A stretch of DNA of 64,000 nucleotides from Amoebophrya sp. A120 (taxonomy: Eukaryota; Protista; Dinoflagellata): contig CAJINV010000001.1 of assembly GCA_905178155.1 (NCBI GenBank), positions 15,252,142 through 15,316,141 of the forward strand, written 5' to 3'. The position numbers and the translations under genes are program-made. This document shows, in pieces, positions 1-64,000 of this stretch (within the stretch, counting starts at the first letter, position 1; each line of letters begins with the position of its first letter). The notes beneath the pieces are model-generated. The model saw nothing but the letters and a program-made list of their open reading frames with translations. It did no database searches and had not been told where the DNA came from.

Positions 1-94
1 TGAGAAAAAGAAGAAAGACCCGAACAAGAGCGTGGCAGCTGCGGGGTCAGCAGCGCCCCCATCGTCCGCGGCGGCGCCAAGTGAGGAGGGATAG
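1..94 (+). CDS. 3' end of an upstream gene (partial)
   Basis: Frame 2 reads EKKKKDPNKSVAAAGSAAPPSSAAAPSEEG then TAG at 92-94. It is coding-like and on the same strand as all other genes. Confidence 0.55.
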   Translation, partial: EKKKKDPNKSVAAAGSAAPPSSAAAPSEEG

Positions 95-2071
95 TTGATG
101 TCTGCAGTATTGGCGCTCAGTCCTACCTCTGGACTGCCATTCGGTTTTGGAGATGAGATGCAAAAAAACAAAGTACAAGACTTCATCTCTATGCCAACGT
201 CATGAAAAAACAACGTGGTTGAAAGTTTTCCAATACGGAGAAATATCAATCGCTGTGGGAATATGCCGACGATCAATCTATTTTCCGTATCCATTTTTTT
301 TCTTTTCCAGCCGCCGAATGAAACAGTTTTGGTAGAGGCTTAAAATTTCAAAAAATTTTGCCTCACATCAACATCAAGTGATATTGAAAAGAAAAAGAGT
401 TTGCCATTTCCATTCGTCCGCGTGTCCGTGTGCAGTTGAGTGGATCTGCATTCCGGGTCGCCGGAGTTTTGTTCGATTTGGATTTCCTTTATTTTTTTCA
501 CCTGCTGTTGAGCATGAGGCATGCAGAGGTCTTAGAGTGACAACACTTTTTACCTCCAACACGTGCAAACTGTGCAACAGTGTAACGCTGCAAGAAAAGG
601 TTGAGCGCACCGAGGGCCACAATTGCAACGCTGTGCAGGAGGTAAGAGAGAAATAGGAGCGCGCCACACTTCTTGCGGTTGATCTGAGGCCTCACCTGGT
701 ATGGATAGCGTTGGGTTTCTTCTCTCACGTATGCCAAAGAATGTCGCCCCACACATCCCTCCGCGCTACCGCTACTGTACCGAGATGGTGCGCAATGGGA
801 TCGAGAATACGTGTGGGGACTGGGTTCGATATGCGTGCGGGCATTCCGCCTTCGCCAGGCCGGGCGTTTCTTCGTCTCCATTCAAGGGCCAGGACGCACC
901 AGCTCCGAAAATCAGCGGAAGCCCGGGGCAGGGGACACCCCCGGGCGATGACGCGAATGGATTCCGGCCCAGACTCCTCCTTGGCTGGCTCCGCGCGCGT
1001 TTGCGCGGTGTTGAGTTTGTCCGACGGGTGGCGCGCCCCGTGCCTCGGGCGCGGTTCGTTACTCCTCCAGAGGGCCTTCGCCTTCCTGCGCCGGGGGGCG
1101 GGCTACGGAAAAGGTTAGCGGACGAGGGGGCGCCCGAAATTTTGGCGGAAAATCTTCGGGGAGGACAAACTCCGACACGCAAGCGGCGCAAGATAGAGCC
1201 CGGGCGCCCTTCGGAGATCGCGGCGGGCGGTTGCCCCCTTCCCCTGGCCCACGCGGAAGCGAGGCCAGCGCTATTCGCAGAGCATGCACGCGTCGAAGCC
1301 CCACCGACAAGGAAGCGTCTTGGTTGCGCGAGAAGCAGGGGCAGTCGTGGGCCTTCCCCAGACCGCTCGCGCCGACATGATGGCAGCGCCCCTTGATATG
1401 AGCAGGCGCATCATGGTGGGGCACCGGCGCAGGGCCGGGCATCACTCAGCCCATGCGCCCCCGCGAAAAAAAGTTTTGCAATGATGTAGGCCGCAGGCGG
1501 GCAGCAGTCTGTCAAACGCTTCCGAGAAGGCTTCCTTGCCGCGTCATATGTACGTATTGACACAATGCGTGTAAAGTTTTCGTTCTTTTGTACTAGTTTT
1601 TGTTCACGAGATGGGGTGGGTGTTGAGAACGGAGAGGAAGCTGTGTTTTCCATTACTGCCGAGCGTGAGGCGCACACATGAGAGATCGCACGCACAAAAT
1701 GTTTCAGCGTGAGAAGTTGTTGCTGTGATTGCCTGGCTGGGCGGTAGTTTTGCGGCTTTTTATCCTGTTGTTCTACTTGTGTGTGACAGACTGTCACTGC
1801 GTTATATATGCGGGCGCGGCAGCTTCATTTCCTAGCAGAATATAAGCCAAAGCTTTCGCTTCGAGGTTTGTTATGAACCTTCAAATGAAGAGGAAGAGCA
1901 CGATAGCTGCGTGCCTCCGGTCGTCGGACCGTGAAGATGAAGTGAAAGGAATGATCCTGCCGGTGCGATCATGAGAAGGTAGACGCGAGAGATTCGCCAG
2001 TTTTGTTTAAAAGGAGCGCAACACGAGGATCAATCCCGGATCGGAACGGCGACGGAACATCACGGCCCACC

Positions 2072-3754
2072 ATGGCGAGCGCGACGGGGAACATCGTGGT
2101 AATCGAGCGCGACTCGCTCGACTATATGGAGAAGGAGCAGATCCAGTTCGACGACAGCGAGTACTACAACATGCGGGTCAACAAGCCACAAACGCTGCGG
2201 TTCGACCGATCGAAAATGGGGCGGTTGTTCGAGGAGATTTTTTTCGCTGGGTTCCTGCCGATGATTGTGTACTTCTCCAGCCTCTTCTTTCTGAGCACCA
2301 GCCTGCTGCGCCGCAATATCCCGAACGCCGGAACCTGGATCGCGCGGATTCTGGCGGTCTTGGTGGCGGTGGCGCTCGTTCTGTGGCCCGCCGGGTCACT
2401 GAAGAAGTCGACGTGGGACATACGGAAGACGAAGGTTATGGAATGGAAAGCAGTTACCTTCCTTTGGTACCAGCTGCTCTGCTTTCTCGTCGTCGGGATT
2501 TTCAGTATAGATTTTTTGGATGAAAGAAAGAATTTGACTGCTGTGCGCGCCTGTCCATTTCCAGTTTGTACTATTGCACGCTGTGACCACAGACAGATAC
2601 AAATTGATTCCTCCGCATTTCAGTTTGACACCGTGTTTACAGCGAAAGAACTTCAGGTATCGTCTACGCGGATACCATGTACACCGAGTACGTGATGCCG
2701 TACCAAAATTACTTGGACAAGAAGTGGATTGAGCAACCCATTTCTCCACTTCTCCAGTCGGGGCAGAACTTTCAAGATGCCGGCGTCGTGTCTTTCTCCG
2801 CAGACAGCTACATAGATCGGGCGCACAACGCCTGCTTTCGGTATTTTTGTGATGTTGTGTTGCTTGGCAGAGCTGTTTTGCTGTGACGCGGCTTTAACTA
2901 AATATTCCACTGTGTCGAACAAGTGCGTTCAATTCATTTCAAAATGCAAAACTCAACTTCTACTATCAGGGGCGCCGGCGTTTCGTATTGTGTCGTGCCC
3001 ATCGTGCAGGACACTGCGGGCACAGGCGACCGGACCCGGCTCCCCAGCAGCCCGACCGGGAGCTACGATTACTTCGCTGTGGGCACCGACTGCTGTAGTT
3101 GCCCGGGGACCGGCGATTTCCAGTGTGGCGATTGGGATTTTTCGGAGAGCATGGGTATCAAATGCAAAAATGTCTGGGTCTGGAAGATTGCGAGATTTGT
3201 CATGCTTGTCTGGGATGACCAGAAAGTTTGTGATGCGTGTCCAAGAAGAGAGCCTTTTGTCTGTCATGCAAAAACGCAGTTTGTCATGCGAAAAACGCAA
3301 TACAACGAACTGCAGACATTTCTCATGCTTGGGTGGGCATTGCAGAGCACTCACTATTCCCAACGCAGCATTACAAGTTTCCAGACCCAGACTGACATAT
3401 GTGCATTTGATAATGGGCGGACTTCGGCAACTCGAAATGGAGCAGCGAGCGTTTTACCAGCTGGCGGTCGAGCAGTGGGAAGCCGCGTGGAACAAAGACT
3501 CGAAGACGCCCTTGTTCTTCCACTGGAAGAACAAGCCCTACGTCCAAATGAAGTACCTTCGCGACGACTTCAGCACGAGCATCTTCATGACCACGCTCAC
3601 ACTGCTGGCGGTTTTGCTGTTTGTAGCCTGCGCGCAGAACCAGATCCGGAGCATGATCTACGAAAGCTATGAGCAAGAGTGGCTGTCCGCGGCCGCGAAT
3701 GCAAGGGAAAAGAAAGAAGCAGAACACGGGGAAAGGTCCTATGGCGCTGCTTGA
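2072..3754 (+). CDS. Multi-pass membrane protein of unknown function with a Cys-rich luminal domain
   Basis: Exons 2072-2504, 2657-2840, 2970-3155, 3418-3754. Introns are GT-AG at 2505-2656 and 2841-2969, plus a non-canonical intron at 3156-3417. The spliced frame is continuous (…GIFS/IVYADTMY…ACFR/GAGVSYCVVPI…FSESMG/GLRQLEMEQRAFY…). Several hydrophobic helices and the motif YDYFAVGTDCC…FQCGDW. Confidence 0.8.
3156..3412. mobile_element. TIR introner (non-canonical intron), family A copy 1
   Basis: TSD ATGGG at 3151-3155 and 3413-3417. Left end TATCAAATGCAAAAATGTCTGGGTCTGGAA; right end TTCCAGACCCAGACTGACATATGTGCATTTGATA. Removing 262 nt restores the frame. Homologous to 60753-61004. Confidence 0.92.
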
Positions 3755-4483
3755 TCACAACAATGCTACTCTACAAGTGAATTAGGAGCAGGACGATGAT
3801 GTAGTAAAAATGAACCCTCCTGGATGAATTGTGGGCCATTTTTTTGCCGTCACACATCCTACACCTGATTTTTTTCCCAGAAGTAAGTTTGAGCACGATG
3901 GATATGGAACACAAGCCATCGTGGCCAAAACTACTCCTGAACCTTAAACAAATGAACCTCGACGACTGGCAAAACTGTTGCAGATGAAAACCAAAACACC
4001 TCGCTGTACGATAGATCGCGCAGTGTTGTTGAAGACGGATCAGCAGCGTGCTTTCGTAGAAAAAACTGATCCAGCTTTTTGTTTGCAAAGTTCCACGACA
4101 GATACTAGATCTCAGCTTGATGCCATCACTGAATATTGGTTCTTACATACTTACACGGGAAATTTCGCGAGATGGAAGATCGACAAATTTTGGGTCGATC
4201 AGGCACTACCGCTAGCTTAGATCTTGGATCGCTTTTCGTCTTCTGATACTTGCTTTTATGGTTTTCGAAATCGTGATATTTCTCTTGCCTGCAGCCGCAG
4301 CGACAACACCAGCGATTTTTTAGCGACTCCCCATTGTATTGCGAATGTTTTTATGAACGTAAAGTTTTAATAGCACCTGCCGTGACTTCGCGCAGCCCCA
4401 GCTACGTGGGAGGTATGGTCTCGAATTTTCCCAACTCCACCAACCCCGACGACAGCGTCAGAAATAGTATTTAGTCAGCGAAA

Positions 4484-7400
4484 ATGCAGTGGGCCTCTCT
4501 TCGAGAGGAGCGCGTTTGCGACTTCCCGCGCGGAGCGGCGGGCCCGTATAATGGGCGTGCAGTTTCCTCCAGGCAGCTTGTCCTGCCACGCGGTGCGAAC
4601 GAGCGGATTCTGTCGCCAGCCAGAGGTATTGATGTGGACCTACTTCTGATAGATTCTAACGAGGCACTAAGTGAGATCTTGGTCGCGAATTTGATGATGT
4701 GCCGCTCAAGCAAGGTTTTTTCATTTTCTCACAATAAATGTAATCCTTCGCTAAACTGATGAATTTCAGCCTTCGAAGCCGGCCTTCTGATCGACGCTGG
4801 AAGTGGGTGTTACGCAGTGAGGTACGAGGGTACCACAGTTTGTCAAGAGGGTTTCGAAGTAGACGCTATCGAGGACCCGTTTCTGGAAGTGTACGATGTT
4901 AGTCCGGACGTCCGAAACCCCGGCAGCTACGTGCCGGGCACGGTGGTTTGGCGCATTGCCCTCCCCGACCCGCTGGCCACCGTGAATAACCGCAGCGACC
5001 AAAGCATTCACTACGCGATAGCAACCACCGGGGACGCGCTCTATTTGTACGTGCTTTTGACGACGTGCGTCGTTTACAAAATCCGGCTCACGCAGTCCCA
5101 GAGCCCGGGCTTCGAGCTGCAGCTGGTCAACGCCATGGAAATCGCCCAGCAGGACGCGTACAACGGGTTTCAGTCCTTTTCCGTGGCTGGCCCGAGCTGC
5201 GTGGTGTTCGGCACACTGGAGGGCTTGCGGGTTTGCAAGTTTGCGGAAGATGTGCTCCTGAGCGAGATGGACCAACAATTGAGATCATACACTGCATCCG
5301 GTGCGCAGTTGGCGCTGACGGACGGGGGGAACGAAGATGCAGCCATGAATACAGGTTCTTCTGACAACGAAGATCATGTGCTTGTCCCGCGGCTGCCGAA
5401 CGCGCCGCAGCACGACTTCCTGTGGTGCGAGGACAACAGGAAAGCGCAGAACCGGTTGACCAAGTTCGTCGGGTCAATTTTTTCCTCCTCCGCTCCGTCG
5501 CAAAAACCGCCTGACAGGAGTGTGCTCTTGACGCACACATACGACACGGATACTGAAGAAGTACTTGTGTACTCGGCGGACAACATTTTGCGCTTGGTGT
5601 CAACAAAGAGCGACGGTACTAGGGGCGACCCTGAGCATGTTCGGGTTCTTGCGGAGTGCACGGTCGACGAAGCTTTGAATGGGGAAGACCAGTTCTCGCT
5701 CCGCGTCGCGTCTCACAAGCACGCCCGCAAAGTCGTGATCGGCGCCAAGCAGCTGTTTCTGTTCGAGGTCCGGGAAGCGCATGAAATGGTAAATCATCGG
5801 TCTGGGAACACGAATTTGGCCAAGGTTTTACGGGCCAGGAGGGAAATCGTCACCACGCACACGGACCTGCTGCCATCCCACATCGCGCTCACGGAAACCT
5901 CGCTCTATGTTTGCTACACGCTGCTCGGAGATAGGACGGTATTTCTTACGTTTCTTGTAGCTTTTTTTTGTAAGAATTAGTGAGGCCTTTGCTGCTTTCA
6001 AACTGTTATTTGTGTCCACCTTATTTGATATTGGGGATCGGCCTCCTCCTAAATCAGAAAATGATACACGACTTGCAGGACGAGATTCTTCATGTAGACG
6101 CTTTTCCGGTGCAGGACCACGTAGACCTCGAGGACAGCGACGTTGTACACCCGGTCCGGTCCTGGACCCACTCGGACGACGCCGATTTCCGGGAGGAGGC
6201 GGAAGCCGTTGCCTACGCCGAATCGCCCGCGTTCCAGCAGTTCTTCGAGCAAGTGACTTCATTCCAAAGTGGTAACGAACCCGCGCAGCTGGCCGTGGGG
6301 GCGTCTGCGACCGAGTTCGTGCAGTTGTGGTGGGCGAGAAGAATTCTGAAACGAAATCGCTTTACCAGAAGCACGGTCGCGGAAGTGCTCCGGGACATGA
6401 AGTACGAGTCAAGCCGAGGGTTCAGCACCGGGAGCATGTCACCACCGGTACAGTGATGTGGTTATGTGTCTTACAACGTGAATGAAAGCGATCATAGTGA
6501 AGTGAGTATGCATTGATTCCGGCATGAAGCAACTTTCCAACAAATGCATTTCAGGTGGACGACTTTTCGTACGATGGTGGTCTCTCCCTCACCGCTGAGT
6601 CACTGGCTGCGTCCCTGCGACGCCTGCAAGAAAACTCGCGACAAGGGCAGCTGACGTTCTCCGAGGTTGCTTTTGAGTTCATCGAGAAGTGCCGGGATTA
6701 CGAGCGGAGCGGAAACACTACCCTCTCACTGACTCGTGTCCGCGCTTACAGGAGGGAGTGCGGGCAACACCACCGACTCCAGACGCATTTTGAGCCTGTG
6801 GCTCGGCTGACAGCAGCAGGCGTCTCGTTGTTGCGGCCCGTCGCGGACGAAGCGCTGCAGCAAGTCTGGACCACTTGCTCCACTTTCACGGCGCTTGGCG
6901 ACAAGAAATTCTACGCGTGCGAGGACGGCACACGTATGGGCGATTTGTCTCCCGGGGAAATGACCGGGGAGCGGGTGAGTCCCTGCTTGGTGCGCATGCT
7001 TCGGGCGGCGTTTGAACTCGCAGCATTCCTCAGGAAGCCGGAAACGCAGCCGGCGCTGGGCCTGCAGTTGTCCACAATAGCGTGCCTGCGACCGCAGTAC
7101 CTGGGGTCATTCCTCCAAGGGCTAAGGGACACGAATCTTCCCGAAGCAGCAGCAGCGGCCGTGAAAAAATCACTGGAAGGTATTTGACCACTTCGAAAAA
7201 GAGCCACTTCATGTTCATTCCCACTTGCAAGTAGATATGATGAGCTACATGGTGTTTTAATGTCTGGACTTCAGAGTGCCTCCAAAGGGAACAATGAAGA
7301 GCCAACACATAAAAGTAGATAGGGATAGCTGAAACTGCGAATTCACGACTGTACTAGTACCTTGTGTAGTCAAGAACGTCGAACGAAGTGATGAACCACC

Positions 7401-10400
7401 TGTGAATATGTCTGGACTTCTGAGCCTGTTTGGCACTGAAGAGACAGCACATAAATTGTAGATAGGGATAGCTGATATTTCTTGCTAGGCACGTAATACA
7501 GAAACATGTACACGCTCCTCTCCCTCGCTTTGTCGCGGTTTTGCGTCCGACAGGATGAATATGCATCGTCCTGAACGAAACTACTTTACGGTGCAACATT
7601 AACTATACAGAAATCGGCAACGTCGAAGAAGCCTGTGGGGAGTTACTTCGTCTGCTGCACCAGTCTGCAAACAATCCCGCTGTGCCCCAACCAGGGAACG
7701 CGACACGGCTACTCCCGCTGCGCCAGAATCCTCCGATGTCTTTTGCCCTGGGCGAGTGGCTGCAGGGGAGCATCGCGACCGCGGAGTTGGAAGTGACGAC
7801 GGACCTGATGACCAGTGTCCTTTTGTGGATGTACTACCACCAGTTCCCTTCTATCGGCGGCATGCATCTCGAAGATGACGACAATTTGATGGGGGGCGAC
7901 CAGGCAGCAGCGAGGGTGCGGCAATACTTGGAGCAGCAAGCCCCGTTCCAGCAGACGGTACAGCACTGCCTGGCCGAGCAGAGCGGAGCGACTCCGCCGG
8001 CACAGATGGGGAAGCCGTTCACGCTTCTCGATGAGTTTCTCTCGCTGAAGCATCTGCAAGCCGGGGCGACGGATATAATCATGTATGGAAACAAGAACAG
8101 CAACAGTCCCAGCAGGAGCCGGCCGTCAAATAGAGCTCAGCGGCCCATCTTCCAAAGATCGCCGCCGGGGTGTGGCTACGAAAGTCTGAACGCTGGCGTC
8201 TTACTAGCTCGCGCGGCGGTAAGCGCGGTGAAGACGTCGGTGCGAAGTGAGGGGGCGCAGGCACAGACGAGGTCGCTGTTTGACCAAATTGTGAACTACA
8301 CGAGCACTCTGCCGCTGCCACCAGACGCCCCGCGCGTGCCCTCCTCCTACTTCCAGGGCCGCGCCGTGCTCGAGGGTGCTGTCGCGGTGGGTGCGGACGA
8401 TGCTTTGGAGCTGGAAACGGCCGCGAGCGGCTTGTTTCAGACCGACGCGGAGAGCGGTTGCGTACATAACAACGGCATGTGGGCGGCAGTTCAGCAGGAG
8501 AATCCGAGCTGGGAGGCTTTGCTGGAGAGAACCGACAAATTGCTGATAGAAACAACTTCCTCGACCGCAACGAGTCCCGCCTTTGCTCCCGTCACCCCCT
8601 TGTTAAATTATTTTCTCCACGTCGCACAACTTTTTCTTGACTGCAACGAAATCCTGCACGCTTTGGATTTCATCACGAAGGCCGCAGAGCAAGCCGAGGA
8701 CTGTTGCGAACAGGCGTTTCACGACGCCGCGGCGCAGCTCCAGAATAGTGCGGACGGGGATCAAGAAGATGAAGAAGCAAAGCAGCACCGGGCGGCGGCC
8801 TCAGCCTCCGTGCTCGACGCGCTGGAAACCCTCGCGGGCCAGTGGTCCCTGCTTCCGTTCGACTTCACGCTCGAATACGGTTTATGGCAGGACGCGTTCT
8901 CCGTGTTGATCCGGCGCAAAAACACTTCCGAGTCCCCGGAAAACGCGAAGCTGGCGGAAAAACTTGCGCTCTCCCTGATGAACAAGGGCGCTTTGGATTA
9001 TTTGATCGAGTGGCTTCCCGACATGCCGGACTTCTACCAGGACGTGATTGAGAAGGTTCTCATACGCCACGAGCAGCACGACATCCTGTACACGCTCTAC
9101 CTCTCGCAGGGACGGTATCTGCAGGCCGCGTACGAGGCATTAACGTACATCCAAGCGCTGGAGAGAGAGGCAACCGAGAATCTGGTCAACGTCGCGCAAG
9201 AAGAACTGGACGTCGAAGACGTGATGAGTCCGACGGTGTTGGGTTTCGAAGGGGACGAGAACACCCGAGCAGGGTCGCTTGGTCTGCTCGAGCAAGGAGC
9301 AAATTCGGTTCCAGCGCAGAATCTCGGTCTCGGGCGACCGTTAGTTTACACGGAGTTCATGGGCACTTTCGCAACGTCCGATTCCAGAATAGCAGCGAAG
9401 ATGATGCAGCATAATTCATCCACGAAGAACCCGCAACATGATGCAGATCTTGTTGCCAAAGCGCGGCTGCTCGACAGGTTTTTGCGCGGCGCTGTGCCGG
9501 CGGATTTGCTGAAACAGCAGCAAAGGTCCATTTCCCGTGCGCTCATCGTGCTTCCGGAGTCTGGCTACGCACACGTGGACGTATCCCAAAGAACCGACGC
9601 GAAAGCACGTGTTCAGCACGGGTCAAAGGAGAAACGCGACGAAGCGTTACTCGCGGAAATCGTAGGTAGTGCTACCATTTCATCACCCGAACAACAACCC
9701 CTGTCGGAAGAGCAACAGCACGAGTTTGAGGAGATAAAACTCACCGAAGACGTGAAAATACTCTTCGACGAGGCGGAAAAACAGGCGGCTGAGACAGTGG
9801 TTACGGCGAAGGACTTGCACCGGTGGCGTTTGGTGCTAAAAGCGCGGCACTTCTTCGCGACCTGCCCGCTGCCTACTGTTGGGTACGATCAAGAGTTAGA
9901 CGCGCAAGTCATCGAGGAAATCCAGAGCACGAGGGAGTTGAGACAAGACACGCACAGCTCCTTTTCCTCCGTCCTACCGCTTCTGCACGATCCGCGGTAT
10001 TTGAGCGTGAAGCTCGCGCAGCAGGGCCTGGGAGTTGACGCGGTCAAGCTTTGCAAAAAGTTCGACGGAGTGGACATTTTCAAGTTCGCAATCAAACCTT
10101 TCTTGACCGTGGTGGTCCGGTGCGAGCGAGCGGAAAAGAGCCTGGTGACGACAAAACGATTCTTCTCGCAGCGAAGCCAAAACGACCAGCGGGTAAAACA
10201 GCAAGGACCGGACAATCTGACCGAGTTACTAGTGAAGCAGAACCGCGCGCGGGGCTGCTTGAGCGGTATGTTCCTGCACCACGATGGGCTGCAGTCCACG
10301 AAGCCGGCGACCCTGCAGAAGCACGGCGTGCTGAACCACATGAAATACACAACGAAAGCGCTGTGGCGGACAGCAGAGCAGCTGATCGTCAGCACCGGCA

Positions 10401-11132
10401 CGGCGCTGGAAGCGTCGGACTACCTCGTTTCCATCGGGGTGTACCCCTTGCCAGCGACGATCATGCAGTTCTTCCTGAAGTCCGAATACCAGAAAGATGT
10501 CAACCGCGCACCGGGCATGTTTTCCGAAGTGGAAAGAGATCAATTCTTCAGCGCCGACGCCAAGTCGCCCAGGAAAGTCCTGCAACTGGGCGAAAACAAA
10601 ATGACGCTGGGAGGAGGTGGGAGCTCTGGTTCCGCTGCGCCGTTTGTGGATGGACAAGAGGAGAAAACTGGCGACTTGACGAGCATGGAAGTAGAAGGAG
10701 ACGAGGACGAAGTCGATGCAACAGCCCGTTGGACCGACTTGCTCCGCATATTCCTCTACTACCAGCGATACGACGGAGTTCTGGAGCTGCTCGAAAAGAA
10801 GGTGAGTACCTAAGTAGATTTTAGCAAGCAGTTTTTCATCGATTCTCTATCTTATCACATTGTTCGTTGCTTTGTGCTTGCATTGCTCGACGCACGATGC
10901 GCTGATCGAAACGCTGACACTTTTATCTCCCATCTTCGATGAACAACAGGTTGAAAGGCGAGGCATCGCAGGCTTAGACGACGCGGAGTCGGTTCCAGTC
11001 GATTTGATTTTGCAGTGCAAACGCTCGCTGCAGCAACTCGTTGTGGACCAGGATACGACTCACCGCTTGGAAGACATCCAGGACTACATCGAGAGATTGG
11101 ATACCATCCTTGCGGATTTCAGGACCGACTGA
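4484..11132 (+). CDS. Nucleoporin Nup160/Nup120-like protein
   Basis: Exons 4484-4625, 4818-5938, 6058-6447, 6555-7179, 7611-10801, 10950-11132, all with GT-AG introns in matching phase. Beta-rich N-terminus followed by a helical region. HDILYTLYLSQGRYLQAAYEALTYIQALERE, GVYPLPATIMQFF and DLLRIFLYYQRYDGVLELL resemble the Nup160 C-terminal solenoid (recognised by eye). Confidence 0.65.
7233..7338 (+). ncRNA. Intronic box C/D snoRNA, copy 1 (dual guide)
   Basis: C box ATGATGA 7237-7243, D' CAGA 7272-7275, C' ATGAAGA 7294-7300, D CTGA 7329-7332. Guide GTAGATAGGGATAG pairs with conserved LSU CUGUCCCUAUCUAC. Guide ATGTCTGGACTT pairs with conserved SSU AGGUCCAGACAU. Ends are approximate. Confidence 0.85.
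7384..7480 (+). ncRNA. Intronic box C/D snoRNA, copy 2 (paralog of copy 1)
   Basis: C box GTGATGA 7388-7394, D' CTGA 7420-7423, C' CTGAAGA 7436-7442, D CTGA 7472-7475. Both guides are identical to copy 1 while the spacers have diverged. Confidence 0.85.
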
Positions 11133-11892
11133 GGGTGGACCATATTGCCTCCGTTGTAGAAACTGCGCAAGTTCCTCCAGCCCTGCACTTCTTCGCATAA
11201 GATTTGGGTGGTTGTAGTATCATGTATACAAAAAGAACAAAAACGACAAAAGGAAAGAAAGTACTAGAATCAAGGGACGAAGACGCGTCGTCCTTGCTCA
11301 CTCAGGCGAGTCATTCCAAGATTTTTTCCCGTCGCAGGATAATTGTTCTCGTCGTCTGCCCGAATTAAGGAAATAGCATACATCAGGAAGAAAATCCTTG
11401 GTTTTGACTGTACCTTGTAACGCAATGTTCGGGATCGATGGACCTATGACCAAGAAAGTATGAACCTACTGTCGTGATCGTGGGACGGGTCTGCATCCTG
11501 ATCGCATCTAGACTGTCGTGATCGTTGAGTAGCAATGGTTTGACAATTCGCTATCGCAATCGCATGTTGAAACATCGTCGTGGTTTGGTGAAGTCTCCAC
11601 AACGAGCTCTAAAGCCAATCTACAGGTCCCACAAGCACCTCCAAATGACTGAATTCAGAACAATACCTTGGCTATCGCTTTTGAATGTGATTGCCGATAG
11701 ACACAGACACCGCAGCTTGAAATTAGTACCATAAAGTTCTTAAAAAGCGTTTTTTGTTTGAAGAAAGCGGTTACTACGTACGTGATTCAACTGCATTATT
11801 GCACCAGAAACACGCACCCCTTTTCCTTTTGAAACTGCTCTTTCTCTATCCATTTCTTTCGTCTCGTTTCGCGCGATAAGCATACAGACAAG

Positions 11893-14235
11893 ATGCCGAC
11901 CCCGTTATTGTAAGGAAAAATCCCCCCTCCCCATATCGAAAACGAAATTTCTGATGCTGTATTTGAGGTCACAAATCGACTTGTAATGCTAGAAGGCCAA
12001 GAGCCGCAGTCGTGGCCTCGTTTGCAGGCAATTTGTCGTGCTGTTTCCCGCTCTCAGCTGCCTCCTATCATGCTGAAGATGCAAGGCTTGACCACGGCGC
12101 CCAGCACTACAGTCCGCATCTTTTCCCGTGTAGCATGACAAAGCTGATTTGTGACAACAAATCTGCATCACAGATTTCCGTTTTGATATGGGGAGGGGGG
12201 ATTTTTCCTTTTGATACCCGTACTTCAAGTTCACCCGGTTTTGGCAGACCATCGACCCGGTCATTGCCAATGTGCAAATTCCAAAAGAGGTGCGGATCGA
12301 AAACCGACGACTCGGTACGCTGTACCTGTTTTTGATGCTCGGAGCCAGCACCTGGGTGCTGTACAATTTCATCTATTCCAAAGCATGGAACATGGAAGAA
12401 ACCCCGGTGCCGGGTATCATCGAGCTCTGGTCACAGTTGCCCTCAAACCTCACGGGGAACTCCGCAAATGAAAAGCACTGCGCCGACATGAACTACTACG
12501 CTTATGATTGGTCGTCCACCTGGACCTACCGGGCAGAAAAGTGCATGATTTTGCCGCCCGGCGAAAACGTGCACAAGATGGGCAACAAAATGTACATCCC
12601 CACCTACGTCCAGGACAGCTATCAGGTTCCAAATGAATGTTGTTTCTTGCTCATTCTCATTTTTCACTAAAAGATAGATGTGTTGGGCAGGCATCTGATG
12701 TGATTCTATTCTAGTAGCCTACAAGGACCTGCATGGCTTCGATTAAAGGATTTCTTTTTGAAAGCTTGTGAGAGCGCAAACCTAACTACTGCACACGACA
12801 GGTCGGTGGCTCAACGAATTGGACCTTGAATTATTTTGCGCAAAACGTCGATGAGATGTTTATTTACTTCAACCACGGTTACGAAGTGCACGACAAGGAT
12901 GAAGTGAACCGCGGGCGGGACAAGTTCCAGGCGACGAAGGGAATCGTCGGGGAGCAGGCCGAAACGATTCACGGCGAGAAGGGGCAGCTGCTGACGATAA
13001 TCCAGGACGAGGGTGGGAAGCGGGAGTGTATCGTTTCCGGGAAATCGCATTGGTACCCGAAGGACACGAAGAACGGGATTAACGGGAAGCTCAGGGAGTG
13101 GCTGGCCTGCGGCGGCGTTTCCCTGGACAGCGTCAACAACGACGTGAAAAGCGGGTCACCGGAAGAAACGGGAATCCCGACATTTCGGATGTCCGGCTTG
13201 AAGCTGCACTTCGATTTGACCTACCACAACACGTACGGCGGTTCGTGGGAGACGCACCGCGAGAAGGACTGGGAGGGGGTCGTCTGCTACATCCGGGTGC
13301 GCGTCGGCCCCATGTGGAACAGCAACCAGTACGCTAGCCACACCGTCGTGTACAATGGCGTGTACCCGAACACCAACGACCCGGCAAAAGCCGACCCGCA
13401 GTCCGCTTACCGCTACCGCTACCAATACGGTGTGGGTTTGGAAATTCAAGCCGCCGGGGCGTTTGCCTTCCTGGACTACCAGGCGCTCATCACCGGGTTG
13501 GTCAACGCACTCGTGCTGCTGGCGTTGCCGACCTTGGTCGTGAAGTTCGTCGCCTTGTATCTCGTCGGTCCGTCTTCCACGGTGTACGCCAATGTGCAAC
13601 GGGAGCCGCTGGACTTCAACACGGCCATTTACGGGTCCTGCGCGCGGAAAATCATCGCCATGCAGACGTTCAAACAGTTGCTGCAGCAGCACGGCGCGAC
13701 GGAGGAGGGTTTGACCAAGGAGCACTTGCGCAACATGCTGCTGAAGGCCATGCACCAGTGCGTGGTCGACGGCAAACTGGACGAGGAGGCCATCGGGTTG
13801 ATCGCCGAGGCGATGTTGCAGGGCATGGATCAAGACGGGGACGCGCTGATAGAGCTGAACGAGTTTGTCGAGACCTGCAGCGTTGGGGAAAACGTCACCT
13901 CGACGGAAATGGGCCGACTGTTTGACCGCAAGCGGCAGCCGGGTTATCTCGAAAGTCTGTTAACCGACTCGAAAATGAAGGCCATGCTGGCCCACGCGCA
14001 GGGGAAGGGGGCCGGGGAGAGCATTTACGCCAAAAAGAAGCGGTCGTCTAGAAGTCGGGGCAGCTCGCCGGGGGGTGGTTCTGCTCGGAGCAGCAGCCCA
14101 CCGGCGGCGGGGAAGGCGGCGATTCTGGCGGAGGGCGAGGAGGCACTGCGGGCAACGGCGGTACCGTACCCCTCAGAAGGCTTCGATACGGCACACGAAC
14201 TTGAATTCGCAGATGTCGTGTCTTCAAGGGGCTGA
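11893..14235 (+). CDS. P2X receptor-like ion channel with C-terminal EF-hand
   Basis: Exons 11893-11905, 12222-12625, 12802-14235, with an introner at 11906-12221 and a GT-AG intron at 12626-12801. The N-terminus VQIPKEVRIENRRLGTLYLFLML matches the P2X pre-TM1/TM1 region. YQYGVGLEIQAAGAFAFLDYQALITGLVNALVLL matches the P2X YG…G…TM2 region. EF-hand loop DQDGDALIELNE. Confidence 0.8.
11906..12216. mobile_element. TIR introner (non-canonical intron), family B
   Basis: TSD CCCGT at 11901-11905 and 12217-12221. Left end TATTGTAAGGAAAAATCCCCCCTCCCCATATC; right end GATATGGGGAGGGGGGATTTTTCCTTTTGATA. Pairing extends inward (GTCACAAATC/GATTTGTGAC). Removing 316 nt joins MPTP to YFKFTRFWQ. Confidence 0.92.
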
Positions 14236-15152
14236 AGACGAACAAGTTGTTTTTCTGTACTTCGTCGAGTTGATTTGGTAGATTTCAGAATGGAGACAGG
14301 AACTCAAAGTAAAGAGCGATACGATAGTAAATTACTTCCGGACCACCCTCTCGTGTAGAAATTGGAGTTTGAATTCGAGCAGTGTCACTATGCCGAAAGA
14401 AGTACAAAATTGATTACAAGATTGTTGATATTTCATTGTACAGAAAAGTAGCAGCCACAGCACTTTTTGTTTCTTGCGAAGATTTTCTTCTGACGACAAC
14501 GAATATGTAAATAAATCGGACACTTGATGCGATGAAAGGTAAGGTTTTCCAGCTCCTGCTTAGATAGAAGTTGAGCACACTAGTCACCGTGGGGTGAACG
14601 ATGAGTTTGTGCAAGTGACAGTGTTTCCTGAAATGCTCGGCCGTTCTTCGTAGCGGAGACTAGACTAAGTACATCAATACCTGTGTTGGCTTTCAACAGG
14701 GTTAGCCTTACCAGATCCACTTTTTTGAACTAGGCAAAGATCACGTCATGCACGATCACATTGGCTGTGGTTTGTCATTGTCTTTATGGTGATCGGGGGA
14801 CAAACTATCTCTATCAACAGCAGCATATTGGCGGTCGTTCCTTTGTTGTGTCTTTCGTGATCCCATACTTGTTCTTGTGCGTTTTGCATCCGGACAGCAG
14901 TATTTTTGCAATCGCAACAAGGTTGATCCTAATGAGATGGATCGTTGACCCGTTCTCTTTTAAACCCTTTACTGGGTAACATCATCATCATCAGATCAAC
15001 CATGGATTACATGTTAATATGTGAGTATTACATGTGAAAAGCGACCCGCACAGATGGAAAACATTGGAGTAGGGAATTTCCCCGAAGCTGCCAAGTTTCT
15101 CATCCCCGGTGCTCGATGTTGCTAGTGCTACGGTACAGTCACAATATAATAT

Positions 15153-17522
15153 TTGAAGGAGTGTGTATCTGTCTCGTCTGTTGAATCTGACAACGGAGGT
15201 AGTGCTGCTGCGGAAAGTAAGATGAAGAACTCAGTACGAACCAGATATCGGCCACTTCACAGTGGCTCAGCTGCGTTAAAGACCAGAACGCACTCACTTT
15301 TGGTCGGAAGTCAGCACAGCAAGTTGGAGCAACGACTCACGCCATCATCTCTCTGGACGGCAAAGCGATTTCAGAGCAAGGTCGGGTTTGCACTGCCGGC
15401 AGATTTCGACTTCAACGAGGCTACCGCAGATGTGCAGGAGTATGCACAAAATTCACCTTCGGGCGATCGGCTTTCACGTCCAGAAGTACCCGACCGAGCT
15501 CCGCTGGACACGGGTACAGCAGATAATGCAGTACTTGGCAGAAAGGATAAGGACGACCACAAGAGTCGGCGAGTTTTTCAATCGACACGGACAGGGGCGT
15601 CAACTACGCCTGCTGCTTGTGCAACCGATATCGAAAAAGATATCAATCGCGAGGAAGTAGTACCAGAATCACGAGCTGCGCCCGATGAAGTAGCTGCTGA
15701 AACTCACGAGGACGGGAAGGTCGAGGACGTGGAGCAATTGAAGGAGGAAGTTCGTACCTTGTTCAAAAACTTGCGCGGTCAGGCTCTTGACAAGCTGGAG
15801 GACTTTTCGCCGGTCCACCTTTTTTCGCTCGCCTGGGCCTTTTCCACCGCGAGAATTCTCGATGATGAGCTGTACAACCGGTTGTCTCAGCGGGCGCTGC
15901 TGCTCGCGCTCGAAATGGACGAAAAGTGGTTACCGGGGGTGTTTTTGCCGGGAAAGAAGGCGGGTGAGCACGTGGCATCTGCATCTACGTCGCAAGTACC
16001 AAAGTCGCAGCTTCTAGCTGGATGCGAAGAAACAAGCGAAGCTGCAGCGTGCCAGGACGAGACGCATGTCGTAAACAAACACATAAACACTTTCGACCGA
16101 GTTGCAGATGCCGCGGCGCTCTACCACCGGCACGATGACAAGACTGTCGTAAACCAAAACTTCGGGGACTGGCACGGGACAAAGATGACCATCGTGAAGG
16201 AGTCGCCGCACTGGATCGCGCTGCACAAAACCATCAAGTGGGTGGTCAACCAGCAAGGGGACGGGAGTGCGGCGGACGACACGGATTTGGCGGACGCGGA
16301 ACAGGCAGAGATGCTGAATCAGAACGAAGCTGCACAGGATGGTACGGCAGCAGGCACCGCTCTAGTCAGGCCGAAATCCAAGGCCCCGTCAGTCCATCAC
16401 TGGGTGCGGAAAAAATACGGGTACGCATACCCGATTTGCAACCGTGCGGACTTCTCCTACGGAATTCTGCACCGCTTAGACCACGAGACGTCCGGCGCTT
16501 TGCTCTGTGCGAAAACCTGGCTCGCCTACTACTGGCTGCGGCTGCAGTGGTGTGCCGTGAAGGTGCGGAAGCAGTACGTGGTTTTGTGCCACGGCCACGT
16601 CAATCGGAATGTGAAGGAATGCAAGGGGCGGATCAAGGTTTTGAAGCGCATCGTCGGCGGAAAAAAGACCTGTCTTGCCAGCATTGAGAAGACCGGAAAG
16701 CCGGCGAAAACGGGGATTGATGTGCTCGGGCACTTCTGGCTCCCGCGACCGAGAAGCAGCAGAAACTTTGTTCCGGCCGGGATGAGAAGTCCTGTCTTGC
16801 AGGTGACCGACAGTCTGCAGCCGGGACGACAAATCGTAAATGATGCAGGGGACGGTACAGGCACTGGAGGTTTCGACGTCGAGGAAGATCATGACAACTG
16901 TGCAGACGAAGTAGAAAACGGAGAAATAAACACGACGAATATGATGCCTGTGTCGCTCGTTCGCTGCCGGCTGTTCACGGGGCGAACCCACCAGATCAGG
17001 GTTCACCTGTCGAAGGAGTTGAACCACCCGATCTTTGGCGATAAGAAGTACAGCTCGAGCGAACGACTGAACGAAGACAACGCACTTTGGAAAGAGACTT
17101 TGTACAAGCCAAAAATCTCTTCCACCCCTGCTGTTGTGTCGGAGGAAATTGCGGAAAGTGAAGAACTACCAGGGAAATCTTTCTCCACCGACCCTCAAGA
17201 GGAACTGAAACGTGTCGAGAGTACTGCCTTTGCAGACGCGCAAGTAACAGGCAGTCGCGACGAGCAGCAACAAGGCGCGAAGAAAGACCCATCGGTGGAG
17301 CAGACCCGGTGGTGGGGAAGGATGTTCTTGCACACACACAGCCTGGAATTTGACGACGTCCCGAGGATAGACGAAACAACCGGAAAAACTGTCTGCGATC
17401 GCCAAGAAGTGTACGTGCCGGTCTCCGCAGAGTTGCAAGCGTTGCTGCGTCGAGCGAAACCAGTGGCAGAAGCAGATGAAAACGCGTTGGCAGGATGGAT
17501 TGAAACAGACGTACCTCCGTGA
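15153..17522 (+). CDS. RluA-family RNA pseudouridine synthase (true 5' end unresolved)
   Basis: Motifs LHRLDHETSGALL (catalytic Asp), VRKQYVVL, LFTGRTHQIRVHL, HPIFGDKKY and MFLHTHSLEF. An in-frame stop lies just upstream, so the start is either ATG 15222 or an upstream exon. Confidence 0.88.
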   Translation: MKECVSVSSVESDNGGSAAAESKMKNSVRTRYRPLHSGSAALKTRTHSLLVGSQHSKLEQRLTPSSLWTAKRFQSKVGFALPADFDFNEATADVQEYAQNSPSGDRLSRPEVPDRAPLDTGTADNAVLGRKDKDDHKSRRVFQSTRTGASTTPAACATDIEKDINREEVVPESRAAPDEVAAETHEDGKVEDVEQLKEEVRTLFKNLRGQALDKLEDFSPVHLFSLAWAFSTARILDDELYNRLSQRALLLALEMDEKWLPGVFLPGKKAGEHVASASTSQVPKSQLLAGCEETSEAAACQDETHVVNKHINTFDRVADAAALYHRHDDKTVVNQNFGDWHGTKMTIVKESPHWIALHKTIKWVVNQQGDGSAADDTDLADAEQAEMLNQNEAAQDGTAAGTALVRPKSKAPSVHHWVRKKYGYAYPICNRADFSYGILHRLDHETSGALLCAKTWLAYYWLRLQWCAVKVRKQYVVLCHGHVNRNVKECKGRIKVLKRIVGGKKTCLASIEKTGKPAKTGIDVLGHFWLPRPRSSRNFVPAGMRSPVLQVTDSLQPGRQIVNDAGDGTGTGGFDVEEDHDNCADEVENGEINTTNMMPVSLVRCRLFTGRTHQIRVHLSKELNHPIFGDKKYSSSERLNEDNALWKETLYKPKISSTPAVVSEEIAESEELPGKSFSTDPQEELKRVESTAFADAQVTGSRDEQQQGAKKDPSVEQTRWWGRMFLHTHSLEFDDVPRIDETTGKTVCDRQEVYVPVSAELQALLRRAKPVAEADENALAGWIETDVPP

Positions 17523-17905
17523 ATGAGTTTTACTGGCAAATATTCTCAGATCTTGGCCGAGGGCTTTTGCGGGAACGCACTACACTAGAAAAAATAACGA
17601 TCCAAATCTGGTCCTGGTCAGAAAAGAAGAAGAACCAACGACAAAAGCAGTCATTTGGTACTAGAGTGGATCGTGCTAGTTTTGTTCGGCTCCTAGTTGC
17701 TCGTTCATGCTCTCTGCCTATTTTGAAGGTCCTGAAATATGTTCTTGAGCTGGAGGTAGAATTTTTCGGGATGAATTCTGCAGTGAAAGTAGTTGTGCCA
17801 GATGAGAGCAGGACGTTGTAGCACTTAAGTACACGGCACTACCAGCTTAGATAGAAAGTAGAAGTGTCCATCTGTTCGTTCGAGCACACAGTAGCTCCCA
17901 TAACA

Positions 17906-19327
17906 ATGAGCGCCGAGGAACAAGGCGAAATTGCAGCTGTCGTGGCGGCGGAACACGAACAAAGCGACTCCGAGCCGCGCCAAGCCGTTTGCTGGCGCCT
18001 TGTGGATTTTGGCGAAGAGAAGGGCAAGGGCATGCGCGCGACTCGTGCGATTTCGCGCGGTGAGCTTCTCTATTCCGACCCGGCTTTGCCTCTGTTCATT
18101 CAGACCGAAGGGTGCGCACGCGAAATTGACGAGGCCATGGGCTTTCAGCAAGATAGCTCCTCCGATGATGATTCCGACGCGGAGTCAGACTACTCTACTG
18201 ACGATAGGGACGATGCTAATAATGAAGAAGAACAACTCGAAGATTGGTGGCGCCGCCGCGTCACGCGGTCCGAGCTCGACTTATTTGCGCAAGCCTTTCC
18301 GATGAATTGCAGTGACAAGATGCCGCCCAGCATGCGGATGATGCGGAAATACAATTTTGTTCGGAAGCAGTTTGCCCATTTGCGCCAGGGACTACTCGAT
18401 GAGGTGAGGGTGAATCCCACCGAGCGGCAGAAGTTTCTGGACGCTCACGATTCGTTCGCGCACGTGCTGGGCCGACAGACGGTGCTGGGGACTTGGCAGA
18501 CCAACGCGATGGCGATTTCGCCGGATCAGTCGGATTTCCTGCCGAAGGGCGCTATGCCGGCGGTCATGTGTCCTCTGGTGGCACGACTGAACCACAGTTG
18601 CAGCCCCAACGTGCTACATCACTGGGACGCTGCAAAGAAGGAAATGCGGGTGGTGGCAGCTCGGGACATTGAGCCGGGGGACGAATTGTGCACGAGCTAC
18701 TGCGAACTGCGTCAAACGAAGGAGGACCGACAGGATTTTCTGCGCGAGTTCTACGGCTTCACCTGCGCCTGTTCATCGTGCTCATTGGACAGCTCTGACG
18801 AAGAGGCATTGAACGGCGGCGCGGGAGAACTCAGCGACATTCGGCGGGAAAGAATACAGGAGCTCTCGGCGCAGGTGTTTGCGGACGAAAACGAAATGTG
18901 TGGAAGAGGACCTGCCCACAATACTAGACGACCAGCAGCCGCGCATCAGCGCTCAACGGAAAGGGCCGTGACGGAGCTGATTCGGCTGCTAAAGGAGGAA
19001 GCATTGTTCTGTCCAGTGTTCGAATACAGATGCAACTCTGCGCTTTTTGAATCGGCGGTGCGGCACAAGGATCGTGAGCAGGCGTTTCTCATCGCAGAGA
19101 AGTGCGCAAAGGCGCTGGGGAGCTATATGGGATCGGATGAGACGGAGGTGCGGATATGGAGAAGGCGTGCGATTGACGAAGAGTATCTGGTCCAGCATCC
19201 ATTGTGGGGGCAGAAAAAAGAGAGGCAGAGCAAAACGACACGAGAAAGTGGATCCTTTGAGGAATCGTCCAGGAGGGGGCGCAAAAAGGACTATGGCCGG
19301 CGTACGAAGGGGAATGATAGACTGTGA
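17906..19327 (+). CDS. SET-domain lysine methyltransferase (SMYD/SET5-like)
   Basis: KGKGMRATRAISRGELL, ARLNHSCSPN, AARDIEPGDELCTSY, and post-SET YGFTCACSSC. Single ORF. Confidence 0.9.
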   Translation: MSAEEQGEIAAVVAAEHEQSDSEPRQAVCWRLVDFGEEKGKGMRATRAISRGELLYSDPALPLFIQTEGCAREIDEAMGFQQDSSSDDDSDAESDYSTDDRDDANNEEEQLEDWWRRRVTRSELDLFAQAFPMNCSDKMPPSMRMMRKYNFVRKQFAHLRQGLLDEVRVNPTERQKFLDAHDSFAHVLGRQTVLGTWQTNAMAISPDQSDFLPKGAMPAVMCPLVARLNHSCSPNVLHHWDAAKKEMRVVAARDIEPGDELCTSYCELRQTKEDRQDFLREFYGFTCACSSCSLDSSDEEALNGGAGELSDIRRERIQELSAQVFADENEMCGRGPAHNTRRPAAAHQRSTERAVTELIRLLKEEALFCPVFEYRCNSALFESAVRHKDREQAFLIAEKCAKALGSYMGSDETEVRIWRRRAIDEEYLVQHPLWGQKKERQSKTTRESGSFEESSRRGRKKDYGRRTKGNDRL

Positions 19328-20169
19328 GTGTGCGTGACCACGTGTACTGCAAAGGGCGACCATCATAAATAAAATGAACTTTTGCTTTCGACGACGGCGA
19401 CCAAGCGACAGACAACGTTGTGTCAATGGGCAAGGCCAAGATCATATGTTTCGCGCTACAGAAAACGACTCAACCGCTAGTGTAAAGCTTTTTCGCATGA
19501 CTCTCGTGAAGCAGTGCCTATTGCTGAATCCTATAACGAATCCGTTGTTCGGTCAGTCAAGAAGTGTTGGCTTCAACTTTCTCAGCTGCGCATCAGTCAG
19601 TCGCATCCTCAATAATCCAAGTTCGTAATAGAAGCAATCGGTACATTCGCCCTTAGTATAGCAGCTTGTGAGTTGTGCTAGTCGGTAAAAAACAGGTAGA
19701 ATTAAAAATGTATGACGTGAAGAGACTTGACTCGTGAAGATGCTGATGTTGTTCTCGGTCTCGGCACAGATACGACATCGAGTCGGTTGTGATTGGAATT
19801 CGTACGAAAAAAACAGAAACTTTCGGTCGTATGATGTCGTTTCGTAGACATAGTCGTAGCGTCAAAATTCAACACTTCGGCCTGGCTCAGGCTCTCGTGC
19901 GCAAGTTTGTCGTTCCTGTTGCTTCTTCGAGAAAGAAGCTTTCGTCTCGTTTGGTTTCGTCAACTACTACGCTAGGACTTAAGAATAGACCGGCTGATGC
20001 TCAATACGCGGCTTATCTCCTGTAGAAACTCGACGAATACAACCAGGAATTTATCCCACTCCATTTTATCCCCTTTCGAACGAATTTCACGCAGTACTTC
20101 TCGTTTATTTACGGTTTGTACCTGTAGTACTGTTCACGACTGAATGAAAACTGTCAGTTCTCAGACACT

Positions 20170-23100
20170 ATGGAAAATACCGCCCCTGGGGAGAAGAAGG
20201 AAGCGCAACTCGCCGAGCCGCTTCTGACCGCTGCCGTTGACCCAGCCACGTTACAACTGCAACAACAGCAATTGCTGCAGCAACAGCAACTGTTCCAGCA
20301 ACCCCCAGCAGCGAGCGCGTATACTCCGCTTGCAACTACAGCCAACCCAGCCCAATTCCTTCCGCAACCCGAGGGAGAGGCACCTCCTCCCAACGTGGTA
20401 AGCGAGGGCGAAAAGCAAGTTCTCTCAGTTCCGGTTCTTCCAACGAAGTTCCTGGTCACCCCGACCGTACCTCCGACTGCAGCCGACGTGACTACAACTG
20501 GTCCTGTAGCAGCTGCGCCACAAATTACGTCAAGTCCGGCTGCTCCGGCACCTCCTGCAGTTCCAACCTACGCGACCGACCCAGCCAGTGCGCTGCCTGG
20601 CGTCCAAGCTGCACCGGTATCGCCGGACTACTTTCACCAGGCACAGCCCATCGGGTTCAGAGTCACTAAAGGCAGCGTAAGTGGCGCGACCACCCCGAGA
20701 GCCGGGTTTTCCGTGGATTCCCCCTTCACCCTTGCGGTTCCCTCGCTAGACGTTCGCACCGGCGGGGCACTGGTGCGTCAAGTTCAAGGCGTCATAGAAC
20801 CGCACTGGGCACTGGATCTACCGATCCTGACATGTATTGAATGTTACCTGATCTTTTTGGTTCAGAGGATGCCATTGTCAGTGAATTTATATATGCAAGT
20901 AGTGGACTTAGCGTTAGGCGGTAGCTGACGAGCTCGATCACTAACGCATACGCAAAATGTCGCAAAAGGTTTTTTCTTGTAAACATCATCGAAAAATAAT
21001 CAAACTGTTCTATCACAGCACGTCGTCGCAGCAGATCTCGAAGTCTCGGTAAGGAGGTTAGTGTGAGCAAGAGTCCCAGCACCGTCGGAATGCAACCAGA
21101 CGGACGCGACCTTGGGCAAACCGAAAGAGACCTTGTGCGTGCGAGAAATCTCGCGCAGTTTTTCCTCGCCGAGCGCAACGGTATTTTGGCGGAAAGGAAC
21201 GAGCCGGTGCCTGATTTCTTCCAGCGCGGCCCCTACTCCGCTCGCAGCGCCCAGCCCGGAGGCATGTACAACTACGGCTTGAACCCTAGACTTTACAGCC
21301 CACCGGTGCCGCTGCCGGCACAGGCGGACCCGATGGTGGGGCTAAAGACGGCACAGGACTACTACACCGCCTACCAGCCGCTAGGGCTTCCCCCGTCTCC
21401 CCCGGTCGCCGGTATGATGCAACCGGCGCCACAGATGGGACAAGCACAAGCCGCACCACAACCCGTGGCCGCACCTACACCCGACGTTGCAGTTGCGAGT
21501 TCGAGTGCTGTTCCCGCCGTTTCATCACAAGACATGCCCGGTAGCAGCGGACAAGCACCCGCGATGGGTATGGACGTCGCAAGTGCCACACCGTACATGA
21601 ATATAAATAATCTCCCAGCACCAGCAGCTCCTGCGGATCAGGCGAAACTTCCCGATCCGCGCGCGACGCAGCAGATCGGATTCAATCCGCTTCCCGTAGC
21701 GCAGCAGATGCCGCCGCAGTACTATCCCCCCGTCGCGGCGTACCAATACCCGCAGATGTCGCCCCCCCAAGCCAACATGCTTCAGCAGCAGCAGGGGTAC
21801 GCACCGCCGTCGGCCCCCATGTTCGCGAAGACCTCCATGCAGCAACCACTCATGCAGCAGCAGCCGCAGCAGGCCGCGCAAGCCACAGCCAAAGCGCTCA
21901 AGACCGGTCCCCCGCCGGCGCCGCCAGGCAGTGTGGAGATGACGGAACCCAAGACGGCGGAGGGCGCGGTCGAGAAGAAGCACGCGAAAAAGAAAGCCAA
22001 CGTGCACGCGGTTCCCGGCAAGGGCCGTGGGGGCGCGCTGGGCGCGCTGATGATGGTCGCTTCGGTAGTTGCCGCGGAAGAGGACGACGAGGACGACGGG
22101 CAGCCCAAGCAGTCGTTTATGGAATTGATGGAGACGATCGAGCTGCCCTTCATCATCCGGGTACCGCTGAACTACATCATCTTGCCCATCGTCGACGCGT
22201 TGTTGTGGATATCCTGTGCAAAAGTATCGTACTCGTATTGTCATCATGCATTACAAATCCTGTTCTTAAGGCAAATTAGCATTGCAAATTTTAATTCTCA
22301 TGCTGAGGAAATTTGTAATGCATTTATACGAGTGCGATACATACTTTTGCACTGCATAGTGGATTTGGTTCACGATTTTATGGCGCATCATCAAGTTGAT
22401 CCTGATCGGCCCCTGCTGGCTGATCTACCACGGGGTTTGCTTTTGCCTCGGCGGAGGCGACGAGCTGATTTACTGCGTGTACGGGGTCGCCTTAGCGTTT
22501 TTTGGCGGGCAGTACCACACCGCAACCGCCGCGATTGCCGCGTTCAACATGGGCGGGGGCGGCGAGATTTTGGAACACTTCGCTGCGATCCGCGACAACA
22601 TCAAGTGGATCGCGCGGCAGACTACGATGGACGACGAGGAGGACCTGGATGGGGACGGGGTCGCGGACGTGCACCAAATCTCCAACCGGGAGTTCGTGAA
22701 GCGGAAAATTCTCCTCTTCCTCGAGCACTGCGAACCCGGGCGGCTCACCGACGCGATCATGGCCACGTACGGAGGTACGGTGGGCGTGTTGCTTACCGTC
22801 AACTGCGCGGCCGCCGCTTTCACTAGTCTCGGCGTGTCTATGGCCATGCTCTCGGGAAAAATCGCCGCCTACACACTAACGCCACTCATCCTCAAGTGGA
22901 TGCAGGGAAGATACAAGTACATAACTTAACATTATTATCTTGGGAGTGCTGGAGTCTCTGCTGACAGTACTAACGTGCACAACTGTATTTATTTGTATTG
23001 AGCAGAAGATGCTGAAGAAATAAGAATAGTTGTTTTGTTCTGACGGTAAAATCAAAAAAAAAATTGCAAAAAAAATCACAAATACTCTGAAACAGGCAAT

Positions 23101-23444
23101 GGGTGCACACGTTCGTGAATTACATCACGATTTTCGTCTGCCTGTTCCTCGCGTTCTACTTCCAGGAAGTGACGTACCGACTGCAGTCCGCGCTGAACGG
23201 GGGGTGCATTTTCGCCGAGAGCGCGCTGTGCTGGTACTACCGGGCGGTGAAGCCGGATCCGGATTTCGATCTCGACACCACCATGCTGGACGAATACATC
23301 GGCTGGTCGCTGGCCGCGGTCGGGTTGGTGTTCCAAGTTTCCGACCACACGCACACACTGGAATGGCCCTACAACATCTTCGTCACCCCTTTGTTGTTCG
23401 TTACCTGGTTGGTCAACTACCTGGCCGGCGTTCTGCTGGGCTGA
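20170..23444 (+). CDS. Membrane protein with Pro/Gln-rich N-terminus and multi-TM C-terminal domain
   Basis: Exons about 20170-20776, about 21019-22209, 22364-22916, 23096-23444. The first intron boundaries are uncertain. Introner at 22210-22363 and GT-AG intron at 22917-23095. Spliced junction reads ALLW/IWFTILWRIIKLILIGPCW. DLDGDGVAD is a Ca-binding-like motif. Confidence 0.75.
22210..22358. mobile_element. TIR introner (non-canonical intron), family C
   Basis: TSD GTGGA at 22205-22209 and 22359-22363. Left end TATCCTGTGCAAAAGTATCGTACTCGTAT; right end ATACGAGTGCGATACATACTTTTGCACTGCATA. Inner stem ATGCATTACAAAT/ATTTGTAATGCAT. Removing 154 nt restores the frame. Confidence 0.92.
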
Positions 23445-24669
23445 GTGGAAGACTCCAGACACAGACGGATGCTTCTACTTTTAGTTCTTCAGCCTTGCTA
23501 GGTAGCCCCAACTCGAAGATTTTTGTATGAATTATCTGCAGTTGTAACAGCTATTTGCGTTATTATGGATTTACTTACTACCACACCCTCCTCTGTTTCG
23601 TGTCAGAATGAGTATGGCTGCATTTTTTATTATTTTGCAGTTCGCAGCGGGGTCCGCAATTGCAATTCGAATTCCAATTTGTTTCCTTTTATTCCACACG
23701 TGTTTCATAGAGAATGTATCTGTTGGTTACAATACCCCATCTTTCGCCTAAGATCGTCGGCCGCTTTTCTAACCTAGTCGATTTTATATGTTCCAATCTA
23801 CTTCTGCTGGCACTGGCAGCAATAGCATGTGAACATACTAACGCAGTGGCAGACGAAGAGGCTTCACTCCTATATGATGCGCACACAGAATCTGGAACCC
23901 ACTGTTTAGATGAATGTATCATGAGTGAGAATTTCATTTTGTTTTTGACGACCTATGCAGTGTGGCCCTTCACGTTCAGCTTCAGTAGTAAATGCACGAG
24001 CCACTCTCCGCCGGTAAGTAATAGACTGCGGGTGCGCACTGAGATTTTGTTGTTTTCCAGATATGGTCGACGCATGATGGTGTCAAGGTCAAGAATGTGT
24101 GATCAACAAAGAGAATACATGTCCAAAGACGATCGAGTATGTAGGAATAACTACTTATAACTACTGGAGCTGACCGCCCCGATCTCATCGCAACTTTGTT
24201 GGACGGATCAATCGGAGCCAAGTTCGGTTTCTATTGTTAAGTACAAAAGCCTATGCTTAATTATCTCGAGCGAAAACTCGGTTTTTGCGATCAAAATTAA
24301 TATACAGAACCGAAATTGAAAGTTCAGAATCGAGTACAGATCCTGCAGAAAAAAGATCAGCTTTCGTGAAAGCAGCGCGGAAATATTGTGGGGTCACAGA
24401 TCCTTCTTGTTTTACGGACAAGCATTTTACCTTGGAAATTAGCCTCCGTTGCAGTCACACACCCCTCAGTATTGCCTACCCTATCACGACTTGACTTTTT
24501 TGTTAGCGATGCGTTTAGCAAACAGGCATCACTTCCGAGCAAGAACCTCACTCGCGATACTAGTGTAGTACGTCGTTCCTTTTCGATCCTCATTGTGCCT
24601 GAGACGTAGTGCTCATCATTCATTGCTTCATTTTTTTTACTGTGCAAAAATCTGAAATAGAAGACAAGA

Positions 24670-27600
24670 ATGGGCGGCAAGAACAAAGGCAAGGGCCGCG
24701 GCAACAAGGGACACGGCAAGGGGGGCAAGGAGAAGGACGGCCTAACCTTTGCCTTCCAGCGACCCGCCGGTGCGCCGGCCATCCCCGCCGCGGAGCAGAG
24801 CCGTTACCACTGCAAATGCAAGAAGTTCAGCGGGCGGACTTCTGAAGAGGTGGCACAGATGATTGCGGACGGGCTCGCAGAACACACACTCAGCGACAAA
24901 ATTCAGCTCGTCGACGCCTTCAAGCGCCGAGCTTGGGACTTCGTGTTCATCGGCGTCCGAACGAAGGACGCTGCTCTCTTCCGCAGCTTTCTGACATCAG
25001 GAGCTAAGACTAGAAGTACTACTAGCGATGAAATTATCAAAGAAGAACAACAGACGACCGCAGGCGCAGTAGGACAGGACGGAAAAACTAGTACACAAAC
25101 TACAGCACCACCCGCGGCCCCACAGCAGGACCAACAAGAACTCCAGCCCGAGCAAGTCGAAATGTTGAAAGATGTACAGTTTCTTATCGAAGAGCAATAC
25201 CCGATCGCCGTCAAGGAGGCCTCCGCCCGGGCTCCCGCGGACGAGGAGACCATCGTCGAGGAGGACCTGGATCGGTTCGGGTACAAGAAGGGACATATTC
25301 CGACCTTGATGGAGTTGAAGACGAAGCTGGCCACCTGGTCAAAACAGAAAAACATTCCGTTAGTGGACAAAGTTTGTCCGTTGTTCAAGCAGTACGACTA
25401 CGACCCGCTGCAGTTGACCATGAAGCACACGTACACACGTACCACCTGCAAAAACATTCTGCGCCGAATGGTGAAGCAGTGCAACAAGAGCAAAACCCCG
25501 CCGCCGCAGTGGGCGAACGTGAACGTGCAGAATCACGGGATCATCGTGGAACCGATTCTAGACTGCCCACAATACGCGCGAGACGCCGGCTACCGGAACA
25601 AGTGCGAATTGTCCTGCGGGGTGAAAGATATTACAACGACATCAAGTACTAGAGAAAAACAAGAAAGCCACGACGATGACGACGGTATCGGGAGGTTCGA
25701 AGTTGGGTTCGTGCAGCGGATGGACCACACGAATGAGCAGGTGATCGGCTCCATTCAGGATCTGCCGCACGTACCTGCGTCCGCGAAAAACGTCTCCACC
25801 GCCCTGAAAAGCGTGATCAAACGCTCTGGCCTGCCCGTGTACCGGAGGCACGCGTCCAAGCGCGCCGGGTTCTGGCGGCTGGTGATGTGCCGGGTGGTGG
25901 ACACAGACAAAACGACGGGAGCTTTACTTCCGGCGGACCAGCACCAAATCCTACTTGTCATCCAGACAACCGCGTTTCACGACCCGGTGTTGCTCGCACA
26001 CTTGACAAAACTGGTGGAAGAGGAGTTCAAGGGGTTGAACTTGCGGTCGCTGTACTGGCAGATGAACGACGGTATGTCAGACGCGTTCGATCCGAACGCG
26101 CCCGTGCTAAAGCTTGCTGGAAATAAAGGTGAAACCGAAGTAGACCAAGGAGCGCTTGTGTTGGCAAAGCACCAGGATGAGGTAGAAAGGATTTTAGACG
26201 AAGCGCACGCGAAACCCATGGCGGAATTCAAGCTCGCGTTTGACGAAGCGACAAAGAATTGCGCGCCGCTGGGCGAAAAGGAAACGCTCGTTGCCCACAT
26301 CGGGAGTAGCGTTGACACCAGTGTGACAGACCGGCAAAATGCGTGGGAATTTGTCCGTGGAATGCGAAGTAACAGGTACTACACTCAGGGCCTGAAGCTG
26401 AACCTGAAGGATGAGCCTGCTAATGACGATGGTGAGGACAATGACAGCACAGAGAACAAACTTGATGGAGCACAACGGGATGCCGATGTCGATCCGCATG
26501 AGAGCCTATCTCCGCACGAATCAACGAGCACGGCCGCAGCGGAGGAAGACGAAGAGGTCGACGAGGTGGAGATGGCGGATCAACCTGAAGAAGATTCAGC
26601 AACTGCTTCAGGGGAGATCCGCACAGCCATGGGTAATCTGATGCGGGCCAGAACAAAGAACGAGAAGAAGAAAAAGAAGAACATTAACGTAAATCCCCCA
26701 CAGTTGGTGTACCACGTGCTCGGTGCGGAGACCTTGAGCATGCCCCTGTGCGGCCTTACCTTCACGTGCGGGCCGAGCAGCTTTTTCCAGACGAACTCGG
26801 TCGTCACGGACAAACTGTACAAGAAGGCGCTGACGTGGGCAGGGCTTCTAGAAAAAGAACAGCCATTGTTGATAGGAAGCGACATCGATTTGCGGAAGCT
26901 CCAAGATGCAGCGACAGAGGAAGCAGGTAAAAGAACACAAATCTTGTTATGTAGCTTTGAGTTTAATACATCCTGCGCTTAGGACTTGTTTTTGTGCTGC
27001 AGCTCGCATACCGATGTAGGCTTATACTGTGACTTTTGCCCGTTAGGGCTCCTCACTAGAAAATCCAAAAACGTTTTCATAATTTGTTCCTCTTAACCTC
27101 CACAACAGCCACGGTCCTTTCCTCCTCCACCAGCAAGCCGGACACGCACCTTGTCCTTGACGTCTGTAGCGGCGTGGGGACGATTGGGTGCATTGCTGCG
27201 AAGTCGGACCCGAACTGCCAGGTCGTCGGGGTGGAGCTCATTCCTGACGCGGTGCAGGCCGCGAATGAAAACGCAAAACTCAACAACGTCAGCGACAACT
27301 GCGTCTTCTACGCCGGCAAGGCCGAAGTCGTGTTGCCGGATTTGTTTTCCTTCCTCGAAGCTTGCAAGAAGAAAGCAGAGACATCGTCATCGAGCAACGA
27401 CATTGAACTCGACGCGGAACTGAGCCAGCGTTTTGCACCCGTAATTGAAACCCTGAAAAAAGCCAGTGCTTCCCACTTCAGCCGAATCACGGCGATCGTG
27501 GACCCGCCGCGCACGGGCTTGCACAAGGACGTCATTTTCGCCTTGCGAAAGAACCTGGCGATCGACCGCTTAGTGTACGTCAGCTGCAACCCGGACACGC

Positions 27601-27893
27601 TGTGCGACGACGTCGTGAAGTTGTGTTCGCTGGAGGGAGATTGCGACGAGGAGGCGTTCGTGCCGTTCAAGGGCGTACCCGTGGACATGTTCCCGCACAC
27701 CGTGCACTTGGAGATGATCTTGTACCTGGAAAGGTACAAACCAGCCCGGCACGACCAAATCTGGCAGGGAGAACCGCTGTGGGTGCAGAAAATGAAGGCG
27801 AGAGAGGAAGCAGAACGACGGGCGGGAGTCGCGGCTGAGCCCGATGCGAAAAGACGGAAGAAAGGCGCCGAGGTGGAGAGGGACGAGAAGTGA
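24670..27893 (+). CDS. TRM2: tRNA (uracil-5-)-methyltransferase, TRM2/TrmA family
   Basis: Exons 24670-26926 and 27109-27893 (GT-AG). Motifs GYRNKCEL, GFWRLVMCR, SFFQTNS, LDVCSGVGTIG, IVDPPRTGL, LVYVSCNP, VDMFPHTVHLE. Confidence 0.93.
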
Positions 27894-28423
27894 TGAATGC
27901 ATGCGCTCCCTTGCGTGAAGACGAAAACTCCTTGGCAGCTTAGTCTATGTTCAAAAAATGTTACGACCACGACGTCAAATAAACCAACATGTGCTCCTTC
28001 CGAACCGGCGGAGGTGAAGACTCTAAAGAGTGAAGCTCGACGCCGCTCATCACAATCTATCGTATCGTCGTGTTCCGTTTATTGTCATGTGGATCGTTGC
28101 ATGTGCTGCTGCTGCCACAAGAGCGACAATATGAGAAATTAAAAGAAGAACATGCGCACTAGCAAAAAGAAAAAAAGATCATGCCCACGATGAACATATA
28201 CTTGTCTGGTTGCAAAAGATCAGAACTGACGTTACCTTTTTTTTGTCAAAGCGTTCTGAGTAAACGTCAACCGCTGAAAGCGCATAGGCGCGTTAGATTC
28301 CCTCTGAAAGTCCGTCTTGTTTCTACAGCACAGCTCAGCTGCGCGTGTATTCTTCTCTTCTACTTAATTTTGATTTGCGTCTTTTGCTTTTGAGCATGGT
28401 CCGCACTACATGCAATAGTAAGC
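27803..28423 (+). repeat. TRM2 3' end and downstream flank (source of local duplications)
   Basis: 27803-27863 matches 33004-33064 with one mismatch. About 27897-28423 aligns with indels to about 31522-32073. Confidence 0.85.
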
Positions 28424-28711
28424 GAATTTCAGTACCTTTGTCCAATTGAAATGGGTGAGGCGCCTGCAGTTGTCAGAGACGAGAGGGAGAGAAAAAACAA
28501 AATCGAAGAAAATTTAGCCGACTTTGGCCCAAATAAAGAGCGGAGCCGGAGGGGCTCATTTTCACACCTTTGCTGTTATTTTCGTTCTCTTCGCTCAACA
28601 CCAATCGAAATTCGCAGGAAGACCTTTGATGTAATATCGCTCACGTTGCAGCTTCATCGTCAAGATGTTCGAAGAAATACAAACAAAAGCGCATTAGCAG
28701 ACATCGAAAAT

Positions 28712-30143
28712 ATGCTGTCGAGGGCGCGTTGGCGCCGAGCGCCCACACTGGCACCCGAAAACGTGCGCGGAGGTGCAGAAGTAACGCGTGCGCATAATTA
28801 TTCATTTCCAGCAGTTATCTGGAGTCCTACTCGAGGCCGCAGCAGCGTTACTATAGTACTCAGCTGTGGAGCGACGTATCCTATCCCGATGAGTTGCGGG
28901 CGACTCAAGTCAAGTTTAGTGTTGAAAGCATGATTTTATTCGCTGTGTGCTCAGACAGGGTAAACTGTGGTTTGATGTTGTGCATGATCGCCAGTGCTGG
29001 AGTTGGAGATGATTTGGGAGAAGTGATGAAAGTACTTCGATCCGCATCAATCCTCTGCGTAACGATGAAGACTTGAGTATTTGCAAGTTTTTCCATGCAT
29101 AAGACTGTCTCCTACCGCAGCACTCGATCAGAAGCGTCTGGGGGGGGGGGGGGTGGCAAAACATCACCATCAACCACCGGTATAATAAATTTGAGTCAGC
29201 TAATATTAGGCCATAGACCTCTTGCACTTGCTGTTTCACATGCTTTCGACGTCTACTTTGTGTGGTCCATCTGAAAGGGCGGTTTATTCTGTAGAGAAAA
29301 TGGTTTCTTGTTAGTGCTGCGACAACTTGTGAAAAGACGTGCCCATATGTTTTTCCACTTGGGTTTTCTTCACATGACGATGACACTATGCAATGCAAGG
29401 AAATGAATATTCTATAAATCAAAATAAAAAAAAAAATATTAATATAACAGCGGAGCGCACAAGCCCCTGGAGGATGTCGGCACAGACAGCGCCACGGACG
29501 ATGGCGGAACTTTCGACAAGGCGTTCGGTGAATCCATTGCAGGTACTTTTGCATTCTCTCTGCATTGCTTCTCACCCCCCGAATAAACCGAAATCGGGCC
29601 TTACTCCGAGAACAAGAAAAACCGGCATGCCACTCGGTGCGGCACGTATAAGAGCGGAAACCTCCGCTTGTAGTGGTTCGTTTTCTGTAATCTGTAGTTG
29701 TTCGACAGGAGTAGAGGGAACGAATAGGGATCTATCAGAAAAAGTATTCAACGTCACCTGTTGTTTCACTTATGTTTGTAGATGAATGTTGGCGAAAAGG
29801 ACGTCCCTCAAATGTGAAAAAGTCAACGAGACCGCGGACACGCTACAAAGGTACTACTTATGCAGCCAAGAAGGACAGGTCAGCTGCGCCTGCGTTTCTC
29901 GAGAAGGAGGAGCAGGGGCGTTTGCTGCAGTTGTACGGAACGGGAGCAGATGGGACGAGTCCGCGGAAGACATTAGACGAAATGAGCGACCTGGAACTGG
30001 CCTACTTCCAAGGTATGTGGATCGGGCATTTGTCTGCGACTGTGCCTGGTGAGGACCAGATGCTCAAAGTCATCCAGCCGATCACACTGCAAAAATTGGA
30101 GGAAATCCGCCGGCAACTGCGATCACAGGTCGAGCACGACTGA
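28712..30143 (+). CDS. Hypothetical protein (spliced)
   Basis: Internal exon 29451-29542 (GAHKPLEDVGTDSATDDGGTFDKAFGESIA) joins across GT-AG intron 29543-29781 to DECWRKGRP…VEHD*. The first exon from ATG 28712 is tentative. Confidence 0.5.
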
Positions 30144-31008
30144 TTTCGATCTCCTTTGTTCGCTTCCGAGAGTTTTTGATGTGGTCACTACCAATAATGA
30201 GATGCTATCTAGTTTGGGGAGGGCGCCAGGGAAGGGCGGTGGGCCGCGGTGCCCGGGGCGGCGGGCGATTTTGCAAATTCCAGAGCCGTAGTGGCTTGGG
30301 GCACTCTCTTCAGCCCGTAACTGTTTCGGACTTGGCGTCGGGTGGTTTTCATAATTTTAAATACTCCTCGAAGTTCTGAAGTTCGAATTCCATGCAGAGG
30401 AGCTGCGAATTTTGGGAATTCGAAAAAATGATCCATTTTTGAAAATTGAAATTTTTTTTTGGGAGAGTGGATTGTTTCGGGAATTCGAAAAAAACATTTG
30501 AAATTGGGAAATTGCAAAAATTTTCTCGATGGTGAGCGATTTTGGAAATTCGAGAAAATTTCTAAGTTTGAAGATTGGAAGGCTTTTTCTTCAAGTAGCG
30601 CTACAACCAAACGAGAGAAGCAAAAACTTCACCCGGATTCCGTGTATCCAATATGAACAAACAAACAAACAAGATTGGAAGGAAAAGTCTTGGTGTTGGA
30701 CCATTTTGGGAATTCGAGAAATTCTTAAAGGTTTGGAAATTGCAAAATAATTTATGGTGTGGGGGATGTTTTCGAACTGCCCCCGCTAGGCAGGAGGAGT
30801 TTTATGGATTGGGAAGTGGCAGTGGCACACCAATGGATTGCGAATCTTAGATACTGAGCCCCATTTCAATTATATACTTCTTTCAAATGGATTTATCGAG
30901 GGCGTTCAAAAATTTCAGGAGTTTGATTGAATTGGAAAAATTAACTCCAAATCTCAGGCCCCGGAACTCCTCTTCCATTTTCCCATCTACCGGTTTGGTT
31001 CGAAGTTC

Positions 31009-31500
31009 TTGAGCTTTGACTTTAACAAAGACGGCGCATTGAGTCCCGCGGAGTTCAAGCACTTCTTTTCGGAGTACAGCAACGAGGATGGTGGAGCGGC
31101 AAAAGACTCGTCGACGTATTTTGCGATGTTCGACGCGAACGCAGATGGCCAGTTGTTGATGACAGAGATGATCCCGAAGTGTCCCTGCATCGTGTCGCCT
31201 GGGGCCAGAACAACGGAGAATCAGGACCATTCTTCGACATTGGAACTGCGGTCCCGTATGAGAGCCGGGAACGCGCGGTCTAAAGCCAACGCAAAAGCGG
31301 CTGCAATGCGGGCTGCGAGTGCTCCTAATGTGGCGGTTACCTCTGGCGGCGCGATTTACGATGCAAGAGACGTTGATAAGGAGAAAACAGAACAATGGAT
31401 GAAGGACAATTTTGTGACTCAAGGTGGGGGGCTGCTCCCCGAAGCCCATGCACCCCGTCCGCACGGGCTTCGACCCGCGTGTCCCTGTCATCATGGATGA
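31009..31500 (+). CDS. EF-hand pair protein fragment (no clear start; possible pseudogene or terminal exon)
   Basis: Two EF-hand loops, DFNKDGALSPAE and DANADGQLLMTE. No in-frame ATG was seen before the first loop. Confidence 0.55.
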   Translation: MSFDFNKDGALSPAEFKHFFSEYSNEDGGAAKDSSTYFAMFDANADGQLLMTEMIPKCPCIVSPGARTTENQDHSSTLELRSRMRAGNARSKANAKAAAMRAASAPNVAVTSGGAIYDARDVDKEKTEQWMKDNFVTQGGGLLPEAHAPRPHGLRPACPCHHG

Positions 31501-31521
31501 AACAATTGGAATTGCACTTTG

Positions 31522-32073
31522 ATGGATGCGCTTGCTTGATGAACACGAGAACTTGGCAGTTTACTCTATGTCTAGAAGTTGTTATGCTGACGGCAAATGT
31601 TGCTACCTATGAATAATAGAAAATCTCCAATATGTGCTTCCGCACCGGCGGTGAAGACTCCAAAGAGTGCAGCTCGACGCCGCTCATATCAATCTATCGT
31701 GCCGCCGTGTTCCGGTACTGTCATATAATTCGTTGGATGTGCTGATACAGGAGCGATGACATAATAAATAGCGAGAACAGTTGCACTCGCAAGAAAGATC
31801 TTAATGCGAGGAAAATGTTTTGCTTGTCTGGTTCTGGTACTGCTACTGGTTGCAGAACGAAGATCTTCAGCGCTGCCGTTTAATGTTCTTTGTCAAAGCG
31901 TTGAGACTCATCTTCATGGTTGGTATCTCGTCACAGGCACGTTAAATTTTATATTTTTTCAAGAAGTCCGTTTTGCTTTTGTTTCTACACAGTTCAGGTG
32001 GGTTTCTCTTCTGTCTGGATCTTGTGTCTTCTGCTTTTCTGCATGGTCCGCATCATCATATGTAATAGTAAGC
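31522..32073 (+). repeat. Diverged copy of the TRM2 3' flank
   Basis: Shared blocks include ACCGGCGG(AG)GTGAAGACTC-AAAGAGTG-AGCTCGACGCCGCTCAT, TTTGTCAAAGCGTT, GCATGGTCCGCA and AATAGTAAGC. Confidence 0.85.
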
Positions 32074-32154
32074 ACATCGAGTTCGAGTTGTACTTCGTAT
32101 AAAATCGTCATCGTCAAAAATCAAGTCCAAGCCAAAGTTCTTTAGCTGGAATAG

Positions 32155-33076
32155 GTTTTGAGTTACCTGCACTGCTCTGGTCTACTTCGTGGTCCTACCG
32201 AAAAAAGGACAGCTGCCGAGCAGGAGTTGCAGCGTTTCCGGGATAGTGTCACGCATGATATTGATAAGGAGATAGTACAAAGAGTGTCTTCTTTTTTGAA
32301 GAAAGTGCTCCGACTCCCAGGCGGGCCGCAGGTTGTTACCAAGTGTATTCCTGGCGCATTTACAGAGACGAGCCGTGCCTTCCGCGGTGAATTTGCACGC
32401 AGTGTGGAACTCAGCGAATGGGAAACCGTGTGCGATCCAATAGAGGCACGCTGCTCAGGTTGTCCCAAAATTTCGACCGTACTCGACGAATCATTTCCCC
32501 CTGGGCGTTATCGGCCATGGATTTATGGCAAGCACGTTCTTCTGGGTTACATCATGTGCAAGGACGAGTTTGACGTCGACATTTTAAGCCTCCCGGGAAC
32601 GGTATTAATTGCGGAAGAATCGAAACGAAATTAATTTAGAATTTCTTTATTCATTTACTCTCGGTTTAAGACTATGACAAACACGAATTTTAAAGCCGAG
32701 CCATTGCAACACCAACAGAGCCTCACTTTTGCACCATTGGTATTTGTGCATGAGCGGTCTCTGCACTTTCTCTAGAAAATTGGAATTTCAATACTTACAG
32801 TACGAGACGAGCGAAGACAGTACCCATTTGGGGCGTGATTTTGGTCATCCCTTCCAACCGACGTTAATTCGGCTGAGCCGTTCAGAAGCTATCAAGACAA
32901 AAGCAGAACAAATCAAGTTTAGGACAAAACTAGAAGCGTTTGAGGCAAACCCTAAAGCGTTCATAGCAAACGCGAGAGCAGAAGCTAAACAAGCTATCAA
33001 GGCAGAGGAAGCAGAACGACGGGCGGGAGTCGCGGCTGAGCCGGATGCGAAAAGACGGAAGAAAAGTGGGGAGTGA
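32155..33076 (+). CDS. Orphan hypothetical protein ending in a copy of the TRM2 C-terminal tail (5' end missing)
   Basis: Exons about 32155-32601 and 32801-33076 joined by an in-phase GT-AG intron at 32602-32800. Ends EEAERRAGVAAEPDAKRRKK as TRM2 does. An in-frame TAG at 32152-32154 precedes it and no start ATG was found. Confidence 0.5.
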
Positions 33077-33214
33077 GTAGTGGAACAAAAGTGATGAATG
33101 CGAAAGTGAATGGATGAATGGCTGCGCTTACTTGAAACGAACTCGACGACTTCGTCACATGTTGCTTTAGTATGTAGTGAGGTCACGAACGTTCTAACCT
33201 AGCGATCTTTTTGA

Positions 33215-33773
33215 CAGGCAGTGCGCAAAACGACCGGCAGTTATCAAGCGGGCGGAAGTGTTTTTGGACATAAAAATTTTTCAATTATCAAGCGGGCGGG
33301 GCTTTGCCGTCAAACAAGCCCGGTCGAAAACTATCGATTCCCGCTTGATAAAACGACGCAGGGGAGCCGGCAAAAGGGGCGCCCTTCTGAGGCGCCCACC
33401 GCCTTGGTTTCTGGCGATTTGGGGCGCCCAAAAAGGGGCGTCCAAAAAGCAGCGCTCCAAAAAAAACAGCGAATCCGCATGGTATGGGCCTCATTTTGCC
33501 CCACATTCGGGCCCCGCAAAAGACGCCTTCAAAGTCCGCCATTTCAGAGGCGGACTGAAGGCCAGAAGATGCGGCATTTTGGCAAAAAAAAACAAAAAAA
33601 ACAAAGTCCGCCAAAAGCAAAAAGCCAATCCGCATGCTATGGGCCCGATTTGGGGCTCCCAAGAGGCCGACCCTGGCGCGGGCCCCGGCGGGGCCATAGC
33701 ATGCGGGGAAGGTTTTTCGATTCGAAACCAAAAGGAGGCCGCCTCTGGATTGAGATTTTTAGCGACTGCCGTG
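33215..33773. repeat. GC-rich, A-tract intergenic element with internal direct and inverted motifs (possible non-autonomous transposon)
   Basis: TTATCAAGCGGG at 33241 and 33285, inverted at 33340. AATCCGCATG(G/C)TATGGGCC at 33472 and 33627, partial inverted copy at 33691. Weak terminal inverted similarity and no TSD. Confidence 0.45.
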
Positions 33774-34232
33774 CCGTCGTGCATAACATTACCCACGATG
33801 GCATGGCGGGCAGAGAAGTTGCGTCCTTTTTTGGCGTGAAGACAAAAAGATCGCCGTGACCTCACTACCTCCGCGGACGCGGCTATTATTGGTAATACTT
33901 GCGACCACGACATCATCAAGATAAACAACACGTGCTTATGAACGGGAAGGTCACTCTAATAAAGAGTGGGACGCAAAAAATTCTCGTTTTGTGGAGGTGT
34001 CAATCAAACCCTCGTGTTCCGTAATTTAGAAAACAAAGGGGAACACTGAGAGGACGTTCTCAGTTTCATCTGGTCACTGGGTCCAGGGTGATGTACGGAT
34101 TTGCAAGATCATCTAATTTCGGATGTTGACCAAAAATCGCGAGAAGAAAGTGTTGATGTTCTAGACGCATGACCGGTCACGGCGCGTGACCAGGCTGCAA
34201 AAAAGCAAAGTTAAGTACCGACTTTCATCAAC

Positions 34233-35657
34233 ATGAATCGTGCTGCTCTTGCTGCGAGGCCAACTTCGGTCAAAAATGCTGCGATGTTAAGCGCATCTGC
34301 AGCCCCTGGAAGCTCTGGTCCGGCCGGAATGAGCTCCTTGAATGCGGCTGAAAAAGTTTTGCGGGAGGACAGAAAACCATCAAAACCGAGATCAACATTC
34401 GACGACCTGTTTGTCCATGTCACGCGCGCTTGGAAACGCATGCACGCAACGGGAAAACGGACTCTGCCACGAACGAAAATCCACGGCGCGCAGTTCGTTC
34501 AAATTTTGTTCGACCTTCGCCTAGTACCGAAGGCACCTTCAAGGGATGAATATTCCACTTCTAATCGCAGCACCAACGATTCATCTTGGGCCACCCGAAA
34601 AATCATCGAAGCGCAAAAAAGAATATGGAAGCAGCACGATATCACCAACGCGACGCGTTTCTGCGCAGAAGATGAAGTATGGAGGAACGAAGACGCGGCT
34701 ATTCCCTACTTTTCCGGCAACATTGACACGATGGGACACAAGGACTCCTCCATGTTGCGCGCACGGCCGGTGCGGCTCAGGCTACGTGGTGACGGGGTCC
34801 GCGAAGCCAAAACAGCAATTGAAACGGTAGAAAGATTCCTGGGGAAGCCGCCCGTAATCGCAGAAAAAAAAGCTGCTTCAAATAGCACTGCTAGTAGTGA
34901 CGCAAAGAGTTGTAGTACACAGCAAGATCCCGATCCCACTGCCGGAGCAGGTGCGGCCAAAGATGGAAACTCAGGCACAGTAGAAGACGGCACGACGGAG
35001 CGCGAGTCCCGTCGGGAAAGACGAAGGCGTCAACAGGAAGTGCGCAGATTAGCAAGATTGGATCTTGGTGAAGAGGAGCAATCTAATGCACTATCAAGCA
35101 GCACACCAAGAACCCGTCGTCTCTCTGCGCCGGATGTACTGGACTTGATGATGCAGCGGGGGTACTACGGGCAGTTTATCGAAAAGAAAATAAACTCCGC
35201 AGGTCCGGGCCGGCCACCGAAGCTGACGCTCGAAGAGTGCAAGAAATGGGCGGCGTTTTTCTACCTGGAAAAGCTGAAACAGCTGAACCGAGAGGAAAAT
35301 GCTGAAAGACGCTCCTCCGCGTCTGCAAAGACGATTTCTCAATCGGTCGTGGACCACCCGGAAAGTATCTCATCAACCAATGAATTGAGCGGAGCAGGTA
35401 CCACACCGGCTATAGCATCCGCGACGCTGGTCAACCCCCCCGTAGTGACGCAAGACATCGGAGCCACGTTGGCGAGTCAGAAACTCCGGCGGCATGAGTT
35501 GCGATCCGTCCTGCACCGTCAAGCACAGTCGATGGATCCGGCAAAGAAAGATCTGGCAGCCGGCGGACCCGCGAAGAGGATCGCTTTGGCACGAAATTCA
35601 AGGCATAGTCGCCGCTACAGAAAGCGCCCCCGCGAAGACAAGCGCTGCATGTACTGA
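34233..35657 (+). CDS. Hypothetical protein
   Basis: 474-aa ORF with ATG start on the gene-bearing strand. No recognisable domain. The N-terminus is Ala/Ser/Arg-rich. Confidence 0.65.
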   Translation: MNRAALAARPTSVKNAAMLSASAAPGSSGPAGMSSLNAAEKVLREDRKPSKPRSTFDDLFVHVTRAWKRMHATGKRTLPRTKIHGAQFVQILFDLRLVPKAPSRDEYSTSNRSTNDSSWATRKIIEAQKRIWKQHDITNATRFCAEDEVWRNEDAAIPYFSGNIDTMGHKDSSMLRARPVRLRLRGDGVREAKTAIETVERFLGKPPVIAEKKAASNSTASSDAKSCSTQQDPDPTAGAGAAKDGNSGTVEDGTTERESRRERRRRQQEVRRLARLDLGEEEQSNALSSSTPRTRRLSAPDVLDLMMQRGYYGQFIEKKINSAGPGRPPKLTLEECKKWAAFFYLEKLKQLNREENAERRSSASAKTISQSVVDHPESISSTNELSGAGTTPAIASATLVNPPVVTQDIGATLASQKLRRHELRSVLHRQAQSMDPAKKDLAAGGPAKRIALARNSRHSRRYRKRPREDKRCMY

Positions 35658-36438
35658 TGAGACTAGCTACGTTTTACGTTTGCATCTTGCGAAAAGCCGC
35701 CAACTTTATTTTGACCGTGCAAAAAGTTGATTGTGATTCCCAATGCCATGTGCAATTTATTGGGCAAGTACCGTTTTCCCCGCCTAGTTCCTTGCAGTCA
35801 TACTAAAAGTAATCTAGCAAAAATCAGGATGCAGATCGGTGATGTTGACGCAATTTTTTGTGATCGAAAAAACGAAGAGCTGGCTGTTGAGAGAATCCAT
35901 GATTCAGAGAGAGACAATTCTTGACGCATTATTTCGGATCTGCATAAATCAAGCAGTCGGTGTGAGTTTTTCGAGTGTATGATCGGCAGAAATGTGAGAG
36001 TAGAAAAACATCCCGTGAGCGAGGCAAAAGTGAACTAAAGAACCATGGACGAGGGAACACCAAATGAAGGAGGTCTTTTCATGGAAGTTTTTTGCGCATT
36101 CGAATTCGGAGCGAGCTGCACATTTTTTTCCAGAGAGTTGGAGTGGACCCCGCCCGACTAGAGAAGTATATTGATTCTACCCTTAAATCATACCACCATT
36201 CTGCGAGTCCTAAACCATTTTGACCTTCGTAACCTCATCAAGTGTGAAGAGGAAGGTTTCATTCAACAACACTACCGTGCTCAACCATACAAGCCATACC
36301 AAACAAATTCCCGAAAAAATCATTTTTTCAACCTCCCACCCCGACCTTCTAGATTGTTTTAGCACTTTAAATTTGTGAGTTCACAAATTTCTCGTATTTT
36401 TCAGCCTACCCAGTCGTCCGCGACACCTCGCCAAGAAA

Positions 36439-37890
36439 ATGTTGGCTCGTAACTTTGCCAGACGGCTCGCGCCGAGCTTCCGCGGCGCCGCGGCTAGCAG
36501 TACTGGCGTACGGGCATTTTCCACCCAGATGCAGGAGTTCAAGGTCTACAGATACGACCCGGAATCGGGAAACAAGCCAGAAATGAAGAGCTACTCCATC
36601 GACCTGAATACTTGCGGTACAATTTGATTTTCAGGATTTTGCTTTTGGATAGGTATGCTGGAGGGAGGTACGCCGCAAGCAACTGCAAGTAAGTATATGA
36701 GTTACGCTAAGAACGCGGTGCCCGTGATGAATCGAGGACAAGACTCATTGCAACAAGCATTTTAGCACACAAAAACTACAACAGGACCCATGATTCTGGA
36801 TGCCGTGTTGAAGATCAAGAACGAGGTGGACTCAACCCTGGCTCTCCGAAGATCGTGCCGCGAGGGTATCTGCGGGTCCTGCGCCATGAACATCAATGGT
36901 ATAGTGTTTCGTTGAAATACCCACGACAGCTCCTTGGTGCCATGCGAATGAATGTTAAAACTTGTGCAGTGTGTTTTCGTGGTTAAAAGAAGTCACTGGG
37001 TGAAAATAAAGTGATTGGATTTCCATTGTTCCAAACAGGTAAGAACGGTTTGGCGTGCCTGGAGTACATTGAGCCAGGAACCAAGGCGATCGAGATCCAG
37101 CCATTGCCACACACGTGAGGAGCTTTGATTTGATTTGTTTTTCTTCATGCGGACTCACATTCATTTTCATTCATCAGCTAATCAACGTGACTTATTTTCA
37201 TTGGCAAAGCGAAAAGTCTTTGCTATAGCTCCCCTCGCGAACACCTAACTACAGGTACGTGCTGAAGGATCTGGTGCCCGATCTCACCAACTTCTACTCG
37301 CAGTACAAGTCTATCGAGCCGTGGCTGAAGCGAAAGGACCCGAAGCCCACCGGCCCCAACGGGGAGGAAGTAGAATACGCTCAGAGCCCGGAGGAGCGTG
37401 CCTTGTTGGACGGGTTGTACGAATGCATTCTGTGCGCGTGCTGCTCTACCAGTTGCCCGAGCTACTGGTATGGTTATTTACTATTTGGCGTTTTGAGTTT
37501 GTTGACGACTGTATGTAATGAGCACGATAAGCATCACAATGCTCACACATAATCTTTTTCGTGTAATAAAAATCGTTCATTTCCAACAGGTGGAACCCGG
37601 AGTACTACTACGGCCCGGCGGTGCTGCAGCAGGCCTACCGATGGGTGGTTGACTCCCGCGACCAGTACACGGAGGAGCGGTTGGCGTTCCTGAACGACAC
37701 CATGCGCCTGTACCGGTGCCACGGCATCATGAACTGCACCTCCTGCTGCCCCAAGGGGCTGGACCCGGCGAAGAGCATCGTGCAGCTGAAGAAGTTCGTG
37801 GAGGAGCAGTACAACCCGGAGTGGGAAAACAAGGTTGCCGAGGAGATGAAGAAGAACGTCGATCGTGCCGGCGGTTTGAGTTATGCGTAA
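36439..37890 (+). CDS. SDHB: Succinate dehydrogenase iron-sulfur subunit (mitochondrial)
   Basis: Exons 36439-36616, 36785-36898, 37039-37114, 37255-37467, 37590-37890, all GT-AG. Motifs [55 protein letters not shown]. Arg-rich transit peptide. Confidence 0.98.
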
Positions 37891-40072
37891 ACGACTGCGG
37901 AGTCCGGCCGGTTGCTTTGTTTATGATCTCCTTTGCAACGGGTCGGGCTCTGGGACAGATTGTACGGCACTCTGAATACTCAAACCTAGTAGCTACTCGA
38001 TGACGTTTAAAACAATAGTCTTCTAAATCCTTTTTCTTGAAAAGAGCGACAGTAAAAAGGCGAGTCGTATCACAAAGGTTCCCTGGCTGGAATCGCTGGC
38101 GACTCGTTGAGAAAAGAACGGCACATAAGCGACAGAATCTATCGGCAGAATATCTACGCGACGACTTTGTTTCGATATTATGACATTTCAGCAGCAGCAG
38201 TTTAGTACTTCCAAAAGATGGTACATAATGTTTCGATATTAGACGAAAGCAATGGTGGTTCCGACCAAGCGGGTTGGACACCAGAGATAGTTGTACAACT
38301 TGTAAAAATATACCTACGGCAGGCACATCATTTCAGACACAGCAGAAGAAGCAAGTAAGTAGAGTATTCATCGGAAGGACATGGAATACCCTCTATTGAC
38401 ACGACATACTAACTTATACCTCCTCTAACAACTACTATACAATACGGTTGATGCACAGAAGGTGAAAAGCACTTCTGCAAAGAACGACACCTATCCCCGG
38501 ATGAACTAGTACCACGCCGATCCGCACGAAGCTTCACCAGGCGACGCGCGCGACCGGTAGAGAATTTTTTTTGATCTTTGAAACTTCATTTTTCCGTACC
38601 GCAACATGCTTATTGGGTGAACTTGTAAGCACGGTTTAGAAAGAATGCCCTGTACTTTTAGTGGTCTGAACTACTGCGCTTACAACATTTTTGGAAAGAT
38701 GCACAGCATTCTGCCGGTGCCTCAAACATTCTTGCTCTGGCGCTGCTAGCAGTGTGTGTGTATGATTCATTCGTGAAAGCTACAGCTGTAAGAAAGACCA
38801 CGTACAAACGACTACAATTTTTATCAAACGAACTGAGACTGACTGTTGGGGATAGTTTGCGACCGCGTGATCTCTTCATCAGGAGTGCTCGCTCTGGTGA
38901 TGTTGTTGACTTTTTGCACAACTTAAATGCAAAGCGTAGTCAGCTACAGATCACAATTCTAACCAACGCCCGTCCTGAATTTTCCCCATCATAAAGTTGC
39001 AGACATAAGGGCAACCCAAGGCAAAGTAGTAAAACTCTAGCGTGCAGTACTTCTATTAAGGTCCGCTATAGAGTCATAAAAACACATCCGAACAAAAGTT
39101 GATAACTTTGTTTGAGATAAATCGCGTAAACTTGGAAAAAGGAGGTATGCAGTAGCAGCGGTAGCGTCGTGGGTGTAGCTATGATACAATGCGCTTCGTT
39201 CGAAACGGGTCGAGATTCGAAAATCTTGGCGTGCGTACAGCGAATTGGTCAGCAGCTCCCCCACGTCGCGACGAAACCTAAAGATGACTTTTCAAAAGAG
39301 TAAAAAATGTTATGTGCAGACAGAATCTTCAGAATTCCCGAATCTTCTAGCATCAGCTACATTTTCCGCTACTCGTCTGACAGGGTCGTTGTTACTCGCA
39401 CGACAACTACTACGAAAAAAGCTTACAACACAGCGACGAGTTGAACTAACAGAAACCAGTAGACTCGAACCGTGAAAAGAGTCCGAGCGCTTGAAAATGC
39501 AAGAAAAAACGCGGAAGTCGAAGATGGTTGTGAAGTTTTGAAGAAGAATATCAAAGCGATTGTTGTCATGCGTGGTTGCATGATCACGAGACGGAGTCTC
39601 ATCGTGAATCAATGGTTGTGTTGTTCTCAATCAATTTGTCAGCTTGCAGATGAGGTTCACTACGCGTCAAGTTCTTCCTGGCTTTGCGTTTCGTTTTTCA
39701 TTTTGACTTTGACAACGATATCACCAGCCTTTCAGATCTAAAATGTCTCAAGGAGAGCTTCCTTTTTGGATCATCATACGTAGTATGAAAGACCAAGAAG
39801 GTCTAACTGACCAGCAGTACTAAACCATGCCGGTCTATAAACAGCATACTATATTATAGAAGTTAGCCTCGTCGCAACAAAAACTAGTCGCTAAAATTTT
39901 TTTGAAGTACTCAACAGGCTGTTCTGCAACGCAGAAAGTGAAATAAGTGATTATCGCACTCTACTTCAACACATCATTGTCAGTGACTCAACCAAAAATC
40001 TTGTTTTTTGCCTTGTCCCTACTTCTCAGTCAGACAGCACCAGTAGCAAAGAAAACGATTCCACTTTCCATC

Positions 40073-40765
40073 ATGGCCTCGTCTTCCTCCTCTAGCAGAG
40101 CAATCCCGGCGCCCATCGCCCTTCCCCCACCCGCGCAGCCACTACAAGCTGCGATACCGCTCGGCCCGCCTTCTGGACCGACCGCAAGTAGTTCTTCCTC
40201 CCCGACGGCACGAGTAAAAATTGCAGCGCCAGGGCACGACGTTGCCGCATCAAAGAGCAGTCCCGCGACGACTTTCAACCCAGAGGAAGAGGAATTGGTC
40301 CTGTTCGAGCTGCCTGAGTTCGCCGAGACGGAATTTCGCTGTAGCGATCTGAAGCTCGAAAAGGAAGTTTTGCACCTCGACGGCGGGCGGATGCAACTTG
40401 ACGTGCAGGAGCAGGTCGTGCCAACCTCCCTGATGTGCTTCGTTACCGAGAACTTTGACTTTTCGCAGCGCCCAGACAAACAATACTCCAACGTTTTGAC
40501 CAGGTACGGGACCCACAACCTGTGGGCGCGGGCGGAGCAAAGTCAAGTCGCAACCGGCGGACCTCCAGGAGATGGGGAGCAAGCGAAGACGTCCGCGTCT
40601 CTTGTCGAGCATGAGTTGCATCCGGGCGGAGTTGGTGGCGCAGCAACTGCACCGGCCTACAAGGCTCCGCCAAAGACAACCTATCTCGGTACCGTAAACC
40701 GAGTGCTGTGTGCTAGAACGATGCGCTACAATGCTGAAAAGGATTTAAAGAAGATGTTATTCTGA
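40073..40765 (+). CDS. Possible TFIIIC subunit 6 (GTF3C6-like) protein
   Basis: Single ORF. EEEELVLFELPEF…TSLMCF and the terminal YLGTVNRVLCARTM resemble the TFIIIC_sub6 triple-barrel family (weak, by eye). Confidence 0.45.
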   Translation: MASSSSSSRAIPAPIALPPPAQPLQAAIPLGPPSGPTASSSSSPTARVKIAAPGHDVAASKSSPATTFNPEEEELVLFELPEFAETEFRCSDLKLEKEVLHLDGGRMQLDVQEQVVPTSLMCFVTENFDFSQRPDKQYSNVLTRYGTHNLWARAEQSQVATGGPPGDGEQAKTSASLVEHELHPGGVGGAATAPAYKAPPKTTYLGTVNRVLCARTMRYNAEKDLKKMLF

Positions 40766-41232
40766 AGAAAGAGTTTTGGTTTAGAAGGATAACGACGCTC
40801 GTTCGTCATGATCTCACAAGCGACAAAAAGAAGGAGTTACAAACGAGATGTCACTCCTTCTGGTGGGTGTACCTTTTCCAACTACAACAAGAAGGAAGTT
40901 GGCATTTGCTGTTCGACGCACTTCTTGAATGCACGACTGTACTATTCGTGGTTTGCTCATTGAGGGCCTTGTCTGTAATCAGTATTCTTCTTTCTTGGAT
41001 GTCGCTGACTCCCACTTTCGAGTCGCCGCAACTTCGATGGTCATCATGTGTTTACAGTGTTTTTCTTTCAGTAAGTACTTTTGCCACTAGTTGCCTTTGG
41101 CGAAAGCGTCTCGGTGGAGAGAACTGCTGTACTGTGTAGAAATAACCTACATCAAGTAGAAGTTCTCGCCTGCACGACTTCTGCGTCTTCTTGTGCAACC
41201 GTTACGAGGACCTTCCGAAGAGTCCAAAAAGA

Positions 41233-43269
41233 ATGCCCGAAGCTGCGAGTTTGCGTTTATCTTTCTCAGCCGAGGAGCGCGACGTGCTTGCGGAATTCCG
41301 AGCTCGCGTGGACGCTGCGCGGAAGCGGGGAAGTACCACTGCGGCGGCTGGTGAGAGTTCTGGCCGCGCGCCGCCCCGGAAAACGCACGAGAACATCCAG
41401 TCAGTCGAGAACATCCAGTCACTCACAGTACGGAGCAAGCCGCTGTTTGCTACGAATTCTACTGTGTCTTCATCCTCCTCCTCAGCGGGCCCGCATCTCA
41501 AAAAGACGAGCCAGACCAACCGAAAATCACAAGAGCACAGAGCGACAGACGCGCTGGAGAGTGTTTTTTCCGAAGAACCGCGCGGGCTGTACAACAGTTA
41601 TCTGCGTGAGAGTGTGGCCGCCATCCGCCGCGCCTCCAGTTCGTTTTCATCCACAGCAGGTGCAGGTTTTCTGTCTGGCGTCGATCACCAGATCGCGCAC
41701 ATTCATCCGGATGAAAGAGATTTTGGCGAAGAAGCGCCGAAATCCAATCGCAAGCTGAGCACAAGACCCACGACGCACGACAACAAGGTCTTTTCTACTA
41801 AAGGCTCGACGAAACAGTTTGCGGATGCCGGCACGCAATGCAGCCGGAATCCGAACGAGGATGACACCGCCACCGCACGCCGGTTCGTTTCGGGCACCGG
41901 CGACTTGATGTCTAATCCGCTTGACACGGCCATTTCCTTCGTTCAAGAAGAGCTAGACGAGCTGGAAGACGCTGCGTACGCAACGCTGCCATTTGGAGGT
42001 GGCGATGTGGCGGGACTGCAGAACAACCATTACTTGGAAGGTTTCTATAGGCAGGAACGAGATCATTTCCGCCGTGCAGATGAAGGATTTGCCGATGGAC
42101 CTCTCTACAACAACGATTTGGTCCACGATGGGTTTTTCGAATGCGAACCCTACATACAGATGAATTCCGCAAGCTCGTCGTCCTCCTCCCGTCGACATCA
42201 AATGCGTTTTGAGCCGCCACACCGGGTTCGCGTACCGCCAGGTAGCCAGGGAAAAAGACCGTTTTCAGCGCAGCACGTTGTGCCTTTCAGTAGAAAAATC
42301 AGGGACCGGAACGGGGGGAATTTTCAGGTAAATCACAATCAGGGTCACTCGCACTACGACGACTTCGACGCAGCGAGAGGGAGAGGCTTGCGGTCGCGCG
42401 CGGCACAGCCCCGACCCGCCTCAGCAGGTGTTGGCTGGGTTCCTCGCCACGATTTTTGGAACGCTACGTCGGGCACTTCACAGGGCCAGGGAGGTCGAAG
42501 GAGTTCCAATGTGCCGAGTTGTAGATCTTCTCCTTCCTCTGGGTACGGAGCTCCGTCGAAGTGGGACAGGCTTTGCTACCCGCCAAATCGACACATCAAA
42601 GCTCGCGGCCCAATGGGAGGACAGAAATCGCGAAAGTCCCGATTTTCGCCCCCGAAACGGCGATTAATATCGCCTGCGAACAGCAGTCGAAAGACAAGTG
42701 GAGGCACGGTTGCTCACTACAATGTTGCGCGAACGAGTACTAGACCACCGCAGTTTCGTCCAAGAAAGTCATTGAGTCCGCACAGGAGACGAGCAGGCCC
42801 ACCCGTACAAACATACGCCCGATCGAAGAGTGAGGCGCAGTTGTTCGCACGAAGAGCGGACCCGCGTTCTTTGCCAGGGCAGCAGCGCCGCTTCCTTTCG
42901 CAGGTGGACACAGTGCACCAGCTACCATTCGGCGCACGAGTTCACGATCAGTACGCCCACCCGCTTCCCTCGGACTTCGCGTCTTTACTTCGAAGGGTGT
43001 CCGCCTCTCCAAATAACCGATACCAGGGGCGATCGCTCGGACCAGCTACGTCTCTGAGGCAGAAGGCGTATTCTGTGGGAGAGCTCTACCGCCGTCCACC
43101 GGCGGTCGGGACGGCGCACCCCTCTGAGAGGAGCCTGGGGCACCGACCTGCCGCCACGGGAAGTGTGCAGCACAGAGAGGAGTACTTTCTACAGGACGCA
43201 TTGAGTCGCGACATGATGCACGAAGCTGCCTTGTCGGATTTAATTGAACGGTCGTATCACGTTCACTGA
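41233..43269 (+). CDS. Hypothetical Ser/Arg-rich disordered protein
   Basis: Long uninterrupted ORF (about 680 aa from ATG 41233), low complexity, no domain recognised. Confidence 0.7.
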   Translation: MPEAASLRLSFSAEERDVLAEFRARVDAARKRGSTTAAAGESSGRAPPRKTHENIQSVENIQSLTVRSKPLFATNSTVSSSSSSAGPHLKKTSQTNRKSQEHRATDALESVFSEEPRGLYNSYLRESVAAIRRASSSFSSTAGAGFLSGVDHQIAHIHPDERDFGEEAPKSNRKLSTRPTTHDNKVFSTKGSTKQFADAGTQCSRNPNEDDTATARRFVSGTGDLMSNPLDTAISFVQEELDELEDAAYATLPFGGGDVAGLQNNHYLEGFYRQERDHFRRADEGFADGPLYNNDLVHDGFFECEPYIQMNSASSSSSSRRHQMRFEPPHRVRVPPGSQGKRPFSAQHVVPFSRKIRDRNGGNFQVNHNQGHSHYDDFDAARGRGLRSRAAQPRPASAGVGWVPRHDFWNATSGTSQGQGGRRSSNVPSCRSSPSSGYGAPSKWDRLCYPPNRHIKARGPMGGQKSRKSRFSPPKRRLISPANSSRKTSGGTVAHYNVARTSTRPPQFRPRKSLSPHRRRAGPPVQTYARSKSEAQLFARRADPRSLPGQQRRFLSQVDTVHQLPFGARVHDQYAHPLPSDFASLLRRVSASPNNRYQGRSLGPATSLRQKAYSVGELYRRPPAVGTAHPSERSLGHRPAATGSVQHREEYFLQDALSRDMMHEAALSDLIERSYHVH

Positions 43270-43600
43270 ATCACCGGCGACGCCGCAGTTTATTACATGA
43301 CGACATTTGTTGTACGCTGTAAATTCGTTTTTCGGGTCAAGTAAAGTCTCTTGTGTTCCATGCACTGCAGGAATTTTCTCTTTGCGTGCATTCCTGCTGA
43401 ATTTCTTTGGATCTGGACCGACTATCGTTTCTGCAATTGGAACACCACGTGGACGAAATTTTGTCGATCCATTGTCGACCCGTTTAAGGTTTTGTACAGG
43501 TTCCATGCGCATTTCAGATTGCGCCAGCCCTCCTAGGCAAGTGATTTTGGTATAGCAAAGAGAAAGACACTTCTGTAGCCTCTTGATCAAGAATGTGAAG

Positions 43601-46600
43601 ATGATCAAGTGCAGCAGAGTGGGTGCTTGCAGAAGTAGCGCGTCTAGCGCTGCTTCCGGGAAGTGGGCGGCTCCCGCCGCCCAAGGCGCAACGCCACCGC
43701 GACGAGAGGACACTTCGTCCCCAGCCCTGACAAGCAACTTGCTACTGCAGGTCTGGAAGAGTGCGAAGAAGCGCAATGTGCAGCCGTATGAGATTCCGGC
43801 ACTGCTCGCGAAGGCCGTGCGGAACAAGGATGCGAGGACCAATGTGCAGTTCTGGCGAGAAGGATTCGAGTACATTCAGCACTTGGAAAATCTACGAATC
43901 GCGGACATTGCCTCCATCGTGGTGACCGTCATGAAAGTCGACCATGCCGGAAAAGAGGCACTTCTGAAGCACTTTTTGGGACAAATCACTCAGCAGATGA
44001 ATAATGGGGATACAACTGGCGCCACCGCCACCATTGATGTACAGCGGGCAAGCGCGAAGGACCTTGCGAACTTGTGCGTGGGGTTTGCGGCAGCAAAAGA
44101 TCGGCACACCGCGAAGCGCTTCCTGCAGGAAGTTGCCGTGCCTTTGCTAGAGGGAGTGTCTCAAGAGCAGCATCAACAGCATGATCGTGTGGGCGAAAGG
44201 AGCTTTACCACGCAGGGTAGCCATTCCTCTCTGGAGGACGACAATGGCGTTGATGATTGCATGGCGCGGTTCCGGAGTGCGGGAGCAGGATCATCGGGCC
44301 ACAGGCCAAGCACGTCATCAGAGGCCGCGCCGCTGTCAGAACTCGCTTTTGGAATGGATGCGAATGTCACGTCCCGGATGTTGAATGCGTTTGGCAAGGT
44401 TTTGGGCTCTGCGACGCCCGTTCCTGTGGTGGAGTTACTCGCACGGTCCGCGAAGGATTGGGTTTCAGAAATGTACACACGCGAACTGGTAAATGTAGCG
44501 CTCTCAGTTGCGAAGGTAGCACCCGTGGAAGTTGTAGGGGGAAGCAAGGCATTTGGTAGAACAAGACCAACTGCAACTGCTCCAGGGAAAGATAATCGAA
44601 GCTGTTTGACTGTGTGCCGAGCCCTGATGAAGCAGATCCGGGACAGAATCGTGTCGGCGAACCTGTTGCCAACTTTCAACGCGCAGGATTATGCCAACTT
44701 CGTAGCAGCATTCGCCAATTTTAGCACCAATTGCGCCTCTGAAAAGTTGTCAGTTGAGGAGGGTCAAGCCCCTGCAACTAATCGCGATCTCGCCACCGGA
44801 AGCATCTCATATGATTTTCGCGAGGACGACGCCTTTCACTGTGCGCTCGCTTCGAGTGTGACAAAACGTTTGAAGAAGCTCGACGACGCTCAGCCGCAGC
44901 ATGTCGCGAGTTTGCTCTGGAGCTTTGGCAAAAAGCTCGGGAAATTCGATTTGGTTGCATCGCTAGTGGACGCCGAGCTCCCGGTCAAGATTGAACCAAT
45001 TATGCCAAACCGAGGCGATAAAGAAAACGAGCGCCATCCTGCAGATCTCGATCTCTTCCGATTCTCCAAGCCCCAAGAACTCGCGAACACTTTCACTGTT
45101 CTCTCCGTCGAAAGGCCGAAGTTTGCGCGCACCGTTCTGTTGCCGCAGGTCAGGAAGCTAGTGGAGAGCGATTCTGCGAAGCTGAAAGGGGTGGATGCCA
45201 TTCCGTTGCTGGAAGGATACGCCCGGCTTGAGGACACTAGTACAGAAATACAGTCGGGCCGGTCCGATACGGCCGGGGAGCAGGCAGAAAAGCGGTTCTG
45301 TTCGGCCTTGGGGCAACGCTGCTTGAAGTTGCGCGAACAAAATGCCTTGGACAGCGCACAGACGGTGTTCATTTTTCACGCATTTTGCAAGTTGCAGTGG
45401 GTTCTAACCGAACCTGATTTACTACTGCGCCTGCTCCCGGACATGCACGTAGCAACAAGTGGGACACCCTCTGCTGCTGCGCTGGATGCGAACTCACTCT
45501 CTTTAGTTCTGAACGGCATCACACACCACCTCAACCTCCACCACGGTTCATTGCCGACCGCAGTACCATCGCAAAGTTCAACTCAAGACACAGTCGAACA
45601 GAGAGTTTCAATGAAGCTGCGCGCCGTTTGCAGGAATATCCTGAGCTACTTTTCCACGGGGAATTGTGAAGTTTTGGAAAACTCTCACCGCAACAAGCCT
45701 TCTAAGGCAATTGCTCCCATTGGCACAGCGCTCGACTTTGAAGGTTTTCTGAAGCTTTTCTATCAGGGAAACGCGAATGTAGACCGTAGCACAACCAATC
45801 TTCTGCAAAGCCTTGCCTTTCTTGCGCAGAATCCGGCTTCGGGTCCCTCAGCGACCTCAGCTCAGCAAAATACCGACCTCCTGCGCCACTTGGGGCAGGT
45901 TGTGTTGCAGGACAGCCACAACTTTTCCAACTCAACATTGGTGCAGTCGATTTACGCCGCGACGCAGCTCTCCGATCAGTTGCCACCCGGACTAAGCAAC
46001 CGTTTGCTCGAAAAGCTGTCCGTTCAGCTTGGTTGCACCGCAAATCTCCGTGCCTCCGACTGCGTGGCTGCGGCAAACACTTTGGCCCTGGCAAATCATG
46101 TCGACGAGGCGTTGCTGGACCGCCTGGCGAGGCGGTTGCTCGAGACTTTCCTGGCAGCAGTTCATTCGAGCGAAACTCATCGTGGTACGGCTGTCGACCC
46201 CACGCACAACACGAAGGCGGCCGCACCGGGAGGAAAAGGCGCTCACAACGCTTCAGAGGATTCTGCCACGGCTACAAAGAAGTTCGCTTGGCAGTTCTTG
46301 ACGAGCTGTGCGAGACTGGGTTTTCACTCAGCCGACGTAGCCTTAGTCGCGGAGCAAGTCGCGGAGCACCACCTGGATTTTAGGTTTGCGGCGCCAGGAG
46401 AAGTCGCGAGTATATTGTCCAGTTTGGCTCGCTTGGACTCCACCTACACTGCCGTGCGGACCTGGGATTTGCGACCTGTCATCGCAGAAAGCGCTGTTTG
46501 CCACAACCGCTACTCCGAGCTCCTGTTTTTCGGCTACATGTTTCACCTCTGGCGGGCCGAACGCGGAAATAACTTCATCAACGCGGGGAATACAACCGGG

Positions 46601-47101
46601 GAGAGTTCGATCTTTCAAACTGCCTACCGCAATTTCACCTCATTCGTAGAACTGCTGGTCGCGCGAACGGGTACCAAGGAATCGACGAACGCGACAAGAA
46701 GTGCTGGCAGTACAAGAACAGCAGGTCTGCCGCTGCCCACTTCTACCACACGGGAGGACGCTTCGCAGGTTCTTACTGGTCTGCTGATCTTTCCACAGAT
46801 CTTCACTCGGTCCTTTACCATCTTCGCACCAGCGGAGCAGCCGACCGCTACATCTTGGGCAGCACACTGTGGGCTATCCGTGTTGAAGAAGTGCTTTCGT
46901 TTGACAGAGAATCTAGCCCAACTGTGCACACAGGAGCCATCCTATTCGCAACGGGAAGGCGATTCCGAGGGCGATGTGATGGACACGCTGGTGTCGCTGC
47001 TGTCCCGTGCGAAACTTCATCAGTTGACGACGCAAGTGCCGGCAGGGCCGTACACAATCGATTTGTGCTTACCCGACAGTGCGGTGGCGGGAATGCGGTA
47101 G
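43601..47101 (+). CDS. Helical-repeat (HPR/OPR/FAST-like) organellar RNA-binding protein with a truncated RAP-like C-terminus
   Basis: About 1166-aa ORF. Repeats FNAQDYANFVAAFANF, AQPQHVASLLWSFGK, SKPQELANTF, MYTRELVNVALSVAKV and AAPGEVASILSSLARL. Ends QVPAGPYTIDLCLP. Basic, Ser-rich presequence. Confidence 0.7.
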   Translation: MIKCSRVGACRSSASSAASGKWAAPAAQGATPPRREDTSSPALTSNLLLQVWKSAKKRNVQPYEIPALLAKAVRNKDARTNVQFWREGFEYIQHLENLRIADIASIVVTVMKVDHAGKEALLKHFLGQITQQMNNGDTTGATATIDVQRASAKDLANLCVGFAAAKDRHTAKRFLQEVAVPLLEGVSQEQHQQHDRVGERSFTTQGSHSSLEDDNGVDDCMARFRSAGAGSSGHRPSTSSEAAPLSELAFGMDANVTSRMLNAFGKVLGSATPVPVVELLARSAKDWVSEMYTRELVNVALSVAKVAPVEVVGGSKAFGRTRPTATAPGKDNRSCLTVCRALMKQIRDRIVSANLLPTFNAQDYANFVAAFANFSTNCASEKLSVEEGQAPATNRDLATGSISYDFREDDAFHCALASSVTKRLKKLDDAQPQHVASLLWSFGKKLGKFDLVASLVDAELPVKIEPIMPNRGDKENERHPADLDLFRFSKPQELANTFTVLSVERPKFARTVLLPQVRKLVESDSAKLKGVDAIPLLEGYARLEDTSTEIQSGRSDTAGEQAEKRFCSALGQRCLKLREQNALDSAQTVFIFHAFCKLQWVLTEPDLLLRLLPDMHVATSGTPSAAALDANSLSLVLNGITHHLNLHHGSLPTAVPSQSSTQDTVEQRVSMKLRAVCRNILSYFSTGNCEVLENSHRNKPSKAIAPIGTALDFEGFLKLFYQGNANVDRSTTNLLQSLAFLAQNPASGPSATSAQQNTDLLRHLGQVVLQDSHNFSNSTLVQSIYAATQLSDQLPPGLSNRLLEKLSVQLGCTANLRASDCVAAANTLALANHVDEALLDRLARRLLETFLAAVHSSETHRGTAVDPTHNTKAAAPGGKGAHNASEDSATATKKFAWQFLTSCARLGFHSADVALVAEQVAEHHLDFRFAAPGEVASILSSLARLDSTYTAVRTWDLRPVIAESAVCHNRYSELLFFGYMFHLWRAERGNNFINAGNTTGESSIFQTAYRNFTSFVELLVARTGTKESTNATRSAGSTRTAGLPLPTSTTREDASQVLTGLLIFPQIFTRSFTIFAPAEQPTATSWAAHCGLSVLKKCFRLTENLAQLCTQEPSYSQREGDSEGDVMDTLVSLLSRAKLHQLTTQVPAGPYTIDLCLPDSAVAGMR

Positions 47102-47760
47102 GTCGTGAAGGGTGGACACGAGTTCGTGAAAAACCCAAATAGAAATCTAATGACTCACAACAGATCATGGGGAATTCGAGATGGAGATGAACTGTAGAAG
47201 GAAACTGCAGGAGATTGTTGCATTAAATTTGTTTCACACCTAATGATCAGTGAGAATGGCGAATTTCAAAGCATTAATGAATAAACGAAGCTTGTTGGTT
47301 TTGCGAGCACGCCGTCATGTTAGCTGATCTAATTAGTCAGGGCGGGCGGAGCATGATCGCATGAGAAAGAACAAGAACCTGTTTTCTCCGTACACGTGGG
47401 AGGTGTCGATGTTGTGTGGGTTAAGATAGTTGAGTTGCGAAATTTCGAGAGTCGCAAAAGTGCCGGACTTGGAGTGACTCGGGGTATTGGGGGCTGAGTG
47501 CAGAAGTACGCACTGCTGTAGCTGCCAGGGGGCGGTGATAAGAACAAGAAGCAGCATGTGCGGCTGCGCAATTACTTTTCTCGAATCCAGATTTCTTGTG
47601 AACATGAATTCAAACTAGAAGTGAGAAAAAAAACACACAAAGAAAAGCTCACAAATTGAAAACTGCGTAACGGGCGGCTAGACAGATAGGAGCAAACAAG
47701 GCTCCGTCCTCGTGCTCCGTCCTCGTTTCTCAACCGTTTGGAGCAACACCATCGAGCACG

Positions 47761-49520
47761 ATGGCGGCTACAAGCACGACGGGCGTAATGTCGCAGCACG
47801 CGGTGCGGGACAATCCGGTGATACCAGAGTGCGTCACCGTCGCGTTCGAGAGGTATCAAATGGGGTGTCTGCACGAAGAACTCGCGGGTCCCGAGCCAAG
47901 GAAACTGCAGGCCCTGGACATCATTCTGGACATCTGTAAGGTGGACACAAAAGCGCAAGAAGGTGGATCGTTGCTTATTGGCGCTGAGGTTATTCGTGGA
48001 TGAGTCTCTGCTTCCGCCCAGCATAGTAGCCAAAAGGAAATACTCAACTACAATAACTCCACCACATCTACTTCTACTTCAGGTGTCATGCAGGGCCTTC
48101 TCGATGTGCTAGTGCACATACTCCGGGGCTCACCATCGCCAAGTGTAAAAGAGAAAGTGGTCAAGTGCTTCTTGCTGCTTTCGAAGTTTCCCAACGCCAG
48201 ACAAAAGCTGTACAACTGTTTTTGACTTTGTTCTTTCGACTTAAGTACTTCAGATCTATCTTTTTGAACGCCTTTGTAGACTCACTTCATCGGTCGCACC
48301 GATATCGAAATAAACTGAACGGCTTAATACTCTTGCAACCACAAAATAAACGTCTGTGCAGTGTCGAGGACAGCGGAAAATTGGAGGAGCTGAGGCATGC
48401 AGTGCAGGCGTCAGAAAACGAGCAGGACTTCTTCGGCTGCCTGCAGACGATGCGCAACGTGTGCCTCTACCCGAAGGGTGCGGACGCGCTAGTAGCAACC
48501 GGCTACTGGGACTGGCTCATCTCCATGCTGCTCGACGAAGCCAAGTCAAAGCCATCAGATCTGCGAAAAAGCGTCTACGAAAGCCTCTACAAGCTCAAAA
48601 TCGAATGTATATGTTCAGGGATTGAGCTTGTTTCTGGGATGAAAACCACAAAAATTGTCGGCCGTTTCAGGTTCTTTTGATGCTTATGATGTACTACGGA
48701 ATGTTTCGAAAAGACCAGACATACCTCAGGTAATCTCGACCACAAGAACACAAGCACGCCAAAAAGCTTGATAAGGCTACTGCTCAAGTCGGACTTTACC
48801 ATGGCACAAGGACCGGAGTACTTACTCATTACCGTATGGTGCACGTGCACCTGCACTGGTGATTTTTTCGCAGAGCAAGTTGTCGGCATTTCATTCACTC
48901 ATTACGGATGCGAGATTTATGAGAAGATGAAATTTAAAAAAGGTACGCCACCAGTGCCCTTGAGTTCTGCATTGCGGTGTGCCGACTAGACGAGAACAAG
49001 TCGGAGTTTATCCAGAACGACGGCATAGCGACGGCCTATAAGGTTTTTCTTGGGAATGGAACGCTTGCAGTGGCAGCGACCGGTATGGAAGTGTTTTTTT
49101 GATGCTTGTGCAAAGTAAACCTCAAATCGTGCTGCAGGTGGAGGAAGCTTCATTACCCATCCTTGATTCGTTATACCTCAAATTCCATCAGACACCCCGC
49201 TGGTTTTGCTGACATCGCGAGCGCTGCAGTTCCTCGGCTCCTTGACAGTGGCAGTTCCGGGGAAAAAGCTTGTGGCCGAGACGATTGGTCCGGCCAAGAT
49301 TGCGGAGTTTTTTGAGCAGTGCCTGGACGTGCAAAGCGACAAAATCGAGCGAACCTTAACGCAGTTCATGCTGGAAGTGTGTGAGCATCCCGACGTGCGA
49401 AAAGCGCTGCGCAGTCGGGAGAGTCTAGTGGCAAAACTGCGGGCCTCGGAAATCCGGGCGGATGAATTTGGCAAGAAGATCCTGAAGAAATTGATCGACA
49501 ACATTTTCTGGGAGCCATAG
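47761..49520 (+). CDS. Armadillo-repeat protein, radial spoke protein 14 (RSPH14)-like
   Basis: Exons 47761-47962, 48083-48209, 48362-48606, 48730-48838, 48943-49082, 49192-49520 (GT-AG). VTVAFERYQMGCLHEEL, LYPKGADALVATG and the terminal IFWEP resemble RSPH14. Confidence 0.65.
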
Positions 49521-50425
49521 GCCGCGCAGAGGCTCTTGCTCTGCTAGTGCTGCAAAGGCGAACGAAGAATACAGGAGCAAAATACGTGATTAGATATGAA
49601 TGAAATGTACATCGTCGATACCGATCGCGATTGGACGCTAACCGCGATCTAGTAGCCAGTACTGCTTTCAGATTTTATTCGAAGATTTGACGACACATGT
49701 GTGTCCAATCAAATAATACCGAAACCAAATTTTTGACACAAAGACCTCAGCGTCTGAAACTTTTTCGTGAAACCAAACCTGAAACCATATCTATGTCAAA
49801 CTCCCAGCGAGCAAAGGTCTCACGCCGCTAGAGCGGCAGAGACGAGAAGTGAGGCCGTACTACACTAGTACCTTGTGAATAAAGTCTGTGCACAATTCCA
49901 TTGGACTGGGTCTTCTTGGACCGCTGAGTTGCTTTGTATATCTGAAACACCTACTCGGTACTCTGTACAAAACAGCTAGAACTACCCAAAATGAAGCCGA
50001 TTACTACAAACGCGACCCCCTCTGCAGCGCCGCTTGGAGACAGGCCTGCTTTCACACCACCCAGCGACCACGTTTCATAGTGGATCTGGATGTTCTTCAA
50101 CACTAGAAGCGTTGACTCACGAGCTGCCATTTTCGATCTTCTAGCTCTCGCACGTGCTGACTGGCGCCCTCATTGGAAGATCCTGCGAGAAGTATTCAGG
50201 GTTGCCGGGACCTTGACTGCAGAATTTGAAGATCTCATGAAGAAAGGACCGACCAATAATATCCGACGCTGAAGCTAGAATAATCAGTCTGACCCACCGT
50301 AGTTTGAATCCTTTCTTTGACTACGAAACAAATTGCGAATAAGTTTGCGAAACTAGTAGTATACTTTTTCGTGGCTGCTTTTGGCTCCTGGTTGGAGCGG
50401 ACCCAACAAGACCCTTCCCGTCGCC

Positions 50426-52082
50426 ATGGCGCAGTTACTGAATTTGAAGGGCGGGGCCCTGAATCTGGGGGCTGTAAAGCAGGGACTCACGACAGGTCTG
50501 GACCAGGGCTTGAGTTTTATGAAGCAAAAGATCAACGAGGTATTTTTTTTGCGTTCCTTTCCAGTTTGGACCTTCATCACATGTTCTTCACTCTGATAGT
50601 GCGGAAGCAGCTGTAGACTTGAACAGGAGAGATGCGCACACAGAGACGCGACACACTCAGAAAAGAAATATAACAACAATCGCAGGTCGCGAAGCACACT
50701 CGGCAAGCCGGATACGACAGCGACGACGACCCGCCCACGATCGAGCCGACGAACCCCGGGGAGCAGCTGGTGCGTTACTTCATCCAGGGCGGCAATCCGC
50801 AGGTCCCCGATGACGAGGACAACATGTTCACGCTCCCCGCACTGCCCTACTACACCAAGGCGGTGGTTTTGCAAGATTTTCCGCTCCGGGGCGAGTTCCA
50901 CTTCCGCTTCAAACAGCCGGACGACGAGTTCGGGTTCATTTGGGTGGACGTCCCGGATCTGGAAGACCTCGTGCCCTGCTACCAGGGAATGATTCAGCTC
51001 AAGGTATGGAAGAGGAAGATATCAAGAACGAATTGGACAACCTACCTGATGAAAATTTTATTTCGCGCGTAAAAATCCACGAATCTCTTCACAAAAAAGT
51101 TTAGTCTAGTGCACGTGCATCAGTGAAGATTCGCGATGTTGTCCGAAATTTTCAGGTCCTCTCCCTCCCGGTTCCGAGTCCGGAGTACGCGCGCGTCAGC
51201 AGCGTTGCGCGTCCGGTCGACTCCCGGGGGTCTCGGGGCCAGTTTTCGCCCAGTCAGCGCAGACAGCAGCCGGTGGAGACGGGGGTACAGCCGTCAAAGC
51301 CCGTCGCCAACCCAGACTTGCTGATCGGCACGGGCCCAGCGAGCGCCAGCAGCTCCTTCGGCTCGGTGCAGTCCTATGCGTCGGGCCCGACGGCGAACCA
51401 AAGAGGACATGGCGGGAACCACTTCGCGAAGAACGATCTGGAGTCGCTCGGGCCGGTTGTAAAAGCGGAGGACCTCGACCGAGACAAGCTGGTTCGAGAA
51501 CGAGAAGAGGAGAAAGCAGCGAGAATGCGCGAGAAACTAGAAAAGCACAACGCGGTAGTAAAACGACTTTTACATTCTGGATGTGGATTTTTTTTTTTGA
51601 CGTTGCGATTGCGAGAGCAAGGAAAATTTCAATGTAGTTTGTGATTGCACACACTCTGTCGACGAGCTGCTAGTCTGGGCCGCGCCTTGCGTTTCGTTTG
51701 AGGTGGAAGAAGAAAAATTTATATCATAATCACACCACAGGCTCGCGAAAAGGAAGAGTCCGGGAAGCAGGAGCGGGCAGAAGCGGGGCAGGAACTGAAG
51801 ACGGAAATGGATAATTGGTGCATGAACCCGCAGGACGGCAAATGTCGCGACGTGCGGACCCTCCTGGCCAGCTTGCAGGATGTCATTTGGGAAGGCAGTA
51901 CGTGGCACCCCGTGAGTCTGGGCGACCTGATGCTGAACCCCAGTAGGGTGAAGAAGTGCTGGCAAAAGGCGATTTTGATATCGCACCCAGACCGCCACAA
52001 TGACGCGGACGGGCGCAGGAGGTATCGCGCAGAGCGAATTTTCGAGGCCATCAACGAAAGCTACAAATCCTTCAAACCGTAG
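50426..52082 (+). CDS. DIX-like domain + auxilin-type J-domain protein
   Basis: Exons 50426-50539, 50686-51003, 51156-51554, 51741-52082 (GT-AG). DIX-like segment GEFHFRFKQPDDEFGFIWVDV…VPCYQGMIQLKV. Auxilin-type J domain DVRTLLASLQDVIWEGSTWHPVSLGDLM…VKKCWQKAILISHPD. Confidence 0.85.
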
Positions 52083-52795
52083 TGACGACACTTTTTCACG
52101 ACCCGTGTGCGTAGAGCGACACCAACGCGAAGTTACATTATGCGGCAATAAGTTCCGCGACTAAGAAATAAACCGGGAAAGCAGCACTGAGTGAGCCCTC
52201 CTAGGCCTGTATGGATCGTCGTTGTTCGCAATAAAGTAGTTGTGAGCCACTAACTTGATGAAATTCGGCAGATGTACTATGTTGAGGGACAAATATTTAT
52301 GGTGATCATGAATGACAATGAACTTGAAAGATCATTTCTCCTTTACGTGTTTTCTGGACGATCATTTGCGAAAGAAAGATCGAGATCTCCTGTGTTGAAG
52401 GGTGGATGAGATGGTATGAACGTTCGGTGGTAAGAAGTCAGGCTCAGGCCCCAGTCATTGTCGAACACACCACGCAAACTCCTCCGCCACTTGTATCTAT
52501 CAGGTCTTGGTGTAGTTCATGACGTGTTTAGTTTTTTTACCCCTGACCCTGACCCCGTCCCGCAGAAAGTTTGTTGTTTGCGCAAAATTCTTTATCCGCC
52601 TACGCTCCAAAACCAAATTTTTATTTTTTGCGCTTCTTTGTTCTAGTGGAAACCGAAACGAGAACGACATCAAAAGTTTTAGGTTTAGGGGGAGAATAGT
52701 TCTGTAGATTCGTTACCGCCCGACCTCCTTGTCCTTATTTGCGCGCATAATATACGCCCTCACGTCATCTCCCAATTTCGCAAGAAGAATTAATC

Positions 52796-54565
52796 ATGTC
52801 GACCTCAACTACGCAGCAAGATGTCGACATCGGATTGGCGCAGCGGATGAAGGCTGCCACCCTGGGATCTTGCCTGGTTGCGCTCACGGTGACTCCCCTA
52901 GAGGTGATCAAAGTGCGGATGCAGACACCCGGTGGGAACGTTGTCCGCCCTTTGACCGGGAACAGCCCGAGCTCCAGTTCCACTGCGAGTAGACCGCCCA
53001 TAATTGCGCACGATGCTGTCGCGGGTGCTGACGTCGGCATTAAGGGCAGCCATAACAAAACCACATTGATTAGCAGCGCTACTCCTAGTGCAACAACGTC
53101 TTCTAGTATTTCCGCGGCAGCACGAGCGGGAGCAGCTGAGCCAGTGGCGAAAAGTAGAACGACAGGCTTCATTTCCAAATCCCTCTCGTCGCGCATCGTT
53201 AATCTGTCGGACGGTATTCGAGACCAATGGGTGCGGATTCCCAGCTCGTCGAACACAATTCAGGCACACAAAGTAACGACTGCAACGACGACCCCGAATC
53301 TTCATGGGACCAACGGTGCACCAACTAAAGAATCGGCCCCAGGTGGCACAACTGTGCACGGCGAAAAACCCCGAGCCGTTCCAGTTGGTCAACACGCTAC
53401 TCCTGCTACAGCAACACCTGGAGCTTCAAGTGCTGCGTCCGGAGCATCTTCGAGAACTACGGGCGCAGCTCCCAATCCGCCAGCCGCAGCACGTATTCAA
53501 GGCTTCGTTTCGTCTTTCTCCTCGGGCCGTCGCACGAACAACATGTACCAGACGTTTAAGCACGTGGTGCGGACGGAAGGGTTTCAAGCTTTGTATCGCC
53601 CCATGTGGCCAGCGTTGCTGATGTCGATTCCGGGCAACGTGCTGTATTTCGTTTCGTACGAGATGGGCAAGGAGTGGCTGGAGCAGGACATCGTGCAAGG
53701 CGGGCTGGTGCGCAAGGTATCCACGTCACTCGGGAACGTCGGAGTTGGTGATTCTTCATCACATGATCTGGGTGCCAGCACAGGTGGAGGTGCGCAAGGA
53801 AACAAGAACTCAGCGGATGAAAGTAGAGGCACAGCAGCTAGTTCTCCTTCTGCCGCCTCTAGTACAACTTCGGCGTCCCATTTATCAAAAACATCCCCTC
53901 CCTCCTCGACCTCGGCCTTCCTTCACGCCTACCTTCCCGCGGCAGCCATCGCCGGCTCCCTGGCCCGCACGGTCACGGTGTTTTGCATGGCGCCTTTCGA
54001 AATAGTGCGGACGCGGTTAGGCGCGGCGAACTACGGCGGCGTCGCGCAGACGGTGGCCGAGCTCTACAGCACGCAGGGGCTGCGCGGCTACTGGAAGGGG
54101 CTGCAGCCAACACTGCTGCGGGACGTGCCGTTTTCCGGGCTGTATTGGGCGAGCTACGACTTTTTGAACCGGAAATTGCGCACCACCGTGTGCGGCGCGC
54201 GACCACCACCGTCCGTCAAAACTACTACGAGCGGGGGCGAAGACAGAGATCAAGCAACGGGAACAACGGGCGCGGAGCTTGTGTTTTCCTTCACGGCCGG
54301 AGCGACAAGCGGCGCGTTCGCGAGTGTCTTGTCGCATCCGTTTGATGTGCTGAAGACCCAGCGTCAGGTCGCGGACTCGAACTACCTGGTCGGTGGAAGC
54401 GGCGCGGCCGCGAGGCTGGGGGGCGGGACGTCGACACTGGCGGCGTTGCGCGACCTGCAGCGACGTGGCCAGTTGTTTGCAGGCTTGGCTCCGCGGGTCT
54501 TGCGCGCGGCTCCGGCCTGTGCAATCATGATCTCCTCATACGAATATGTGAAGCGCAATCTCTGA
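52796..54565 (+). CDS. Mitochondrial carrier, SLC25A39/40 (Mtm1)-like
   Basis: Three carrier signatures: VTPLEVIKVRMQ, MAPFEIVRTR, SHPFDVLKT. Subfamily motifs PTLLRDVPFSGLYW and APACAIMISSYE. Confidence 0.92.
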   Translation: MSTSTTQQDVDIGLAQRMKAATLGSCLVALTVTPLEVIKVRMQTPGGNVVRPLTGNSPSSSSTASRPPIIAHDAVAGADVGIKGSHNKTTLISSATPSATTSSSISAAARAGAAEPVAKSRTTGFISKSLSSRIVNLSDGIRDQWVRIPSSSNTIQAHKVTTATTTPNLHGTNGAPTKESAPGGTTVHGEKPRAVPVGQHATPATATPGASSAASGASSRTTGAAPNPPAAARIQGFVSSFSSGRRTNNMYQTFKHVVRTEGFQALYRPMWPALLMSIPGNVLYFVSYEMGKEWLEQDIVQGGLVRKVSTSLGNVGVGDSSSHDLGASTGGGAQGNKNSADESRGTAASSPSAASSTTSASHLSKTSPPSSTSAFLHAYLPAAAIAGSLARTVTVFCMAPFEIVRTRLGAANYGGVAQTVAELYSTQGLRGYWKGLQPTLLRDVPFSGLYWASYDFLNRKLRTTVCGARPPPSVKTTTSGGEDRDQATGTTGAELVFSFTAGATSGAFASVLSHPFDVLKTQRQVADSNYLVGGSGAAARLGGGTSTLAALRDLQRRGQLFAGLAPRVLRAAPACAIMISSYEYVKRNL

Positions 54566-55428
54566 TGATGAATCGCAGCGCAATTTGCAAGCGGGAACAT
54601 TTATTTTTGACCACGTCGGTCGGTCGTGCTTTGCAGCACAGGTGATGGTCGTGAGCAACACTGACGAACAGTCAACTAGAAGTGAAAGCGAAGAGTAGCA
54701 GCGATCCTACCATGTTCATGAAGAGGTTCAGAAGGCGCGTGTGACTTCTCTTGGAAGCTGCAAGGGGGTAGCATTTGGAGAAACTACAGATGTGTTCGAG
54801 GTTCGTGTCAAAGAAAATATTTTGGGCTGATGTAGTCGTCGCGTCCGAATTTCCTCCCTCACGTTCAATCTCTGCGGAGTCCTGCTATCCATACGTTCAA
54901 GAAAGAAGCACGGAAAATGTTCAATGATCCGACTGGCTCTGAGGAGTTTGCAAATAAACCGTGTTAGCAGATGAAATAGACATCGCCTGCAAGATCCAAT
55001 GAATTCGAGATCCAGCCACATCAGCTTGGACGGAAACGTCGAGCGATGATCATGCTGTTGGCCTGGATTCTGCGGACGCCGTTGTACACAATGAGCGAAA
55101 GTAAAAGTTAATGAAGATCGAAATCTTCAGACCAAGATCACGACAACAGGATCGTGCCCAGGTCTTTTTTGAATTTTTGACAAATACAACCAGTTCCAAA
55201 GTCATCGATCCGTTTCCAACTTCGTCGATGGTGATATTGAGCACCATCTTTTAGAGCAGGTTCTCCTAGCTGGATAGAGGGAGCCTGGTATCAGATAGAA
55301 CTGTTTTCGACCAGATCGCCCTGTTTGCTTTGGACGTTTGCTTCGACGGAGACGGTGATGCTGTGCCTGTACTTCCCATTCTGAACGAGATTCTTTCCAT
55401 TTTGAATTTGACCTTAGCGACTAACAAA

Positions 55429-57576
55429 ATGCCGAGTGACATGTTCCGTATGCTGAGCCAGGGGGCGAATTTTCGGCAGACCCGGAAGACGATACCCCCA
55501 AAAAACAGTGCGCTCAGCACACAGGAAGTAGGAATAAACAAGGCGAAGAGCAACGTGAAGTCCTCAGCTTCTACAGCACCGAGTTTCAGCAGTAAGCCAA
55601 GCGCTTTAAATTTCTTCCAGACCGGCGTTACCGGTTCTGATGAAACGGAAAAGGCAGAAGAAGGAGCGAGCGACGAGAACGAAAATTTGGAAGAAGGGTC
55701 AAATACAGCGGAGGATGCGCTTGATGGCGCTGACGACCAGAGAAACAATGGTCAAAATAAGATATCAGAGGACGAACTGAGGAGGCAGCACAAGATACGA
55801 AACGTGAGTAGCGATTGTCCTGCGCCCTGGGCGACTTTCGACGACTTCCAAGTTCCGAGCTGGATCGTCAAAAATGCGCGACGGGGACTGCGGTTCGAAA
55901 CGCCAACGCCGATTCAGATGCAGTGCTGCCCCGCAGTGTTGACAAAACGGGATGTGCTTGCGTCCGCCCCGACCGGGAGCGGCAAAACCATGGCGTTCCT
56001 GCTGCCACTGCTTGCATCTTTAGAGGCAGACCGATCAAGAACAGCGGCTGCCGAGACAAAGAATAAGCCGCAGGAGCAGGAGACGAGCAACAAAATAACG
56101 GGGAATAATAAAAAGAAAAAGTCCATCAAGAAGAAACAAGGAAATAAGGCAGAGGTTGAAGAGTCCACAGCTACCACTACGACCGACGACAGCGACAATG
56201 GCATCCCAGCCCCCCGGCTCGTTGTCGTCGACCCTACGCGCGAGCTCGCACAGCAAACGTTGCGGGAATTTGTGAAGCTTGCGGAAGGGCGACTAACGGA
56301 CTTTAGTCCGAGTCTGCTAGATGACGAAGGTAGTTACGGGGAGGAAACGATTGTTGCAGTCAGTACACCGCAGAAACTGGAGAAAATGCTGGAAGAGAAA
56401 AAAATCTCGCTGAAAAACTGCCGGTATTTTGTGCTCGACGAGGTGGACAAGTTGCTGGACTTGGGTTTCCGCGAGCAAATCGACAATGTCTTGTCCTACT
56501 GCAACACGGAACAAGCAACGACCCGTCCGGCCACGCTCTTCTTCTCCGCGACCCTGCCGGAAAACGTGGTAAATCTCGCGGAAACGGTGTTGCTCAATCC
56601 TTTGACAATCCACGTCGGACTGGGCTCGGCCGCCGCGAATCCCGATGTGGAGCAGAAGCTGGTGTTCATCGGGAAGGAAGACACCGGGAAGCTGTTCACG
56701 ATCAAAACCATGCTGAAGACGGGAGAGCTGAAGCTTCCCTGTATCGTTTTCCTGCAGAGCAAGGACCGGGCGCGGCAGTTGTTCCAGGAATTGCGGCACG
56801 AGCCGGCCTTTGCGGGCGAAAAGCGGGTAGACTACATCACCGCGGAACGGAAAAAGGAGGAGCGAGACACTGCTGTGGAAAACTTCAGAACCGGGAAGAC
56901 ATGGGTACTTACGGGCTTTTTTTTTGAATGCTTTCATGATGCTTCTAGTTCTAGCTCTTTCGGAAAATATTGTAAATGACAAAAGGAACAAACGCAAATG
57001 CTCACCTCTCAAACCCTTGCAACATGAAGTGAGAAATTTGCACTAGACGTGCACTAACATCACACTTTGATGTTCTCTCAATTCAACTCACAAAAGGTGT
57101 TGATCTGCACGGATTTGATGAGTCGCGGGGTAGACTTGAAGCACGTGGAGATGGTGGTAAACTACGACTTACCGTTGAAGCAGTCCACCTACATTCACCG
57201 CATCGGGCGCACGGGGCGGGCCGGAAAGCAGGGGAAGTCCGTGACCTTCTTCACGGAAGACGATTTCCCGTTTCTGCGACCGATCGTGAATGTCGTGCGA
57301 AATTCCGGGTTTGCCGTGGCCGAGTGGATGCTGCAACTAAAGAAGCCGCGGAAGCACCGACAAGAACGCGGCGGGCAAATTGAATTCCACCGGCATATCG
57401 CACGAAAAGACATCCGAACCGGTGGCGTGAAGAAGAAAAAAGTCATGAAAGGAAAGGCGAACAAAGGCAAAGTAGCGGGTGCGAAGAATAAGCCCGCGGA
57501 AAATCCTGCTGGCGGTGATAGCGCGAAGATGAAAGAACCCAAAAAGAAGAAGAAAGCAATGAAAAAGAAGGAATGA
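55429..57576 (+). CDS. DDX52: DEAD-box RNA helicase DDX52/ROK1
   Basis: Exons 55429-56904 and 57097-57576 (GT-AG). Motifs PTPIQ, APTGSGKT, PTRELA, DEVD, SAT, FLQSKDRARQLF, WVLICTDLMSRGVD, HRIGRTGRAG. ROK1-like N-terminus DMFRMLSQGANF. Confidence 0.9.
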
Positions 57577-58039
57577 CACTGACGAAAGGTCCTGCACCAA
57601 TGATTTTATCTGCCAGTGCGGAGGTTCATCCCTTTGTGGACGTAGGCTCTAAGTTTGTTGCGCGACGAATTTGCATGAGCAAAATCATCTTTGTACTGCT
57701 CTGCTGAGCGGATTGTCCTGACAACCAGGACTTTCTTCGATGCTGCCCGATGTTCTCATCAAAAACTCACTTTCCTCTCTGAACCTCGTTGAATGTCCGA
57801 ACTAAGCGAGGAGGTCTCAAAGTCTCTTGACAAGTGACTGCTGTGTGTTTCTTGAGTGATCGCGAGAATGGTTTCATCTTGTTTTATTTTCAAATCGTCC
57901 CCGAAGTGGTCGCGCCACCCTCCCGTCCACGTTGATGTGGCCTCATTATGTCGGTTTTCTTAAGTACGTTAGATCTGGTGCTACCTCGTTTGCCACTTTG
58001 TTGAACTTCTAAGAAGTAGACCTGACCACTAGTACAAAA

Positions 58040-61000
58040 ATGTCGGGCGCTGTTTCCAGCCCCACGTTCTCCGCCGGAACGGGCGACACGGCTAACATGC
58101 ATGGGGCGCGGATGAAGATTCCGCTGAGTTGGTTTGACGCGAGCATTGAGAAGCAGCAGTATGTTCGTGGCAACATCGGTGGGACGACATCAAAAACGCC
58201 TTCGTCCTCCTCTTCCGCACCCAATTCCCGATCAAACTCGAAGACCTTGCTGCCCGGCGGCCCGGACAACGGTGCCGACCAGGACTACCAGCAGGGCCTA
58301 GAATTACTGCAGGGGAGAAGTGTGGTGGCTAACCCGCGGCTGGCGGCCTTCTACTTCCGGCGAGCAAGCGGGAAGGGACACTCTCGAGCGGAGTACATTA
58401 TGGCCATGCTGCACAAGACCGGCTACGAGGGGATTTTGCCCAGTGCCCGCAAGTACCTGTTCTTCCTGCAGCGGTCTGCACGGCATGGGCTCGCGGTGGC
58501 ACAGCTCGAACTAGGTACTGAGCTTTTCGGGCGTGTGATGTTCGTGTCTGTTGGAAGAGAGGTCATTTGGAGCAAAACACTATCTGTCTCATTTGTGCTT
58601 CGTTGGTTCGGGTTCGTTTGGTTGCAGTTACAACAAACTCGTTTTCATCCACAGGACTTCTGTATCTTCGCGGCTTTCTGCTCCCGAAGGACGTGAATCG
58701 GGGGAAGCGACTGCTGCGCAGGGCAGCCCAGTGTGGCGAAGTCGGCGCCTGGAAGCACCTGGCTCTGTCCGCCACGGGGGAGGAGAGTAGTTCCTGGTGG
58801 GAGAAGGCTGCAAAACAAGGGGACGCTGAGGCACTGTATGTGCTCGCGATGCGCGGTCTCAACCAGTACCCGGACGCCACTTCGCCGCCGATGTCTTCGT
58901 CTCAGGCCATTGAGCAGTTGAAGACGGCAGCGAACAAACAATGGCCTGAGGCGTTGCACGCGCTTGGTACTTCTTGTTCTTTGTACTTGTTGGTCTGAGG
59001 TGCTTTGTCGTGTTGGCCACCAGGAGCATCGAGCTAGTTATCTGTTATAGTACTTTATTGCAGGTTCAGTTTCTGCTTCTGGTCGGTCGCACACAACATG
59101 CCGAGCCATCGTCAGTTTCTCGGAGAGTGGATTTTTTTGACACCACTTTAACAGGTGAGATGTATCGCGGTGTGGCGCATCCGGCGTACTCCTACCGTCT
59201 GAAAGAGCACATGATCGGGCAGCTTTTGCGTCGCGACTGCGTGAAGTCCGCCCGCTACCTCGCGCTTGCCTGCGACGAGCTCTTAAACCGCCGCAACCAG
59301 CTGGAAAAGGAAGCCCGCGCGTACGAAGAGAAGCTGCTCACCTGCATGGGTGACTTTGACCAGGCAATCTCCTCGCAACTCCTGCTCGCCCGCGTTGTCA
59401 ACCGGTGGCGACACACGGCCACCCGGCGCAAAGCGCTGCTCCGTCGGTTGATCGCTAAGCGGGAGACCACTTACATCCGCCCAGCGTGGAAGATCTGGCA
59501 GACCAGCGTTTTGCGCCGCTTTCTCGACCTGCGCGTCGGGTTTGAGGAACCGTTTGAGTTCGGGAAAACGCTCGGCCTCTGCTTCGCGCAGTGGGCCTTC
59601 CGCGCGGTGGTCGTGCCGAAGAAGATGACGAAGATCGTGCGCGCGAACGCGAGAAAGAAAAACTTGCGGAAGGCGCTGCAGTCCTGGCGCGCGTGCACGA
59701 TCCGCCGGCGCATGGCGGTGTTTGTACTTGTGGAAGTGTTGAAGCAGAACTTGCGGAAAAAGTGCACAACTTTGCTCCCCTCCCAGGAGGAACGAAATTA
59801 CCGTCGGGGCACGAAATTGTTGGAAAAGATGCTGCGGCGCAAACTGTACCAGAGTGCGTGCTCAGCGTGGCGGTTGACCACTGTCCAGCGCCAGACGAAC
59901 GCGCGATTCGTGAATGAGGTTCGCACACTCTCCGACGAGAATCGCGTGCTCCAGCAGGACCTGCGCACGACCGCCCAGCGCCTGGCCGAACTCGAGCGCG
60001 AGGCGGCGGCTTGGAAAAAGCGGTACGACGAGGAACATACGCTGAACCAGCAGCTGCTGCAGTCGGGGCTATCGGGCGGCGCCTACAACCGGAAGTCGAC
60101 CGATACCACGGATTTTGTGCGCCAAGGCTCTCCAAACGCCGCACGGGAATCGCAACTGCGATTGCTCAACAGTGCGGGCGGCGGGAGCAGGAGCGCGTCG
60201 CCGGGACAAATTATGCCAATGTCCAGCGCGCAGGCGCACCTGGAACCGACGACGTTATTCCATCAAAGCACGGGAACAAACCTCTCCTTCAACCAAATCC
60301 CGACTACTACGCAACAAGGCAACACGACGCTGCTCCGGACGAGCAGGGGGCTTCTCGGGGGCATGGCTTCGAGCGCCAGCACCTCCCGAACAAACAGTAA
60401 AAAGGCTTCGCCTTTATCTGCAACCGGCACGACAGATCCGCACGAGATTCTCGGCAGATCAGCTGGCGGGCAGCTCTTCCTAGCGGAGGACGCGGGCGGC
60501 AGTGCTTTCCTCAACAGTGCACAGCACCAACAAGGAGCGACATCGTCAAGCCATGAGATGGTCTACCCTTCGCGAAGATCCTCCTGGTCCCCGAAGGCCG
60601 TGTTTCGGCCGGTGTCCAGAACCGCGGGCTTGGAACATCGAGAAGAGGACAGTGCAGTGGCCCAAGAACAGCAGCTTTGCGGGACTGGAACAGAACAGCC
60701 CTCGCCGATGAAGCGGCTGATGCAGCGGAAAATCATGTCCAGTCAGGAACGATATGCAATGCAAAAATGTCTGGGTCTGGAAGAATGCATGTTTGTCATG
60801 CTTGTCTGGCATGACTCTTGAATCTGTCATGCACGTTACCCAGGAGCTCTGTTTTTCTGTGATGCAGGAACGCAGTTTGTCATGCAGAAAAGGCAACACC
60901 TAGAAGCTCAGAAACTTGTCATGCTGAGCGAGCATTTGTGGCCTCATCATGAGACGCCACCCAGCATCACAAGTTTCCAGACCCAGACATTTTTACATTT

Positions 61001-61930
61001 GATAAACGACTGAAGAGCATCCTGGAACAACCTGTAGACACGGACGACGAGATTCTAGCCTCAACCTCCCTGGAAGGAGAACAGGAAAACGAGGATTCTT
61101 CCGCCACGCTGGAATCCAGTTCATTAGTCCACGTAAAAAAGACCGCGACCGGGAAGACGACTGCGTCTGCCCGTCCTGTTGGAGCAACAACTAGGCAGCA
61201 GACGATGTCGAAAAGGGAAACACAAGAAATCGATCCCATGATGAGGATTAGCACGGGCAAGTTTCCGCGCCGTGTGGTCTCGAGAAGCCGAAGCTCAACA
61301 GGTTTCACCACCGCTGCAGCGTCCTCGACTGGGGCCTCCCGAGTTCGTTTTTCGGACCAGATTAGTCGAAGCTCGACCATGTCCACAGCCTCGAGGTTTG
61401 ATGGGACAGCGTTAACGGCCAAGACGCGCGCGGCCTTGGCCAGCACCCTCTCCACGACCGGTGTGCGGCGGACCAACTCAACCGCCTCAACCTTCGCGCC
61501 CTCCAGTACCGCAAGCACTACTTTTTTGCAGCGTACTAGCGCCAGCAACAGGAGAAGCCAAAACCTGCCGGGGAGGCATCTACGGTTCAGCAGTATGAAC
61601 AACCCGGGCCGCGCCTCTACTTCCTCCATGGTAAATAACAGACGCTCGTCGGCGCAAAGCGGTGCGGCAACGGGCGGCGCGTTGTCTCGCCCGGGGGCAG
61701 CGAGTGATGAGGTGCTACTGGATGATCCGTCGGAACTCTCTTCTGTGGTGGAAGTGCTGGCCTCCGCCGCAGTGGGAAGGGGGGTCAACGCCGGGGCTTT
61801 GCCCAATTCTGCAGTGGCCGCCACCACAGCAAATTCCGCAACCAATAACTTTCTCGACCAGTCTCCGCTCGAATCTGTGGACGTCAGGAGAAATTTGTGG
61901 CAGACGCCGCAGCGGACAATCTACTACTAA
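58040..61930 (+). CDS. Sel1-repeat protein with coiled-coil and Ser/Thr-rich tail
   Basis: Exons 58040-58514, 58655-58966, 59155-60752, 61010-61930. Sel1 repeats AQLELGLLYLRG…AAQCG, WWEKAAKQGDAEALY and ALHALGEMYRG. The last junction is the introner at 60753-61009 (SSQER/LKSILEQ). Confidence 0.8.
60753..61004. mobile_element. TIR introner (non-canonical intron), family A copy 2
   Basis: TSD AACGA at 60748-60752 and 61005-61009. Left end TATGCAATGCAAAAATGTCTGGGTCTGGAA; right end TTCCAGACCCAGACATTTTTACATTTGATA. Removing 257 nt fuses the 58974 ORF in frame to the 61205 ORF. Confidence 0.92.
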
Positions 61931-62953
61931 AAACATGTACTTTTCTGATCTTGCTCCGTTTCTCTGTAATGCTGATACGCAACCGAAAACGCAAAGTGGG
62001 CTGGCAGCAGAGACAGGATTCGGAAATTTGTTTTCGTCGCAAAAAGACGCATTTCTTTGAGAAATGCTTGTTTTCATAAGCGTTTCTCTGGAGAAAGCAC
62101 TGGCTCCACCTGCATAATCGTACGTGGCTTCTGTTGCTGTAGTGATGGCTTAGTCGTGGCGCAGCAATCATGCAGGCATTGTCCTTGCAGCGGGCTCACG
62201 GGCTCAGGAGTCAGTAGTTGCAGAAGTTGCGCCATCAAGTCGATCTTTTATCAGTTTTTTGACTCGTAGTTGCCAGATCGTTTCATTTGCCTTACCGGAT
62301 CCCCGCTGCTTCCTACTGAGTGGACGTGGAGCTCCCGTGCTGGTGAACAAGATGCTTCTCTAATACAACCGATCCGGAATCATGATTATGATGTTGCAAT
62401 TGACTTCATTTTTTTTCTGATCCTGCGCCTGCCGAATTCGATCGCGTTCGCGTAGCCAGAGCCACACTCACTTTAGTGGCACATATCGAAGTTAGGCAGA
62501 TGGACTTTTTAAAGCTGATCGCGTTTGCGGCGGAGCAAAACAAACATCTTCAGACGTTTTATGGTTACCACTTTTTTCCGTCTTTGCAGCAGGCTCTTGC
62601 ATCTTTCCTTTCCTCAGCTGCAGATGGCCATAGATCTTTCTTTCTGCATTTGCATAGACTTATTCTGCTTGCATTCATCCTTTTTTTTTCGAGAATCAAT
62701 TGTAATAGATATTCCTTTCAAGTTAGAACTTTCACTTTCTATGCAACTACAACATGATAATTCGCACTAGTAGCAAGAAACCATTTGTTTCTTGATATGA
62801 ACTTTTAAGTCAAGATCGCAAGGCAAAAATGAGTTCCGTTATAGCTTTAGTAGTCAAGTATAAGTAGTAGATAGTTTTGTTTACTTCAAAATGCAATACT
62901 GATGTTTTTCGATGAACTTTTAAGTTGGCGAAATTAAAGAAGCCTCGCCCACC

Positions 62954-64000
62954 ATGAAAGCATCTTGTGGAATAGCGGCTCAACATGGTGCGCGCTTCCG
63001 CTTGCCTATTTTTTGGTACTACTGTCTCTCCTTCGCGGCATTTGGATTTCTGGCCAGCGACATGGCGGAGGCGGTCAAGGTACGCTCCTTTCTGTCAGAC
63101 CCCGATACACTCCCACTGCAGGAAGTACGGACGGCGCAAATCAGAACACCGCCTCTAGTTTCAGTGCCAAAGGAATTTGAACTGCTTCCCGATGAGTCGT
63201 GGAATTGGAAGACGGGACTATCGAAGCAAAAGGAGCTGGCGACTCAGCACTGGGTCGCGGGACTTTCGATGCCCGACCACATCGGGATACGCTTTTTACA
63301 GGATGTTGCGCGCGGCCCGGACGGTATCGCCGACTTTCGCACCGCAGCCTGGCACGGCTTTGCAGGTTGTGTCCCCGTTGGGGTGCTTGCAGCGCGGGAG
63401 CGCGCAGAATTCTATGTGGAACTGTGGCAAGCAGTAGCATTCGCAGAGCAGCTTTGGACAGAAGAGCAGTCCCGTCGTCAGACGTTCGTCACACGACAGG
63501 AACAGATGATGCGTATTACCCGTAGCAGACGACCAGGGAGCGGGACCGGTAGGAGAGGTGGATCTCCACCCGGCCTCTACACGACCAGGGGACGCATTTT
63601 CTGCCACCAGTGTGGCAGAGATCGAGATTGTGAGAAGATGAAGCAAATCAAGCAAGTAGGAGCATTGTCTGCGAGCTGCGCCCGGTCACTTCCAAGAACG
63701 ACAAAAAAGGCGAAAAGTTCAATATCTATTCCAGGGATTACATCAAAACGGAACCATGCGACTTCGAAGAAGCCGCTTTCCGCGGAGCGGCTGCACCGGC
63801 TGACCCACCACCGATGGGTGCAATACACTGCCGCGAGCGACCCGGATTCGGTCGACGGTGGATCAGCGCTTCATCTGCTTGAGCCAGGGCAAGCGTTTGT
63901 GGCAGAATTCGACAACGTCACTGCGGAGACTGTTGATCTTGCGAAAAAGTTGCTGGCCTGCCTCTGGGAAAACTACTTTCTCGAACAGGATCCCGGGGCG
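62954..64000 (+). CDS. Hypothetical protein with signal-peptide-like N-terminus (partial, runs off the window)
   Basis: Open frame from CCACC-ATG at 62954 to the window end (349 codons; absent from the ORF track because it has no stop). Begins MKASCGIAAQHGARFRLPIFWYYCLSFAAFGFLASDMAEA. Confidence 0.65.
   Translation, partial: MKASCGIAAQHGARFRLPIFWYYCLSFAAFGFLASDMAEAVKVRSFLSDPDTLPLQEVRTAQIRTPPLVSVPKEFELLPDESWNWKTGLSKQKELATQHWVAGLSMPDHIGIRFLQDVARGPDGIADFRTAAWHGFAGCVPVGVLAARERAEFYVELWQAVAFAEQLWTEEQSRRQTFVTRQEQMMRITRSRRPGSGTGRRGGSPPGLYTTRGRIFCHQCGRDRDCEKMKQIKQVGALSASCARSLPRTTKKAKSSISIPGITSKRNHATSKKPLSAERLHRLTHHRWVQYTAASDPDSVDGGSALHLLEPGQAFVAEFDNVTAETVDLAKKLLACLWENYFLEQDPGA

Follow-up and report, generated by a model that had tools for sequence, protein, structure and literature searches.

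Our analysis indicates, with high probability, that exons of Amoebophrya sp. A120 carry short non-coding inverted-repeat transposons, which are removed together with one copy of a flanking direct repeat, likely guided by their paired ends and not by GT-AG signals. Four such elements lie in the window, by which we mean the whole 64,000-nucleotide stretch of A120 DNA that was analysed. The four are A120 introner elements of Farhat et al. 2021 (PMC7789003) and were already known as a class.

A first-pass annotation, made from the letters alone, had placed the elements inside coding exons, between perfect 5-bp direct repeats, and had given lengths of 262, 316, 154 and 257 nt for each element plus one repeat. 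We rechecked the coordinates in the window. The elements, their ends, their repeats and the removed lengths are all as claimed (Table 1). At all four sites, removing the element with one repeat leaves an open frame on the + strand, and sliding the junction across the repeat gives no GT-AG, GC-AG or AT-AC in any register, again as claimed. For element 4, frame analysis finds open frames on both sides that join in frame.

Table 1. Positions of the introner elements and GT-AG introns in the window.
Feature	Positions	Strand	Details
Introner element 1	3156..3412	.	257 nt; ATGGG repeats at 3151-3155 and 3413-3417; large family of 240-293 nt
Introner element 2	11906..12216	.	311 nt; CCCGT repeats at 11901-11905 and 12217-12221
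Introner element 3	22210..22358	.	149 nt family; GTGGA repeats at 22205-22209 and 22359-22363
Introner element 4	60753..61004	.	252 nt, family of element 1; AACGA repeats at 60748-60752 and 61005-61009
GT-AG intron, host gene 1	2841..2969	+	Skipped in runs X3 and X6; control for spliced transcripts
GT-AG intron, host gene 2	12626..12801	+	From register analysis and contig joins
GT-AG intron, upstream in host gene 3	20834..21018	+	From register analysis and contig joins

The strict end pattern has exactly four matches in the 64-kb window, each of at most 400 nt. In 100 Markov simulations the same size class gave a mean of 0.03 matches and a maximum of 1, so the window elements are beyond chance. 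A relaxed scan of the window found no further convincing element. Predicted hairpin folds have z values of −5.1, −9.5, −5.1 and −4.2 for elements 1 to 4, and the inverted repeats of all four extend well past 9 nt. Among the five bases that follow TAT, 13/20 are Watson-Crick paired, 2/20 are G-U and 5/20 are unpaired; in element 1 all five are paired. Elements 1 and 4 are 74% identical and form one family. Hence, the four elements represent three independent families.

The traits of introners are present here: TAT-N7-AAA ends, 5-bp repeats, removal at borders other than GT-AG, a predicted hairpin fold and repeated families. An exact scan for TAT-N7-AAA matched every left end and, on the right, the ends of elements 2, 3 and 4; the right end of element 1 reads TATCAAATGCACA and lies outside the exact motif. 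The elements had been interpreted as non-canonical introns that derive from transposons and are of the type found in Amoebophrya, and their ends, their 5-bp repeats and an annotated protein (P0001, see below) agree. The TAT start and the 5-bp repeats are not new, both being in print earlier (PMC7789003; PMC12130899). In the available text of PMC7789003, the A120 inverted repeats open with TAT, continue with seven bases of lower conservation and then have three or more A, and the direct repeats measure 3-5 nt at the exon/intron border (5 bp in the legend of Fig. S19). That text counts 29,850 repeated introns in A120, gives a mean length of 240 nt for non-canonical introns, describes a hairpin and calls the mechanism unknown. 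We see no difference in kind between the introners described there and the elements studied here. Our additions are the 5-bp length in family-anchored copies, the near-free target, the use of both orientations, filled and empty alleles, and the independence of terminal inverted repeat (TIR) positions 4, 5 and 7; the figures of PMC7789003 may show part of this.

Gozashti et al. 2025 (PMC12130899) list, among 40 of their 58 A120 rows, TIR families of 252-260, 149 and about 305 nt. In the same rows the A120 families have hundreds of copies, mostly at non-canonical sites. These families resemble the window elements by size only, not by sequence, as far as the available part of that source goes. 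One row, fam38, reads 'Ginger; 5-bp TSD, TA/TA Termini', a lead towards a Ginger-type transposon with an integrase-related transposase, and the main text describes the same family as without Ginger homology or typical termini. Among papers surveyed by title and start of abstract, with paywalled work outside the scope, none resolves the mechanism of removal.

Transcripts bear directly on removal. Four sequencing runs were compared with window positions 2800-22700, which cover elements 1-3. Run X1 is DNA; runs X3 and X6 were taken as RNA by guess and from their skipped GT-AG introns, no run recorded as RNA being listed for the stretch. The fourth, raw-read run X9, reached 2 of 30 bins of this region and, at locus L050 described below, contributed 11 reads. 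The X3 and X6 pieces listed have no letter differences from the window. Their skipping of GT-AG introns and their match to the window are what spliced transcripts of the window genotype would show. Contigs of both join 3150 to 3413 at element 1 and 11900 to 12217 at element 2. At element 3, X3 contigs join 22204 to 22359, and no X6 joint is among those listed. None of the three joints occurs in X1. Each transcript join lacks the element and exactly one repeat (3/3 sites compared), the joints being positionally ambiguous over 5, 5 and 6 letters, and the joined contigs in the RNA-type runs reach a depth of 200. The proposed removal of element plus one repeat, across non-GT-AG borders, therefore holds at the RNA level at all three sites. 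With the element and one repeat gone from the mRNA, the protein is unchanged.

Gene 2 provides a separate case. It starts at 11893 and encodes 616 aa, with element 2 directly after the third codon. The only protein returned for the gene 2 exon query was P0001, labelled Amoebophrya sp. A120 and 100% identical. P0001 is the translation of window gene 2 minus element 2 with one repeat, and minus one GT-AG intron. Thus, the element 2 intron is already annotated. Pfam assigned no family to any of the eight window exon pieces.

Relatives were sought in metagenome contigs by using the end of elements 1 and 4 as the probe, which gave at least 157 loci (L001-L157), with about 550 estimated; the 80 loci listed have one common assembly prefix. 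A finder that required TAT…ATA and 5 bp, and not G9 (the G at position +9 of an element end), yielded 163 elements from a strain other than the window's. Sufficient flank was present for 156, and 87 passed a coding-strand call, made by a model that was correct at 83/86 held-out window positions. All four window elements have relatives at 85-95% identity. That they are repeated in families across the genome also shows in run depth, with a summed contig depth of more than 30,000 in bins holding elements, compared with about 45 in the flanks. In family-anchored copies whose partner end is good, the repeat is a perfect 5 bp in 101/115 and has at most one mismatch in 111/115; mismatched repeats number 14/115, and repeats of 6-8 bp were found in none of the 115. 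The partner end starts with TAT in 110 of these copies. When the TAT requirement was dropped from the scan, TAT/TAT with 5 bp still predominated (145 matches), the remaining classes being mostly internal sub-stems. Relative to the coding strand, the elements lie in mixed orientations (24 same, 19 opposite, 25 unclear).

If retained, 82/87 of the oriented relatives would place an in-frame stop in the host gene. No GT/GC/GA/GG-AG or AT-AC register is possible for 66/87. Such near-canonical registers are available in 21/87, somewhat above the 15% expected, and a GT/GC-AG register in 8/87, compared with 6% by chance; this excess counts against a reading wholly free of splice signals. Searches with the element-end patterns gave no match in the viral contigs or prokaryote genomes searched. 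Two side observations concern this sample. In 44/87 coding-called copies, the first base of the repeat falls on codon position 3 (p = 0.002), a bias that weak target composition partly reproduces (36-42% expected) and from which we draw no mechanism. The 9-nt end variants of L001-L157 form a small set in which left and right ends are combined independently, which suggests frequent end exchange between copies.

We propose the following path from insertion to removal. On insertion, which in the relatives shows little preference for sequence, 5 bp of the target are duplicated. The insertion would be catalysed by a DDE integrase-like transposase supplied in trans, which would recognise the terminal TAT together with a motif further in; end positions 4, 5 and 7 would act as a free spacer for this putative enzyme. 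The transcript would then fold end to end as a hairpin. The cuts would be set by distance from the TAT/ATA base, irrespective of repeat sequence or orientation, giving the mRNA seen at elements 1-3. For the putative catalyst, we give a modified spliceosome lacking U1 roughly an even chance, and a separate cut-and-ligate system a chance somewhat short of even.

An RNA endonuclease and ligase independent of the spliceosome, cutting at the hairpin base with a 5-nt stagger and releasing linear or circular unbranched RNA, is a credible alternative, if not the favoured one. It departs from our preferred explanation in the catalyst step alone. The near-symmetric elements, found in both orientations, and a repeat that has no constant dinucleotide would both suit such an enzyme. 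U1 snRNA is undetected in A120 according to the available text of PMC7789003, and euglenids offer a precedent with circular, non-lariat products (PMC11282704, available text). However, the same two sources also report that A120 has nearly all spliceosomal proteins together with U2, U4, U5 and U6 (PMC7789003), and that tunicate non-canonical introns are apparently excised by the spliceosome (PMC11282704).

The likeness to euglenids extends further. The available texts of PMC12501133 and PMC11282704 describe nonconventional introns with non-GT-AG borders and paired ends, often flanked by repeats, which are likely derived from MITEs and coexist with spliceosomal introns. In euglenids the signature reads N3CDG...CHGN5-6|R, the exon starting with a purine (PMC12501133), whereas the elements here show TAT...ATA ends, have a repeat fixed at 5 bp and follow no purine rule, and euglenids are a lineage unrelated to Amoebophrya. 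Introns of Fritillaria borealis share MITE derivation, TIR and TSD, and non-GT-AG borders (PMC11282704). They differ in their preference for AG-AC/AG-AT at the borders and for TAC as exon context, and in being apparently spliceosomal, according to the available part of the same source. Tentatively, Amoebophrya may splice mRNA by a second system, independent of the spliceosome, which reads the TAT...ATA hairpin base, in either orientation and at any target, with a 5-nt stagger. If so, each transposon insertion would be an instant silent intron, and the elements could go on spreading between near-identical strains.

The transcript joins could also arise if elements were precisely excised from DNA, like ciliate IESs, in certain nuclei or life stages, the excised copies then serving as templates for transcription. 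The transposon-like ends, and two insertions at locus L050 that are empty in DNA run X1, would fit such excision. We consider it highly unlikely. In X1, introns and spacers are covered at a depth of about 45. At the joints of elements 1-3 the depth is 0, and contigs terminate within the elements at depth 42-45. No empty joint at these sites was found among the X1 DNA contigs, which drop rare variants, so that infrequent excision from DNA or inexact splicing would escape notice. The ciliate-like excision that the first-pass annotation offered as an alternative is, in wholesale form, not seen in X1, where only filled sites occur at 3/3 window sites. Element sequence is present in the RNA-type runs too.

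The empty sites at L050 are better explained by a strain difference. This locus carries four elements in one frame; none has G4 (G at repeat position 4), one is without G9 and one is reversed. Removing the four leaves a single open frame. L050 positions 419-653 and 701-952 are absent from one X1 contig, of single-copy depth (44), in which one copy of each 5-mer remains. An exon difference at L050:984 is common to X1, X3 and X6, and X3 and X6 come from the empty-site genotype at this locus. The filled and empty sites are read as an insertion polymorphism between near-identical strains, and the insertion as recent. Since the empty sites hold a single 5-bp copy, the 5-bp repeats are shown directly, in these relatives, to be true target-site duplications. 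The L050 gene may encode an acyl-CoA oxidase, judging from a motif and from a sole, non-significant hit (E = 1); Pfam returned nothing significant for the three locus pieces.

Some copies are longer, at 457-631 nt (L050:1015-1645, L049:571-1051, L080:231-726 and L026:1014-1470). Six-frame reading of these four found no open frame of transposase length. Their middle segments are unrelated. One is an A-rich tandem array, and the middle of the L050 copy is present in about three copies in X1.

A stricter reading of the ends is very improbable. It would require both G4 and G(+9), and would have the intron begin at the repeat G, with G-N-TAT serving as a relaxed form of the spliceosomal 5' site. 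Each requirement has some basis in the window. All four window repeats have G at position 4 on the coding strand, as first described; by chance, about 8% of sets of four 5-mers would have an invariant column somewhere. As a rule, however, G4 fails: it occurs in 31/87 oriented copies, against 30% G in coding sequence, and in only 85/163 relatives when either orientation is allowed. The G-N-TAT register that had been suggested is unsupported, since G4 is at background level in the relatives. Short spacers between two elements in X1 violate G4 in both orientations in 6/8 cases, judged by eye and with their exon status open to doubt. The L050 elements are also contrary to the strict grammar. They have no G4, and one has no G9, and their removal still gives one open frame; the removal joins coincide with X3 and X6 contigs, themselves of the empty-site genotype.

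The G(+9)/C(−9) pair fared similarly. It is present at all eight window ends, and its universality does not extend to the relatives, where it is found at 149/163 and 147/163 ends of a sample enriched for G9. Three small families lack G9 at both ends. In the large family, G9 is present at 239/240 ends, although for most copies the search pattern had itself imposed G9 at one end or both. G(+9) is family-specific. Across the 163 relatives the grammar reduces to TAT…ATA and 5 bp. Conversely, the proposal that the bases after TAT form a free spacer stands. Large-family positions 4, 5 and 7 match between the ends at 0.61, 0.63 and 0.38, compared with 0.63, 0.67 and 0.39 if independent. Because these positions vary independently between ends, pairing is not selected there, a point that counts against removal guided by paired ends.

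A strong hairpin with 5-nt direct repeats is a textbook substrate for reverse-transcriptase template switching, and all of the RNA evidence presumably derives from cDNA; nevertheless, it is very doubtful that the joins are such switches across a repeat-flanked hairpin in mRNA that keeps the element, because retained elements would inactivate genes (the four removed lengths are not multiples of three, and stops are frequent in the relatives) and the joined contig is the form listed, at the depth given above.

More than 60% of introns in Amoebophrya are excised without GT-AG signals. The options for how this happens are narrowed by three observations: the repeat needs no fixed base, G9 is not universal, and both orientations occur in coding sequence. 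The copies with mismatched repeats and the filled/empty strain pair offer two handles on the splice register.

Other features of the window were noted. Long open frames across positions 1-64000 number 30 on the + strand (39 kb) and 14 on the − strand (10 kb), consistent with a co-oriented gene cluster. A CAGGT 5-nt repeat at 12623-12627 and 12799-12803, around a GT-AG intron, is the usual splice consensus, with no inverted repeat listed. Positions 14955-14993 hold 39 nt ending in CAT repeats; this sequence is multi-copy in X1, occurs in hundreds of reads of run X9 with unrelated flanks, and may be one end of a further repeat family. The segments 27803-28405 and 31627-33101 are partly duplicated, at 72-88% identity. 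Between 30410 and 30722, in an AT-rich stretch, a 19-nt motif occurs four times at spacings of 65, 65 and 164 nt.

What the first reader, a model, noticed from the sequence alone, without database searches (positions are those of the whole stretch)
3197..60972. Internal 9-mer (T/C)TGT(A/C/G)ATGC shared by three otherwise unrelated introner families
Seen in family A copy 1 at 3197, 3228, 3261, 3281 and inverted at 3368. In family A copy 2 at 60793, 60824, 60857, 60877, 60916 and inverted at 60964. In family B at 11981, a variant at 12033, and inverted at 12133 and 12165. In family C at 22313 and inverted at 22248. The TIR sequences of families A, B and C are dissimilar, yet all carry this motif in both orientations. 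I noticed it only once elsewhere (near 39564). Inference: a binding site for a common trans-acting factor, either the mobilising transposase or an RNA-binding splicing factor. I am not aware of it being described.
Basis: partly seen in the sequence, partly recalled or inferred. Interest (0 to 1): 0.8.

Follow-up and report, generated by a model that had tools for sequence, protein, structure and literature searches.

The report
Helically spaced motif unites jumping introns
Nearly all of the small transposon-like introns of this parasitic dinoflagellate-type genome carry the same 9-letter word at regular, helix-turn spacings although their inner sequences look unrelated, and the word is likely a docking site for one shared protein that copies them around the genome rather than a splicing signal.

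Summary
Observation confirmed and extended. YTGTVATGC occurs 19 times against 3.75 expected; 16 hits lie in four elements covering 969 bp. All four have TAT-N7-AAAA ends and a 5-bp target duplication, the published Amoebophrya A120 introner signature. RNA contigs skip three exactly. In 619 kb of related contigs, 411 elements were found without using the motif. Of the 296 not selected by my query, 283 carry it, 39-fold over background. New: the sites form a lattice. The first inward site sits near 31, 42 or 52 bp from the end, and same-strand sites are 31-33 bp apart. Elements lie in both orientations to host genes. Motif-breaking changes are rarely inherited, yet arise after insertion at about the target-duplication decay rate. 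This favours a DNA binding site for a shared mobilising protein (0.6) over a splicing signal. No transposase was found and binding is untested. My paper searches found no description of the motif; the scan's earlier notes showed none.

The parts
3156..3412 (+). Introner A1, 257 bp, TAT...ATA, 5-bp TSD ATGGG (3151-3155 and 3413-3417); removed from RNA with one TSD copy (262 nt)
   Evidence: joint 3150>3413 in RNA contigs of X5 and X6 (one sample)
3197..3289 (+). A1 inward motif sites at 3197, 3228, 3261, 3281 (offsets 41, 72, 105, 125 from the left end); one-mismatch variant at 3320
3368..3376 (-). A1 right-end inward site (36 bp from the right end); one-mismatch variants at 3297 and 3337
11906..12216 (+). 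Introner B, 311 bp, TSD CCCGT (11901-11905 and 12217-12221); removed from RNA (316 nt)
   Evidence: joint 11900>12217 in X5
11949..12073 (+). B sites on +: 11949 (variant, offset 43), 11981 (exact, offset 75), 12033 and 12065 (variants, offsets 127, 159)
12104..12173 (-). B sites on -: 12104 (variant), 12133 and 12165 (exact; 75 and 43 bp from the right end, mirroring the left end)
22210..22358 (+). Introner C, 149 bp, TSD GTGGA (22205-22209 and 22359-22363). Splicing is inferred from frame only: removing 154 nt joins the frame of ORF 21000 to ORF 22360-22929
   Evidence: no RNA joint, where the host gene had no cover upstream
22248..22321 (.). C sites: 22248 (-, exact), 22279 (-, variant), 22295 (+, variant), 22313 (+, exact); the exact sites point outward
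60753..61004 (+). Introner A2, 252 bp, TSD AACGA (60748-60752 and 61005-61009); removed from RNA (257 nt)
   Evidence: joint 60747>61005 in X3, X5, X6 and not in DNA-type run X1
60793..60924 (+). A2 inward sites at 60793, 60824, 60857, 60877, 60916 (offsets 40, 71, 104, 124, 163)
60964..60972 (-). A2 right-end inward site, 32 bp from the right end

Best explanation
The 9-mer (fuller form RRAYYTGTVWTGC) is likely a subterminal DNA binding site for one protein, predicted to be the transposase or its accessory subunit, that mobilises a whole superfamily of TAT-ended miniature transposons which end up as introns. Shown: the elements share TAT-N7-AAAA ends and a 5-bp TSD; three of the four in the window are cut out of RNA; the motif is in nearly all families; its sites are phased; it is conserved. 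Inferred: several protein subunits sit on one face of the double helix. The first sits 3, 4 or 5 turns in from the cleavage end, further ones every 3 turns, and opposite-facing sites lie about 1.5 or 4.5 turns away. Together they would pair the two ends for cutting at TAT and insertion with a 5-bp stagger. A copy that loses sites would still be spliced but would rarely give daughters. Splicing would rest on the long end-to-end RNA hairpin formed by the family-specific TIR arms, not on the motif.
For: Ubiquity: 283 of 296 non-selected elements carry the motif, in 28 of 30 terminal clusters; the three top de novo 8-mers are its variants. Phase: first inward site at 31, 31, 31, 32, 32, 35, 35, 40, 41.5, 42, 42, 51.5, 54 bp (13 values from 7 collapsed groups; R 0.66 at period 10.5, Monte Carlo p 0.003). 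A same-strand pair at 31-33 bp occurs in 10 of 11 representative consensuses, and in 6 of 7 whose members never matched my query (joint null 5e-6). Opposite-strand neighbours cluster at 15-18 and 46-50 bp. Only 42 of 114 sites have a mirror partner, so the pattern is not mere TIR symmetry. Orientation to the host gene is free (largest family 41:30, p 0.24). Fixed motif positions change at 0.11 of the internal rate on inner branches and 0.36 on tips (Fisher p 1e-20). Copy-specific motif change tracks TSD decay in four age bins (0.011, 0.024, 0.024, 0.045 against 0.009, 0.027, 0.024, 0.032). Exonic copies keep the motif no better than non-coding ones (229 of 7821 against 8 of 504 sites). Four other element types with other ends have 0-1 exact sites; one of them has its own repeat (8 AGTGAAA in 866 bp). 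Precedent: Hermes BED domains bind subterminal repeats (PMC10368747, passages).
Against: No transposase was found: 0 of 87 ORFs of 300 aa or more had a transposase or integrase Pfam match. Farhat et al. report two putative transposases only in A25, none in A120, and argue against general transposase mobilisation. Even the closest copy pairs (under 5% apart) differ less in the motif than in inner sequence (10 of 660 against 96 of 2055, ratio 0.32). That fits per-copy selection unless copies are several transposition rounds apart. The TSD clock could itself be slowed by selection. Only 19 copies were called non-coding. Family C (outward sites, offsets 34-42) and the two values at 35 fit the phase poorly. 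The period peak is broad (10-11 at consensus level; 9-12 per copy). One protein would have to tolerate family-specific TIR positions 16-30, which are conserved within families (inner-branch rate 0.30).
Confidence: 0.6

Rival explanations
1. The motif is a redundant RNA signal: a splicing factor binds it, single-stranded or paired in the hairpin, and marks these introns for excision without U1. Sites on both strands let the element splice in either orientation.
For: The elements are spliced without GT-AG ends and most lie in exons (284 exonic, 19 non-coding, 228 unclear). Only 2 of 546 copies have no exact site. Close pairs still conserve the motif. U1 was not detected in A25 or A120 (PMC7789003). 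In B, opposite sites pair in the predicted fold.
Against: Phasing at about 10.5 bp relative to the DNA end has no obvious RNA reading. Decay of single sites tracks TSD decay. There is no orientation bias and no exonic advantage. One exonic 730-bp element with other ends has a single site (n=1, splicing not shown). In A2 the left sites do not pair with the right end in the predicted fold.
Confidence: 0.14
2. Dual use: the protein that binds the lattice on DNA mobilises the elements and also marks them on chromatin or nascent RNA for excision.
For: It accounts for both the DNA-type phasing and the residual conservation in close pairs. It would explain why this superfamily is tolerated at high density in exons.
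Against: There is no direct sign; decay after insertion is within error of the TSD clock.
Confidence: 0.13
3. The motif binds a host chromatin or transcription factor that helps transposition or silences the insert, while several different transposases read the family-specific TIR arms.
For: TIR positions 16-30 differ between families yet are conserved within them. The motif is somewhat above expectation in background DNA (105 in 419 kb). No transposase was found.
Against: All families share TAT ends, the A-tract and an exact 5-bp TSD, as expected of one enzyme type. Other element types lack the motif. Some background hits look like decayed elements.
Confidence: 0.1
4. Passive relic: all families descend from one ancestor with internal repeats, and the motif has no function.
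For: The shared ends imply common origin; some families are detectably related (B3-B5 z about 40, weaker links among H, D-B8, F-G).
Against: The motif persists where the sequence between sites no longer aligns. Mismatch to consensus is 3.8% at fixed motif positions against 19.4% elsewhere.
Confidence: 0.03

Closest known systems
Amoebophrya A120 introner elements (Farhat et al. 2021, PMC7789003; passages, sections 11 and 16, and a term search of the supplement text read; figures not visible)
   Same: Non-canonical introns with inverted and 3-5 nt direct repeats; IR starts TAT, then 7 variable bases, then at least 3 A. Family lengths found here (about 109, 150, 210, 235, 252, 262, 279, 305, 311, 321 bp) match lengths listed for A120 in PMC12130899 supplementary file 8 (56 of 58 rows seen).
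   Different: The passages read describe only terminal IR and DR motifs, count 1,954 families and argue against general transposase mobilisation. A shared internal motif with a phased lattice was not in the text I saw.
Subterminal repeats of hAT transposons (Hermes; PMC10368747, passages) and, recalled, of CACTA/En-Spm elements
   Same: Short repeated sites inside the TIRs, in both orientations and asymmetric between ends; in Hermes they are bound by the transposase.
   Different: Here the TSD is 5 bp with TAT ends (hAT 8 bp, recalled). One motif is shared by families whose inner TIRs differ, the spacing is lattice-like, and the elements are introns.
IS3EU/GingerRoot DNA transposons (PMC10045372, PMC6839031; passages) and A120 family 38 (PMC12130899, filed as Ginger, '5-bp TSD, TA/TA termini')
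   Same: TA...TA termini and GC-rich targets; an integrase-like DDE enzyme is therefore the best candidate type for the mobiliser (inference).
   Different: Their TSD is usually 6 bp, here 5 bp. No subterminal repeats were mentioned in the passages (0 hits for the word). Whether family 38 carries the motif could not be seen.

Membership tests
Amoebophrya A120-type introner | Terminal inverted repeat starting TAT, 7 variable bases, at least 3 A | tested here: met
   All four window elements at one or both ends; logo of 822 ends
Amoebophrya A120-type introner | 3-5 nt direct repeat at the boundaries | tested here: met
   Exact 5-bp TSD in 4 of 4; TAT with 5 bp is the top class in an unbiased search, 363 of 939 candidates
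Amoebophrya A120-type introner | Removed from RNA without canonical splice sites | tested here: met
   A1, B, A2; no joint seen for C
Amoebophrya A120-type introner | Repeated in families | tested here: met
   Hundreds of related copies in fetched contigs; very high summed depth over A2 in run X1
Non-autonomous TIR transposon (MITE) | An autonomous partner with matching ends and a transposase | tested here: inconclusive
   None among 87 long ORFs or long TSD-paired candidates; only about 0.7 Mb seen and no whole genome held
IS3EU/GingerRoot | TA...TA termini | tested here: met
   497 of 561 copies end TAT...ATA without that being required
IS3EU/GingerRoot | TSD usually 6 bp | tested here: not met
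   5 bp
IS3EU/GingerRoot | Integrase-like DDE transposase | not testable with these tools
   No coding partner in hand
Ginger2/TDD | TG...CA termini | tested here: not met
   TAT...ATA; criterion from PMC6839031
hAT subterminal repeat | 8-bp TSD (recalled) | tested here: not met
   5 bp; the resemblance is functional only
Transposase-bound subterminal repeat (works-like claim) | Bound by the transposase as double-stranded DNA | not testable with these tools
   Only indirect: phasing and inheritance pattern
Intronic splicing cis-element | Strand preference on the pre-mRNA | tested here: not met
   Sense-strand counts 307 against 261 (p 0.06); elements in both orientations
Intronic splicing cis-element | Kept by selection in every exonic copy | tested here: inconclusive
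   argue against; one search is compatible; redundancy of sites limits power

The most novel reading that the evidence does not exclude
One protein reads a helically phased lattice of this motif in thousands of seemingly unrelated elements, moves them, and also flags them for removal from RNA. That would be a transposon system that brings its own U1-independent splicing signal and explains how most introns of this genome can lack GT-AG.
Probability: 0.13. Interest if true: 0.9.

Novelty: new variant of a known kind. Interest (0 to 1): 0.6.

Why it matters
How Amoebophrya's non-canonical introns spread and are spliced is an open question; the genome paper counted about 1,954 families in A120 and saw no mobiliser. 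A single conserved, phased internal motif would collapse most of these families into one superfamily. It gives a bait for finding the protein, a signature for finding the autonomous element, and a mutable site that separates mobility from splicing.

Tried and rejected
No whole genome is held, and the genome search could not reach the records behind my loci, so there is no genome-wide count. Viral collection: 0 matches. Prokaryote genomes: 10 scattered matches, near my chance estimate of about 5; not examined. Nine metagenome loci from other records were dropped as probable chance hits before all counts (129 of 138 kept). Introner sequences were not in the supplements searched: one search covered a file that holds no Amoebophrya rows; one search found 0 TGTCATGC in 13 of 14 files, file 14 not searched. 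Raw-read runs X8 and X9 matched only repeat ends and say nothing on splicing. The 2.5-kb and 1.1-kb TSD-paired candidates (L059, L009) show no recognisable transposase. No strong second shared motif appeared after masking. Left and right arms share few deviations (66 of 930 at positions 16-30), so there is no sign of arm homogenisation. RBFOX (UGCAUG), TALE (TGACA) and ApiAP2 (TGCATGCA) sites, all recalled, were considered and set aside: the two middle positions vary and break those words. One search crashed and was rerun. The capped protein-homology, structure and complex tools were not used.
Full report
Observation. The pattern YTGTVATGC has 19 exact matches in the window against 3.75 expected; none of 100 shuffles exceeds 8. 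Sixteen lie in four short elements, A1 3156-3412, B 11906-12216, C 22210-22358 and A2 60753-61004 (969 bp). Three lie outside: 37531, 39563 and 61964.

What the elements are. Each begins TAT, ends ATA, has an A-run near positions 11-14 and is flanked by an exact 5-bp duplication. RNA contigs that also skip ordinary GT-AG introns skip A1 (262 nt), B (316 nt) and A2 (257 nt), that is the element plus one duplication. The DNA-type run X1 shows no such joint at A2. The RNA label of those runs is the tool's guess. C has no joint and its gene had little cover; removing 154 nt joins two open frames, which is inference. This anatomy matches the A120 introners of Farhat et al. (PMC7789003). The organism name is my inference from that signature and from matching family lengths in PMC12130899; it was not tested by homology.

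A larger sample. Of 138 loci, 129 come from one set of contigs (JACKZZ01...) and 9 others were dropped. These contigs hold full-length relatives of A, B and C, so they are the same or a very close strain, not an independent lineage. Merged, they give 618,875 bp. A search using only ends and TSD gave 411 elements (2 in shuffled DNA). Of these, 115 match my query and 296 do not; 283 of the 296 carry at least one exact motif, and 28 of 30 terminal clusters do. After masking everything similar to an element, background has 105 sites in 419,135 bp, so the excess is 39-fold. De novo 8-mer ranking puts the three motif variants first, in 19-24 clusters each. The profile extends to A-rich bases upstream and allows T at position 6. 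Seventeen RNA-confirmed canonical introns of the window have 0 exact sites in 2,716 bp, a weak control.

Are the families unrelated? With motifs and the outer 15 bp masked, the A, B and C consensuses do not align above shuffles; B3-B5 are clearly related and H, D-B8 and F-G weakly so. I therefore collapsed 19 subfamilies to 11 and then 7 groups. The shared ends still point to one superfamily.

The lattice. Measured from the element end, the first inward-facing site falls at 31-32, 39-43 or 51-54 bp. At consensus level, 13 values from 7 groups give R 0.66 at period 10.5 (p 0.003); an earlier, looser version gave R 0.52, p 0.01. Same-strand neighbours lie 31-33 bp apart in 10 of 11 representative consensuses. 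That spacing was part of my query, so the fair count is 6 of 7 among those with no query-matched member (joint null 5e-6). Opposite-strand neighbours cluster at 15-18 and 46-50 bp. Only 42 of 114 sites have a mirror partner at the other end. Family C and one end of family E use an outward arrangement and fit less well.

DNA or RNA? Host strand could be called for 195 of 389 elements, consistently within contigs. Families lie in both orientations (41:30, 8:10, 10:11, 13:10). Using 561 copies collected without requiring ends or motif, fixed motif positions change at 0.11 of the internal rate on inner branches and 0.36 on tips; the terminal TAT behaves alike (0.02 and 0.28). Against my reading, the closest pairs still show a ratio of 0.32. 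However, copy-specific motif changes match the decay between the two TSD copies in each of four age bins, which is what free decay after insertion predicts, while inner sequence carries extra inherited change. Exonic copies keep the motif no better than non-coding or unclear ones (0.029, 0.016, 0.028; differences not significant). Caveats: the TSD may itself be constrained, copies with more than two TSD mismatches were left out, contexts come from a crude codon model, and 3-7 sites per element could hide a need for 'at least one'. All three RNA-confirmed elements fold into strong end-to-end hairpins (z -5.0 to -10.8), which offers a splicing signal that does not need the motif.

Other elements as controls. 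Four other types have 0-1 exact sites: a 720-bp repeat in the window and two loci, a 730-bp exonic insert with a 7-bp duplication, a 627-bp long-TIR element, and an 866-bp TAC...GTA element with its own repeat AGTGAAA (8 of the 11 hits in its 16.9-kb locus). None is shown to be spliced. Type-specific internal repeats fit element-specific binding proteins.

Mechanism. I commit to a subterminal DNA binding lattice for a shared mobilising protein (0.6), by analogy with Hermes (PMC10368747, passages). TA...TA ends suggest an integrase-like enzyme of the IS3EU/GingerRoot kind, but the 5-bp TSD fails their usual 6-bp criterion, so I do not file the elements there. One A120 family is already noted as 'Ginger, 5-bp TSD, TA/TA termini'. 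No transposase was found in 87 long ORFs. Binding, the identity of the protein and the role of the hairpin are untested.

Novelty. The elements are known. The shared internal motif and its phasing were not found in nine paper searches, nor in passages of PMC7789003, PMC12130899, PMC9860276, PMC11282704 and bioRxiv 10.1101/2020.10.14.339549. Figures, theses and subscription papers could not be seen, and the logos of Farhat's Fig. S25 may bear on this. Earlier notes of the scan showed nothing on this genome or sequence; the eight notes shown concern other genomes and were not used. Verdict: real, a new variant of a known kind, interest 0.6.

Noticed in passing
window 33171-33894; L034 7696-8451; L033 15988-16715: A repeat of about 720 bp (75-78% alike) with a terminal and a subterminal inverted copy of one 14-mer, then a short GC hairpin and no 5-bp TSD. 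The layout recalls non-autonomous Helentron/Helitron2 elements (recalled). It has its own internal repeats and 0-1 copies of the 9-mer. In L034 it sits between 170-bp direct repeats.
   Followed up: partly
window 14955-14993: A 39-bp stretch carried by about 450-490 RNA reads of run X8 with foreign flanks on both sides; possibly a captured piece of an abundant RNA.
   Followed up: no
L029 8318-9047: A 730-bp element with CGG ends and a 7-bp duplication inside coding sequence; length matches A120 family 26 in PMC12130899. It contains telomere-like TTTAGGG units.
   Followed up: partly
L010 11405-12270: An 866-bp element with TAC...GTA ends, palindromic TIRs and eight AGTGAAA copies in both orientations; a possible relative of A120 family 38. 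ORFs were listed but not searched.
   Followed up: partly
L052 14695-15321; L051 537-645: A 627-bp long-TIR element without the motif; length matches the Mutator-type A120 family 65.
   Followed up: partly
window 37256-37750: A gene that looks like succinate dehydrogenase iron-sulfur subunit ([15 protein letters not shown], label from recall); the outside motif hit at 37531 lies in its apparent GT-AG intron.
   Followed up: partly
window 30268-30748: An AT-rich tract with short inverted ends and repeated GGGAATTCGAAAA-like units; possibly another element.
   Followed up: no
window 27803-28405 and 31627-33101: Diverged duplicated segments (72-88% alike, 3.6-5.2 kb apart), probably a tandem gene duplication.
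   Followed up: no
window 12216 and 3155 (run X5): A contig joins a family-B end to a family-A start with 29 other letters between, showing two introners about 30 bp apart at another locus.
   Followed up: no
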